Of a DNA stretch of 64,000 bases, positions 1-64,000 are shown in pieces (the stretch's first letter is position 1; every line of letters starts with the position of its first letter). Below the pieces are notes generated by a model. That model ran no database searches and was not told the DNA's origin. It saw nothing but the letters and a program-made list of their open reading frames with translations. The translations under genes were made by a program, and so were the position numbers. The stretch covers positions 2,046,001 through 2,110,000 of the forward strand of contig CDRNST010000091.1 of assembly GCA_977016875.1 (NCBI GenBank). The letters run 5' to 3'. The DNA comes from Pavona decussata. Taxonomy: Eukaryota.

Positions 1-1
1 T

Positions 2-1492
2 CAGAACGCTTTTCCTGCGGCTCAAACTCAACTGGGAGCAACTCCAATGCAATATTCTTCCTCTCCAACGCCAGCAACCTTTAACAATGGGTTATTAATG
101 CAATCAGCACTGCAAGTTCCTCTATTGCAGTCACAATCTGTGAATCCCACTTTCGATTTGCCACCACAATCGGCCGGACAGTTTCTGTTTAATAACCAAC
201 AACCTGATGTGCGGTCTTTGTACCAGCTTCAGCCACAACCTCAGGTGCAAATCCCTCAAGATACCATGTCACAGATTGCACAGCCGCAACAGTTTATATT
301 TCCAGCCCAAATGCAGATGACGTCAGATGTGCTCGGCTCAGCAAGGCAACAGGTTACGAGATTACCTAGTCGGTGGGTAGATGAAGATGGGCGTGAACGT
401 AGTGAAGTATTGGATCGTCAAAGAGACAGATCAGATGATGACGGTTCTCAAGATGACAGAAGTGAGGACAATGATGAATACGATGAAGAAGCAACGCATG
501 AAAGCAGCAGATACTATGACAAAGAAGACGATTCTCGGAGAGAAGACGAAGACGCTGATGAGTTAGATCAGACGCAAGACTATGCGCCTGAGCGATCATA
601 TTCTCGAGACGATGGTAGGTCTTCGGAGGAGGAAGGGGAGGACACAGAGGAGCCTGAAGGGGAACCTGCAGAGGATGCTACTGGTCGGTACGGATCCTTT
701 GGGAGAAATGATGCAGCCACGGACAATGAGGAAGGTCCAGATACTCTTTCCCCAGAAGAAGATGATGACGATGATCAAGACATTCCACCACAGGAAAATG
801 CCTTTGCCAGACAAGGTAATACACAGCAGTTTGATCGTCACACAATGCAACGTTTCCTGGGAACGAACCGGGGCTTTAACTTCCACAAATTAGAACCGCC
901 CTCAACCCAAATGGACGCCCAAACGTTTTCAAGGTATCAACTGACTTCTCCTTCCTCAGCCCTTAAAGAACATATTTTACCTACAAGCCAAGAACCTAGA
1001 CCCACTATAGATACACCCGAAGATACACACCTTAAAGTCTCCCAGATGAGCCAGGCGGAAGCCCAGTTTTTGGAAAATAAGGCAACCATGCAACCAATGT
1101 TTGCACCTCGTATTGCATCTAAAGACAAAATTCCTGGGAAAACTAAAAGACTTCGGTTTGGTCTGGGAAACGTGCTAATTCGTTTGAACGGAAGACCGTT
1201 GGAAGATTCCTCTCAACTGCGAAGTAAGATCATCAATGGTCAGATTATACAAGGAAAAGGAAAACTGGTCAAATCGAAAGGTCCAGTACGAGTGAAACTG
1301 TCACATACTAAGGACGCAAGGCATCTAAAGATAATTGACATAATAGCGCCAAAACAGTCTCATGTATACGATACTAAAAGTAAGATCAGAAAGCCTACAA
1401 ACGTTTCGAATGAAAGTAATAAAACAGATACAAAAATGGATTCATCGCCTGCCAGTAAAAGACTGCAAAAGGCACTTGATACTATCACATAA
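2..1492 (+). CDS. 3' (terminal) exon of an uncharacterised low-complexity protein: Gln/Pro-rich, then Asp/Glu-rich, then Lys/Arg-rich C-terminus; 5' end lies outside the window
   Basis: The ORF 47..1492 frame is already open from base 2 (CAG AAC GCT TTT...), so the ATG at 47 is probably internal; stop TAA at 1490-1492. Block-like composition. Confidence 0.8.
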   Translation, partial: QNAFPAAQTQLGATPMQYSSSPTPATFNNGLLMQSALQVPLLQSQSVNPTFDLPPQSAGQFLFNNQQPDVRSLYQLQPQPQVQIPQDTMSQIAQPQQFIFPAQMQMTSDVLGSARQQVTRLPSRWVDEDGRERSEVLDRQRDRSDDDGSQDDRSEDNDEYDEEATHESSRYYDKEDDSRREDEDADELDQTQDYAPERSYSRDDGRSSEEEGEDTEEPEGEPAEDATGRYGSFGRNDAATDNEEGPDTLSPEEDDDDDQDIPPQENAFARQGNTQQFDRHTMQRFLGTNRGFNFHKLEPPSTQMDAQTFSRYQLTSPSSALKEHILPTSQEPRPTIDTPEDTHLKVSQMSQAEAQFLENKATMQPMFAPRIASKDKIPGKTKRLRFGLGNVLIRLNGRPLEDSSQLRSKIINGQIIQGKGKLVKSKGPVRVKLSHTKDARHLKIIDIIAPKQSHVYDTKSKIRKPTNVSNESNKTDTKMDSSPASKRLQKALDTIT

Positions 1493-2012
1493 ATACTGAG
1501 AGGGATACAACGGCAGTTTGAAAACTAAACCAGAATGAGTCAGCGCAGGGAGTTACGCAAATGTTCCATCGATATAGCGTCCGTATTCAGTGGCGACTAA
1601 TTATTGGCTCGAAAGTAAACGCAACTGTTAGCGTAATGTAATGTAAATACCGTTTTCTTCTAGGTGTACCAAAGCTTTGTGTCAAAAATGAAGATCACTC
1701 CTAACGTACAGAAAAGAACTAACATCTTGAAAGCGATCCAAAAAAGATTAAGTCGAGAACTCTACAGTTTATGTACCATTTGTAAACATTACAGAACAAG
1801 GGTTCAAATTTAAATTAGAAAGAAATGGAAAATAGGAACTTGAAACATATGCAGTACTCGTGGTGTCACTTGCTGACTAGCTACCAAACCTTCCATTGAA
1901 ATAGTCTCGTACATCCCAATTATCATTAATTAAAAATTGTCCACGCTAAGTGCTCTTACGTTTTTATGACCCTTTCTCTCCCAGCGCAATTTCGGATGCC
2001 AAGTAATTTCAG

Positions 2013-2249
2013 TTAAAGGTTAGTTTACTCGTGCCATGTTATCGGCTCGATTAGTAGGTTCAATCGTATGGGCCAATTTTCACGTTACATTGTGTCGGCC
2101 GATTTCTTTTTCAGTTGGTAGGGCGCAGGGTGGAAATCGGCCACATTAAAAAGATCTATAACACTCCCACAGATTTTTATAAATATGGCCGATTGCGGTC
2201 CCCTCGCTCCTTTTCTTTGTCAAGTCGGTACGTGTAAATTAACCTTTAA
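2013..2249. mobile_element. MITE
   Basis: Imperfect TIRs TAAAGGTTAGTTTACTCGTGCC / GGTACGTGTAAATTAACCTTTA, TTAA at both ends. Confidence 0.7.
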
Positions 2250-3477
2250 AAATATGCAAGATAGTGACAGCATGCATCCTTCAATGTTCTTGAGGATATC
2301 ATTTACCGTAATGTAGCCGTAAGGATTTTTCCATGCTTGCCAGGTATCGAAAAAGCGATAATGCTACTGATTTGATGGGACAGGCATGTCATCACTTTGA
2401 AAATCCAAATAGCATATTTACGTCAGGATGTATTTTGCTGCAAAACTGAAATTAAAGAGAATGTGCAGTAACGGATGGGTGGGATGGAAATCGGTTGCAA
2501 CACGTAAAAGTGCGGAGGAATTTTTAAGCACTTGCCTTTTTTCTAATAGTAAAACTTAATACAAGCAAGATAATGAGAGATATATACGTTTAATAAAAAA
2601 AGTGACCAAAGCGTACAGGAAAATCCCCGTGACACAGCTTTCTTTATATTTGCACAAGCTACAAAAGTGCCTTAGATTTATATGTCTCTAACGCGCACAC
2701 TTAATAGCAGCATGAAACAAACACAACCAAATTAAACAAATGCAAATTGTACTAAAACAAAATCACAGTTTGTTTTAAATTAGGCCATTTAATTAAATGA
2801 CGCTTTCCTAACTTTCTCCCCTCTCAAGAAAAGACGTTCTACTTGTCGGTTGTTCGATCGGAAAAGAACATTTTAACACACTCAAGGTTTCAAAATATGG
2901 GAGAACGGATTAAATCATCTTTATGATTTATTTTTTGCAGCCATACAGGACTAGTCCTTCAAAACACGTTTGCAGGTGTTTACAAGGTCTTTATTTACAT
3001 GCCCTTTAATATGTATTCAAAGGGACTGAAAGTTAAAAGAACAAATAACATGGAGAAGTAAGTGATCAAGAAGAGCTTCTTCCCGTGAGAAAAAAGCACT
3101 TCCCGGATTGCGCCTTTTCGCAGGAACAAGATCTACAGACAAACCGACAATTTGCCCCAGAATGTTTTAAAATTGCTCAATATATAATATCTTTTTACCT
3201 AGCCGTTTAAGAGAAAAGCATCTCACAAAGATTAGATCAGATGCAACATAAACCTTTTAAATAATTCATAGAGACCTGGTTTTAAGACCAATCAGAGTTT
3301 TCTTCGTTGACAGGAGGAACCTTGCTCAACGCTTATGTTGGATGGCCTTCAATCTTGTAAGGATTTCCCCTCCCGGCTGGGCGGGCATTGCGATGTGATA
3401 GATAGCAAAAACTAGACCATTGGCTCATTTCAGCAAGCGGTGAAATATCGCCGTTTTGACTGTGGAAAAGCGTCACT

Positions 3478-6400
3478 ATGACTAGAATTTGGGTTTTATT
3501 GGTATTGCATTTTATTTTACGGACCACGATTTCAGGTATGACAGTTTAACATTTCCGCTGCTTAATGTTTCACCTTATCTCTTGTACATTAAACAACATT
3601 AAAGTCACTTATTCTGCAAAATACTTAGGGTTGAGATTCCAGACTTCTAGGCCATTTCAAGTAACGATAGTCTTTATTCATTGAACCAAAATCAGAAATA
3701 CACTCTCATGGGTTACAGTTCATTCGATGGTGTTGTCAGAAAAAGTTAATTTCCAATGCATATATAACACTCACTTCACAAGGATTTGTTATTATCAAAA
3801 ATTATGGTAGATTCTAATTACAAATATTTTGTTTCAGTGTGTAAAACTAATCTGAGTTTTACAGCTTTATAATTAAGCAGCGCACCTGAGGAGAACCTGC
3901 TTTTCTTCACGCTGTCTCAATAACGTTGTTTGTTCTGCTGAGGGCGCGGCTGGTGGGAATCAATGGCTATTCATTAGCTAGCCGTGAAGTTCACGCCTCG
4001 GCGGTCAATCCAGTTTCGATTAATCCTTGCCCTTTCATTCGAGATTAACTAACATGTTCCTGTTCAGGTTAAGCTTGGTTGCCGAGCTGAAATTTTCTTA
4101 ATAATTTTTTACCTGTTGAATTGGAATTCGAGTTGAACATGTGGCATCAAATCAGTTATTTCCGGAGGAGCATAAGTTCAATAAAGACTAAAGTCATGGC
4201 CTTAGGGGTCTGTTTACACGTGCGGTTATTTTCGGCAATATTTTCGCACTTTTTAATACAACTTTTGTTGTGTTCGAGCTCACGAAGAAAATCGTAGTAG
4301 TGATCTGTCAAAGCGATATCGCCGAGGTTTCGAACAAGTTCGAAACTTCATGCAACTTGGTGTCGACCCGGACGAAGTTGTAGCAAATCGTAGCAAATAT
4401 CACACCCGAATCGCGCCCGAATCGGAATGTGATCGCCCCCGGTTTACAACTGCGATTTTCACCGCAAGCTCAAGCGAGTCAACAATGCGACAAAAATCGC
4501 ATCAAAATTCACCTGTGCAAACGGCCTTTTAGGCAGGGGTTCGGCAAAACATACAAACATATCTGTGCAAGATATATTTTCAGTTGTTAAATAATTGGAA
4601 TGTATCATTTTAGTACGTATTCATTGACATTCAGATTCTCGGAAAAGAATCGAGGATCTGTGCTTTCGTGAAACGCGTCTCACGTGAATGACTCCTAATG
4701 TCACTCCTTGAGTCGTGTGATGTTATTCAAGCCGTCAAGTCTGTGAATTAAACCATTTAAAGTGCACCTAACCCCCAAATGTTTTTTTCTCTTAAATAAA
4801 TCTTTGCACCTCTTCGAAACATATTGTGCTATTTAGCGCCTTTTTTAACCAAATCTTGACTTTTTATAGGCTGTAAAAGTTACGAAATCTAGCCATCATC
4901 TTTCCCATGACCGAGCTAGTAAGGGGCATGGATCTATTCCTTACATGACGTCACAAACTGCTTTGCATACATTTTCACAAAGACTTAATACAATGCAAAT
5001 CAGTTTGTGACGTCAAGTAAGGAATAGACCCACGCCCCTTACTAGCTCGGTCATGGGACAGATGATGGCTAGATTTCGTAACTTTTACAGCCTATAAAAA
5101 GTCAAGATTTGGTTGAAAAAGGCGCTAAATAGCACAATATGTTTCGAAGAGGTGCAAAGATTTATTTAAGAGAAAAAAACATTTGGGGGTTAGGTGCACT
5201 TTAACCTCCTTCAAAGTCAAAGACATTCTAAATAAATTACGATTAAAGAACAATGTTAGTCAATTACAAGAAATTACCAGCATCAACGCATCATTGGCGA
5301 TGGATTGGCAATTCCACCACTGATTCAAAACCACGGTTGTGCAAGCTAATTGACTTCATATTATCAGCTGACAACTTTCGCAGTCATAACATAAGAAGAA
5401 CCAATGAAATAGTTGTTGAATATAAATTACTTTATGTTTACTCAAAATAACCACAACTGTTTCAGGAAAATGTAGTTTTCAACTACATCTTTCAGTAATA
5501 GTTTCAAATGCAGACTGCCTTATAGGGTTGAGACCGGAGTAACATAAAGGGGCTGTTTGGAATCCTTTCTAGATTTACCAATCCTTGATTTATCTTTTCG
5601 TTTTTAACGTTTCCAAGCTGATGAAGTCGAAAGTAAAGCAGACAACATGGCTAAGGCGATAGCACAGCAAAATAAAAAAGTTGAAGAAGAGAGTGACGCT
5701 ATGGAAAAAGCAATTGACGAGAGAGGAAAGCAAGTGGATACCAAAGAGCAGGAAGACAAATTTAAAAAAGCAAGTGAACAGGTTGATGCCGTGGGAGACG
5801 CAGCCGAGGGTAAATTTGAACAAAAAGGTGAGTCACTGCAGTTCTCTCGAAAATATAAGGATTTAGGTCGTCTATCGTTATAATTTTGCCAAAATTTTCT
5901 AACACAACCTCAACAACCGCCTAAAGAAATTCGCCGAAAGCTGGGCTAGATTTTCCTATTGAAAAGGTTCAAACTAGCAAACGTTTAAAGAAGAGAAAAA
6001 CCGCTAATATTCCACAGTTTCTAAAATGACTAATCAGAGAAAATTCTCCATAACGAAATTTCGCAAACCTTACGTGGCATACTCGTTCTAGTAACTGCAA
6101 AACAAAAAATGAGGCAAATCAACAGTAATGAAACGACCGGTGACGGTGGAAGACGATGCACATCTCGCTAAAGGCATTTCTGTATACTTAAAATAGTATC
6201 CCACAATTTTTTCCTCTCTCGGCAGCCAATTTAGTGGACAAACTTGCTACTGATGCAAACAGCGCCATTGAAAGTCAAGCAAAAAAAGTAGAGGAACTAG
6301 GCTCCCAAGCTGATCTGTCAGAGGATAATGCTAGTAATTTGGTTGACAAAATCGGTAAGTGGCGACCGCTCTAGCCAATGTTTGTAATAAAGTCATCAAG

Positions 6401-9400
6401 ATATGTTTACTGGCTTGTTTTCATCAGTATGATCGTTCCAAACATTTCAATCATATCCAAAGATACTTAATCATATCCTCAACCTTAAGGTTACGTCGCT
6501 TTAATAGTGAAAGCAGAGGTCCGGCTCTCAAAACTTCGAGAAGAATATTTCAGTGGGCTCGAGAAGTAGTTTTCAAATCCGTTTCATCGATTGTGGGTAT
6601 TTTCTGTGCAAAATTGCCGTTGTGATGCTTAATTAATGTTGTAAATTTCCAACTTTTTAGCTTCAGAATTTAGTATTAAAATTCGAATTTCCGATAATGA
6701 ACACTATGCAATAACATAATATCGTATTAAATTCACTAATTTTAGGCAGGTTGCGTTCGATTGACCGTATTCCGCAATAAGAATAAACGGGGTTTAATAT
6801 ATTTCTCTTTTTAAGTAAATTTGGGACGACATTTTGGCAAACTTTCGCTCAAAGCACGAAAATTTAAGAGCCATTTTGTATTCCAGTAACTCAAAAAGAC
6901 CTTTTATAAGGGAGTTCTTGTCATCATTGTATGAATTCCTATTCCGGAATAGGGTCAATCGAACGTACCCTTAGAGCATACACAACGCTCAAACACAATA
7001 CACGGGGAGCTTAAGGCCAGGTTACCAACATCAAGATTTCACGCTGTGAGTTCCGTGTTTCTATAGGCTAATTGTTTGGTCGACGAGAGATGAAAGTTAA
7101 AACCATTTTCAATTATTCCATTAGCGGGGAAGGTCGGTTAACGGATCGAAAGATAGATCACCCCTGCGTAGGCACTCAGATTGTCTGGGCTGTCTGATAA
7201 TCACACTGATTAGATCCAACATGGAGGAAGTTTCTTAATTTCTTAACGATAACTTCACTTTGGGCACAAAAGGTATTGAAAACTGGCAGCGGAATCAAAT
7301 GGAATTGGAATTTCCCTGTGTTTACCTCACCTGACTTTCCTACTCTGCAGGACGTCTGCACTTGTCCATCTGATTCTCTACTCATGCCCAGTTTATTCTC
7401 GCCACAAATCAAGGGGTTTTAAATTTTTCGGTTCAAAGAAGGAAGCTTGCGAACTGAACGGGTTCTTTTATCCATCTGGTGCAGTTAAGGACATGGATGA
7501 TAGCTATTATATTTCTCTCCTCAAATTTTCAAACTGCTTTGTTTGATCGACAGGGAAGCGTCCTGCCTCTGTGTCTTTCGAAACAATCAACTTCTTCCTC
7601 TCCATTCATTCTGTGTTTTAACTTTTTGACTGACAACGACAACGACCGTCTTGACGCAAGTACGGGACACGTTTTGCAACATGAGACTTTTAACTCACTA
7701 ACTTTTGACATGACAGCTGGAAATGAGACTTACTGAGAGAACTGATATTTTACTATCAACTGAGATCTACATCTACATTTATAGATGGCAAAGGTTGCCC
7801 ATCGCGCCACGGCAAGCGCATTCATTCGTTCCCCGTCACCGTGTTGCATTTCGTTTTCCGTTGTCGCCAAGAAGCTCGTACACCGAGTCTCGATTTTCGT
7901 ATAAAAAATAATTGCATTGCGTGTAAATTTGCAAAGGTAAGCAAATCGAAAAGGAAACCACTGGCTCCACGGAACCAAAATCGCGGATGAGTATTTCCTA
8001 CATGGTTCACGTCCCCAAGGAGCCACACGCTGACCAGATGATACAGAAGGCCTCGGATTACAGTAAGGATTACGATGACTTAATTCAATCAAATCAAGAA
8101 GCATTAAGGACGTACCCATGGCCTGGCAGTTACAAAACGTCCACACCCTACGACAACCAAGGGGAGGAGATGGCAAGTGACATCAACACTAAGGCGTTTG
8201 AAGATAATAATGACAAAGTCGAAAATGATGCGCTGGAGAGCGAAGGATATGAGGTATCTCCGGGCGCGCGCAGGAACATCAGGAAGCTGTTCTACATGAG
8301 CCATCTGCCATTTCGTTTCCCACAACATAGGAGACACGGAAGACATCACCATCATCGAAGACCCGAGAAAGCGTTATCAGTTCCACCCACTGCTAAAAGC
8401 AGTGATGTCGGGTTGTTTGTATTGCCAAGTGGCGGTCCGAGGCTGTTGTCGCCGGACATAAAGAATCAGCTGGAAGATGATCAATTATTGAGGAAGACAG
8501 CCAGAGAACCCCTTAACGATGATGAAGGTAACATAAGTGAGTTGTATTCTAGTGGTGGATCAGAGAATTAATTCTGCAGTGTATGTTAAAGTTCTAAGTG
8601 AAGCCATGCCATGGGTTCGATTCACGCCGGGGTCGGAGATTTTTTCTTCGTCTTATGCGATCTCCCATTCCCTTATTAGGGCTAACACTCGGTGGGAAAT
8701 TCAAGGGTTCACTTTACCACTTTAGCACACGTACACTGAAGAGTTAATTCTCTGATCCATCATTTGTGACCTTGGTGCTAGCGGCACAACATTCATTTGT
8801 GCCCTCCTTTATTCTAGTGGGATCAACTTGACTGTTTCAAATACAAAAAAGAATATAAAAAATCCAAGCTTTCATCTTGAAAAAATGAATATAAACAGCG
8901 CCAATGGAAAGTATTTCACAAGAGATTTTATTCGAAACGATGAATGGGGTCGCATGGACAAATTCCTTATTTATTTATCCTCTATACCATGTCAATTTCT
9001 TGACTTCATTCATGGAATGGTTTCGATTTTTTTTTCAATGGCGTGACAGTGAAAACCGACAATACAACAATAATACCACATGAAAGAACTTACTTAAGTG
9101 GTCACGATTTCATCTCCTGGAACGTTAAAACCACATAAATATAGAAAGGAACACAGTCCGTCTGTAGGAGTGAAGGCTTGAACCTATTTATTTCCTAACA
9201 GGGCTTGTTTCCTTTTAACACCGCAAATTGTAAAAATTACGCCTAAATATGCTTCACTGGATTTAAATCAAAGCAAAGCCGAACATTTTCTCCAGTAGAA
9301 CACAAGAAAGACCCGGGCTCCCTTTAATACACACTACTCAACGATNNNNNNNNNNNNNNNNNNNNNNNNNNNNNNNNNNNNNNNNNNNNNNNNNNNNNNN

Positions 9401-9836
9401 NNNNNNNNNNNNNNNNNNNNNNNNNNNNNNNNNNNNNNNNNNNNNNNNNNNNNNNNNNNNNNNNNNNNNNNNNNNNCGGTGTTTGATTTACCTCTGAATT
9501 TTATATTTTACCCTTGCCCTTTCCACAGACATGGACATTACAAATGAACTAAAAACAAGCGCAACTGCAGAGAATGATGTAGAACGACAATGGATGAAAA
9601 TTAATGGCTTAGGCAGTCAGGAACTGAAAATGCAGTGGCCACATGCGAGCAGAAAATTTGGTGCTATTGGCGAACAAAAGGTTAGCTTAGTAAGTCCAGG
9701 GGAAGTTGATCTACTTCAAACAGCGTACCCTGACTTCAACGAGCCCAGGTCTATGGGCAGCCGTGATCTCTTAGCAATCATCAGGAGCAAGATAAAAAAG
9801 AAAATAGCTGTGGCTTCAAAGAAGGATAAAACGTGA
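3478..9836 (+). CDS. Gene 1: predicted secreted ~431-aa protein (signal peptide, helical repeats, His/Arg tract)
   Basis: Exons 3478-3535 (MTRIWVLLVLHFILRTTIS, G|GTATG), 5618-5827, 6226-6354, 7937-8527, 9529-9836. All introns are GT-AG and phase 1; total 1296 nt, no internal stop. The 7937 acceptor (TTTGCAAAG) is weak, and the gap at 9346-9476 could hide an exon. Confidence 0.7.
4202..4531. mobile_element. Degenerate MITE
   Basis: Imperfect TIRs GGTCTGTTTACACGTG / CCTGTGCAAACGGCC; CpG-rich interior. Confidence 0.5.
4757..5204. mobile_element. Near-perfect fold-back MITE with TTAA target site (Kolobok-like)
   Basis: TTAA-AGTGCACCTAACCCCCAAATG…CATTTGGGGGTTAGGTGCACT-TTAA; arms of about 200 bp, almost identical in reverse complement. 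Confidence 0.92.
6748..6972. mobile_element. MITE
   Basis: TIRs GTTGCGTTCGATTGACCGTATTCCG / CGGAATAGGGTCAATCGAACGTAC. Confidence 0.7.
8555..8790 (+). mobile_element. tRNA-derived SINE-like fragment preceded by an inverted copy of its own tail
   Basis: B-box-like GGGTTCGATTCACGCC near 8613; 8557-8592 is the reverse complement of ~8719-8758; same family as 14336-14572. Confidence 0.55.
9346..9476. other. Assembly gap
   Basis: Run of N. Confidence 1.
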
Positions 9837-10141
9837 GACAAGGCAAGAATTGGGGAGTCTCTTTTATGAATTGGTTGTGACAAAACGCGTAAAAGTTGAA
9901 AAAAAACTATTGCCCCCTTAAACCTGCACTAAAAGATGAAAATGAAAGTAATGGTGTACGCATTCTTCAAATCTGGTTTTCGGCTTCTTCTTGTGTGCAT
10001 TAAAGTTAGCTTGAGAACTCTTCATTTAAGGACTCAAAACAAGGCAAGTCAGGCGGTGGAGTGTTTTACGACACACTGAGAAATAGTGCTTTGTAAACGA
10101 TAATCTATGAAACTTAAAAGGGATGTGGGAAACAAGGAGCC

Positions 10142-11279
10142 GGGGCCCGTTTCTCGAAAGTCCCATTAACTTACCATGCCCGAAAAGGATTTTGTGTGTA
10201 AGGTGTTTCTCACCAGGGATTCAATTTTTACTGATTGCACGTAAAAAGTCAACTCTATTCATATCTTATTCATTCTTTCATCCACAATTCAAATGTATGT
10301 ATTTCATATAATTCACTTTCATCTCATCCCCTCTACCGGTATAGATTGCCAATTCACAAAATGACCACCTCCCAGTTGGCTTGATAGCTCAATTGGAAGA
10401 GCACTGCAAAATAACATGGTTAAAAATCCCAACTGACAGGAGGCATACCAGCTGACTATTCACAAGCGTGGCCGAGGAATTGAACTCGGGGCTACCGAGA
10501 AAAAACTCCAGCAAGCGGCCAGAGCGGGACTTGAACCCGACCGCTCGTCCACGCTGCCTCCACAAGTATCGCAGAGGTCATGGGTTCGTTTTTCCTTCAA
10601 GCCTCTTCATATGAGCCCGGTAACCGAGCTGGCCCAGTAGGTGGGACGAATTTTGTCTTCTGTCTTCTGTTCATATGGGAAATTTGATATGGGAAATTTA
10701 AATGTCCAAAAGGCCCCCAAAATACCCGTGGAACCACGTTCCGACTTGTCAGCGACCATACAAGCCATGCGCAGTTGAAAATGTTTCGTCACGGACAGTC
10801 CCGGTATCCGGGCTGGAGTGTTCATATGGGAAAATTTCCAACACGGTTACCGAGCTCTCGGTATCCGGGCCAGCCCGCCTTCTCATATGAACACATCGAA
10901 ATTTTGTAAAGAAAAGAGCGACGAGGCGAAATCTCGGAAACCGAGCCAGCCAGGTCGACTGGGCTCATATGAAGAGGCCCTAAGTTGGGTACATAACTGC
11001 AGTGGTCATTCTCGTATAATAATAATAATTTATTCGCTTCAGATTGCGCATTCTCCATGACAAGATGATCAAATGCGCATTACAATAATTACAAAAGCAC
11101 AATATGTATATAAAATACGTGTGACAACAGTATTGAAGTGACGAATCCTCTATATATTCTATATCTACCTATCTACTATATTTACGATTCATTCAACTAA
11201 ATACAATTGAACAGTTTGATCTAAAATAAATTTTTGTTCGGACCTAGTAACTTTTCGAGACTTTCGGGAAACGGACCCG
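10142..11279. mobile_element. Composite nested element: outer MITE carrying SINE fragments and an inner MITE (~10599-10982)
   Basis: Outer TIRs GGGCCCGTTTCTCGAAAGTCCC / GAGACTTTCGGGAAACGGACCC. Inner TIRs GCCTCTTCATATGAGCCC / GGGCTCATATGAAGAGGC. tRNA-like TAGCTCAATTGGAAGAGCA at ~10385 and GGGTTCG at ~10582. Confidence 0.75.
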
Positions 11280-13244
11280 CAGTTTTCGCCTTAATCCTGG
11301 GGCCATCAAGAGACCTAAACAGAGAGGAACAAAAAAGTGGTCACACTCTCGTTTAATCGTAACAATACTGTCTCCCTGTAAAAGTTGCCTTGAAAATGGA
11401 AATAAAAGTTAACTAAAAGTTAGCTAAGCTCTTTCGAACAAGTCATGTACTCAAATGGAGCTGGTCAAATTGATGGAACAAATTCGAAGGTAATACGATG
11501 AATGAGTCATCTTGAATGAGATTAACGGAGGTAAACGAGACAATGAAATGTATAATTTCAAACTGGAATAAAAGTAGTGGCTGAATGAACGAACATAATC
11601 CTCACATCAATGAAATAATTATTGCAGCCGCTTTTTGCAATGTGTGGGTTCATATTTAAGCTGAAAGACGAGGCTTATTGCGTTGAACTGTGACATGTAT
11701 CAAGTTCGAAAAGATCGCGGGATAAGAATTTTCTACCTTGATTTGACAGTGTAGCCTGTTGATATTCCTTCACGGGGGTCGGAGGGTGGGGAGATTATGA
11801 AGGGACTTGAATTGGCTGCTATCTGGACTTTCAAAACGCGCCCAAGCTCACCCTCAAGTTGAAGTGTTTTGTCCTTGGAATATTATTTTTATGCAATTTG
11901 CGCTTCGTAAAAGCACTGCCATTTGCCCTTTGGCTGAAGCCTTGGTTTGAAACAAAGACCCCTTCATTGTAACCAGAAGAAAGAGAATATAGGCAGTACA
12001 GTGAAACCATCAAACGGCGAGCGGCTGGAGGTCACATGACCATGTCCCAGCGTCACGTTTGTGGTTTTCATGTTGATGTAGGCTTTTGCGTAAATGATTT
12101 AGCTGAAGATTTTTGGGGCTAAAATCCCTGTCCGCTTCACGTACAATTTGAAAAAAATAGGCGGAGCAACTCTTTTTCGAGAAATTTAGGTATAATTTTA
12201 TAGCGAAAGGGCAAATGTGGGGCTTTTTGTTATTGTTTGACAAAAAGCACTGTTTATATTTGTAAATGGCGGCAGCTTTTATTCGACGCGGAGAACTCTA
12301 TGCTAAAGTGCAGTATAAGACAGCAAACGCCAAACATAAAACCTTTATTGGCCGCATGAGCAAAAAACATGGAGCTAAGTGTGTTTAATATAGCTCAACG
12401 AACGAACCATGAAACCACGTAGTACCATCCCTTCAAAATGACGCATTTTATTTACAGACTGGCCGGTCTGACCAGCTAGTTGTGGCAATTGGAATGCACT
12501 CTTAGTTTTTGCCAATTTGTCGCTGAATGCAATTTGAAATAAAGAGAAAACGTTACACAACTATTATCAAAACAAACTACAACTGTTCCACAAAAGCTGC
12601 TGTTTGGACTGAGCCTAAACCACTGTCCTATACTACCACAACAACAACAGAAACAACAACAATGACAGCAACCAAAGCAACAGACATTACACTAAATCAT
12701 CTCATCCACCTTCCCTTCTACTCTGCTAACCCTTCAGTCTGCTCACATTGTGTCTTGTAATGTTAGTGTTGCCAGTAGAGAGATCTCTGACCAACCTTCT
12801 GAAGATATGCTCCCTTACTTGGTCAAAGGAGTTTGATTCTTTTTTGTCCAAAGTTTGGCAGTGTCTTTGATCATTGTCTTAAACATCGTCCTTGGGATAA
12901 ATTGCAGCTGCATTGCACTGGCACTGCCTTAAGCAGAGTCACAAAGTGAAGCATAGACACCTACACCCCCCCCCCCCCCCGCCAATGATTGCTTGGCTCG
13001 AATCCTCGAATCCTCTTCGTTTGTGGATTAAGCTGCGGCAAGAGAGGATGAGCGTCATCCTCTCTTCGCTCAGGGTTTTTGTCCAAAGTTCTCACGCTGG
13101 CTTTGTCTGATCTAGAAAAAAAAAACATTCACAATTCCAGTCCGGAACTGAAGGACTTTCATAGAAAAAAAGGCCTGCGGCTGGCTTTCTTCTGTCTCAC
13201 TTAGTCAATTCTCGTGCGCAACAATTCCACTCTCATTTCAACAG

Positions 13245-16136
13245 GGCTAGCGAATCCAATAAACACCCCGACGAAAAGGAATGGGGCAGACAAAATAGAA
13301 CCGAGTAAAGTGGTCGTATTCCCTGACTCAGCGGTCCATGGCACCGATACCACTAACATGCAAATAAGGGAATTTCACCCGAAAGGTGGCAAAGGAAAAT
13401 GGCTGGCCGTTCACATTCCTGATCACATGCCGTATCCGCGAAAGAATTTAAAAATCATCGCTTCGAAGAACGCTGCAAAGGATTTACAAAGGGTTGTTGG
13501 ACCAAACAAAGCTTCGCTTGCGATGGAGATTCAATCAATCCTTGGAGTCGACGAAGATACGCTGCATCGAATGATCACTCAAGGAGAAAGCAATGATGGG
13601 ATGAATAAAGGAGAGGATAATGATGACGACGGCGAAGATGACGAAGGTGACAAGGATGAAGATGATAATGATAATGATGGCGACGACGCCATGGGAAATC
13701 CCCTGAATGATGGCGAAACATCGGAAAGCTGTGATGATTCCGAGAACAGTGAGGATACAAAGGGTAATAAAGGAAACTTTAGCGACAAACTTCGAAACGC
13801 GAAAATGTGCAAAGCGAAGAATAAATCAGGAAGAAAGATTTATGATGGATCTGGGATAGACAATCAGTTGAGAGAAGATGAAGACGAAGATGATGAAGAC
13901 GAACCCAAAGTTCACGTTGAACAACCAGAAGGATTTGAACTTCGATGGGAAGACATACTGAACAATTTCAAGAATTTTAACGCCAAACGAAGGAGGAAAA
14001 TTTGCAGACTGTTTGACCTACAAAACGACGTGTGTCGACGAGCGAGGAGACACAGAAAGCATAACTTTAAGAAAAAGCTAAAACACTACCTTCTTCGAAT
14101 GCTTGAAAAGTTCTTGAAGAAGAACAAGAATGACTTCGAAGACTATTTAAGTGGCAAGTAAGTATAAAAATATGATAGTGAGCCGAAAATAATCAAGCAA
14201 GCAGGTGAGCTAATCGATTACTTAGTCAATCACTCTTTTCTTTCATTTGGTTGGTTGATTGGTTGATTGGTTGGTTGATCGATCGGTTTGATAGTCGATC
14301 GGTCGGTCGGTCGGTCGGTGGGTTGTTTGATTGCAGATGATGGATCAGATAAATAACTCTGTAGTGTATGTTAAAGTGCAGTTAGTGAACCCGTGAAATT
14401 GCTACTAAGCGTTAGCCCTAGTAAGGACATGTGATACCACACGAGACAAAGAAAAATCCTTTGACCTCGGCGGGAATCGAACCCACGACCTCTGGATTTG
14501 AACGTCCGTTGTTCTACAGACTGAGCAACGAGGCCAGATGGGAGCAAGTCCTGGGTGATAATGGCGGTAATTGTTTGGCTGGTTGGTTGGTTGGTCGGTC
14601 GGTTATTTGTTGGATGGTCGATTGGTCGGTCGGTTGGTTGGTTGATTAGTTAATCAATGAGTGTTTTGATAATTAGGTAGTATACTTAAACCACAACTGA
14701 GTAAGGGAAAATTCGGCAAGGACAAATTTACAAGGAGTAAAACAATTTTATTCACGGCTGGTATACTTTGCCTCTTTTTTCATTTGAAGATTAAAAGATG
14801 CATTAGCTGGGAAACTAAAGCCATCCGAGGATGGGCTCCTGCACATTTATGACAAAAATTCAGGAAATACGAATATAGATGATTTCTTAAAGGACTTGAA
14901 CGTCGGTACACCACCACAGCTCGGTGGAGGAGGCAATGGGTCACCTCTGTCCCAGACCACTGGCAATTCTGATTCGCTCTCTATCGATAGCAATACAGTT
15001 AATGGTGGAGTGTTTCGTGTCACGCCGCAGATGAACTCAAACAAATTAACAGCAGAGGCGGATGAGAGTCCATCAGATGCTGTTTCAGCCCTTAATAATA
15101 TCATACACCCTCTGCTGAATGATCAAGATAACAAGTTGGATGAGAAGCTTCAGACAAAGATATTGCAAGAAGAGCTGGGTGAGACTTTTATGGTCGCTTT
15201 TTTGGGGTCATATTCAAACTAGTGCAGAACGAACGTGTTATTCGTAATACTAATAATCAAAAAATATACAACGAAAAACTTCTTTCAAAATTTTGAAAAG
15301 GATATGCGAGCAAGATTTCAGTGTCTTGTAATTTTGAAAATATAAAATTCAAAATATAACCCAAAGTGCTTAAGGACAAATTTGTTTCTAGGTTTGTTTG
15401 TTTGTTTGTTTGTTGGACGGTTTGGGTTCCGCATACGGGCAACGATCCAGAGACGATCGAAACTAAGAATGATTTTTCGATGCTTTTTCAACAGCAGCAG
15501 CATTTTTTATCGTTTATACGTGGAGCACAGATAGCAAGGTGAATTAAATCTAACATTTCCTATTATAAACTAAAACGAATTAAAACGTATACGTGATGAA
15601 GAGTCTTGCTGTTTTAATTTTTTTTTTCAGGCCATGTCAATTCCGAGCAGGAGGAACAAGAGCGGCAGAGGAAACAGGACTCTGCACTGAACGACCGCCT
15701 TATGTACATGTACCAGCTTCAAAACCTCGCCAGCCACAAACCGGAAGTGACTGCGCCCAACGGAGCGATTGGAGGGCAGCCAATTAGTGTCGTTAACCCG
15801 CACCAGGTCTCTCTGATGCAGATGGAACTTCCAGACAAGAACCCGGATATACCTTTGCTTCGTACCGGTTCTTCGAAACCTACGGAAGCACCGGAAAAAA
15901 CGCATTCGAGAACTAGAGTTGTGCCTTTAAGGAAAATTCCGTATAGACCAAGGTTGCTAGGAAGCTTTAGTCTACGGTATGTGAATGGACGTTGGAGGCC
16001 GACATTAAGAAGGTTTTGGAAACGAAGCTTTGTAAGCAGCAATAAACACAAGAAAAGGAAGATCAAACTCTTACGGAGGATTGGTAGAAAGAGATCGAGG
16101 AGGAAATTATTCATTTCAAACACTTCGAATCCCTAG
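13245..16136 (+). CDS. Gene 2: ~600-aa protein with Asp/Glu-rich and Arg/Lys-rich blocks; first exon not identified
   Basis: Exons 13245-14157 (phase-1 start; donor AA|GTAAGT), 14790-15178, 15631-16136 join ORFs 13214.., 14896.. and 15702.. in frame (…DYLSGK-LKDALAG…, …EELG-HVNSEQ…); stop TAG at 16134-16136. Confidence 0.75.
14247..14332. repeat. (TTGG)/(TCGG)n simple repeat, resuming at ~14574-14648 after a SINE
   Basis: Visible tetranucleotide repeats. Confidence 0.8.
14336..14572 (-). mobile_element. tRNA-derived SINE-like element
   Basis: Minus strand reads GCTCAGTCTGTAGAACAAC…GTCGTGGGTTCGATTCCCGCC (A/B boxes); tail matches 8690-8765. Confidence 0.65.
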
Positions 16137-16299
16137 GCTGCAGCGTACCCCACTGGGATCATGGGATATTAGCATGGGGTATTAGCAGTGATTTGGGTAG
16201 AAAATAAACACAGCGTTTAATCGTAGGCTGAATCGTGCTTACATAAAACAAAGTAAGAAATCGTCCCGAAAAAGTACGTGGTAGCGCTGCAACGGGTAA

Positions 16300-17017
16300 A
16301 TTGCCCATTTTACAATAACTACAGAAATTCTCGTGCACGCATTGGCTAATTTTCATCGTCAATAAGCGGACAGACAAATGAATTTATAATTTATGCGATG
16401 TTGGCTCAACGAAAGAGACGGGGAATTTGAAAGCGACCAAACGTCAATGTGTCACTTTTTAGCCAGTAGAAAGCCTCCCTTTTTTCCATTAACCAATAAC
16501 AGAGTGAGATAAGTTTTTGATTTTGGTCGCGTCAGATTTAATAAAATTTAAGTTTCTCGCATTTTTATCTCGCGTTTTGACTTCACTTTGTCCCTTCCGG
16601 CTTTTTGTTGTAGTAAAAAACAAATTGAGGTCAGTTTTTCATGGGTCTGTTTTGTTATTGATCATAAATTTCGTCATAACGTTGTCAAAGTAGTCGAATT
16701 TCCACGGCTACTTTGACAATGTTATGACGAAATTCATGATCAATAATGGGGCAGTAGCATGAAAAACTGACTTCAATTTGTTAATTTTACAGTTGCGTGC
16801 TTAGTGCCCTGGCCTTTAAATGAAAGCGAGGCTGGAGTTTGACTTTCTTTTAATACAAACCTCACTGCTTTTCATATGTAGATCATTCTGTTCTTATGCT
16901 AACAAGTTTGCCTTTAACTACAAAAAGAACTGACGTTTGTATCAATACAAAGTCAAGTGAGGCCTCGCTTCCACTCAAAGGCTAGGTTACTAAACACATA
17001 ACTGTAAAATAGGCAAT
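16300..17017. mobile_element. MITE interrupted by a ~465-bp element with a 3' fold-back (~16316-16781)
   Basis: TIRs ATTGCCCATTTTACA / TGTAAAATAGGCAAT; ATTTTACA repeated on both sides of the insert; insert ends in a ~165-bp hairpin (16617-16781). Confidence 0.7.
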
Positions 17018-17670
17018 TTGCCCGTGCGAATGGACTTTCTAATCTGGCCGGCAAATCGATACGTGTAAATTAGTTTTAACGTTTTTATTCCAACACGAAT
17101 CGAAATACAAAAACATTAGTATAGATGATGCAATGCGATGCAATAACGATGTGTACATAGTACCTTAGGATTTTCAGTAATCTTTGTTGTAGTTTCCGTT
17201 GTTAGATATTTCTTTTCTTTGTCTAGCAATAATAAGAACAACATATTTCAGATACAAAATAAAGGACTTTTACGAGAGACTTGTGTCACTTTGATGTTGA
17301 TCTGACTGCTGTACTAATTTTATTTCATTTCTTGAATCTGTTTTTCAAGGTATCTTTCTTCGTTTCAGGTCGTCTACCCCTTTTTCGATAAGATGCAACC
17401 TTATTTATTACTTGCTCGGTTTACGATACGCTACATTGATATTGTTAAAAGCCCCAGCCAAGGGAGAGGATATTAAAGGGAGGGGTTCACGGTTCTGCGC
17501 ATGTCCATGAATCACAATACTTTTTCGCCTTTGAAATTTCAGAGTGATGCTGCTCAAACTTGGCACCAAGGGTGTAAACACAATTAAAATCTGCAAGACC
17601 ACAGCGACAAACCGATCAGTGGTGCTGGATCTCTTGTAGACCTGGATCAGCAAATTATTTCAAATGCAAA

Positions 17671-17788
17671 ATATAGACGGTAGATTGATCCTAACGGCGG
17701 AGGTGGAGAACTTGATCGAAATAAACAAAAGAGGCTAGAATAACTCAAGGTCGCCACCTCCGCCGTTAGGATCAGTCTGCCGTCTATA
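17671..17788. repeat. Inverted repeat (hairpin), probably internal to a DNA transposon
   Basis: ATATAGACGGTAGATTGATCCTAACGGCGGAGGTGG / CCACCTCCGCCGTTAGGATCAGTCTGCCGTCTATAT. Confidence 0.75.
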
Positions 17789-17892
17789 TGTTACCATATA
17801 GGAGACACAAGATGACGACTACTGCGCTTTTGCCATGGTAACGTTTGCTTTCGGGTCTAATTCATGCTCGTTCGACGTTCTCATTTTTTGTC

Positions 17893-17933
<41 letters not shown>

Positions 17934-18291
17934 GGCATCGGGAGATACTCGGGTTTCCTATGGGTGGTGCCTACTAATACTGGGATATTTTTGCGCGGTT
18001 TAAACTATACAGAGAAAGCAGAAGTTAGCAAATGCTTTTGGAATCTCAAAAGAAAATTGGGGGTAACCATACATTTTTCAGAGATAATTAAACTTTAATT
18101 TAGGAAAAATCCCATACATTCCTTTATATTTTGGCGCTTTTTAGAGATATTATTGCTTAATTATCTCTAAAAATTGCGTGGTTACCCCTAATTTTCTTTT
18201 TGGATTCCAATAGGCCTTGCTAAGATCTGCTTTTCCCGCATAGTCATAAACCGCACAAAAATACTTCGGTATTAGTAGGCACCGTCCTTAA
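17893..18291. mobile_element. MITE with TTAA target site (Kolobok-like)
   Basis: TTAA-GGACGGTGCCTACTA…TAGTAGGCACCGTCC-TTAA. Confidence 0.85.
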
Positions 18292-19704
18292 TCAGGCATG
18301 GTTTACTCCCAATGAGCTGGTGAGGAGACGTATGGCAACATGAGCACTTCGTGCGTTTCAAATAGGACTGTCAGCCCCTCTTTATCTGGTCAAAAATGGA
18401 GATGTTTGGTTCATAGCAGAAAGGGACAGGAGACGAGAGATGCCATGGCAACATCAAAATGGATGTCATTTTGTGTCTTACCTGGTGCACATTATTGGTG
18501 CCAAGTTTGAATGGGATCACTCCAATGTTTTTGTTTTGTGATATATCTTCATTGGGGTGCGATTTGTGAAGTCATCAACTTTTGAACAAAAATTGGTAAT
18601 ATCTCTGGAAAAAGAGAAGATATCCAAAAAAGAAAAACATTATTCTTCTTCTCTTTGAAAAGCCTTTCAAATAGGTATACCTTATTTTTCATTTCATAAG
18701 CACTTTAAATGACTGCAAGCTTTCTGTTTCCATAATGTCCCCAGGTAGATTGTTCCATAAAAAGTTCATTACCCTGATAAAAAGGAACTTTTATACCAGT
18801 TTAGTCTCTCAGGTTTAATATAATATATGATAAGCTTTGCATGGTAGACTTCTCTGTGTCACACATGAATTGCTGCGCTCAACAATTCTTTTCTTAAGTA
18901 TGCTGAAACAGAATTATCAGGTGTGGATAAGTACTCAAATTTTATTTCATTCAGTGTAGTTGTTACACCATGTGCTGGAAAAATTTAGACTCAACCGCCT
19001 GTATAGCAGTCTACCTTGGAATGTGCGTGAGATAATCCACTTTAAACAATAATGGGGTTGCATAACACAAGAACTTTTGAGGACCATACGTTCCTGCATT
19101 AAGTTTGTATACGACAAGTTCGGAAATTGCTAGAAAAGTTTGATTTACGCATATTGCATGGTAGATTTTTCTCCGAATGTCGAGCAAAAGAAACTTCTTA
19201 CTTGTGACCAAGGAGGAGGCAAAAAGGTGGAGAAAAACTTGTGGACTGTCATAAAACAGCAGGTTTTAACTTCCAAAAGAAGAAGGTAAGGTCACTTTAC
19301 TTCACAGTTCACTCATTTCCAACAGATTACCTTATCGCCATGTTCGGTTCACGTCAACGAGGAATTTTTCATCTTTCACCAACTGTAAATTTTGGCTTTG
19401 TACATTTACACTGCAGGTACGTATTACAGGTTTCATTCCTGTTTAGCTCTTTTTAAGTTTCTGATTTTCTCTACACGAGAGGAAATCATTAGAACGTGCT
19501 CGCAAGAAGGATTTTCGCTTTCCAGATTTTAAATTAACGTCTTGCCTTTGCCAAAAAGGTCTTCACAATTGCTTGTTTTATTCTCTATATAATGTTTAGC
19601 TTTTGTTGATTAACTGGTAAGAGTGCACGCGTTAAAAACAGAAACATCTTGGAGAAGAGAAACGAGTAAAAAGAAAAACATCAAACATTTTGATAGCTTT
19701 CACC

Positions 19705-20100
19705 AGGGGCACCTAGAAGAACACTTAACTAAAATAGTTAAAAATGTCGTTTTCCGGTGTCCCGGGTCGTTTTGTGTTTTGTTTGTGTAAACTAATATAG
19801 TTTGATCTGGTTGTTCGGATTCTTTAGCTTTAAGTTGCAGAAAGTTTTACATGTAATCTTCTTTCCCGAATTTGCGAGGTGTTGGTTAGTTTTATGAAAA
19901 TAAAAGCTGACCTTATTTCGCATTTTTATCGAGATATTTGGCTTGAACATCCGAAAACGAAAGAATTAGTTTTTCAGTGTTATGAAATTTTGAGCTGACA
20001 TTTTGCCGAAGAAATGTTCTTTGAATCTAAATCCGAATTTCTGAGGCGATCAAGGCCTTCCGAACAGAACTTCACCGAAATGAACCATTGGGTGGCCCCC
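19705..20100. mobile_element. Non-autonomous DNA element; related copies at ~26815-27200 and ~33895-34324
   Basis: Ends CAGGGGCACC… / …TGGGTGGCCCC; the 33895 copy has CAGGGGCACCCAACG / CGCTGGGTGCCCCT and a shared interior. Confidence 0.65.
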
Positions 20101-20358
20101 GTTCCACATAAATGGTCAAACTTTTACGATTTCGTGAACAGATTCAAACATTTTGTCCAAACTGATTTTCAAAAACGACTTCAAGCTTACTTACTACACA
20201 ATGCGAAACGAAAGCCAAAAGTTTCCCCATTTCCCCATTAAGATTTCCCTTAATTTCATAAGGAACTTTTCGCTACCACCGAATTTATATATCTATATAT
20301 TTTAGCCTTTCGCTGGTAATCTAACCCTAAATTGCCTCAGCGAGGTCTGGCAAACCAT

Positions 20359-21042
20359 CATTACATGTTTTATGGAAAACTCTGTGCACCAGGCCTCGTT
20401 TTCAAAAAGAGGTTCATTGCATGCAATCGTAGATCTGCCATTGAACAAGACTAGTTGTATTAGTTGAAATATTGGCCCGATTTAAGGTGTTTCGTTGTGG
20501 TTATGTTATTGTATTAAATTGTTTCATTAACTAGCATTACATGTTTTATGCAAAACACCGTGAACCAGGCCTTGTTTTTAAAGGAGGCTCAGTGCAGTCG
20601 TAGATCTAGCACTGAACAAGACTAGCTGCATTAGTTGAAATATTGGCCCGATTTAAGTTGTTTCGCTGCTGTTATGTTATTGCATTAAATTGTTTCATTA
20701 ACTATCATTACAAGTTTTATGCAAAAGATTATGCACCAGGTCTCGTTTTGAAAAAGAGGCTTAGTGCAGTCGTAGATCTAGCACTGCACAAGACTAGCTG
20801 CATTAGTTGAAATATTGGCCCGATTTAAGTTGTTTCGCTGCTGTTATGTTATTGCATTAAATTGTTTCATTAACTATCATTACAAGTTTTATGCAAAAGA
20901 TTATGCACCAGGTCTCGTTTTGAAAAAGAGGCTTAGTGCAGTCGTAGATCTGTCACTGAACAAGACTTTTTGTATTAGTTAAAATATTGGCCCCATTTAA
21001 GTCGTTTCGCTGCTGTTATGTTATTGCATTAACTTGTTTCAT
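20359..21042. repeat. Tandem repeat, 4 units of ~172 bp
   Basis: Units start with CATTACA(T/A)GTTTTATG at 20359, 20535, 20706 and 20878. Confidence 0.92.
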
Positions 21043-21089
21043 TTCTTCAAGGTAACGTGGCATCTGTTTTGAGATTTCGCTCATACAAC

Positions 21090-22618
21090 ATGGCCTTCAG
21101 AATATTACCGATGCTGTTTCTGGCGATGTTCTTTTGTATTGGTGAGTATAACGTATAAAGACGCCAGCTTGTCAGCTTGTGAACATGCGCTTTATGGGGA
21201 ACAGGGCACAGCAAAACCTGGCGAGCGACGTAAGTGAAACGCGGACCGAGAGAGAGGGAGAATGAGGCGTTTGTCTTCCCATTCCGTGCAAGGCTCGCTC
21301 CGCTAGCTGATTTTTTCTTCCTGACCAATTCGCCACTACGGCGCCGACAGTGTAAAGTAAGGTACACTGAGTAATATGTTTAATGGAGTCAAAAACACGG
21401 GGAGTGCTTGTAAAATCTTCCAAGCCAGAGGTTAATGATAAAGTGCTTGACAATAATCCGGATCGAATATAATTGGAAATTTGGTTTTTGCCGAGGAGAA
21501 GTAAGGGAAAAACAGGAAAAACACATGTCTGAGCATGGACGAGAAATAAAAACAAACTAAACCCACATAAAACGCTAAGTCCGGGAATTGATCCAGGGCC
21601 ACATTGGTGCGAAGCGAGTGCTCTCACCATTGCGCCTTGTCTGTTCTCCAAGATGTGACAACCTAAAGCTTGCGCAATAGTATCAAAAAGTCACACTTCT
21701 AATCGATATCTTACCCATAACCTTCATCCAAAGCTTGCTAATATTGGTCAAATTGGGTGCACCGATTCCATCTCGCCTCTTTTTTAAGCGAATGTCTTGT
21801 TTTATCAACACAATTGCAATTTTGACTTTAAGAGTTTGTGAACGACAACTCACAATTAGCAGTAGAGACAATTTTAAATTGCAATATCAAAAGCCTAGGC
21901 TGACATTGATTTGTTTAAATCGGCTACGGAGCAAGTGCATGGTAGACGCTCATGTCAAATTTGTCATTCACTTCTAGCTACAGCGGAGCAAGAAAACCAC
22001 CGCAAGAACATCCAGATTCTGTTCCTTCCAGCAGACGTCATGAGAAACATGCGCAAAAACCATACTCAAAAAGAATTGCTCCCAGGCTTACCAGGCCAAG
22101 GTGCTAAGCCCTGGATCCCTGTCCGCCTCCCTGGCAACAAGACACGTTCATTTGAAATTCGCATCAATCCGCTCTTGGCTCGTAAGCTTCACCTCAGCTT
22201 ACAGAATTTCAGAATCGGTCACGGCTATGGCCTGCTTTTAGAGTTGAAAAACGTGTCCCTTTCATCAAAAGGACAAACCGTTTTGGACAAGCTGGTAGAG
22301 TTTTACAAAAACTGTGGCGGACAGGAAAGGTTTCCTCGTATGAACATGACGCAAAGGATACACAGACCAAGTCCCTCTCTGATGTTATCTGGAAACATTG
22401 CGCTGATGAAACGTATTCAAAACGCGCTTAAAGATTTTTCGCCAAAGCATCTTGAGGGCTCGAAGGACGTTTTGAAACATGAGAATTCGGGTGATGTTGC
22501 ACTCCACCTTATCCCGTTGACCGGCATGCGACAGAAAGTGAATAAACTAATAAAACGAACAATGGCGACCAGAGGCTGCGTTAAGATCAAGACTGAGATT
22601 TTGACTAATTCCGTATAG
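21090..22618 (+). CDS. Gene 3': truncated paralog of gene 3 (230 aa; signal peptide + N-terminal domain only); young gene or pseudogene
   Basis: Exon 21090-21141 (MAFRILPMLFLAMFFCI, G|GTGAGT) plus exon 21978-22618. 18 substitutions and no indel versus gene 3 up to CVKIKT, then it crosses the duplication junction and stops (EILTNSV*). Confidence 0.65.
21390..21649 (-). mobile_element. tRNA-derived SINE in intron 1 (paralogous copy ~28512-28779)
   Basis: Minus strand GGCGCA(A/G)TGGTGAGAGCACTC…GATCAATTCCCGG A/B-box head. Confidence 0.7.
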
Positions 22619-23180
22619 ACCAAGGTTGCTAGGAAGCTTAAGACTTCGGTATGTGCGGAATGGACGTGGGAGTCCGACAAGAAGGTTTTGGAAACGAAGC
22701 TTTATAAGCAGTAAGTTTATCTGAAAATTCACCTAACAATATCCGCCTTGCAGCAAAATTAAACTACACTCTGTTATTTATGAGATTCTACATTTATTCT
22801 TTGAAACTTCACAACAAAGCTCTTACTCTCTGGGACTTTGCCAACCAAACAGAAATTAAATACCAACTAGAAAAATTCCGAAATTTGTTAAACATCATTT
22901 AGAAGCTCTTATAATGATTAAGATGCTGTTAATTAACTTTAGCCAGTTATATAATCAGGCCGTTTATTGACCTTTATTGTACGTGTTGTAAGATGCAATT
23001 TGTTTGATTCCCTCTTTTCTAATACCTTGTTGTAATTATGCGCTTTCTGTAAGTTGTATCACTGTGATTGAATAAATAAAATGTGTTAAAAATAAAAAAG
23101 AAGACGAAGGTTTTGGAAACGAAGCTTTGTAAGCAGTAAGAAACGCAAGAAAAGGAAGGTCAAACTTCCAATCGCTAGGC
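22607..23180 (+). pseudogene. Decayed duplicate of the 3' end of gene 2's last exon
   Basis: Matches 15936-16140 with indels; interrupted by a LINE fragment; out of frame with gene 3'. Confidence 0.8.
22716..23105 (+). mobile_element. 5'-truncated non-LTR retrotransposon (L1/Tx1-like) 3' end
   Basis: Flanked by a 35-bp direct repeat (22681-22715 / 23106-23140, 1 mismatch); ORF2-like remnant NYTLLFMRFYIYSLKLHNK…IKYQLEK; AATAAA at 23071 and an A-rich tail. Confidence 0.7.
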
Positions 23181-23895
23181 CGCAGCGTACCCCGCTGGGA
23201 CATTAGCAGTTTCTTGGGTAGAAAATAAACTCAGCGTTTAATCGTAGGTTGAATCGTTCTTACATAAAACAAACTTAAGAAATCCCCCCTTTAAAAGTAT
23301 GTGGTAGCGCTGCAGATTTTTTTTTTTAATCCCCTTACCCCCCCCCCCCCCCCTCCCTCCGTGCGCGCTTCACCAACGGGAAAAGTAATCGTCCGTTGGA
23401 TTGTAACGTGTAAATTGCCCATTTTAAAGTAACTGCAGAAATTCTCGCGCGCGCATTGGCTAATTTTCCTTGTCAATGAGCGGACAGACACATGAATTTA
23501 TAACTTATGCGATGTTTACTCAACGAATGAGAACGGTGAATTTGAAAACAACCAAACGTCAATGTGCAATGTGTCACTTTTCAACCAATAGAAAGTCTTC
23601 CTTTTTTCCATCAACCAATACGAGAGATTTCATAAAATTTAAGTTTCTATATTTTTATCCCCTGTTTTGATTTCATTTTGTCCCTTCTTGCTTTTTGTTA
23701 TAGTAAAAAACCAAGTTGACCTCGGTTTTTCAAGCGTCTGTTATGTTATTGATCATTAATTTCGTCATAACATTGTCAAAGTAGTCTGCGAATTCCCACA
23801 GCTACTTTGACAATGTAATGACGAAATTCATGATCAATAACAGGACAGACGCATGAAAAACTGACGTCAATTTAGAATGGTAATTGAACAGAGTG

Positions 23896-24218
23896 GAGTG
23901 CAATTTGGTTTGAAATCATACGCGTGATTTCAAAATCCAACGAGCGCGCAGCGCGAGTTTGATTTGAAATCACAAGTATGATTTCAGACCAAAATTGCAC
24001 AACACAAAGTTCAATTACCACTTTATTACACCTATTTTGAAATCACAGAGTATCATTGTCAATATTAATATTCTATTTTTATTACTTCATTTTCATTTTG
24101 ATAGGCTAAAGAAAGGATGCGATTTAGAGCAAAAAAATGGTGCAATTTGGGAATAAATCGCACTGTTGAGAACCAATCAGATTGCAGGGATCACCAGTGA
24201 TTTCAAAATGGGTGTAAT
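23896..24218. mobile_element. Small non-autonomous element with an internal region complementary to both termini (DIRS-like architecture)
   Basis: Near-identical to 43590-43938; absent from the paralogous site near 16778. Confidence 0.75.
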
Positions 24219-24319
24219 AAGTTAATTAATTTTGCAGTTGCGTGCTTAGTGGCCTTTGAATGGAAGCGAGGCTGGAGTTGAGTTTGTTTTGATACAAACC
24301 TGACTGCTTTTCATATGTA

Positions 24320-24614
24320 GTTCTCAAACTCATTAATAATTCATCAAGAGAAAACAAAGAAAATCACTACCGTGACCGTGGTTTGGATATGTGATCCTAA
24401 TTACCATAAAATTTTGCCAACTTTAGCCTTGAATTTCTCCAAGAATTATGGATCATCTGAGAAGCCATATCAAACACTCGAAAGAGTGTTTAATCAGATA
24501 TCAAAACACATCGAAGTCGTTTAAAAAAACTCGGCTGCGCCTCGTTTTTTCAACCTACTTCTCAGTGTTTGGATATTTGATGAAACATTCTTCCTCGTGT
24601 TTGATATATTACAT
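24320..24614. mobile_element. Insertion with a 3' fold-back inside the MITE of duplication copy 2
   Basis: Absent at the paralogous site (CATATGTAG|ATCATTCTG, ~16881); hairpin 24467-24608. Confidence 0.7.
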
Positions 24615-25451
24615 CATTCTGTTCCTTGCTAACTAGTTTGCTTTTAACTATGAGGAGCACTGAGGTTTGTATCAATAAAAAGACAACTCCAGCTTCGCTT
24701 CCACTCAAAGGCTAGGTTACTAAGCACATAACTGTAAAATAAGTGATTGGCCCATACGATTGGCAATAAGGGCACTGCGTGCGTTTCAAGTAGGACTGTG
24801 TGGCTCTCCTTATCTGGTCGAAAATGGAGATGTTTGGTTCATAGCAGAAAGGGAACAGGAGACGAGAGATGTCATGGCAACCCCAAATGGATGTGATTTT
24901 GTGTCTTACTTGGCGTACATTATTGGTGCCAATTTTGAATAAGATCACTCCAATATTTTTATTTTGAGATCTTTCTTCATTGGGGTGCGATTTGTGACGT
25001 CATCAACTTTTGAACAAAAATTTTTAATATCTGCGGAAAAAGAGAAGATATTCAAAAAAAAAAACACCATTCTTATTCTCTTTGAAAGGCCTTTCAAATA
25101 GGTAAAACTTATTTTTCACTTCATGAGCACTTTAATGGCTGGAAGCTCTCTGCTTCCTCAATGTCCCCAGGTAGATTGTTCCATAAGCTGATTACCCTGA
25201 TAAAAAAAGAACGTTTATACCAGTTTAGTCTCTCAGGTTTAATATTAAGTTAATTGTACGAGTGATTAGCTCTGCATAGTGGACTGCTCTGTGTCACACA
25301 AAGATTGCTTCGCTCAACAATCTAAAGTACGCTGAAACAGAATTATCAGATGTGGATAAATACTCAAATTTTATTTCATTCAGTGCACTTGTTGCACCCT
25401 GTGCTGTAAAATTTAGACTCAACCGCCTGAATAGCAGTCTATCACGGAAGG

Positions 25452-26091
25452 CGGATAGGATTGATAACAATAAATATCAAAAATGGTTTTAAAAGAGACT
25501 CAGACGTTTCGGGTATATAACCCTTCTTCAGTGTGGAGAAAACCGTTGAATTACGCTACCGGACACACGTGCACATATGAATAGCATATGAATATCCTGT
25601 AAACGATGCCCTACTATTCTTTGGTGAAACCGGGCGGAGCCTTAGGATTCTTTTTAGCGAACTCTTACGAAGTATCCGCAACAGCACTCATGGATACCCT
25701 GTGGCCCAAATTTTAACCACACAGGTCACAGTATTTCAGATATCCGGATGTGGGGTATACAGTTATGCAATGGGACAAACCTCCAGCGCAGGCAGCGTGA
25801 AATGAGGTTGATTTTCCAACTTGGAACTGTTCAGCCGGATGGACTTAACGTCAATTTTAGCTAAATTGAATTGTAACTTTTAATGCGTGAGCGCGTTTCT
25901 ATTCATATGCGCGCGTGTGTCCGGTAGCGTCAACGGTTTTCTCCACAATGAAGAAGGGTTATATATATCTGAAACGTCTGTGTTTCTTTCAAAACCATTT
26001 TTGACACTTTTTGATATTTATTGTTATCAATCCTATCCGACAACATTTTCAAGTGTCACGCATCTCCAAGGAACTTCCTTTCACCGTTCAT
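25452..26091 (+). mobile_element. Penelope-like element remnant (GIY-YIG C-terminus + pLTR, with an inverted partial 5' pLTR)
   Basis: Frameshifted GETGRSLR…RSIRNSTHGYPVA…REMRLIFQLGTVQPDGLNVNFS*; 25452-25585 is the reverse complement of ~25899-26039; flanking repeat TATC(A/T)CGGAAGG; absent in copy 1 near 19015. Confidence 0.85.
25498..25536 (-). ncRNA. Minimal type-I hammerhead ribozyme motif in the Penelope pLTR
   Basis: Minus strand: CCACA-CTGAAGA-A-GGGT tatat ACCC-GAAA-CGTC-TGAG. Confidence 0.65.
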
Positions 26092-27599
26092 TATCTCGGA
26101 AGGTGCATGAGAATATCCACTATTAAACATGAAGGGATTGCATAACACAAGAACTTTTGAGGACCATAAGTTCCTGCATTAAGTTTGTATACGATAAGTT
26201 CGGAAATTGCCAGAAGAGTTTGATTTATGCATATTGCATGGTAGATTGTTCTCCAAATCTCGAGCAAGAGAAACTTCTTGCTTGTGACCAAGAAGGAGGC
26301 CAAAAGGCGGAGAAAAACTTGTGGGCTGTCATAAAACAGCAGGTTTTAACTTCCAAAAGAAGAAGGTTAAGTCACAGTTACTTCCCACTGCACTCATCTC
26401 CAACAGATTACCTTATCGCCGGGTTCAGTTCACATCAACGAGGAATTTTTCACCTTTTGCTTCTTCGCAGCAAGAATGACGTGATACCAACTGTAAAAGA
26501 TTTTTGGTTTTGTACATTTACGATGCAGGTACGTATTACAGTTTCCATTCTTGTTTAACTGTTTTCAATTTTCTCATTTTCTTTAAACGAGAGAAAATCA
26601 TTAGAACGTGCTGGCAAGAGGGATTTTCGCTTTTGTGATTTTAAATTAACGTCTTGCCTTTGCCAAAAGGGTCTTCATAATTGCTTGTTTTATTCTCTAT
26701 ACAATGTTTAGCTTTTGCTGATTAACTCGTAAGAGTGCACGTGCTCAAAACAGGATCATTTTCAAGAGGAAAAACGAGGAAAATGAAAAACATCAAACAT
26801 TTTGGTAGCTCTCACCAGGGGCTCCCGAGGAGAACACTTAACCACAATAGTGGCCTTTAAAGGCTTGTTTGTGTAAACTAATATAGTTTGATCTAGCTGT
26901 TCGGATTCTTTAGCTCAAAATTTTAGTTGCAGAAGGGTTTACGACATGTAATCTTCTTTCCCGAATTTACGAGGTGTTGGTTAGCTTTATGAAAATAAAA
27001 GCTGACCTTACTTCGCATTTCAATCGAGATATTTGGCTTGAACATCCGAAAACAAAAGGAATTAGTTTTTCAGTGTTGTGAAATTTTGAGCTGACATTTT
27101 GCTGAAGAAAACTTTAAATGTTCTTTAAAACTAAATCCGAATTTCTGAGGCGATCAAGGCCTTCTCAACAGACCTTCACCGAAATGAACCGTTGCCCTCC
27201 ACCCCCTCCCCCTCCGTTCCACCTAAATGGTCAAACCTTTACGATTTCATGAACAGATTCAAACGTTCTCTCCAGATTGATTTTCAAAACCGATTTCAAG
27301 CTTACTTGCTACACGATGCGAAACGAAAGCCAAACGTTTCCCCATGAGAGTAGATTCCCCTTAATTTCATAAGAAACATTTCGCTACCACCTGAATTTTA
27401 TATCTATATATTTTAGCCTTTCGTAGGTAGCATAACCCTAAAATGCCTCAGCAAAGTCTGGCAAGGCATCATTACAAGTTTTATGCAAAAGATTGTCTCG
27501 CGTCGCGCTTTAAAAAAGAGGCATAATGCAATCGTAGCTCTAGCATTGAACAAGGCTAGTTATATCGCTGCTTTTATGTTATTTCATTAACTTGTTCCA

Positions 27600-28044
27600 T
27601 TATCCATGGGCAATAGGAAACATGGGTTTCGACTAAGCAAATTATAATATTACATTTATCTCAAATACAGTTGAATTACTCACAATGAAATAGTCTTAAG
27701 TCTTTTCTGGTCGTTTCCCCCCATTTATTTCTTGTAGAATAGCCCTGCTTAACAAGTAACAACGCGCCGTTTGACTCAGTACAAATTTAGCCTGCACTTT
27801 TTAGTGTTAACGCTCACGCGCTTAGCGGCTGTGCCTGGGGTTTCAATAACATGGCACGGTTACCAAGACTTAACGAATGAAGGCTGGCGATATAAGAATG
27901 TTATGGCTATTCTACAAGAAATAAATGGGGAGAAACGACCAGAAAAGAGAAAAGACTACTTCATTGTGAGTAATTCAAATTAATTTAAAATAAATGTGAT
28001 CTTTATTTAGTCGAAACCCATGTTTCCTATAGCCCATGCATAAT
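27600..28044. mobile_element. Long-TIR fold-back element immediately upstream of gene 3
   Basis: Arms of ~140 bp (…CATGGGCAATAGGAAACATGGGTTTCGACTAA / TTAGTCGAAACCCATGTTTCCTATAGCCCATG…); absent from copy 1. Confidence 0.8.
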
Positions 28045-28135
28045 CGTGTTAATCTATGCACTGCTATTTTCTTCAAGGTAATGTGGTATCTGTTCACTTT
28101 GTAATGAAATAAAAAAGATATTTCGCTCATACAAC

Positions 28136-31100
28136 ATGGCTTTCAGAATATTACCGATGCTGTTTCTGGCGATGTTCTTCTGTCTTGGTGAGTATAGCGT
28201 GTAACGACGCCAGCTTATCAGCTTGTAAACATGTACTTTATATGGGAAGCAAGGAGCAGAAAAAGCCGGCGAGCGAAGCAAGTAAAACGCGGACGGAGAG
28301 AGTGGGGAGAATGAGGCACTTTTTCCCCAGTCCGTGCTCGGCTCGCTCNNNNNNNNNNNNNNNNNNNNNNNNNNNNNNNNNNNNNNNNNNNNNNNNNNNN
28401 NNNNNNNNNNNNNNNNNNNNNNNNNNNNNNNNNNNNNNNNNNNNNNNNNNNNNNNNNNNNNNNNNNNNNNNNNNNNNNNNNNNNNNNNNNNNNNNNNNNN
28501 NNNNNNNNNNNATAACACGGGGAGTGCTTTTGCAATCTCCTAAGCCAGAGGCCCATGATAAAGTGCTTCATAATAATCCGGATCAAATATAATTGGAAAT
28601 TGGAAATTTTATGTTTTTGAGGAGAGCGAAAAACCAGGAAAAACACCTGTCTGAGCGTCTGAGCATGGACGAGAACCAACAACAAACTCAACCCATATAT
28701 AACGCCGAGCCCGGGGATTAAACCAGGGCCACATCGGTGGGAAGAGAGTGCTCTCACCACTGCGCCATCTCTGCTCTCCAAGATGTGATAACTCTAAAGG
28801 GTGCGCAATAGTATACAAAAGCCACACTTGTAATCAATTTCTTACTCATAACCTTGATCCGAAGATTGTTAATATTGGTCAAATGGCGTCCACTGATTTC
28901 ATCTCGCCTCTTTTTTTATGCGAACGTTTGGTTTTATCAACAGAATTACAAATTTTGACTTTGAGTGTTTGTGAACGACAACTCACAATTAGCAGTAGAA
29001 ACAATATAAAATATGATATAAAAGTTTTAATCGGCTACAGAACAAGCGTATACTAAACGCTCATGTCAATTTTGTCATTACACTTCTAGCTACAGCGGAG
29101 CAAGAAAACCACCGCAAGAACATCCAGATTCTTTTCCTTCCAGCAGACGTCATGAGAAACATGCGCAAAAACCATACAGAAAACGAATTGCTCCCAGGCT
29201 TACCAGGCCAAGGTGCTAAGCCCTGGATCCCTGTCCGCCTCCCTGGTAACAAGACACGTTTATTTGAAATTCGCATCAATCCACTCTTGGCTCGTAAGCT
29301 TCACCTCAGCTTACAACATTTCAGCATCGGTCACGGCTATGGCCTGCTTTTAGAGTTGAAAAACGTGTCCCTTTCATCAAAAGGACAAACCGTTTTGGAC
29401 AAGCTGGTAGAGTTTTACAAAAACTGTGGCGGAAAAGAAAAGTTTTCTCGTTTAAACATGACGCAAAGGATACGCAGGCCACGTCCCTCTCTGATGCTAT
29501 CCGGAAACATTGCGCTAATGAAACGTATTCAAAACGCGCTTAAGCATTTTTCGCCAAAGCGTCTTGAGGGCTTGACGGACGTTTTGAAACACAACAATTC
29601 GAGTGGTGTAGCACTCCACCTTATCCCGTTGACTGGCATGCGACAGAAAGTGAATAAACTAATAAAACGAACGATGGCGACCAGGGGCTGCGTTAAGATC
29701 AAGACTAATGCATTGACGCATGCGCTGGAGGTGTTCAGGAGAACAATAGAGAGCAATAGAAACATAACGAGGGTGAACAAGAATGAAAGTACCAACCTTG
29801 GTCACGGGAATGATGCACGCAAAACGGATATCCATGAAAACAACAACAATAACACCATTAACAACGGCAGCAACAATCATAATAGCAATAATAACACCAA
29901 TAGCATCAATATCCTTGGCAACAACAACAACAACAACAACAAAAACAATAGCAACAACACCAATAAGAAAAGCAATGAAGAAGTCAAAGAAAGAAAAGAA
30001 CTGTCGTTTCCTCGTGACCTGAAGTCTTTTAGTATACACCCAGAAAGCAAAATGAATTTTGCATCTTCTTCTGCTATAAGCTCCACCGGTAATACTGCAG
30101 TAACCAAAATTGTGTCTGCTCTCTCCAGTCCCAGGAAGATGATTACCCATGTGCCGCTGAGCGGTGCTAACAAGAAAGCGAGCCAATTGCTGCTTAAGAA
30201 GAAGGACGAGGCCACGAGCCTTGAGAGCAGCGAAGAAGAAAATAGAGCTCATGTCAACACCTTTACCAACGATATAAGCAGCGTCAACGGTAAGATGAGT
30301 GACGAGATGGGGTTTGAGTTAAGTGAAGTAAAGAACGTGCCTAATAAGATGGTTATCGACACTGAATTTGATGACAAGCAGAGGAAGAGCAACGCAAGCG
30401 ACAGCTACAATGACGGAAATGTCGACGACACCGGTAGCTGGAATGGCCAGGAGAAAAATGGTGCAAAGGCATCGAAGATGAAAACTAGTCAACAAGATTT
30501 ATTTACGAGCAAAGCGAAAAAGGGGAACGATTCAATAGAAGTTCAAAGAAATGGTTCGAAAATTCTAGCCGGATTCGGTGGAAATGACCGTAATACTCGA
30601 CCTGTCAATCAAACTGTCAATCCTTTTCAAACTGTCAAGGGCTCAAAAGGGATCAAAGACAGTAAAAATATACTTGCACTTAGTGGACCTCCCGAACAAA
30701 CCACTACGATCAATAATAAACAGAGCAGAAAGGAGCCTCCAGTAACTTTCTACTACAAGCCAAAGAGGTTAAAGCTGCATTTCAAAGGCAGAGAGTATGC
30801 GAAGGAGGACCACAATGAAGATGACTTGGACAGCGAGAGTTATGAAGGCGAAGGACGATTTTTGAAACTGGTTCACATGCGAAGCCGCAAGCCACGTGTC
30901 AAGGGAATGAAGCCACAAGACGAGCGAAATGAACAGGGTGAAATTACGAAACAAGATAACCTTGAAAAACAGAATAATAACCAGCACAGAAAATTTGGCG
31001 ACTCCCCAATTGATGCAAGCTACGATGGTAACGTAGACAATACGAAACTTCCCTTAGAAGGGGAGTTTCGAAGGCTTGGAGCCCACGGTTTAGGGTCCCA

Positions 31101-33796
31101 CAAACCAAAGTTAAAGAGGTTAAAGCTGCATTTTAAGGGTAGGAAATACCCGAAGGTCAAGGAAGGCAATGACGAGGATGATTTGCACAGTGAAAGTTAC
31201 GAAGGCGAAGGACGATTTGTGAAGCTGATTCACATGCGAAGGCGTAAGCCACATTTCAAAGGAATGAAGCTGCAAGGCAATCTAGATGAACAGGGTAAAC
31301 CTGAAAACCAGAATAATAACCAGCACAGGAAGTTTCACGACTCCACAGTGGATGCGAGTTACGATGGTAACGAAGACAACATGAAAGTTCGGTTAGGAGG
31401 GAACGTTGTTAGGCTTCGAGGCCACAGTCACGCATCGTTCATTCACAGGCGCAAGAGACCCAAAATTCGTGTTGTCTTATATGACAATAATGAAGAAGAG
31501 GAAAAGGAACGACACAATCAAAGCTGGCGCAACGGCAAGAGCGAAAAATTAGCAGAGAAAATTCACGAAGATGACTACGAGACCGAGTCGGAACCCATGG
31601 ACAGTGAAAACGTAGGGAATTATGAACAAGATAACTCAGATTCTGATGTGTCTGACAGTATTGGAAATGATGATAGCAGCCACCTTGGACGAGGCAAGAG
31701 CGCCGGTGAAGTGCCTGACTTGGAGCCCTATCTTAGGAAAAACTTCGGTTAGTATATCGTGTATTAGTATAACACGGTGATCAACGAAAGGGACATGTAG
31801 GGTTGTTCCTAGAATGGATACCCCAAAAGAAGGCTGGACACCTTATGGTGTAATGTAATATTCTTAATCGTGATAGCCCTGACGTAGAAGACAACAGAAG
31901 CCGATTCGTTAGACAGAGAACTGAGAGAATAGAGTTCCATTTAGGCAAGGAATATCCGTTTTGGGGGGTTTAGCACTGTTCTACACTATTTAGGCCTTAG
32001 CATTGTCATTTGTTGTCATGTCGTAAGTTATAAATTACTATTTTCGTCAGCTAGCCTAGCTCTTTGTTCTAGTGAATATGGATAGAAGGTATCAAGCAAA
32101 TAACCCTGGTTCGAGACCTACACTAACTTGACTTTTTTAAACTTCATTTTACCGTTCGTAAGATTTCTATTGTGTAAACATCATAAGGTGGCCAACCTTG
32201 TTTTCAAGTATCCATTCTAGTATCAACTGGACGTCTAGTTTTCGATAGAACGTCATGGGTACGCGCGCAAGAAAACTTGCCGATCTTACAAACCAACTAG
32301 CTAGAAAGAGACTATTTTTTTCTGAATTTCTTTCTTGAATAGATTGGTTACTGGGTTATGGGTTATGCTAAAACAATCAGACGGCTCTCTCTGTTTCTAT
32401 CGGCTTTAATGGTTGGCTTGGGGCTTGGCCTCTAGACAACTATCAGACGAAACAGCTTGCCGCCTAATTGTTAGATATAGAGGACAAATTCATAAGCCAC
32501 ATTGACGAAAACGGCGTCGGTTTTTACCAGTCCTTCTTTCTCGGGTTCCCCAAATGTACTTATAGGCGCGTTCTTTGATGACCCCCCCCCCCCCCCCAGC
32601 CCCTTTTTTGCAAGTTGTCTCGTGCCAACTCTGTGACTACAAATCACATGCTCGCATTTATGAACCAGCTACAACTTCAACTTGGTTTGTTCACGATTTT
32701 GTCGCGATTCCAGTGCGATGTCACTGCAATTTCTAGTATCCGGGTTTTAAGTAGATAACATTGACCAAACTGCAAGGAGGTCTTTGTTTGTCATAGACAC
32801 ACTTGAGGGCGAAAAAAGGGATTAAATTAAATAAAGAAAATTGAACAGAGATCGCGTGTGTAAACGGTTGGGAGCTGGTCATTGTGTGAATTCGTAATAT
32901 AGCTGTAGAGGTAAAGATAATTATATGAAATCCATGTATTCCAAATGCAAAAGAAAGAACTATTAAATGGAACTGAGCCATCACAATTATGTTCGTTTGC
33001 AGCTTTTTGGTTTCAGGATATTTTTCGCAGTTGCTTACGTTGCGTGCATTACCGCGGTGGTTTATCATTTATTAACTCTTTTATCCGCTGCTCAAAATAT
33101 GAGAATTTCATATAGTTAATTTCCATCTGTCTTGTTTTTCATTCAGAGGACGAGGAAAACGAGGAGAGCAGAGAAATCAAGTTGTACACAGATCAGGATG
33201 TTGAACTGGGAAACACCATAGCTAAAGCAACCAGTAGCACGCCAAAACAGGGTGATGGTGCAATACTCGAGGAGCCAACGATGAAATTGGTTGGCAATGA
33301 GTACGAAGAACCAGGGAGAGATCCCATTCAGAAACTGCCATTTAAAATGCAAGAAGATTCGGAGGGGCTTGGCACTAGTCTCCCTAGAGATCCGCCCCAC
33401 AATGCGTTTGGGCAACATGATATGGATGTGTCAGCAAACTCAGTGATGCCACCGGATGAATCACTTTCGTTTCCTGAAACTGCACAGCAGTCTCCAATGA
33501 CAGGCACGTCGGAGACGGCAACACCTGACACCGCAACATTTTCAGATGATAATTATCAACCCAGCGAAACAACGCAAATGGCTGATTCGACGCCGTTCCC
33601 ACAGGACAGCCTCAGTATGACACCACAGCAGACTAGCGAACCGAATGTTGGTACTCAGTCTATGACTTCCGACATGCAGCCTGGGGAGATAAGAGCGGTG
33701 ATTTCCGGTCGCACGAAAATGGCGCCAAAAGCTGGCTTCAGGAAGACGGTGAAAAGTAAAGGTCCCGGAGTAAAGAAAAAACATTCCGACAAATAG
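28136..33796 (+). CDS. Gene 3: predicted secreted ~1119-aa protein (N-terminal domain, poly-Asn tract, two ~110-aa internal repeats, acidic Ser/Thr/Pro-rich tail, basic C-terminus)
   Basis: Exons 28136-28187 (MAFRILPMLFLAMFFCL, G|GTGAGT), 29090-31747 (ORF 29152..; donor G|GTTAGT), 33147-33796 (ORF 33182..). Phase-1 introns; 3360 nt in frame. Confidence 0.82.
28349..28511. other. Assembly gap
   Basis: Run of N. Confidence 1.
30757..31425 (+). repeat. Two ~340-bp intragenic repeats in gene 3
   Basis: KRLKLHFKGR…SESYEGEGRF.KL.HMR.RKP..KGMK…QNNNQHRKF.DS..DASYDGN.DN occurs twice (starts ~30757 and ~31102). Confidence 0.9.
31809..32220. mobile_element. MITE
   Basis: TIRs CTAGAATGGATAC / GTATCCATTCTAG. 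Confidence 0.6.
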
Positions 33797-34859
33797 AGCG
33801 GATAAAAAGGAATTTAAGCAGCTGCTATGGACACAGCAATGACAACGACAACGTCACAAAACGATAAAACGACCATGTCAGTAAATATTTCATTCAGGGG
33901 CACCCAACGCGAACATTTAAACAAAATCTAGCTTAAATTAAAATGTTGTCTCCTGTGTTCCCAGATCGTGTTGTTCCCTTTCTTTAAAAGCATATTTGTG
34001 TAAGCTGATACAGTTTGATCTCTTCAGATACTTCAGCTGAAAATTTAAGTTGCAGAAAATTTTAGGAAGTGGAATCTCATGCCACAACTTAACGAGCTAC
34101 TGTTGGCTTTACAGAAAACCAAGCTGACCTTCTTTCGCATTTTTAATGACATATTTGTCCCTCCGATAAAAAAGGAATTAGTTTTCCAGTGTTACGACTG
34201 AAACTTTGGGCTAACATATCGTCGAAGATATCTTAATATTTTCTTTGACGGCTAAATCCAAATTTCTGAGGGAATTAGGGTTTTTTGAAAAGAAATTTAC
34301 TGAAAAGAATCGCTGGGTGCCCCTATATCATCGTCTGGATAAACCAAATATCAAGAATTGAAATTAAAGTAGAAGACTCAATACTGAATAAGTGTTCGCT
34401 GAAGAGGAAGAAAATAATTACCGGAAATAGTCAATTGTTTGATGCAGTTATATTTGTAGCAGTGCAATAAAAATTTAAAAATTTAAACTCATACAACGTT
34501 TCTGCTGCGCGTGTCTGTATAAAGATGTTGCGTTGCAACATTGCACGCAACCTCGCGTCCAGGGCTTTTCCTTGTAAATTTACAAGCGAAAGACCTTAGG
34601 AACGAGGTTATAGCACGTGACCCTAGGCAAGATAGATGTTTATGTTGTAGTTGTCAGCTGTTTGACATACAAACGAGGCAATTGGATCATTGACACTTCC
34701 TCGCCTTGTTTGCGTGCCTTTTTTAAGCAAAAGAATATTTAACCGCAGGCTTCGTGAACAAACGTTTGTCTTTGAGCCCATCCGGCATCATTACGTTTAC
34801 CACGTGCATTTGGTAGACAGTTGACCTCGCGGTAGCTGTTCTACTTTTTGCTGTGCTAC

Positions 34860-34904
34860 ACCGTGCTGACGAGAGCCAACCAGCTCGAAACAACTGTCCA
34901 CGGT
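34860..34904 (+). ncRNA. Type-I hammerhead ribozyme motif (Penelope/retrozyme type)
   Basis: ACCGTG-CTGACGA-GAGC caacca GCTC-GAAA-CA ac TG-TC-CACGGT: intact core, 6-bp stem I, 4-bp stem II, GUC cleavage triplet. Confidence 0.85.
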
Positions 34905-36555
34905 TGCATTTTTGGATTCTAGGTTTGGTCTCTATAATGTCGCTGTCGCGTTAAGTTTACTACGCAGTCAGATCAGCCTTGCAGTTGAGCCACTCAACTG
35001 TAATAACCTTGGGCCCATGAGATCGAATGATGAACATGGGTTGTAAAATGAGTGCAATTTTATTACGTTTCAAATTGGTAGGGGTGTGGGGCTCGGTTCT
35101 CTAAACCCTTACAGTATTTCAGGCCAAAATTTGCAATTTTCCGGTACCCTCAGGCCTTTGCAGACCTAATTTTCATACCCATGCATTTTGCCGAGGATTG
35201 ATTTCTAGAATCCATACCCATCTTCAGACTTTCAGACCAAAATGGTTAAAATCTATAGCCCTTTTTCACACAAAAACGGCTCAATAACCATACTCTTTGG
35301 TGTCGCACATAACTATATAGCTTATACAGGGATTATCCCCCACGCCGATATCGAACTAAATTCACATTGTAAAATGAAGTTTTTATTATTACAGCGATAG
35401 TGATAAATGTTTAATGTTTAACTAGTGTACATGACATAGCTTGTAAAACGGTTTATACCTGAGATACATGTAGGTGAAAAAAAGACTATAAATTATTCAT
35501 GACCAACGTTCATTTCGTCATTTGAGGCCGTCCGGGGACAAAGTTTTACCTCTCTCTATTAAAATACCTGGGAATATTGAAAGCGATAAAAGATGTCATT
35601 TTAGTCTTAAAAAATTAAAATCCACGCTTTGGAATAAGCGCCCCACCCGGGCGGTTATTCGAGGATTGATCTGGTCAGATAACTAAAATTCTTGAGATAT
35701 CAAAATATAAACAGCAAACTGACAGAATATGCACATAATCCCGTTACGCGGCTCACTATGGCAACTTGTCGCTTGTGCATAAAATGTGTGAAACGTAAAT
35801 TAAACTCTACCGCTATTTTGCATCATCAGTTATGTCAGAAATTGACCAATTGGCTTCCTCAAAAGCCGCAAGGTGACAAATATTTGGTCGCCCATAAGCC
35901 GTGTGGCAAAAGTGTCCTTGCCCCAGCCCGTTTGGGATCTTACAATTACAGCGATAGTGACTTTTAAATCTCTCCCAGACAATATGATATTTTAATTATA
36001 TCAGCGCCTATTTAAAATTGTCGACTCCGTTTGGCACTATTTTGGCTCGTTTTCGTTCTTTTTTTGGACTCTTTCGATGCACGACTAATATTCCCCCTGG
36101 GAACCCGAGAAGGCAAATTTTTGAACGAGGCCTCGTAGTATTTCTTCCTACAACCATTGATGAATCACTCAAATTATCGCCGTTGTTTTATACCTGCGGC
36201 ACAAAATTAATTATAGCTCCAGAACCGTGTCTTTTTAACGCTATTTGAATGATATAAGAAGACAAAGAGACTTGACAGGGGACTCGTGATTCAGAAATTC
36301 CAAAGCTCTTTTGTAATTGCCCGCCCAAGCTTGGAGAATTTTGCACCAAACGATCGGACATTGGAACTGTTTTGAAACGACCCGCTTCACTGTCACGCGT
36401 TCTGCTTGGACATACACACAAGTTTTTGCCATTGGCCCGTTCCAGCTAGTCGTCCAAGATCCGAGCGCAATTTGTAAACTTTTGATTAGCCCAGAGTGAA
36501 TTTGATCCGCGTTTATCAGGCTGCGTTTTGAGTATAAACAAAGCCACCTCGAAAT

Positions 36556-39500
36556 ATGGCTTCGCAGAAGATGAAAGAGGAATTGGCGCGGCAGTCCGGC
36601 TTCGAGGATATATCTTTTGCTACAAGAAGCTATCGCCCAGAATATGCTTCGACACCAGACATACGAGGGACTTTTAGACGTAAGTGTATTCATTCATAAG
36701 TGAGCAAGTGATACGCTACCAAGTGAACATATACGTTTCTGATCGTCCTTTTCGATTCCCTTAGCAGCGCAAAGATGGATTCGAACTTCTGAGATCGAAC
36801 CTACACTGCGAGCGAAGCTTGCGTTTACATCAGGTACAAGTATTTTTTAGCGATTTACCAGAGGACTGGTTAACTGTAGGAATGTTGATGTTTCGTTAAA
36901 TTACATGCAAATTGTAGAAATGTGAGGCTTCAATCGACTATAATAACCTCCGGAAATGTCGTTCGCATTGGATTCATTGCAATCAATGAAGCGCTTTTAC
37001 AATCTGTTTTCCGATTTATCTTATAAGATCCTTGCCGGTTTTTTTAGCCTTCTTATAAGAGAATCCTGTTCGGGTCATGTTTAGTTGCATTAATAGCTGT
37101 TTATGTTTAAATATAAGCTTACTACTTTTATTCGCGTATTTTTGTGTGCCAGGGGGTAAAGACCGCCAGGGCCGAAGTATCTTAACTATACCAGCTGGAA
37201 AGACCGAAGATTTGAGCGTGGATCAACTTGGAGATACACTTGTCTATTTAACCCAGATTCCAAGGTACAATATACTTCATTTTTAATTTTACTCCATAAT
37301 ACTTCAATGATTAATCGATTCTTCGAAATCTGTTATTTAATGCAGCAGGCTAAATTCTTTACGCTCCAGAGGTTTCAATGCTGTGACAGTTTTGCGTCTT
37401 CTTTCGAGAGTAAGGCAAACAATCTCACAGAAGTGAACCAACATATCCTACTCCGAACCTTTCTAGACACCCAACAAAGCGTGTAATATTAAACACGCAA
37501 GGATAACTTTCAAATTTACATATAATTCTGACAGATTGAAATTTGGGACAATTTTTTTATTATTGATTAACAATATCGGCGCGAATTCTTTTGTCCGAGA
37601 ACACATTCGCTCTTTTCTTGATTTGTAAACTAAACGCGGTGACGTTTCGGCTGGTGCCTACAACAACAGTTTTAATTTATTTGGGATTAAATGCGAAGAT
37701 TTTAAAATTATTCCCAAAACATATCGGATTGAAAAACAAGTTTTGATCGTCGTAAATTGACAACGTTATCTGCTACCTTGTCTGGAATGTACTCGACGTC
37801 ATGAAATAACTATCGCTATCAACCCGGCTTATTTACCTATGGTTACGTTATCAGTGAGTAATGTCTAAAACGTGTTTTATCAAGCGTTGGGCACAAACAT
37901 TACGTCTCTGTTTGCGAGGGGTCTAGTCGTGATATGAGCCTTTAGTGAATATTTAATACCTCTTTAATGAAATTAACATTTAATTTATCTTCCCAAATCA
38001 GTGATGTTGATTTCATTACAAATTTTTAGAATGTTCCATCCGCACGCCATTTTTAATTGAAACGCCAATGATCCGAGCCCCAGGGGGGGGGGGGGTACTC
38101 CCTTATATGGGCTATATAGGTATGTGCGGCGCCAAAGGGTATGGTTTTTCAGCCGTTTTGGTCATAAATAGGGTATCGATTTTAGCCATTTTGCCGCCAT
38201 TTTGGTAATAAATAGGGTATCGAGTTTTGCACTCTAGTCTTGAATTCGTTTTTTTAGAAGCTACTTCTTCATCATGATGTTTACGGCAACTGTGTACGTG
38301 CTGCAACGGCTTGTCACGCCTTTAACATTGGTCTGGACTAGGGAAATAATTATAAGGCAGGTCTGAAACAGGGAATTGATTTAAGGGTCAGGTCATAAAT
38401 AGGGTAGGAAAAATAGCAGATTTTGGTCATAAATAGGGTAAAGGTTTTGGGAAGCGCGCCGCACACCCCTATCCAATTTTTTTGGGAGTAACCCCCCCCC
38501 CCCCCCCCCCCCCGGGATCCGAGCCATACAGCCGGAACTCAAAACATGTTTTTGCAGACATAACAACCTGAAAGTGAATATGTTATGAATTAATTTATGA
38601 TATTTTAGTTGAAGATTTGAATATGTGAAAGCCTTTAATAGCGAGGTACATTGTATTAAAAATCAAAGGATAGTAAACTTTAGCATTAATTTGCAAAGAA
38701 AGCCTGAAAAAAAAAATCAGGCAAAAATTAACAGGACTTGAGCCAGTGACTGTCTCCAGCGAGAATACTAGTAATTAGTGGTACTGTAGTAGTAATAGTT
38801 ACTGTAGTAGCAGCAGCAAGCAGCAGCAGCAGTAGTAGTATATATTATATAAATATTATGTCTCATAAATGCAATGATACTGTTAAGATGTTTGGTAAAT
38901 AAATAGCTAAAAAAGCCCCAGTAATTTGCACCCGAACTGATGATCAGCTACTCAGAGTTTCAAAATGACTAATTCAACAAGTGAGGAGAATTTCTTTTAA
39001 TTAACAATATTATAAACTGTACATGTAGTTCAGGCATGGCAAGCTAGTCTCTTGTTGTGAAGGAGAGCTTCTCCAAAACTTAACGACAGCTCTATGTCCT
39101 GGGTACATGTTTTTATGCAAACTTCACAATATTTGTCAAAAAAGAGCGAAAAGAAAAAAAAAAAAAAAAAACTGACCAAGTGAAGACTCAGGACACAGCA
39201 GAAGAGTTTACTAGTAAACTATTGGATCAAAAGTTTTTGTGTTAATTTGTTCTGGCTAGTAAGGGCTATCAAGATCTGTTTTGCACAAGTCATCCGCACA
39301 TTTCAGGTGTCAGACGTGTAAATTGTCACTTTTGTATTAAAAAGAAAAAAATGAATATGAATATTTGAAACATAATTATATTTGAAATGTGAAGAATGGA
39401 AGAAAGATCTTTCCTCTCAGTTATTTACGGAACTTAAGCAGTTGGGATTCTTGTCACAACTGCTTAAGTTGTGTAAATAACTGCAAAGGTCTTTCTTCTA

Positions 39501-42500
39501 TTTAATTTTTAAATAAGCAAAATGCTACTGCTTATTTGTTCAACTCAAGTAAAAGTAAATCATTCTCTTAAGCGACATCAACTTTCACTTTCATCCTTTC
39601 TTTGTCATGGACCTCCACTTTGGCAGAAAATTTAGTGTTTAACCCATATGAGCCTTACAGCTGTCGTTTGCATGTTTAGTAAATGGGCTGCTGTGAAAAT
39701 TTGGATAAATATTTATACTCATAACAGCTTGAGTTTGGGTACACACATGTGTGAGCAAGAGGCATTGTTACCTATGGATCATGCAGGGTTCAGCTTCTGG
39801 GACGCTTCAGTTGATTTGTTTACATTTAAATGGATCAACTGCTTGTTTAGCTGTTGTGAAAATTCATGTTGGAAAATCTTTTGATGGGACTAGCCTGACC
39901 AATGTAAAATATCAGTTCAGCTTATCGCTGTTACTCTGTCATTACTATGTTTACTTAAAAAATGGTTCTCATGTTAACACCTTTCTCAAATAAATGCCTC
40001 CCTCAATATTCCCTAAAGAAATAAATAAAGAGCTTGGCCAAAACCTATGCTAAATGGAATGTTGGCCATGAAATACAAATTGCCGCCAAATTAGCTCAAA
40101 TTTGGCATGCAGACTTATTTTTTGATCTTGATACTGATAGTGTAACCCTCTGTGACTTTGTCCTAAAAGTTAAATCAGTGAAGCGATTGAGGCATTAATA
40201 ATTTCTTCTGTTCTGTTCGAACTGAAACAAAGGAATCAGCCAAGCATTTGGTTCAGTTTGCTAGACTAATTTTGAATAGTCACATGCTAATTTTTGGAAT
40301 TTTAGTCTTACTATAAAAAAAAATTAATTTTCATTTATTTATTTATTTATTTACACTGCCACCTCATACGTAAGATTACAGTAGTTACAATGTGAGTTGA
40401 ACAAGAAACTGTTTCTACAGGCTAAACTAGAAATTATTTAATTTGGAGCAATTTGAATTTTTTGAGGCCATTAGAATAGTTGTCAACCAAGTTGTTTAAA
40501 TGCCCCTGGCACTTGATAGGGGGCCGATTTATTTCCTGTTCCTCAAAGATAGTCACGTCAGTGAACTTAATAAATATAAAGCTGTTGAAATACATTTGAT
40601 ATTGGAGATCTTAGCTAGCTCAGATGTCTGTATGTACATGTTTCATTTTCAAATTTAAAACTGTTGTATTTAGAATCAATTCATGTAAAAGGCCCGAACT
40701 ATAAATATAATGGAGTAGGCATTCTCAGGGCAGGAATGTGGCCTTGTCATGGTCAGATGCCTCTTTTAAATAAACATTTCCCTGATTATTTACACCCCAG
40801 GCGTTTGCTTGAATGAGTCTTAATTTTGTCCTCCTTCAAGAGGAACGGTTCGTGCTCACCACAAGTATGACAGTCTCATGCGGAACCCCCCTAGTACCTG
40901 AATTTTTGCACGTGGTATTCAATTTAGTCAGAGAACATCTCTCTGTATTTTTTCCATTGGTTTATGCTTAATGCTTAGTTTCTGAGAAAAATGAGGCAAA
41001 AATATGGAGTGAGGGAAAAAAAGTGGAGAAAGAAGTGGAACAATAAAATTATTTACAGATGCTTCGAAGCAAAAATAAAAACCAGCACAATGATCCTTGA
41101 TCTATTTAAAATATTGCTTTTAATAATACTATAGGAAGGAGAGTGAGATATGGTTTCTGCTTGTAACTGAAATTTTTTTATTCATGTTACGTTTAATAGT
41201 GTTTAAGAAACTCCACATCGTTTAACACGTATATATAACAATGAAGTTTCTATCTTATGATTGTTCAATGGCAGCTCAGCTCAGATCTAGAAATTAAGTA
41301 AACGTTGTTAGCAATAATTACCGGTATTACAGTGTATAAATTATGTAGACCTGGAAACATAGAGGGCCTATGTTCAATGAAAAAGGGGAGATTTGTGATT
41401 TTTATTACAGGTATGACCAAATTCTGGGAAAGAAATGAGAATGAGTTTCTTGAATCAACTGTCTTAATATGCCATATGCCACAAATGACGGCAATCCAAA
41501 GGGAGAAAAAAAAAAACAGAAAAAAACCCCTTAACATCAAATATTTTCAGATTTTTTACATTCTTCAGATTGCCTCATTTTTGGTATGTGGCCTTAGGCA
41601 GTTAGACAGTTCATTCAAGAAACTTACATCCATTTCACCCCAGAATTTGGTCCTATTTTAAATACAAACCAACAATCAACCTAAAATTTGACAATCAGCC
41701 CTTTATTATTTTTGGTTTTGTACGCATAAGTGTGGATTTCAAATGTACTCACCATTCCTCCAAAGTTATCCACATGAGAGAGAGCAAAGAGGCATGCCCT
41801 TCTTGGAAAGTTACTGTTTATTGATGGTAACAGTGTTTATGAATAAAGATTTGTTCGTCCGTTGGCCCATTCATTGGTTCATCCATCGGTCCATCTGTCC
41901 ATCAGTTGGTCCATCCATCCGTTGGTCTGTCCATCCATCTATCTATTCCCCAGCTCCTCAATTGCACGTTCCTTCAGGGTACAAAATACAACCAACCCAA
42001 AGTGAAGGATTGTTAAATGTCCTGAAATGTTTTTTTTTAGATCTGTTTAAATGCAGACAATCCTGAGATCTATGGACAGTTAAATAGTTTTTTCATCTTA
42101 CGTTTTAGGGACCAAACAAGAAGCCAGATATACACTGTGATAATTGATTTACGTGGTTCTTCCTGGAAATCTGCTAAGCCTCTGCTCAGGACATTACAGG
42201 TACATCAGTGGCCTATGACTGTGGTATAAGTTTTAGGAATTAATGAAATGAGTTGTTAGCTCATTAGATGCATATGCGTATGCCTTATTTTCTTGTGCTT
42301 GTTTCACATGTGGGAATGTGCTTATCACACAAGTGGGAACCAGGCTTTAGGGTTGCATTGTTTAGCTGTTTTTAACCCTGTGGCCTACTAACCTTCCTGG
42401 GAACAGTATTGATGCTTCAATGTACATCTAGAAGCTTGTTGTGCAATCAGTTGTGATCCCCACTTAACTCTCCCAATAGTTTTGAGCTTGTATTAGCCTA

Positions 42501-45500
42501 CTATAGGTAATCAACAGTACTGCTAGGTTACTTAAATATAATTAAACATCTTTTAATTTTTTGTTTGTAGGACACTGTGCCTGATAGAGTACATGATGTG
42601 TATATTATAAAGCCAGATGCATTTTGGGAAAAGAGACGCACCGGAACTGGACTCAAGAAAGAACAATCCAGTGTTGTTTTTGAGGTGAATAATGCAAGGT
42701 TTTAGTCAGAGTTAACCAAACTGGGAGGCTACATGTATGTGAAGAAGAATCAGTATTGGAATTTAACAGGATATGAATTAAGGTTTTCTTGTGACCCACC
42801 TCGTGAGCAACTAGCTTCCTCACACAAACACCCTAACAAAATGCCATTTGTATTTCTCAGTTAAACTTAAGTTTTGTACAGTGTAATTGAAAGTTTCCCT
42901 AAGCAGTGACTTCTGTAAGTGACCATGGATGACCCCTTTAGGCCAAACCTTCATATTTACCAAAGTCTAATCCTGTTTCTCAAATCTGAGGTTTTGATGG
43001 AATGTGTCCGAATGACCAAAAACAGCCATCAATTTTGATTAATTTGCATTGCACGGAGTGATTGAGGGTGGTTTTTAAGGTCGTTCCTTTTGATTTTGTA
43101 TTGTAGACAACACTATTGTCATCAACTAGTAAACTTCACCAGTTTGCTGAAGACAGTCAACTCACTCAGGAACTTGGTGGCACATTGCCATATGACCATC
43201 ACAGATGGATTGACACCAGATTGGTGAGTGACATAGTTATATCCATGTGTTTAAATGTATGCTTGCCCTGAGAACGACCACAGCTGCGTCTCATGGTTTT
43301 AAATCTGATAGAACACTCCTGTTCATTTTTTGAACATTACTTAAACCAACACGTACAACATGTAACACACTCAAAGTAATGACTTTACCTTTTTCTCCTC
43401 CTAACTTGAATATACAATTTAATATGACTAGGGGCAAACTCGAAAACTCACCTGTTTTATTTAACCTGATACACTGTAGGCTCTAACATTTGATAACACA
43501 ATATTGTATTTATTCTTAATTATTACCTTAGGTAGTTATAGTTATTGTTTATGTATCTATGTGTATCTGTGTATTGAGCAAAAATAAATAATGGTAATTG
43601 AACAGAGTGGAGTGCAATTTGGTATGAAATCATACGCGTGATTTCAAAATCGAACGAGCGCGCAGCGCGAGTTTGATTTGAAATCACAAGTATGATTTCA
43701 GACCAAATTTGCACGACACAAAGTTCAATTACCACTTTATTACACCTATTTTGAAATCACAGCGTTTTATTGTCAATATTAATATTGTATTTTTGTTATA
43801 AATATTGCATTTCCATTTTGATGGGCTAAAGAAAGGATGCGATTTAGAGCAAAAAAATGGTGCAATTTGGGAATAAATCGCACTGTTGAGAGCCAATCAG
43901 ATTGCAAGGATCACCAGTGATTTCAAAATGGGTGTAATTGTAATTGTAATTGTTATTTCAATTCTAGGAAATTGATAGGCTGTCAGATGAAGCAAAAATA
44001 AAAATTGTAGTTGTAATTGTTATTTCTATTCTAGGAAATTGATAGGCTGTCAGATGAAGCTGCCTCCTTGAATGAGAAGCTTGATGAACTGGAGCAAGAT
44101 CTTGATACCCACCGTCTAGGGAGCAACCTTGAAGAGACGGACGACCTCATACAACAGCATGAAGCTAAAAGAGCAGTTCTTGATAATGATGCACAGCCAC
44201 TCATCCAGAGAGGGGAACGATTAATAAGCTCTCTAAAAGCAAATGAACCTCCCATTCCACCAAGCCAGAATTTTCCCGGGAGTATGGCATCCCTACCGAG
44301 TCAAGAGCGCCAACAGGTTGAGGGCATTGTTACACTCCTGACACACAGGTGTAATCAGCTGATGGACATGTGGGAAAAGAGATGGAAAGAGTTAATGCAG
44401 TGTATGGATCTTCGACAGTTTGAAGCAGGTTATCAGAAGGTAAGTGTTTTTTCCAAATGCTTTTATTGCTTTTTTTGTTACCTAATAAGATTTTGTTATC
44501 TTGGATTACTGTTTTACTGACAGTGTCATTCATTTGTGCCCTGTTGTTCGAAAGCCGATTAACGCTAATCCCTGATTAAAAATTAACCGAGGTTTTCATC
44601 TCGCTTATTTTAAATGTTTTCAAGAGCTAATTTTAAGCTAATGGTAAAGAAAAGTCTAAGTCAAAAGCAAAGGATAAAAATGTTTTGGAAGAATCTTTAT
44701 TGATGAGTCATTTAACTTGAATCAAAGTTTATGTTAACCCAGGATTAGCTTAACCGGGCTTTGAACAACTGGAGCGGGTTGTTCGAAAGCCGATTAACGC
44801 TAATCTACGATTAAAGTCAATCGAGGTTTTCATCTCGCTCTTTAAAGGTGATTTCAAAGCCTAATTTCAAGTCAAAGGTAAAGAACAGTGTAACTCAAAA
44901 CTGAGGGCCAACACTCTTTTGGAAGAATCTTTATTAATTAGTTATTAAACTCGAATCAAAGTTCACGTTAATCCAGGATTAGCTTAATCGGGCTTCGAAC
45001 AACTGGGCCCAGGGCCCTGGAAATCAGTGCCAATGATGTTTCAGTTTGGTTGTTTTTGTGGATTATCAAAATTATTATTTGTGGTTGCAGGTGATTGACT
45101 GGGTTCTCGGGCCAGGAGAACGTTATTTATCCACATCGAAAGACATCGGAGACTCTGTCATAACCTGTGAGGTTTTAAGGAAAGAACATGAAGAATTTGA
45201 GATGAATGCAAGGGTAAGAAGATATTCATTTTATAATCCTTGATCACAAAACACGTGGTTAGTGATGTTACTCACAGTTTTCATTAGAGGCAGTGTCACC
45301 TATTTGTGATGTTACTTTGAACGGCCAAAAAACACATTTGCATTGACAATATCGTTAAAATAATGCTTCAGTTTTGTTAACGGTAACTCCAATACTACAC
45401 AGAAACTAGTGTCAGTTATTTTTGGCCGCGGATGGCCAAGATTGAAATGGATTGAAACTTGAAAAAATTGGCGAATTTTTTCTTAGTTCTTCCAGCGTAA

Positions 45501-48500
45501 TTAGAGAAATCGCTAAAAAAAAACTGATTATACTTTGTTCTTCTCAGGAGAAATCACTTAATATTTTATTTTCGGTGCTCTAAGAGCAATTTGATGTTAG
45601 CGGAAAGGTACCTTGTCAAATATTCACCTTCGACCAAAACACAGAGATATCTCCGTGACAGTGCTCGGTGTGACGATATCACAGCTTGAAAACATTAGCC
45701 TGCGTAGCTGGCGGTTTCGCTGGGGTTTGGTGGCCCTTGGCGGAGCTACGAAAACGAGAAAACGTCTGCATTCTTCTGGCGGTTTCGCTGTTTGTTTTCT
45801 CGTTTTCGTTGTTCTGCTGCAGACCACCAAACCCCAACGAAATCGCCAGCTGCGGAGGCTAATATTCATTTTCAGACCTGACTTCTAGACTCCGTACCTA
45901 TTTTCAGACTTTCAGACCAAAACGGCTAAAAAAACCATACCCGTAAGCGACCACCCAAAAATACCAAGATTTAGTGGTCGCTTACAAGAGGTGGTCGCTT
46001 ACGCCAGCGACACATCTGGCGATTTTATACGCCGATCGCGGCAAATTTGATCGCCAGCGAAAATTGCAAGCGATTTTTGCCACCGATTGATGCGGAGACA
46101 CCTGGCGATTTTTTTCGCCCAGCGCGGCGATGTGGCAGTTTTGAAAACTCATGAGATAAAATCGCCCAACATGATGGGTTGGCTTTACTGGCGCTTCGCA
46201 GCAATTACGTAGTAAATGCCGGCGAATTTAATCGCCGATATCTGACATTCCAGATAGTGTTGGGTTGTTACTTAAAGTTCCTCGTAATCTCTGAGTAGCG
46301 TAGTGCGTACAGCGAGCATGGAGATCAAACCATACATGTATGTGTCAAGTGGTAGCTTACAAGAGGTTAAAGACAATGAAAAATTATAATGCCGTCACAT
46401 CGAAAAGTGGTCGCGGTCGCTTATGAGAGGTTCCAACTATAGAACTTTGACTGGGAAAAATTTGGTGTTTTGGATAGGTGGTCGGTTATGGGATGTGGTC
46501 GCTTACGAGAGGTGGTCGCTCATGGAGGTTCGACTGTATAGCTAATATAGGCTATAAGCTTAGGGCGTTGTTTCCAGCTGGTTTAACCTGTTTTTACCCC
46601 TTTTTTATTTTAGGACGTTATAAACCACTTCGCTCAGGTGCGAGAGCTGGCCAAGAAGATGCTCCAAGAGAATCACTACGCGTCAAAAGACATCAAAACC
46701 CAGAAGGAGTTTCTGGACAGAGGTTGTCGGAGCTTTGCCATGCGTATGAACAGGAGGAGAGATATTATTCTGACGTCACTGAAGTTCCATAAGAGTGCTG
46801 GAGACGTAAGTGAAGTTTTTGTTGAATTTTTGATAGTTTGTACACGCGCTAGGGAGTTAGTGAGTTTTGACCCATGGCACGTGACACGTTCTCCTCCAAT
46901 CGGAAAACGTATTTGAGTTGGAAGGTATAACGAAAGGGCTCACCTGAATGATCAGGCTCTGATACTCCTGGTTTCAAACCTTTTACTAATTAGGGACTAT
47001 TCTCACAGAGACGATGATAACTTGTTGATGATGTTGATGATGATGATGATGATGATTATGATAACATTGGTTAAGTGTCAAAGTATTTACACTGCAGTGC
47101 TAATTTTGGACGCTATAAATGACTAAACCAAATACGCAAATTGAACATAACATTTGTTAAAAATCCTATCTGGCGGGAGGCAGACCAGTTGGCCATTTAC
47201 AGAGCATGAACACATGAACACATGATCACCAATCTCACGTTTGCCCTTTGCGTAAACGCGATTCTAAAGCTCACCATTAAGACCGATTCTCGTCGTGGTT
47301 TCAAAGCATTGACGATGTTAACTTGTTTTTGTTTTTCAGTGCTCTGTTCACTTAGACGACTTGTTTGAACTGTTGTGTTCTGATTCTGTTCTCTTGTACG
47401 ACTATGAAACTGCAGAGACCATGCTCAGAACACTGGAGGAGAAGGCTGAAGGTAAGAGACGACAAAGGGTCTCGAACTTGGTTCTATTTTTCGCAGGAAC
47501 AACGGTTGACAAGCTTTACGGCCTTTGTAGTTGTTAAAGAGTGTACCTTTAAGCAAATCGTACACCATTTTCACTGTCATTGCAACCACTCACTGTCTTT
47601 GCTGAATTAAGTTATGGGAGGAGAGATTTTGCAAAGATAGAGGGTCGTAAGACAGAGAAAGGGCAGGTAGGACGTGTCGCCAAAGGGGAGTTGGGTGGGT
47701 AAAAAGAACATTCTGAAACCCCAGAACGGCGTAACTTGGCGAGAAGGACCAAAGAGCAGGAATTGTTTCTTTAAATGGGCAGATGAAGTCCCAGGAGACA
47801 CGGGTGGCATTGACTTTAAAACACCGAGGCGTTACAAACATGCTAGCGTTGCGCGCAGGCTAGTTTCGTGGTTATTTAGCCAGTGAGAATAGCGCTCAAG
47901 TGAACAAACGCATTTTATTTTCAGCCGTAGCTGAGTCGTCCGAGGAAACTTTGCGAGACGCGCTGGCCGCGCAGGAACTGATGACCAGTCAGGTTGTTGA
48001 CATGCGCGGCGATGATGTCACACCGGACTACAATAGGGGTATTGCGCATGTGCGGCTGACGCTGGACGAACTCAGAGAGCGGAAGCTGCGTACGGACGAG
48101 CTGTGCGATGTGCGCAGAATCAAACTACAGCAACTGCTGCAGCTCAGACAAAGCGAACGAGACGCAGAACAGGTAAAAACAGGAATAAAATGCGATCAGG
48201 CTCTCGCCAAACGCGAAACCAATTTTAGCGAGTAACTTTAATACATAAGAGTAAGTAGAGAGCGCTGTGAAAACTTCTTGACAAAAAAAAGACAAAATAA
48301 AAAGAGGTAAAACATAGTGCAAATGTAACGGAGAAAGGGAAAAAATAATTTAACTAATACTGATCCCTTCACTTACAAAGATGGTTAAATTATCGCTTTT
48401 TGTGAGGGAGATTTTTTGTGGAAAAAGAAAACGAAAAAAATTATAAACATGAACACACACATAGACACAGGACAAAACTGTAATAAGGGTGATAAGAGCA

Positions 48501-51073
48501 AAATAATTATACTAAGTCTATCGTAGTATCGAGAGAAGTATAATTTCAAAAAGAGCCTTCTAAAATAATTTATTGTGAGGCTTTGTTCGAATAGATAGAG
48601 GAACGTCATTGCGTTCGACGTAGAAAGAACGCACTCCTAATACAGATTGGAGNNNNNNNNNNNNNNNNNNNNNNNNNNNNNNNNNNNNNNNNNNNNNNNN
48701 NNNNNNNNNNNNNNNNNNNNNNNNNNNNNNNNNNNNNNNNNNNNNNNNNNNNNNNNNNNNNNNNNNNNNNNNNNNNNNNNNNNNNNNTTTGGGACGCGTA
48801 TCTGGCATCCCCCGCACATTTTGCACGGGCAGATGACATCATCACCAACTTGGCAAAGGAGAGAGAGCCTGGGATCGAGATCATCGAATGCACTCTTTAA
48901 TCTTTGACTATTACTGGTTCTAGAAATACCGTCCAAGCATGAAAAACAGCTTGTCTTTTGTTTTATGTTTTCAGGCCACAGCATGGATAAGCCAGCTGCG
49001 AGACGCTACAGAACACAACCTGGGGGATGTGGGACGGAACTCCGAGGACGTCGAGGCACTTCAACAAGAACACGAGAAACTGGAGGGCACTGCTAGGGTA
49101 AGAGGGGTGGGGAGGGTGGGGCACTCAGCGGTGTTCTATAATAAGCCATTTTCGAGTTGCTTTGAACCTCATTTTGAAAGGGAGTCTAAGTGCAATATTT
49201 TTATTGTGAAAATTAGTTTCATTCCTATGTAAAGAAAACTGTTTTTCATATAAAGACCTTTGCGCTAAGCCTCGCTTTCATAATGAGGTTCACAGCAACT
49301 CGCAAATGACCTGTTCTCTGATTTATCACTACTTGTAGCAAGCCAGCCTACAATCCTTTGCCATCCGACCATTTAATTAAATAAAATATAAACGTGAGTC
49401 CGAAGAACTGCAGCTCACAAATCTAAGATTAAGATTACAAGGATGCGAGATTTAACAGAGCAATATTTCGTTGTTTATTTCAACAACATCATCAGGCAAT
49501 GATCGCAAATAGAAAATGCTACAAGACTACACTGGTGATATAAAATTGCAATCATGTCATAACAATTGTAAGTCCCTTGACGCCTCCAGTCCCGAGTTCA
49601 GATTGGGCGTACGATGTTGAATCATTAACGCCTCTTTTAAAAGTAGCACATTCCAATGGTTCGCTTGACCAATTACAGGGGTATTATCTTGTACTGTTTG
49701 TTTATTGAGACCTACAATGTTGGTCTCAAATTCTCTTTGAATTGGGATTTGTTGCAGAGCACGTATGATTATGGAAGACAGTTTCTTCAAGCTTCGTTAG
49801 TTCTTCGCCGGACATGTCGCTACGAATTGTCACCGAACTACGAAATGGAAGAAAAGTTGAATAGCGCATGGGGCGACTTCTCGTCCGCCATGGCGGAGCG
49901 AGGGGCAAGGTTATCTGTGGCGCTTATGTTCCATCGGAGTGCAGAGAAGGTAGGAGCTATCAATGTCCATTTTCTCCTTACAACGTGAGTAGCGTGTCAA
50001 GCCGACTGGTGGTGAGAATTAGGAGAACGATCATCGATTATTTTCGGATTTGAGTTTGCATGTTATGATGACTCTTTTGCTTTACATTAATTATTTTTAC
50101 ATCACATCTTCACGTTCGCCCCAACAAGTCGGTAAAACCAAATTTACGTGGTCACTCCTGACGCAGTACCATGGTTTCTTTAAAAACTGGCTCCCACATC
50201 AAAATAGTTTCGTTTTCGAAAGAAAATTAAATGTTGGTCCATGTAAAAAGTCGTACATAGAACGATACTGTTAACGCAAAATTTACACGCAAATACCACA
50301 GAATGCTTTCAGCCAAAATGTAGTTTAACTTAAAAGGGACTGTGTGAGCTGGGGCACATGCGCAGTAAAATCCGGTTGAGATTAATTTGCATACAACTCG
50401 TTGCGGGATTTTAGCATTTCCGCAATTGCAAAAGCTTTCAAAAATATCGCAACAAATAGCTTCTGTAATTACTGAAGAACGTTTTTGAATAAATTCAGCT
50501 AACTTTCCGAAGATGAACGCGATTCAAACAGATGAAAACAACTTCCTGAACTCTCCGACGGTATCTGAAAAAGTTGGGCCAACGATTGCTTGAAGTTCTT
50601 CTCATCAACGCACGCATGCGCCTGGGTTGAGATAGTCCCTTTAATGGGACTGGAGATCACAAAAATTACTTGCCTAAAAATTATCTTCTTTAACTTCATT
50701 CATGTCTTTGTTGCTTCTTCACATTCAGTTGACCCAACGAATAGAGGAGCTTAGAGCTGCATACATGCGCGAGGACCTCCCAGAAGACCTCACGGCCGTG
50801 GAACAAGAGATCAGCCGACACTCTGACACCAGACATGCGATCGACAAAGAATACGCCGAGACGGTTGCCATGGCGAAAGCTTTGATTGACAGGATGCAAT
50901 TGCCTTCTCTCTATGACGAGGATGGAGAGCCGAATCGCCCGCCTCATCTCTTAGAAGAAAGTCTGATGGATTTGGAGGAAAGAAAGACAGCTTGGGAGAG
51001 AGTGTGGAAGGACAGAGACGAGAGACTTCATCACTGGTTGAAACTTGGAGACTACGAACAACAAATGAACGAG
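36556..51073 (+). CDS. SESTD1: SEC14 domain and spectrin repeat-containing protein 1-like portion (exons 1-14) of a longer gene
   Basis: Exons 36556-36679, 36765-36833, 37153-37264, 42109-42199, 42571-42684, 43107-43223, 44035-44439, 45091-45213, 46614-46805, 47340-47451, 47925-48172, 48975-49097, 49758-49949, 50729-51073, all GT-AG and in frame. Peptides KLAFTSGGKDRQGRSILTIP, IIKPDAFWEK, QLTQELGGTLPYDH, VIDWVLGPGE, DVRRIKLQQLLQL and [12 protein letters not shown] match human SESTD1 as I recall it ([79 protein letters not shown]). Confidence 0.92.
38079..38516. mobile_element. MITE with poly-G/poly-C termini
   Basis: CCCAG(n)TACTCCC…GGGAGTAAC(n)GGG flanked by the direct repeat ATCCGAGC (extendable to GATCCGAGCC). 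Confidence 0.85.
43590..43938. mobile_element. Second copy of the DIRS-like small element, in intron 6
   Basis: Near-identical to 23896-24218. Confidence 0.8.
44538..45012. mobile_element. Head-to-tail dimer of a ~240-bp MITE; third copy at ~51872-52116
   Basis: GTTGTTCGAAAGCCGATTAACGCTAATC at 44543 and 44778; each unit ends GGATTAGCTTAA.CGGGCTT.GAACAACTGG. Confidence 0.85.
45694..45862. mobile_element. Short palindromic MITE with TAG…CTA ends
   Basis: ATTAGCCTGCGTAGCTGGCGGTTTCG / CGAAATCGCCAGCTGCGGAGGCTAAT. Confidence 0.75.
45943..46539. mobile_element. Tc1/mariner-type MITE remnant with a nested insertion (~46003-46320)
   Basis: Repeated GTGGTCGCTTA motifs; right end GAGGTTCGACTG-TA. Confidence 0.6.
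48653..48787. other. Assembly gap
   Basis: Run of N. Confidence 1.
49375..49740 (-). mobile_element. Penelope-like element 3' remnant, antisense in intron 12
   Basis: ORF 49557..49790(-) ends WNVLLLKEALMIQHRTPNLNSGLEASRDLQLL*, typical of a Penelope GIY-YIG C-terminus; downstream CTGATGA-T-GTTGTT gaaata AACAAC-GAAA hammerhead-like core at ~49459-49498. Confidence 0.72.
50330..50644. mobile_element. MITE with TTAA target site (Kolobok-like)
   Basis: TTAAAAGGGACTGTGT… / …AGATAGTCCCTTTAA. Confidence 0.7.
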
Positions 51074-52155
51074 GTAAACATCTACCAAACTAAGGTTTTG
51101 CATTATACATGAAAATATTCCCAAACATTCCCAGTAATGATTGGAAACTCTCTCCCAGAACTACCAGAAAACGTCTTTGAAGATTCTGGAAAGCTCCTTG
51201 TTCTTGGTCTCGTTTAATTTCTCGATAATCTCCTAATAGAAGGTTCAATATTTAACAGAAGCTAAATTGTAAATTATAGATCTACGAAACATATTGGGAA
51301 AATCTCACTAGAAATAACTACTTATCCACAGAAAGTAGATGAAAAAAAAAAACACCCAATGGCCTCAGTAACTTGGGTAATCGGGGTTTTCCAGATATAG
51401 GCCCCGGAATGTGTGTATAGATGTAAGGACCAGCGATCATATAGTTATTACGGATTACTTATGCGGGTTTAGTGACCTGAAAATTTGCCGTCGATCTGTT
51501 GTACTCTTGGAAACTTCTTGAATCCATTACTGTTCCAGGCGGTCAGAAAGTGGAGAGCTGTAGAAAGTTATTGCGACGGAGCGAGGAGACTGGAGAGAGA
51601 AGGCGAGAGTCCTTTCGCCCCCTCTCCCCAGTCTCTTCTCGTTTTTCGTGCTCCTCGCCCTTGTTGTTAGCACGCATCGCAATTTTCAGTTCGCGCCGCT
51701 CGCCACTTGTTGGATATGCCTATTAGCTAACGAGGCGCTACGCGCTACGCGCCTTGTTGGCTGTCTGTCATCTCATATCCAACGCGCGCTCGGGATCGTG
51801 GAATAATTGTTTTATCAAAAACAATCAAGAAATATTGCTAGGTCTTGCTGATTTCGCTTCGCAAGAACAACCAGGGCCCAGTTCTTCAAGACCCGATTAA
51901 CGCTAATCCACAATTAAAAGTTAACCGAGGTTTTCACCTGGCTCATTGAAAATGTTTTTAAAAGCTAATTTTAAGCTAATAATAAAGAAAAGTCTACGTC
52001 AAAACTGAGGAACAAAAATCTTTTTGAATTGTCTTAATTGGTTAGTAATTAAACTCGAATCAAAGTTCACGCTAAACCAAGATTACCTTCATCGGGATTT
52101 GAACAACTAGGCCCAGAAGAACAATTATAATGGTCGCTATTTCTCAAGTATGTTA

Positions 52156-52645
52156 TAAAGCCTGGTTTACACGTACGACGCAAGCATAAGTATAAGCACA
52201 AGCATAAGCACAAGAAACCTACGTGTAAACCGGTGCGACGCAAGCATAAGCGCCTTGTGCTTGCTCTTGTACTTATGCTTGCGTCGTCCCGGTTTACAAG
52301 TACGACGCAACAACGCAAGCATAAGCCAAGCACAAGAGAATGGAACGATTTCCATTCTCTTGTGCTTGTGCTTATGCTTGCGTCGTTGCGTCGTACGTGT
52401 AAACCGGGACGACGCAAGCATAAGCATAAGCGCAAGGAAAGGAAACTGAAAAACAGTGACAAGTTGTCAGCGTACAATCTAGTTACTCATGCGTTGCCAT
52501 TTTCCGCCATGTTGGAATCAAATCTCGGCTGCTTCTGCGCTTGCATATGTCACGTTATGCTTATGCTTATCGCACGTGTAAACATCCTTGTGCTTGTGCT
52601 TGTGCTTATTCTTATGCTTGCGTCGTACGTGTAAACCAGGCTTTA
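52156..52645. mobile_element. MITE with internal AAGCA(T/C) repeats, nested with another MITE inside an older element (~51722-52720)
   Basis: Perfect TIR TAAAGCCTGGTTTACACGTACGACGCAAGCATAAG / CTTATGCTTGCGTCGTACGTGTAAACCAGGCTTTA. Confidence 0.9.
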
Positions 52646-52870
52646 TGGCTCATATACCATGGCCGCTAAGCCAGTCAAATACCCGGAGTTGCATTATACA
52701 ATGATCCAGTTATTTAATAATTGACATTATAGTGCATTCACAAGCTGAAAAGTTGAAACGGCATAATCCTAGGTTTGAGTCAATGAGTCTTTCAAAGTCT
52801 TATAATCTGTCTTTCCGTAAAGTGACCACATTCACTGAAAACCTTGTAACGTCTCTTTCATTGTTCAAAG

Positions 52871-55800
52871 CTTCTCCAGTGGGTAAAAGACAGATCGAAC
52901 GAGACAGAGGAGAACAAGAACGAGATTGGTGAAAACCTGGCCGAGGCCGAGGCGCTGTCTTCCGACCTGCAGGAACTGGAAACGAGGCTCAAGGTTTGTT
53001 TTTGTGTTCTAGTCAATTGTTACTGGATTATGATAGGATTACATTTTGATATACAGTGTACTTAATAGCAATTTGGTACTTAGGGGTGGGTTTATCAGTA
53101 CGTGAGGTTAAAATTTTCAATTTTGTTACTTTGAGTTTAACGATGTGTTTTTTGTCATGTAAATGGGAAGTAAGTTGTCCCCAATCAGTTTATAGGCCAT
53201 TTCCGAGTTGCTGTGAACCTCATTATGAAAGCGAGGCTAAGTGCAAAAACTTTTCATTTCAGTTTTGTTTGCATATGAATGAAAACTAATTTTCATAATA
53301 AAAACTTTGCACTTGGCCTCGCTTTCATAATGAGGTTCACATCAACTCGGAAATGGCCTATTCTGTAAGATTGATCGAACGACACGTTAATAAAGTTATC
53401 ATTATTATTGTTATTATTATTATTTTGTATTAAGTCACAATGTTTTAAGGGTTTAACTAATGAAAGGCAACGCTTGTGATAGCTAAAATTTTATCACCGA
53501 GAACATATTTTTTTTTTCATTTGGTAAGAAGTTTACCATTTTTCTTGCTAAAACCGTTCTTAAAGAACGACTTATGCCCTTTCTTAGACGAGAAATACCC
53601 CATGAACTGCAGATAAATATATAAACTGAATTTTCCAGAAAAGACGAACTTTCTTGGATTTTAAACGATTTTTCAAGGAGAAAAAATTAAGAAGAAGGTG
53701 ACCATTGTTATGAATCAGCAATCGACTTCGATCCTGGGGCCCGTTTTTCGAAAGTCCCGGTAACTTACCAGGCCCGATAAGTGACTGATAAACGAAGTCA
53801 ATTTTTGTTAGCTTTGAATACTGTTTTCTATGAAAACATTTGCCAAGTAGCTTTGAGTATACTAAATTTTAAAATCTTATAATTCTATGAAAACATTGGC
53901 CAAGTACTATGTCTGTAATCACTGTGTAATCGGCGAAAAAACTTCATATTTTCATATTTCATCCATACTAGCGTTTTCGTATCGTTTTCACTTATCCATA
54001 CTAAAACGCTCGAAAACGATAAAAAACGCCTGGGATCTGGTATAACGCAAGTGCCAACTTCTAAAGACCATCCGCCATCTTGGATGGATGCTCCGATTTG
54101 GACTGGGACCGATGGCATGTGACGCTTTTTGCGTCACCGTTTTCACCTGTCCACACTAGTAGTGGAAATGCACTCAGCTACCGAAAACTAGTTTACAGGC
54201 ATTCCACTCAGAAATAACGGGAAACTAATAATAATCAAATCGAACATAACGTGTTAAAAATCGCAACTGGCTGGAGGCAAACCAGCTGGCTATTTACAAG
54301 CCTGGCCAAGGCGGGACTTGAACCCACGACCCCAGCGCCCTAACCGCTGGGCCACGCCGCCTCTGAAATCATTTTATTATCACAGTATTTAGTTAGAAAC
54401 ACAAGGAAAAAGAAAAAAATAATACAAAATACGAGTTAGCTGCTGCTTATGTGGAGATTAAGGAAGGAAACATTGAGCAATCATTTAACTTAAACTAATA
54501 AAATAGAAAATAACTAGTGTAAAACTGGAGGCAAAATACAACAAAATATCTGAAAACAACTTCAATAAAATTATTTAATTATACACTATACTAACCAGGC
54601 AATTCTATTTCTGTTCTTATCGTAAAACGTGAGGTATGTACCGTGACCTTAATCCACGCAAGTTAAACGTCCGTTTAAATTTAGCGCTAACCTTTTTTTT
54701 AGGGATTGAAATCGAGAAGGAAGAAAGGTGGATTTTGGGTTTATTATCTTACAAGCCACCTTTGTCGATTCAAGGTTATTGACTCAACAACGGGGAGGGG
54801 CACGAATGAAAATGATAAGACCATTGATAATGTCAACGCGTGCCAAAATAAAAAAGTTCTATTATTTTCCCGAAAAATATCCACTTTTCAGATAAATGGA
54901 TTTCATTTATTGATTGCACTTAAAATTTATCGTCATACTCGACCTAGGGTTACTTTGTATAGCAATAGACAATTTGACTTCACCATAGAAAAGTATTGTT
55001 CGATAGCTTTTCAATTGACCCATTTGAGGACACTGGAATTGGAAAGTTCTGCTCAGTAGCTTTTATTTGAATAGTCACGCTTTAGGAATTCATCCGCAGT
55101 TACAAAATGTAGAACCTTGCACAGCATAACAAACAGCAACACAAGATCTGCTCATTGGCGTACATTTGAAAGGTCATACTCACACACTCATAAGACAGAA
55201 CTACCCTGTACAGCATAATAAACAAGACCAAAGGAAAGTACTGCTCAATAACCTCTATTCTATTTTCTCAGAAATCAGAATCGCATTTTGCAGCCTAAAA
55301 AACACTACTTACGAGATGATTTTACCACTCACTTGCTTTCATTTGAATGGTCGCACTTTAGAAAGATTTCATCCACAGACTCAAAACTAGGACCACTGTG
55401 ATTTGAACGGTGACGTTTCTAGAATTTCATACAAAGTCGAGTTGAGTTGACTGTTAACAAAGCTAGAACCGTCTCTTTTATATACAGGCTGCAAGAATGT
55501 AGATAGCCAGGCTATTCAATTTCATCTATCAAGGAACTGAAAAGTTAAGTACACATTGCATTCCTCGGACATTGGTTGTACATCAACAAATGAGATAAAA
55601 GGTTACGATCCGCCAGACGAGAATCTTCCTTCAGGTGGAGCACATTTGATTTAACCACGAAAGCAGTCCTGCGTAGGGTGGGGCTAGCGAAAAATTGTAA
55701 ACAACCAAATTTCGAAAGAAATAGAAACGATTGTTTTCCAGAGCTAGTCGGAATATTTCTGCGTTGCTTTGAGCCTCTTGACAACGCTAAGTGAAAAAAA

Positions 55801-58800
55801 ATAGCCCAGGAATAGTGAAGATGTTTGCGGTGAGGTATTTTCAGAAAAACCGAATTCTGTTTTTCTGCCCGATTTGACAGATGTCACGCTATATTATTTT
55901 AGTGAACGCGACAGCTTTTTGAACACATTCAAGAAGAGTTATTAAGGGTGACCTTTGTAAATATTATGTGTGTCAGTTTTGATGCGTCTTTCGAATGGGT
56001 TACCCGTCTAGGTTTCCTATACAAATTTCGTTTCTAATGATAGTGTAGGCGAATCTCCGTCATTTTCCTTGGCCAGACATGTAATTTGATTCTGTCTGTG
56101 CAGCGTTGTATTTTCGCGCGAACGCGCGAGGTGAGTCTTATCACTTGCGTCGAGGAATGAAAACTATTTACTCACTGGGGCGTGGAGAGAGCTTAGGAAT
56201 TTTTCGCTGGTGTCAAATGTGTTGGTATTCTGCGGCAATTTGAGTTTGCATAACTAATAAGCCAGCGACTTTAGAGCTGGGATTTTGGGCTAGGCATACC
56301 GTTGATCCGGTTATTTCAACAGTTTGCGGCGGGATTTCCATTTTATAAGCTCAACAAAGAGGTAAGATTTCGATGTTCATTTCACGGCCACGACAACAAG
56401 CCATTCTAGAGCCACGATTACTCGTTCGATGCTCTAGACTACAAATTTGATACATTCTGCTCATTTGATCAAGTGTTCGATCTTGCTGATAATCGCAGTT
56501 GACTCCGTGTCTCTTTTTTACCGCTCCGCTTTGAAGATCCACAGTCACTATCAGTCGATTTTTTTTTAAAGCCTTGCATTTCATGCCAATGAGCGATACA
56601 TCATTGTTTTGGTGAGTAAATATTAATTGGCTGATTTGGTCTACAACTCCAAACTATTAATAGTCGAAATGCAGCGTTATTAAAATGCTTTAAAGTTAGT
56701 TTAGCCTTGATGATCCGCGTTAAACGATTGCAGTGTCTGTGTTGTTATAAGTTACTTGGTGCAACTAGATAAAAACAGCTTTTATTTCTGCACAATATGC
56801 ATCGACTGTGATTTGCCTTGATGACTAGAGTACTTCATCCACAAACTCCAAACTGTGGGTTTTTCCTCGGCTCGCGGCTGCACTAATATGATTCTCATAA
56901 CAAAATTACCGGGATTATAGAGTCAGCGTTCGGCGTGAATTTTCACGCCAAAGTGAGTTGTGAGTTGAGTTGTGAATCGAATGTTTGATCGAACTTGTCG
57001 ACTAATTACTTCAAGTTCTGTCGATTATGTTTATGTTAATTTTCGTCCAGGATGGGTTCAAACGCCGGTGATTTCGAATATAGCTCGCGATAGTACATTT
57101 GTTGATTACTTTTCATCGCGTTGCTCGGGATCGGTTTACCGTCATCCCCGGGCAATCACTTCTTTCTCTGATTGCGTTTTTTATGACACGAAAATTTTCC
57201 TTGTCTGTATCTCAGCTCTGTTTGGCTCTTTTGAAGTCTTTTGATGAGATTAATTAAAAATCCTCTTATGTATTTAGTTTCACTCAAGCGATATTCAATC
57301 ACGCGGTGCAAACGCTTGCAGCAGAAATCCGAGGTTTGTCAAACAGACTTGTAAACAATTCGAAATAATCTTCTTCGCGCCCATTGTACGTTTCGAATTG
57401 TAATGTACTTTAGCAATCAGTGTTTGTGCATTTCGCTAAGTGGCATGCTGAGTGAAAACAAAGACACATCGCCACGGGTTTTTAAATCTCGTCAATGTAT
57501 TTTCGGGAAGGAAGTCTGTTCCGATAGTAAGGTCAGGAGGTCAACTTGAATGGCCGTGTCATCTATTTAAATATCTACAGGAACATCTGTATGCTTTCTA
57601 TTCGGGCCAAGTATTTTAAAAGGTTATGTGATCATGGGGAGAAGGCGAAATGGTTGTGCTATATCAAAGTTGTTGTTAAAAATATCACAGATCTGGTTAA
57701 CTAATGCAATTATTGCAAACTGTTCAAAATCAGTTAGGAATTCAATAATGAAATGCCTTGATGCTTCAGTATAGTATAAACTAATATTAAATTGATGTCT
57801 TTATTCAATAGAATTTATAAGACTTATGCCAGCGAATGCAAAATTACGTGTTTGTCAAAAAAAGATTCTATAATTTTAATTGTTCTTGTGGTAACAATGG
57901 CTCTTCCTGTGGGTAGTTGTTAGCAGATTGTTGTTGGTCAAATGATGTCAGCAGCAATGTCTGGTATTGAATAAAATCAGTGAAAAATGCCAAGTTAATG
58001 ATGACAGTTTAATCACAAAGTCAGTTTGTGGGAAATTACCAGGCCAAAAAAAAAAAAAAAAAGGAAGAAAAAAATCAGAGGCAAGCGTGTAAAATTTGCT
58101 CACCAAATCCTGATATGTAGGATATGCTGCCTGTGTTGGGAAAATACTTATTCAATACTTAGATTGGATTGGAAAAATCATGGTGATACCTACAAAGATG
58201 CTGTGATTTTGAAAGAATCAGTGTGATTGAAATTTCAGTGTTGTTCTCCCAAATTCTCAAAATATTTGCATCTGGGTAATATGCAAATCCTTAAAGATGC
58301 AGTTTTCTTTTTTCTTTCATGAAAATGCTATCTAATAAATTGCAATACATTTCTAGCTGACAGAAAACTACAGATGAATATTGACACCAAAGAACATCTA
58401 ATCAAACTTAAGATTTATGATTTTTAAAAGGGGTCTGTAGTTAATTCTTGGAACATTGGAATGAAATTGATTTGCTCAAGGTTAAAAGACCTATGTTACT
58501 TTTATAGAAATATGCTAAAAACAAACCTTATGTACCAAAAGTGTGACCTAATTGTCAAAGCTGCAACTAAATGAACAGGTATCTCATCTGAGCCCATGGA
58601 GAGATGGCCAAACTGTTAATTAGGTTGCTTATGTTGCAGTAGGTGCATGTGAATTTAAGGGATTAAGCTTTTTTGAATGTTAACAAAGGACATCCATTAC
58701 TTTTTGTTTTAGAAAGATCAATGCTTTAGAGAGGGGATATAGTTTTTGAAGAAAAAAAGGTTGGATTGCATTGGCATTGAAGTGAGAAGATTCATGGTTT

Positions 58801-59513
58801 ATTAATTATCAATGTCGGGTGGATGAAACAAATTTCAAGCATCAGTATTTTTTTTTTCAATGTATGTGAGTTAGTGAAATAATCTACTCATCCTTACAGA
58901 TTTGGTAATGAAAAGTGTGTAATAACAGTAGAAAGTTATAAATACAAACTCTCCATATTTGTTTTATTAATAGTAATAACAATAAATATTTAACTTAGTT
59001 AATGACTTGGAGCAAGTTTGCTCCCTGGTGGCGTGGCGGAGTGTGGCGTTAGCGTTTATTGGCGTATAGTTTGGGCACTGGTGGCACTTTAGCCGAGGAT
59101 ATCACGTCATACCAATTGTTGTTAATAAAACAAGATCGTGTGTTATTTGCTTCTTTGACTAGTGAATCTCGAATTTTTTTTTTTACTTTTTGAAAAAAAT
59201 GGGTCAGTCGGGCGATAGGAAACGAAACATTTTAATGGGATGGCCTAAATAAAATTTAAAATTTTTTAAAAGTTTTAAGTGCAGGTCAAATTTATAGCTT
59301 ATTATTGACTTATCTTTTTAGGACAAAGAGAAAGAAGTTGCTGAGCTGATTCAGGTGATTAAGTCGCTAACCCCGACTGAAGAAGACAGAGCGAGACCTT
59401 ATGGAAGGATGGCAGATTCATTAGAAGAGGCCTGGAATGACCTCAATGTACAGTTAGAGGGCAGGAGAATACTATTGGACACTTCTTTGGCCTTTCATCA
59501 AAGTGTCGAGCAG
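52871..59513 (+). CDS. Continuation of the same gene (exons 15-16): spectrin-like repeat resembling the CCDC141 N-terminus; gene continues beyond the window
   Basis: Exons 52871-52993 (LLQWVKDRSNETEENKNEIGENLAEAEALSSDLQELETRLK) and 59322-59513 (DKEKEVAELIQ…PYGRMADSLEEAWNDLNVQLEGRRILLDTSLAFHQSVEQ); both phase 0, no stop, ending in a donor (CAG|GTACG). Confidence 0.82.
53192..53361. mobile_element. Palindromic MITE; degenerate relative at ~49141-49314
   Basis: ATAGGCCATTTCCGAGTTG / CAACTCGGAAATGGCCTAT. Confidence 0.8.
55800..57500 (+). promoter_or_regulatory. Putative internal promoter / alternative first exon(s) in intron 15
   Basis: CpG-rich stretch without obvious repeat structure, strong orphan donors GAG|GTGAGT (56131) and TTG|GTGAGT (56612), then an abrupt shift to CpG-poor DNA. 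Confidence 0.4.
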
Positions 59514-60028
59514 GTACGTTTAAATGATCATTTAAAACTAGTCTTTGGAAGACTGTTCAGTAACTATAAACATTGATAAGAATTACATGTTGGGAAGGAG
59601 GATACTGTTTCGGACTTTTGTAACCTTTCATCAAAGTGTTGAGGAGCTTTGACTTATAATGCTACATTTATAAATTAGCCTGGTGGTGGTTAATCAGTGA
59701 AAACTAACATTGGAAGACTGTTCAATAAACTTTAAAAATTGATTAGAATTAAGGAAGGAGAATTTTGTTGAGCAGGTTTGAGTTACACATGTATACAATG
59801 GAACTTCAATTTAACAAACTTTCAAATAACAAAGTCCTAAACAAGCAACAAACAATAAACAAACAACATTCTCCAGTCCGGCCTTTTAAATTTACGGAAC
59901 AGAACCTCCATATCACAAGCCAATTTCCCTTAGTCCCTTGACACTTTGTTAAATCAAGGCTCCACTGTAAATGTTATTCAGATTAGCCTGGGAAGGTTGA
60001 TCAGTGAAAATCTATTTTGGGAGACCAC

Positions 60029-60213
60029 TGTGTAATTCCAGAAAATATCCATGCTCCCCCCACAGAAGGTTTTTTGTTTTGCACCTCCCCCCTCCCCCCA
60101 AGAAATTCCAGTTTTGCTTCATACTTTGCTTCTAAAATTTTGGACCCCCCTCCCCCTAGTAATTTCCAATGACCTTCCTTGGGGTGGGTATAGATTTTTT
60201 CAGGAACTGCACA
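60029..60213. mobile_element. MITE
   Basis: TIRs TGTGTAATTCCAGAAAATATCCAT / ATAGATTTTTTCAGGAACTGCACA. Confidence 0.7.
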
Positions 60214-63039
60214 TTCAATAAATCAATACAAATCAATAAAAAGTAGATAAATGCTATCAATTTTATCATTCAACTGATAAAAACTGATGTCACAACATCA
60301 TCATCAATAATATACATTGTACATCTAGACTGTCATGATCTGTCATTTATCCCATAAATTTTCTTTATAAAAACAAAGAGCTGATGCCTGTCATTATTGG
60401 GGCTTAAAGGGTTAAGTACACTGTATCTGAGTTGCTCGATTAGGTTTTTCTTATGTACTTAAAGACTCGGAGACAAAACAATCTTGTGATCTTGCAAGGT
60501 GAACTGGTCGAACAGTTATTTTGTTTGTGTTGTTTTTTTAAAAGTCAGATGCGTAGATAGTTGTTGTGTTCTTCGGGCACGGTAATGAAATGGAACAATC
60601 AACAGAACATGTCTGAAGTTTGTGCCATGTCATGATGAGTGTTTTGGTGTAGACCAGTTATGATTCAAAGCACTGATATTTCCTGTTAACTCCAAGTGGT
60701 TTACATTAATTAAAAACAGATTCGGTGGCCCAAACAATCGAGATACACACTAGCATGACACAAACAAGCAACCTAGCAAGTGTTGGAGAACATAAGGAAA
60801 AGAATACAGCTATGAATATGCAATGAAACAAATTAAAGTTAACTTGTCAAAAATTTGACAAGTTGACAAACAAAACAAAGCTGCAATACCTTGATAGTAG
60901 GCCAACGTAGTAAGAAACGAAGCACAATTTTGCTTCCATAACAAGCACACACACTGATTGTTAAAACTCATGTGCTGGGCACGAACTTGAGCATATGTGT
61001 CAAAAGGGCAACTAGTTCCAGTATCATGTGTTGAAAGAAGAAAACTCGATCCTGCAATTCCAGTGGGAGTGGGTCAGGTGTAATCTGTTAGTTTCAGATG
61101 ACTAGAAGGGACTTAGAGACATCTTATTGGGAATAAACTTGTAAAAACTGTGGATGAAAGGTTCCGTTTTTTAGCTTTGAAAGAAGAGTTTATTTGAATA
61201 TCTGTTATTGAAAATTGAGAAATGTCATTTAACTTTTAAAAAGGCAGCTCCTTTAATCAAGTTTTATTTCGTTTATTAGCAGTTTTATAGACTGACTTTT
61301 ATTGTTTGTTTTCCAACTGGGAGAAGCACTGGAGGGAGGGGGGGGGGAGATTTGGTCCCTCTTACCCTTTCCTCCCAGGAGTGATCAACATGGAATTAAA
61401 TTCTCCTTACATTATCGTACCTGCCAACTCTCCCGGTTTTCCCGGGAGTGTCCAAGTTTTTTATCAAATCTCCCGGTCTCCTGGGTAGAGCACCAAATCT
61501 CCCGGGAAATACCTACCGCGGTCTTTGTGAGATATGTTTATAATATTGTTTATTTCTCGTCGGCTCCTTCCCCCCCCCCCCCCCCCCAGTGAAGCACTAA
61601 ATGTAGGGTTAATGACACGGTTCTGCTGGGACAGCGGAACAGATTTTTGTACTCTGGGGGTTGACAGGTATGCATTATTGATACCTTGTCAACCAGACAA
61701 GTGATGAGAATAAAATAATCATCAACTAGGCGATATTGTTCAATGATGTTATACTAAATTCTGTGAACTAACTTTCAAAGGAAATGTATGACAGTCAGTC
61801 AGGAGAATTGACATTCAGATCATGGGAGTGAAATCATTAACTCAGATGCAGTGTTACACTTCATTTCCAATGAAACTCAGAGGGTTTATAGTATGATTGC
61901 CAAAAAGTGGTTTTTCAGGCTTTCTTTTCTTTCAGCCGCAGTTCAAATATAATGTAATTCAAATATTGCATTTTCTTTGAGGTCTACAACTTTGAGCCAA
62001 TGTTGTGGTGAACAGGTTTGTTGAGCCATCTGTGCTGGAAAAACTACATGTATCCACAGCACTATAATTATTTGGTCCTAATCAATTTGGTTCTGATAAG
62101 AGAAAGTAATTACAAGAGGACTAGTTATAACAGTTCTGTATACATGTAAGTCACCTATTTTTGGCAGAAATTGTTATATGAGAGCAGTAAGAGGGTAAAT
62201 GTTGTTTGAGCTTATTATTGTGTGATGTATTAAACTTTTACCTTGACCTGGTGCAGTCAAACATAAAAATTATGCAGCCTTGTTATATCCATTATTTTAT
62301 AAATGCCAGTCTTTCTTAGCATGCGTGACTCTTTAACCTTCATTAAAATGACCCAATAATAATTACATTTTATAATCTGACAAACCTCAAAGGTAATCCT
62401 CTTAGCACAGTATATCTTCCATTGACAGCTTTTAAGAACTTGTTGAGAAGTTTTTGCTTTCTTCAAACAAATCTGAGATGATCTGTGTAATGATTTTGTG
62501 TTTTCTGCAAGCACATTTTCTGGAGAGTTCCATTTAGTCATGCAGTGCAGTATTAAATGCAATATGCGCAAACAGTCACAGAAAATAGACAAAACAAGAA
62601 ATGACCCTTGAAGAAAACCATTGACCTGTAGAATTCATGGAATGCTTAATAAAAGTCAATTAACCTAAGGATTTTAAGATCATATGATACCTTTTATGGA
62701 AGGGTTTTCCAAGTGTTAGAACTGAGCCATACTGTAGCTTTTCACCACTGAAATCTGTTCTTTGGTGGAAAAAACTCTTTGCAGTTTCTCTTTCGAATTT
62801 TATGGCAAATGGTAAGTGTTTGATAGTTGTGGTTAAAGTTCATTATTCAGAAACAAATCGTGTAATCTTTGTGAAGAAAGAAATCTTCTAATTTTTGCGA
62901 AGAAACAAAATCTTGTAATCTTTGTGAAGAAAGAAATCTTTTAATCTTTGTGAACCTGGATTGTGTTAGAAATGTTTGGTGACATATTGTACAATTTTGA
63001 TTCAGCATGATTAGAGTATGCATGACATAAATGTATATA

Positions 63040-63427
63040 CAGTCGAACCTCGATTATCCGGACCTCGATTATCCAGACTTTTTTCTCTGGTCCCAATTTT
63101 TTCATGAATATTAATTAGTTGTAATCTTGAAAACTAAAAGTCGCAAGAAGCCCAATAATCCTTTCAAAAGTCTGTTGAAACAGCGTATTATCCTGGGTAC
63201 TTTTCAAAATTTGCAAGTGCAACGAGACAATACCTGAACTTAAAGTTTTTATTTGTAAATACATTACAGGCTGTGTAGATTTCACAATTAAAATGATGTT
63301 TTCTTTGCTGTACCCTTTTGTTTACATTTCTATCTCATTAATATTCATATTTTCGATTATCTGGACTCTCGATTATCCAGACTTTTTACCGAGGTCCCGA
63401 CGAGTCCAGATAATCGAGGTTCGACTG
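63040..63427. mobile_element. Tc1/mariner (pogo-like) MITE
   Basis: TA-CAGTCGAACCTCGATTATC…GATAATCGAGGTTCGACTG. Confidence 0.85.
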
Positions 63428-64000
63428 TGCTGTAGATAGTAAGTTCACAAGAGTTATGTTATAGAATGCCACATCCTGAATGCCACCATGCATTTATGAT
63501 ATTTAGGGTTTAAACAATCCTGTATATACCAGGTGTTAGTGTATTTTGGGGTATACACTACATGTAAATGAATATATTTTTTTGGCATCATCACAGAGAC
63601 GACAACATACATGAAGTTGTTATAATACCAGTATCAGTTCTGAATTTGGTGTTCTGTGAAATGCTCCAACCGGCTAGTAAATATGCTCTGAAATAATGTC
63701 AACCTGTTCAATTTAAAACTATATTTTTGTAGGTGTAAATCTCTTTGGTGTTTTCATGTATTTGTTACAAGTTCAATGACTTATACTTGTGAATGAAAGT
63801 GATGTTTGGAAGTATACAATAATTATTGTTTTTGTTATGTTGTTTTTTGTACTGTGGTCCTCTGCACAGTCTAAAATTTTAACAGCATATTGAATTTTAA
63901 TATTTGTTTAAAAATTCCTCAAATTTCATTGATCATGCATGTTATGTTAAATATGATTCGATAAAATGCTAATATTTGGTGAAAAAGCAATGTTTGAAAT

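Follow-up and report, generated by a model that had tools for sequence, protein, structure and literature searches.

The DNA examined here raises the question of whether a series of plus-strand genes for large, charge-segmented proteins makes up one tandem family of orphan secreted proteins, as an earlier note on the sequence had proposed, or a set of genes without common descent. Within the window, the whole 64,000-nucleotide stretch of Pavona decussata DNA that was analysed, the region is probably a conserved micro-syntenic block of three sequence-unrelated hexacoral genes, here called 0, AB and C, together with a truncated duplicate of gene C. To this explanation as a whole, comprising the block, the duplication and a role of the products as secreted polyampholytes, we assign a joint probability of about 0.6.

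Exon maps were constructed by tblastn with orthologous proteins and by reading of splice sites. They do not bear out the "four to five genes" of the earlier note but give three (0, AB and C) plus the truncated duplicate, C'. The open reading frames at 7987-9836 and 13214-16136 are alternative 3' modules of the single gene AB, in keeping with Oculina isoform X2 and the Nematostella protein P0085; the frame at 33182-33796 is the last exon of the gene at 29152-31752 (gene C); and that at 21911-22618 represents gene C in truncated form, copied by a tandem duplication and missing from the locus of a congener (L001). The two assembly gaps are both intronic and break no frame, the exons beside them join in frame, and orthologue alignments miss no residues over either junction. 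Across the genes, dN/dS values of 0.25-0.5 indicate purifying selection.

Gene 0 enters the window from upstream and consists of the following parts:

L010:95-152, just upstream of the window: signal exon of gene 0, 58 nt, which reads MASTTTWTWILFVLFTALT
L010:1155, upstream of the window: start of the large exon, acceptor phase 1 (ttttag/CC)
1-1492, + strand: 3' two-thirds of this single large exon, its frame open from upstream into the window, stop at 1490-1492

The orthologue in a distant coral (L009:2799-5216) is 63-68% identical and likewise lies upstream of AB, and the dN/dS of gene 0 is 0.26. Gene AB follows:

3478-16136, + strand: gene AB, whole, a single gene according to orthologous RefSeq models
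3478-3535, + strand: exon 1, putative signal peptide, 58 nt, phase-1 donor (G/GTATGA)
5618-5827, + strand: exon 2, acidic amphipathic helical repeats, phase 1-1 (tblastn with P0060/P0062, 76% identity)
6226-6354, + strand: exon 3, last shared exon, its phase-1 donor compatible with the acceptors of both A-e4 and B-e4
7937-8527, + strand: A-module exon 4 (A-e4, short isoform), His/Arg-rich block and LVLPSGGP motif, donor G/GT
9346-9476, no strand: assembly gap in the A-e4/A-e5 intron, the neighbouring exons in frame and continuous with orthologues
9529-9836, + strand: A-module exon 5 (A-e5), terminal, stop at 9834-9836, paralogous to B-e6
13245-14157, + strand: large exon of the B module (B-e4), acceptor phase 1, donor phase 2
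14790-15178, + strand: B-module exon 5 (B-e5), from tblastn and splice sites
15631-16136, + strand: B-module exon 6 (B-e6), terminal, conserved NG.IGGQPISVVNP motif and strongly basic tail

The first exon of AB is kept as a 58-nt exon in two other loci (L008 and L007) and corresponds to the putative signal peptides at the start of P0060 and P0083. In both Oculina isoform X2 (P0083) and Nematostella P0085 the product of exons 1-3 continues into the B module, the end of exon 3 (..KIG) running straight into it in Oculina, and from these two models and the compatible phases we infer that exon 3 is spliced to B-e4 in Pavona. AB would then yield at least two products from shared exons 1-3, a short one ending in the A module and a long one ending in the B module. 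The Stylophora RefSeq annotation, in which A and B are separate genes and B is 5'-truncated, counts against the single-gene reading. Contigs of probable RNA runs cover B-e4 at 13368-13601 and 13691-14055; a further piece (14790-15177), with unmatched flanks, lies within 1 nt of the end of B-e5 at 15178, and others begin at 15630 and 15651, at B-e6. The last G of B-e5 is ambiguous with the next exon. The B exon occurs as a single copy in this genome. The terminal exons A-e5 and B-e6 are paralogous (hhalign probability 93.6%, E 2.2e-7, 41 columns) and may derive from an old internal duplication.

Gene C and its copy occupy the remainder of the block, as listed below:

15935-22594, no strand: tandem duplication, copy 1 (self-blastn, 80-87% identity to 22607-29706)
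22607-29706, no strand: tandem duplication, copy 2 (self-blastn)
21090-21141, + strand: C' exon 1, duplicate signal exon, 52 nt
21978-22618, + strand: C' exon 2, duplicate of the N-domain of gene C, truncated, with a stop directly past the duplication junction
28136-33796, + strand: gene C, whole
28136-28187, + strand: gene C exon 1, 52 nt, for the putative signal peptide, ending in phase 1 with donor GTGAGT
28349-28511, no strand: assembly gap in intron 1 (28188-29089), adjoining a repeat
29090-31748, + strand: gene C exon 2, with a conserved N-domain of ~230 residues and two invariant Cys
33147-33796, + strand: gene C exon 3, terminal, running from acidic through Pro/Gln/Ser/Thr-rich sequence and a QPG.IRAVIS motif to a basic tail

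The signal exon of gene C is conserved, with lengths of 52 nt in L001, 49 nt in L007 and 46 nt in L005. Past the N-domain, exon 2 encodes an Asn-rich and basic low-complexity region, an internal tandem repeat of ~330 nt (30762-31089 / 31113-31428), an acidic block and a conserved exon end (..PDLEPYL..). The congener locus carries a single copy of the ~7 kb unit, and a tandem duplication of that size at the level of the genus gave rise to C', which retains only the signal peptide and the N-domain. C' and C differ with a dN/dS of 0.35 and a dS of 0.16, and the N-domain was found only at these two places in this genome.

Several of the features that had been read from the sequence stand. The very large exons with alternating acidic and basic blocks are evident from the net charge in 40-residue bins, which runs -13, -10, -12, -8 and then +6, +10 in gene 0, -19, +3, -13, +15 in B-e4 and +8, +19 in B-e6; the basic C-termini are confirmed; and of the Gln or Asn tracts, an Asn tract is present in gene C and a Gln/Pro-rich stretch in gene 0. 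The phase-1 introns hold for the signal exons, all of which end in phase 1, but not for the B-e4/B-e5 intron, which is phase 2. Pfam returned nothing above threshold, in agreement with the statement that no known domain was recognisable. The long exons consist of a few conserved modules set within low-complexity acidic and basic blocks. These modules include the N-domain of gene C with its two invariant Cys; in gene B, a beta/alpha domain and Cys-containing basic helices, which B-e4 encodes as a conserved domain of ~100 residues, a poly-Asp/Glu tract and a basic helical region with conserved Cys; and, in gene 0, a basic C-terminus of ~100 highly conserved residues. In the AF2 model of gene B, pLDDT averages 64-85 in 10-residue blocks over residues 21-110, and the best structural matches were at VIA Z 3.4, Foldseek E 0.2 and Atlas TM <=0.25. 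The predicted model of the gene C N-domain, with a pLDDT of 37.6, was unusable for fold comparison.

The shared design of these genes had been taken as a sign of one family, linked by recurring short motifs. In profile comparisons by hhalign, the N-domain of gene C against gene B reached a probability of 0.3%, the sole aligned stretch being a 10-column W..V..P motif; the last exon of gene C against the last exons of B and A gave 0.2-0.35%, gene 0 against B 0.8%, gene 0 against C 0.1% and A-e4 against B 0.7%. The only positive pair, A-e5 and B-e6, lies within one gene. Since the profile alignments were shallow (Neff 1.2-2.6), very old paralogy among 0, AB and C is possible, but homology between them was not detectable by this comparison. 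The recurring motifs are therefore without statistical support as evidence of common descent. One of them, KVRLGGNVVRLRG in gene C, has the form RLL[RK]KLRWLR.HG in P0004 and in the Oculina and Stylophora proteins, and in P0005 it reads RLLRKLRNHG, so that only in this genus does it resemble gene 0. That the three genes look alike in architecture would reflect convergence or a common design of secretory genes, rather than descent from one ancestor.

Nor are the genes orphans or lineage-specific, as had been suggested, because all three occur in other stony corals and AB also in Nematostella. A word search gave 26 hits for gene C, including Oculina and Stylophora, and 32 for gene B, including Desmophyllum, plus Nematostella; the profile search with gene C found nine cluster representatives among 1.84 billion, two of them remote. 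The families seem to be confined to hexacorals. Orthologues were identified in Oculina patagonica (XP_078343832.1, LOC144629489 isoform X2; XP_078344618.1, LOC144630187), Stylophora pistillata (XP_022800617.1, XP_022800621.1 and XP_022800624.1, named "IWS1 homolog"), Desmophyllum pertusum (KAJ7353794.1) and Nematostella vectensis (XP_032241471.2). The hexacoral RefSeq relatives are true, uncharacterised orthologues, with the same exon structure wherever it could be checked. Identity to the scleractinian orthologues is 45-65% for AB and 53-60% for the N-domain of gene C. The AB orthologue of Nematostella has diverged further, to about 39% identity in the B module, and a Nematostella orthologue of gene C was not found. 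Compared with these orthologues, the genus studied here has the most divergent gene C, the internal repeat in exon 2 of that gene and the extra, truncated C'. The linkage anticipated for the cluster is conserved: three ENA coral assemblies share the order AB-C with Stylophora and Oculina, and the distant coral has 0-AB-C. Merged models from Stylophora and Oculina (PFX19293.1 and KAL9958827.1) run A-B-C, and two genome-paper models fuse all three genes into proteins of about 2,070-2,090 residues. As to the RefSeq names, Pfam found no family in P0018, P0008 or the gene C exons of the window, although the Stylophora orthologue of gene C is named after IWS1, and neither a MATH nor an LRR domain in P0085, the Nematostella AB orthologue named after both.

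The suggestion that the products are secreted gains support from the signal exons. The predicted micro-exons of 52-58 nt were confirmed, with three in the window (3478-3535, 58 nt; 21090-21141 and 28136-28187, 52 nt each), all with a putative signal peptide, phase 1 and GT donors, in addition to that of gene 0 just upstream. They are kept in sequence, length class and splice phase across species, and RefSeq orthologues begin with what look like classical signal peptides and have no second hydrophobic segment. Signal peptides were called by inspection and hydropathy; Kyte-Doolittle windows of 19 residues exceeded 1.6 only at the N-terminus in P0008, P0018, P0060 and P0083 and nowhere in P0085, and past residue 30 the maximum across all five was 0.8. 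The products would thus enter the secretory pathway and act as soluble polyampholytes, outside the cell or inside secretory vesicles, probably as content of secretory granules, gland cells, mucus or another extracellular matrix. That they are instead intracellular, for example nuclear, acidic/basic disordered proteins with mis-assigned signal exons might be hinted at by the automatic names "IWS1 homolog" and "MATH and LRR domain-containing protein", by poly-acidic tracts followed by Lys/Arg-rich helices that recall chromatin chaperones, and by the Stylophora B RefSeq model P0061, which begins at an internal Met without a signal peptide. We consider this very improbable, as Pfam finds no IWS1, MATH or LRR domain in the proteins so named, RefSeq models from Oculina, Stylophora and Nematostella retain the signal exons and splice them in frame, and the start of P0061 falls inside a conserved exon beside an apparent Stylophora assembly duplication, visible in P0059. 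Another view takes the products as granin- or prohormone-like cargo that neuro-glandular cells would pack into regulated secretory granules: acidic, heat-stable-type proteins, sorted to dense-core vesicles, with some short conserved motifs freed at basic sites. Like chromogranins and secretogranins, the proteins of the block are largely acidic, rich in dibasic sites and dotted with short, highly conserved islands amid variable sequence; they also begin with a putative signal peptide, and the families are found in both anemone and corals. They are, however, similar in sequence neither to granins nor to any Pfam family, and basic sites beside conserved motifs are not consistently kept between species, so that we regard granin-like cargo as unlikely, although it fares better than an intracellular role.

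The remaining alternative is the one first proposed, in which orphan secreted proteins of one lineage-specific family, expanded by tandem duplication, would form an extracellular material, above all the skeletal organic matrix, by charge-driven coacervation following multibasic cleavage. It draws on the signal exon, phase-1 design and charge blocks common to the genes, on their adjacency on one strand with conserved linkage, on the plentiful dibasic sites of the products and on the look-alike motifs, of which W..V..P is the only segment that hhalign aligned between B and C. We judge it improbable, given that every pair among 0, AB and C fell below 1% in profile comparison, that orthologues of gene C do not keep one of the motifs quoted and that none of the genes is an orphan. 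The presence of AB in Nematostella, an animal without a skeleton, speaks against a skeletal-matrix role in particular. Coral CARPs, SAARPs and acidic SOMP are secreted, as the products of the block probably are, and share their Asp/Glu-rich tracts, but none of these names, nor that of any skeletal-matrix protein, was borne by a word-search or profile hit. In the one data set checked, the S. pistillata skeletal proteome (PMC7115838), with accessions given in the tables of its main text (59 XP_022 and 15 PFX occurrences), XP_022800617, XP_022800621, XP_022800624 and PFX19293 are absent from the accession table (0 occurrences of the prefix XP_0228006 or of PFX19293), a weak negative because mass spectrometry easily misses highly acidic or glycosylated proteins. 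The role of the secreted polyampholytes favoured here would be common to calcifying and non-calcifying hexacorals and hence not specific to the skeleton; a skeleton-specific role is unlikely.

Among known systems, the block is reminiscent of the vertebrate SCPP/SIBLING cluster of enamel, dentin, milk and saliva proteins, in which neighbouring genes likewise encode secreted, acidic, disordered proteins whose signal peptide is encoded by a short early exon and whose low-complexity bodies evolve fast. SCPP genes are paralogues that arose by tandem duplication, with phase-0 introns and the signal peptide and SXE motif on early exons. In contrast, genes 0, AB and C show no mutual homology, and their introns, including those that follow the signal exons, are phase 1, apart from one of phase 2; the comparison is an analogy only. 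A bolder reading, to which we give a low probability, is that 0-AB-C forms an ancient, co-regulated hexacoral "secretory cassette", its members adjacent since they are made in one secretory cell type and co-assembling via complementary charge blocks. An acidic body could then pair with a basic tail, and vice versa, into a single extracellular or granule material. If so, the block would be functionally analogous, in a cnidarian, to the SCPP or granin systems of vertebrates, and assembly would be tuned by the alternative tails of A and B and by the new, truncated copy of gene C with its N-domain only.

Hexacoral genomes hold many uncharacterised secreted low-complexity proteins, most of which cannot be placed. 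Here, a vague "orphan cluster" is resolved into three defined gene families with exon maps, orthologues in model species and a conserved order, and cell-type expression, proteomic detection and knock-down are now directly testable in Nematostella and Stylophora. The analysis also corrects annotation, both of the merged models and of the unsupported names "IWS1 homolog" and "MATH and LRR", and the recent tandem duplication shows in nature how a truncated, probably secreted paralogue can newly arise. Were the block not co-expressed, it would be an ordinary stretch of conserved, uncharacterised genes; if it is, it would represent a rare conserved clustering of non-homologous secretory genes.

Because gene 0 starts outside the window, we extended the analysis by 10 kb of upstream DNA (L003) and a locus across the window start (L010) in the genome of this stony coral (602 Mb). 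Mapping of orthologous proteins combined with splice-site reading resolved the large ORFs within 1-34 kb into three genes (0, AB and C) and one partial duplicate (C'), rather than the four to five genes proposed in the earlier note. This re-annotation of a region with conserved micro-synteny is a solid outcome. The exons of AB, mapped by tblastn with Stylophora and Oculina proteins plus splice sites, are listed with those of C and C'; the features of the block are on the + strand.

Exons of genes AB and C and of the duplicate C' (window coordinates)
3478-3535, + strand, AB e1, signal peptide, 58 nt, shared
5618-5827, + strand, AB e2, shared
6226-6354, + strand, AB e3, shared
7937-8527, + strand, A-e4, A module
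9529-9836, + strand, A-e5, A module, stop
13245-14157, + strand, B-e4, B module
14790-15178, + strand, B-e5, B module
15631-16136, + strand, B-e6, B module, stop
21090-21141, + strand, C' signal exon, from the tandem duplication
21978-22618, + strand, C' N-domain copy, 213 codons, stop just past the duplication junction
28136-28187, + strand, gene C exon 1, 52 nt (MAFRILPMLFLAMFFCL), donor GTGAGT, phase 1
29090-31748, + strand, gene C exon 2, phase-1 donor G|GTTAGT
33147-33796, + strand, gene C exon 3

Two assembly gaps fall within introns, at 9346-9476 (between A-e4 and A-e5) and 28349-28511 (gene C intron 1). In protein alignments the exons flanking both gaps join in frame, with no residues missing relative to the orthologues.

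The gene C ORF at 29152-31752 (866 codons) has 26 relatives, among them P0008 (Oculina patagonica, 1080 aa) and P0018 (Stylophora pistillata, 1051 aa), two RefSeq proteins that begin with a classical signal peptide. Since P0008 and P0018 run on beyond the end of this ORF and their extension matches the ORF at 33182-33796, the latter, previously counted as a separate last gene, is the final exon of gene C. The N-domain of ~230 residues has a mean column identity of 72% over 25 sequences and two invariant Cys, and occurs in this genome at C and C' only. Self-comparison revealed the origin of C' in a tandem duplication (15935-22594 vs 22607-29706, 80-87% identity) with breakpoints in B-e6 and gene C exon 2; the congener locus L001 is collinear and carries the duplicated segment in single copy. 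Because C' differs from C with a dS of 0.16 and a dN/dS of 0.35, the duplicate is old and not an assembly artefact.

Several smaller repeats were observed in and around gene C. Its exon 2 contains a ~330-nt tandem duplication (30762-31089 and 31113-31428, 75% identity) that doubles a basic/acidic unit (..KRLKLHFKG..EGEGRF.KL.HMR.RKP..) and arose in the Pavona genus lineage, since Oculina and Stylophora carry a single unit. Just 5' of the C' signal exon, a 172-nt unit stands four times in tandem (20353-21043, 89% matches), and copies are also present in L001. C' and C each carry, in intron 1, a repeat element whose minus-strand frame is conserved (..ASHQCGPGSIPG..); the ORFs lie at 21172-21651 and 28218-28781, respectively, and the gap at 28349-28511 sits within one copy.

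The A and B exon sets could represent two adjacent genes or one gene with alternative 3' modules. Oculina RefSeq LOC144629489 isoforms X1 and X2 (P0083) read straight from the end of the exon 1-3 product (..KIG) into the B module (LTNQ..IEPSKVVVFPD); Nematostella XP_032241471.2 (P0085) is likewise built of signal peptide, helical repeats and B module. Splice phases in the window agree with such a join: e3 ends in a phase-1 donor, and B-e4 opens with a phase-1 acceptor (G|GG, giving Gly). Based on these orthologue models and the phase fit, A and B are best read as a single gene whose 3' part exists as two alternative modules. No conserved candidate for a signal exon of B alone was found at 9837-13245 or in the congener and distant-coral loci L004 and L005. 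The junction from inside A-e5 to B-e4 in a merged model was treated as a prediction artefact, the window having no GT donor there. The terminal exons A-e5 and B-e6 are paralogous (hhalign 93.6%, E 2.2e-7, 41 columns), and profile comparison gave no paralogy between A-e4 and B-e4. The B module contains invariant Cys, and a structural model of gene B predicts a ~100-residue beta/alpha module with block-mean pLDDT of 64-85.

Two further features of AB were observed. In a comparison of window 3206-3564 with L007:964-1321 from a distant coral, ~270 nt preceding the start codon of AB show 79% identity, although the gene C protein of that coral is just ~41% identical; the ~270-nt stretch looks like a conserved promoter or 5'UTR element. 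In the merged Stylophora model PFX19293.1 (P0059), ~50 B-module residues (..PARQAVESVKRTSEKIEPSK..GKG) occur twice in tandem at residues ~455-560, which suggests a local assembly duplication that may also be the reason for the internal-Met start of the RefSeq B model.

Gene 0 is represented by a frame ending at 1492 that is open for ~880 codons back into L003; its acceptor is phase 1, and ~1 kb upstream lies a signal exon of 58 nt (MASTTTWTWILFVLFTALT). In the distant-coral locus L009, an 806-codon ORF upstream of AB matches gene 0 in position and orientation; identity is 68% over the aligned exon (811 residues), or 63% by BLASTP for the part in the window, and the C-terminal ~100 residues are nearly invariant. 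Upstream of the window and head-to-head with gene 0 lies a minus-strand ORF of 474 codons (L003:4288-5712; C91:2040288-2041712), which resembles the block genes in its acidic Pro/Ser/Glu-rich body and Lys-rich tail and has a candidate hydrophobic 64-nt first exon (GTAAGT donor) ~1.4 kb upstream on the same strand. At the corresponding place, L009 starts within a minus-strand product of 498 residues, so this ORF may be a fourth secreted-type gene of the conserved block.

The proteins, first regarded as orphans, have relatives: gene C in Oculina, Stylophora and many coral assemblies, and gene B as far as Desmophyllum and Nematostella. When 1.84 billion representatives were scanned in full by HMMER with the N-domain profile, just nine proteins were returned; two of these are remote and share the ..PDLKPYL.. 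exon end as well as the N-domain. The families are old and look confined to hexacorals. The order A-B-C is found in the merged genome-paper models PFX19293.1 (Stylophora) and KAL9958827.1 (Oculina), and in ENA assemblies of the congener (L001, L004, L008) and two more distant corals (L002/L007/L009; L005), so that linkage of AB and C, suggested earlier as a check, is kept in Stylophora, Oculina and three ENA corals. The intergenic spacers are frequent transposon targets, gene order nonetheless being kept. In one robust-type coral, an ORF of 1,100+ codons upstream of AB (L005:1-3394, minus strand) resembles B-family DNA polymerase and is probably a Polinton/Maverick-type element; comparable places hold a DDE_Tnp_4 transposase in L008 and an RVT_1 fragment in L006, a remote gene C-like locus with transposon insertions upstream.

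Profile-profile comparison does not bear out paralogy of the genes, every pair among 0, AB and C scoring below 1% probability. In hhalign of B vs C, the single aligned segment was the W..V..P motif noted earlier (P = 0.2). Another proposed motif pair, RFGLGNVLIRLNG and KVRLGGNVVRLRG, fails a conservation test across gene C orthologues, the gene C motif reading RLL[RK]KLRWLR.HG in Oculina, Stylophora and P0004 and RLLRKLRNHG in P0005. The B exon is single copy in this genome. At the reach of these shallow alignments the three genes appear unrelated, with no detectable homology; a very ancient common origin is possible.

Coding status is reflected in dN/dS values of 0.48 (gene C exon 2) and 0.25 (B-e4) vs the congener, and 0.26 for gene 0 vs the distant coral. 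Putative RNA-run contigs of the same organism, aligned to 10300-16200, cover B-e4; one (14790-15177) stops no more than 1 nt short of the end of B-e5, and others begin at the first base of B-e6. Non-repeat intron parts are nearly empty of them, high depth at 10300-11087 and 12270-12466 corresponds to repeats, and within this interval none crosses the 5' junction of the B module. The predicted secretion is supported at the sequence level: signal exons are conserved among orthologous loci (AB, 58 nt also in L008 and L007; gene C, 52, 49 and 46 nt in L001, L007 and L005, with donor GTGAGT throughout; gene 0, 58 nt in L009), and RefSeq orthologues have a hydrophobic segment at the N-terminus only. 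Composition analysis likewise confirmed charge blocks, Asn/Gln richness and basic tails. Disorder is not uniform across the proteins, given the conserved gene C N-domain, gene B module and gene 0.

As first noticed, no known domain was found, in searches that used single exons or orthologue proteins as queries. Pfam searches of the exons and orthologues yielded no hit above threshold, so neither "IWS1 homolog" nor "MATH and LRR" is supported as an automatic name. An AlphaFold2 model of the gene C N-domain (25 sequences) was too poor for use (pLDDT 37.6), and this domain had no match in PDB sequences by profile search or in the ESM Atlas by feature search. The gene B exon model had no convincing match in the PDB (Foldseek), VIA wide or the ESM Atlas by shape.

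A skeletal-matrix function is disfavoured: none of the four Stylophora accessions appears among those given in the main text of the S. pistillata skeletal proteome (PMC7115838), and an AB orthologue occurs in a skeleton-less anemone. The main text of a Desmophyllum skeletal-proteome preprint contains neither the Desmophyllum orthologue's identifiers nor the word "uncharacterized". The orthologue accessions were not found in the Stylophora cell atlas supplementary files, and literature searches by accession and locus name returned no paper naming these proteins. Overall, what the earlier note observed is confirmed for signal exons and charge blocks but not for gene count or the recurring motifs, and its interpretation is supported for secretion and linkage but not for orphan status, a skeletal role being disfavoured. 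A granin- or prohormone-like role of the block proteins is a live alternative. The best reading is that the locus encodes three conserved, predicted secreted polyampholyte proteins, which in hexacorals would serve a general secretory or extracellular function.

Follow-up and report, generated by a model that had tools for sequence, protein, structure and literature searches.

SESTD1-like, CCDC141-like and titin/obscurin-like parts follow each other in a giant connectitin-type gene of the coral Pavona decussata

Vertebrate SESTD1 is a protein of about 700 amino acids, ending after its last spectrin repeat. In a stretch of 64,000 nucleotides from the coral Pavona decussata (assembly GCA_977016875.1, contig CDRNST010000091.1; the window below) a SESTD1-like frame passes the end of its exon 14, which we take to correspond approximately to that C-terminus, and the question arises whether one gene really continues there into a CCDC141-like sequence and beyond. 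A sequence-only reading of the locus had suggested that it does. It was confirmed that the SESTD1-like part is spliced on in frame and that the 5' end of this gene is real and transcribed; the CCDC141-like and the titin/obscurin-like parts follow on the same strand, very probably in the same frame. The stretch very probably corresponds to the 5'-most third of the spectrin rod of a single giant coral gene. In this reading the gene is of the connectitin type and a paralogue of Trio/Kalirin, and the SESTD1, CCDC141 and titin/connectin parts, three neighbouring genes in bilaterians, still form one transcription unit in it. Such a gene was described for cnidarians under the name 'connectitin' by Hanashima et al. 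2025, thus it is real but of a kind already known, and the suspicion of the earlier reading that the concept was not new was justified by this publication (PMC12198301).

The chain of 16 exons and 894 codons that had been claimed was reproduced exactly by splice-site and frame computation: all exons are bordered by canonical AG/GT sites and together make 2682 nt with no stop codon (Table 1), and a downstream phase-0 chain extends the open frame over 30 exons and 2098 codons. The 69-nt exon at 43284-43352 is doubtful, since its splice sites are weak and no orthologue of it lies between exons 5 and 7 in a contig of a related cnidarian (L024), where exon 5 directly precedes the orthologue of exon 7. 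It is probably spurious; no stop arises whether it is included or left out, and the model of 15 exons and 871 codons is equally open. For exons 1-3 and the putative ATG, support was found neither in the RNA contigs nor in the relatives compared here.

Table 1. Features of the connectitin-type gene in window numbering, and of the separate Trio/Kalirin-type locus on contig C263 in the numbering of that contig
Feature	Position	Strand	Evidence or remark
Putative exon 1 with ATG	36556-36679	+	open frame, GT donor, phase 1 donor; start codon is a prediction
Exon 2, SEC14 region begins, ..GKDRQGRSILTIP..	37153-37264	+	phase-consistent AG/GT
Exon 3, SEC14 region	42109-42199	+	phase-consistent AG/GT
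Exon 4, SEC14 region	42571-42684	+	tblastn orthologue in L024 at 275-388, 37% identity
Exon 5, C-terminal end of SEC14/CRAL-TRIO	43107-43223	+	weak CRAL_TRIO_2; 41% identity in L024
Doubtful 69-nt exon	43284-43352	+	counted in the 16-exon/894-codon model; weak acceptor and donor
Exon 7, encodes a complete spectrin repeat, begins unit 1	44035-44439	+	Pfam Spectrin E 0.0011, Spectrin_7 E 0.0048; best donor score
Exon 8, 123 nt, phase 0-0	45091-45213	+	44% identity in L024, there fused to exon 9
Exon 9, 192 nt, phase 0-0	46614-46805	+	48% identity in L024
Exon 10, first half of SESTD1-type spectrin repeat	47340-47451	+	spliced RNA contig; PF24915 model positions 12-48
Exon 11, second half of SESTD1-type repeat	47925-48172	+	RNA contig; PF24915 39 bits, cut-off 27
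Assembly N gap, intron between exons 11 and 12	48653-48787	.	flanks non-coding; length estimated
Exon 12, 123 nt, phase 0-0	48975-49097	+	RNA contig; L024 orthologue
Exon 13, 192 nt, phase 0-0, STYDYGRQ..	49758-49949	+	RNA contig; 48% identity in L024; single copy in genome
Exon 14, spectrin repeat	50729-51073	+	RNA contig; weak PF24915 match
Phase-0 intron where bilaterian SESTD1 and CCDC141 are split	51074-52870	+	spliced out in X1 and X3 RNA contigs; absent in L024
Exon 15, 123 nt, phase 0-0, LLQWVKD..	52871-52993	+	RNA contig; 68% identity in L025, same boundaries
Exon 16, 192 nt, phase 0-0	59322-59513	+	71% identity over 35 aa in L024; single copy in genome
Start of intron (5.5 kb in all) to next exon	59514-64000	+	next exon at 64991-65344
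C263 Trio/Kalirin-type locus	spectrin 1.08 Mb; RhoGEF 1099917, PH 1102811; RhoGEF 1122095, PH 1123829; FN3 1133297	+	profile matches

At the N-terminus the CRAL_TRIO_2 profile stayed below the cut-off when the exons were searched singly (E 0.065 on exon 5, E 0.0043 on its L024 orthologue), since small exons, four or five in number, divide the SEC14 domain among them and each exon was searched against Pfam by itself; the split domains of this gene were likewise not picked up in genome-wide searches with RhoGEF and CRAL_TRIO_2. The SEC14 region is followed by more than ten spectrin repeats, namely seven three-exon units of about 220 amino acids and one further repeat, all in frame, three exons corresponding to two repeats. 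The repeats contained in single exons match Pfam Spectrin, Spectrin_7, Spectrin_SESTD1 or DUF7799, and the fused exon 8-9 ORF of L024 reached 33.8 bits with Pfam Spectrin.

The read-through past the SESTD1 end was found in RNA. One spliced contig of 12,072 nt from run X3 joins the six exons 10-15 in unbroken blocks (record coordinates 47340-47449, 47923-48169, 48972-49096, 49757-49947, 50727-51071 and 52869-52994), with exon 14 spliced in frame onto exon 15, and the identical 51071/52869 joint is present in run X1, which comes from the same sample. Of the joints for which long cDNA reads had been named as a check, 51073-52871 is seen in the assembled contigs of two runs. The X3 contig reaches 9,795 nt further 3' beyond exon 15 and, by length arithmetic, its 5' end would fall within exon 2; the second X1 record extends 309 nt beyond exon 15, a length that would fit exon 16 and the start of the following exon. 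A transcript of at least 12 kb is represented in this way by assembled contigs of one sample and one study, of which 6 kb were mapped and the other 9.8 kb placed by exon lengths. Because exons 13 and 16 each occur only once in the genome, a retrocopy is not the source of the spliced contig. The contigs of two coral metatranscriptome runs (X4 and X5) were all unspliced and showed 16-26 differences; they stem from a different strain or species, or else represent DNA or pre-mRNA, and were uninformative on splicing.

It might still be supposed that two or three separate genes lie here, the first of them SESTD1-like with its end close to exon 14 and a CCDC141/obscurin-like one starting downstream, and that the joined RNA is a minor read-through or conjoined product. 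In bilaterians the counterparts are indeed separate, internal promoters are in use in Kalirin (PMC12198301), and retention of the intron after exon 14 would bring a stop after 12 codons. We consider this arrangement improbable on several grounds. Exon 14 has no stop codon, and its donor position is conserved and read through in all seven related ORF fragments, short genomic pieces which a whole-library protein search with this exon recovered; in the RNA contigs of the species itself the depth is 0 in the intron immediately past exon 14. In L024 exons 14 and 15 lie within one uninterrupted ORF of 175 amino acids from which the intron is absent, exon 15 being the in-frame continuation of exon 14, as the pairwise alignment with the joined translation of the two exons showed. 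The same contig carries exons 4-19 in the same order, exons 4, 5 and 8-16 being collinear by comparison. Moreover, the periodic unit of 350/123/192 nt crosses the supposed boundary uninterrupted, and the downstream part needs no first exon initiated by an ATG. Internal promoters of the single gene may nevertheless yield shorter products.

The two parts were assigned to their families by Pfam markers. The only match above the cut-off for Spectrin_SESTD1 (PF24915) in the 602-Mb genome is the repeat encoded by exons 10-11, and the only one for DUF7799 (PF25075), with 46.9 bits at a cut-off of 27, falls on the exon at 64991-65344, which begins 991 nt past the window end. An atlas cluster of chordate proteins named 'Coiled-coil domain-containing protein 141' carries PF25075, and in L024 the PF24915 (33 bits) and DUF7799 (52.7 bits) matches stand about 7 kb apart. 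The claim of a fused SESTD1-CCDC141 gene is upheld by this succession of a SESTD1-family repeat and a CCDC141-family repeat in the same gene, the CCDC141 signature being located in the exon after exon 16, beyond exons 15-16. The narrower claim of the earlier reading, a resemblance of exons 15-16 to the N-terminus of human CCDC141, did not gain support in that form. On their own, exons 15 and 16 gave no Pfam match, and in the atlas exon 16 alone led to generic Spectrin clusters only. The DUF7799 exon returned 32 fragments in a word-index search and weak, generic spectrin matches in the PDB; a literature search for DUF7799/PF25075 found nothing.

Beyond the window the same strand continues as expected for the 5' end of a giant gene, up to DH and SH3 domains, Ig domains and kinases. 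RhoGEF fragments were detected at 83.4 kb (E 0.005) and 147.4 kb (E 0.0035) of the extended window, both at about 18 bits, a score kept under the cut-off by the division of the domain among several exons. A PH domain (SOS1_NGEF_PH, 33.5 bits, C91:2198895) and an SH3 domain (SH3_2, 24.1 bits) scored above their cut-offs; no PH match accompanied the first DH. The 81 Ig hits, located throughout on the + strand, span 86 to 186 kb, and a single exon of 1493 amino acids holds 14 I-set domains. Three kinase domains lie at 170.9-175.3, 186.0-186.8 and 193.3-198.4 kb; the second one, the only kinase tested, reached 251 bits with Pkinase and is MLCK/twitchin/titin-like, and its nearest relatives among solved structures are MYLK4, twitchin, DAPK and titin. 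Of the domains for which the downstream sequence was to be inspected, spectrin, Ig and kinase were all present, but FN3 was seen neither on C91 among the best 150 of 832 genome candidates nor in the ORFs scanned. The domain succession on one strand suggests that all these parts are connected as one unit up to the kinases, presumably by a single full-length transcript.

A domain order of this kind also invites the view that the gene is a plain coral orthologue of Trio/Kalirin, unrelated to SESTD1, CCDC141 and titin, since Trio and Kalirin likewise have SEC14, spectrin repeats, DH-PH, SH3, Ig and kinase domains. The atlas feature hits of the DUF7799 exon include Kalirin-like clusters, and on related fragments a precomputed PF23323 (Spectrin_6) stands beside PF25075; the genome-wide profile search with PF23323 gave no match. 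However, this explanation has very little probability in our judgement. A canonical array of spectrin, DH-PH, DH-PH and FN3 is found at a separate locus, C263, which is the best match in the genome for the Trio DH-PH and scores much more strongly (RhoGEF 59 bits, PH 56 and 45, compared with about 18 for RhoGEF and 33 for one PH in the present gene), and this locus gave only sub-threshold matches with PF24915 and PF25075. The 81 Ig hits and three kinases are unlike Trio as well, and the published SEC14 and kinase trees split the two lineages (PMC12198301). Finally, an assembly artefact, in which the N gap of estimated length within the stretch or a misjoin brought unrelated exons together, can practically be dismissed: in the RNA, exon 12 follows exon 11 without any additional nucleotides, thus the gap is intronic and no exon was lost in it, and the exon order is repeated in an independent contig of another species.

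With its parts read in order, the single connectitin-type gene very probably has the following layout. It opens with a probable SEC14 domain spread across exons 2-5, followed by a rod of about 15 spectrin repeats built from the recurring unit of approximately 350/123/192 nt, nearly all in phase 0, and the end point of vertebrate SESTD1 is here an ordinary phase-0 intron within the third unit. The frame would then lead through a linker to DH, SH3, about 80 Ig domains, two SH3s, DH-PH and three Ser/Thr kinase domains, and the gene ends about 134 kb past the window. Judging from Trio/Kalirin, obscurin and titin, the encoded protein probably acts as an elastic scaffold that is anchored to membrane or cytoskeleton and signals through its Rho-GEF and kinase domains, and its likeliest site might be the myoepithelial cells.

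A tentative idea, which we regard as possible rather than probable, is that the bilaterian SESTD1/CCDC141 split maps to this one ordinary ancestral phase-0 intron (51074-52870) inside a strictly periodic unit. Two genes could have arisen by the gain of a terminator and a promoter in that intron, and no exon would have been rearranged. If this is true, exon 14 should have its homologue in the last coding exon of vertebrate SESTD1, and exon 15 in the exon with which the coding sequence of CCDC141 begins. A breakpoint at the level of exons is not given in the published description (PMC12198301).

The earlier reading had placed its giant gene in an animal group usually said to lack canonical titin, and the host is in fact a coral. 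Cnidarians were for a long time described as having no titin. Whether the animal muscle machinery has a single origin is a question on which a gene combining SESTD1-, CCDC141- and titin/obscurin-like parts has a bearing, a point made in 2025 (PMC12198301). Our additions are modest: genome and RNA confirmation of the spliced joined form in a coral, a clean exon map with its repeating unit of 350/123/192 nt, and a candidate fission intron. The locus is also a useful check for annotation, in which a gene of this kind can easily end up as several separate models.

Compared with the known systems, the coral gene shares with vertebrate SESTD1 a probable SEC14-type N-terminus followed by spectrin repeats and a PF24915 match above the cut-off, but its frame has no stop and is spliced on to a minimum of ten further spectrin repeats and the remainder of a giant protein. 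As in vertebrate CCDC141 (CAMDI), there is a spectrin rod with DUF7799, placed between the SESTD1-like part, which it adjoins on the 3' side, and the Ig domains; in contrast to CCDC141, this part is no separate gene, has no start of its own, and DH and SH3 stand between the rod and the Ig array. Long I-set arrays, an obscurin-like SH3-DH-PH and the kinase mentioned above are common to this gene and titin/connectin, obscurin and twitchin, whereas the probable SEC14 and spectrin head and a size far smaller than that of vertebrate titin set it apart; FN3 domains and Ig/FN3 super-repeats were not seen in the genome candidates and ORFs scanned. Trio/Kalirin, presumed to be the ancestral paralogue, has the same ground plan, from which the coral gene deviates by the number of its Ig domains and kinases and by its first DH.

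The closest system is connectitin itself, which was described in cnidarians and placozoans from database proteins and TSA with SMART domains, Acropora millepora being among the material (Hanashima et al. 2025, J Mol Evol; PMC12198301). In it, SESTD1-, CCDC141- and titin-like parts are connected to one gene, and the genome has a Trio/Kalirin paralogue besides; in corals, SEC14 and more than ten spectrin repeats are followed by RhoGEF, PH and SH3 domains in a central region, many Ig domains, and three kinases at the C-terminus (PMC12198301). The spectrin count, the RhoGEF/PH/SH3 domains, the Ig array, the three kinases and the separate Trio/Kalirin locus were all found here; to the published description the present analysis adds the exon structure, spliced RNA across the SESTD1/CCDC141 position, the family Pfam markers, and the intron-less exon 14-15 of a relative.

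Exon 14, with which the SESTD1-like part ends, is spliced onward to exon 15, as the sequence-only reading had proposed, since the joint is present in RNA contigs of two runs of the same sample (X3 and X1). RNA contigs of four runs were aligned to 47300-53290, the spliced support being that of one sample, assembled contigs and 6 kb compared. The single 12,072-nt contig of X3 keeps its coordinates unbroken over six exon blocks, which sum to 1144 nt, i.e. the predicted 1143 nt and one ambiguous base. It extends past these blocks by 1,133 nt on the 5' and 9,795 nt on the 3' side; judged by the summed exon lengths, the 9.8-kb 3' stretch should reach roughly to where the 1493-aa Ig exon ends. The flanks of the N gap between exons 11 and 12 are non-coding in appearance; because the X3 contig is unbroken and of the predicted length, this gap hides no exon and exon 14 is joined to exon 15. 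Furthermore, an 844-nt contig of X1 carries the identical joint (51071|52869), followed by 309 nt more. Exons 13 and 16 have one copy each in the genome, thus the spliced contigs represent RNA and not a retrocopy.

A short, SESTD1-only form left no sign in the X1 and X3 contigs over 47300-53290, since the depth directly 3' of exon 14 is zero in both runs and retention of that intron would yield 12 extra codons and then a stop. Two coral metatranscriptome runs (X4, X5) contain unspliced contigs at 50601-51224 that cover exon 14 together with the intron on either side and show 16-26 differences; these contigs are from another strain or species, or are DNA or pre-mRNA carry-over. Very high summed RNA contig depth with many joints and loose ends was also seen at intronic 48500-48900, 49100-49500, 50300-50700, 51700-52700 and 53100-53290; these stretches probably represent repeats that are transcribed, or pieces of transposons, and do not belong to the gene.

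The window is C91:2046001-2110000 (+) of a 602-Mb assembly, and the animal is a coral, since RNA and DNA runs containing this sequence bear the label "coral metagenome". The exon model was built from plus-strand open frames and splice-site scoring with phase bookkeeping. The 16 exons and 894 codons with zero stops of the earlier reading were regained by joining the exons computationally (2682 nt), with AG/GT at every internal exon boundary. Exons 1-3 are putative exons, placed by frame and phase. Exon 6 is probably spurious because of its poor splice sites and because nothing similar was found in L024, a metagenome-assembly contig of a more distant cnidarian, where exon 5 is directly followed by the exon-7 orthologue; the model lacking it has 871 codons and a frame just as open. 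The start of exon 7 (EIDRLSDEA..) is briefly duplicated at 43968-43994, 67 nt 5' of the true acceptor 44035, and the intron after exon 16 holds an interspersed repeat of about 390 bp (63038-63430) with at least 40 genome copies at 83-94% identity.

Features of the connectitin-type gene and of the Trio/Kalirin-type locus (positions above 64000 continue the same numbering downstream)
Feature	Position	Strand	Remark
Exon 1	36556-36679	+	frame, phase
Exon 2	37153-37264	+	frame, phase
Exon 3	42109-42199	+	frame, phase
Exon 4	42571-42684	+	frame, phase; collinear in L024
Exon 5	43107-43223	+	frame, phase; collinear in L024
Exon 6	43284-43352	+	69 nt; poor splice sites
Exon 7	44035-44439	+	orthologue in L024
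Exon 8	45091-45213	+	collinear in L024
Exon 9	46614-46805	+	collinear in L024
Exon 10	47340-47451	+	RNA, L024
Exon 11	47925-48172	+	RNA, L024
N gap	48653-48787		between donor 48172 and acceptor 48975
Exon 12	48975-49097	+	RNA, L024
Exon 13	49758-49949	+	RNA, L024
Exon 14	50729-51073	+	RNA, L024
Exon 15	52871-52993	+	RNA, L024, L025
Exon 16	59322-59513	+	collinear in L024
X3 contig blocks	47340-47449, 47923-48169, 48972-49096, 49757-49947, 50727-51071, 52869-52994
Rod unit 1			405|123|192 nt
Rod unit 2			112+248|123|192 nt
Rod unit 3			345|123|192 nt
Rod unit 4			354|120|192 nt
Rod unit 5			255|123|171 nt
Rod unit 6			174+180|123|192 nt
Rod unit 7			327|123|192 nt
Rod end after unit 7			final 324-nt exon
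First DH fragments	~80.1-83.6 kb (domain region 79.9-83.6 kb)	+	weak RhoGEF match
SH3+Ig exon	after first DH		I-set 91 bits
1493-aa exon			14 I-set domains
SH3 domains	145.7 and 146.3 kb
Second DH start	147.4 kb
PH of second DH	C91:2198895		over cut-off
Kinase domain 1	170.9-175.3 kb
Kinase domain 2 (middle)	186.0-186.8 kb
Kinase domain 3	193.3-198.4 kb
Spectrin, weak	C263, 1.08 Mb	+
RhoGEF	C263:1099917	+
PH	C263:1102811	+
RhoGEF	C263:1122095	+	59 bits
PH	C263:1123829	+
FN3	C263:1133297	+

The read-through is shared with relatives. A search with exon 14 revealed seven related ORF fragments, all of which read through at the same donor position, and the contigs of two of these seven relatives (L024 and L025) were compared. 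In L024 exons 4, 5 and 8-19 are collinear, and exons 14 and 15 form a single unbroken 175-aa ORF (4836-5360), thus the DNA itself shows coding beyond the SESTD1-like end. Exons 8 and 9 are likewise fused (1959-2267), so that two introns, 8/9 and 14/15, were lost in this relative; its introns are far shorter, exons 4-19 spanning about 11.4 kb versus about 25 kb in this coral. L025 has exon 15 about 440 nt beyond exon 14, at 68% identity and with unchanged AG/GT boundaries.

The two parts carry family-specific markers. Exon 11 matches Pfam Spectrin_SESTD1 (PF24915) with 39 bits (cut-off 27), exons 10 and 11 being the sole over-threshold match genome-wide. The exon following exon 16 (64991-65344, 991 nt past the window) matches DUF7799 (PF25075) with 46.9 bits (cut-off 27), again the sole over-threshold match in the genome. 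DUF7799 is a CCDC141-associated family, since in the ESM atlas the chordate cluster "Coiled-coil domain-containing protein 141" has PF25075 (together with PF25101), which is absent from the common families shown for the SESTD1 and Kalirin clusters in the same listing. Both markers are present in L024, about 7 kb apart. Searched singly, exons 15 and 16 gave no specific family match, and in the ESM atlas exon 16 found only generic spectrin clusters. Human SESTD1 presumably continues for about 40 residues past the motif quoted in the earlier reading and ends near the equivalent of the exon-14 donor.

From exon 7 on, the rod follows a recurring exon unit of about 350 | 123 | 192 nt, in phase 0 nearly throughout. 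Approximately two spectrin repeats are coded per unit, which gives a rod of about 15 repeats. The SESTD1/CCDC141 position is a normal phase-0 intron within the third unit.

Downstream, where 200 kb 3' of the window were examined, the frame stays open across 30 exons and 2098 codons as far as an 833-nt linker exon. Between the first DH and the SH3 at 85.7 kb no PH match was found. Further spectrin repeats, Ig domains (81 hits in a local iterative search, 81/81 on the plus strand, 86.1-185.9 kb) and three kinases follow; no FN3 domain came up in this gene, either within the top 150 of 832 candidate matches genome-wide or in the scanned ORFs. The nearest solved structures to the middle kinase are MYLK4, twitchin, DAPK and titin.

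The gene was also considered as the Trio orthologue, and this was rejected, since the Trio/Kalirin plan was found on another contig of the same genome instead. There, G000:C263:1081554-1133557 (+) holds spectrin, DH-PH, DH-PH and FN3 in this order, all on one strand, with only sub-threshold scores against PF24915 and PF25075; this locus is the probable Trio/Kalirin orthologue. Elsewhere in the genome, a single strand carries upwards of 60 strong FN3 exon matches in about 230 kb (C171:1582000-1810000, minus), and a similar array is located at C206:856000-966000 (+); by their domain matches both are putative giant FN3-array genes.

A connected SESTD1-CCDC141-titin gene was named "connectitin" by Hanashima et al. 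2025 (PMC12198301), who reported it from placozoans and cnidarians, the coral Acropora millepora among them. In their description SEC14 is combined with over 10 spectrin repeats and many Ig domains, RhoGEF, PH and SH3 make up a central region, corals and sea anemones have three kinases, and the gene originated by duplication of Trio/Kalirin; the account was restated in a later paper (PMC12657953). The coral locus agrees with this description (PMC12198301) in its spectrin rod, Ig domains, RhoGEF/PH/SH3 region and three kinases, and probably also in SEC14, for which the CRAL_TRIO_2 score stays below cut-off, thus the joined-gene interpretation is right but not new, as had already been suspected. 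To the published picture are added the exon 14-15 splice proven by RNA, an exon map of the 5' part and rod, family-specific markers for the SESTD1-like and CCDC141-like parts, a relative without the intron between exons 14 and 15, and one intron (51074-52870) as candidate site of the later gene fission.
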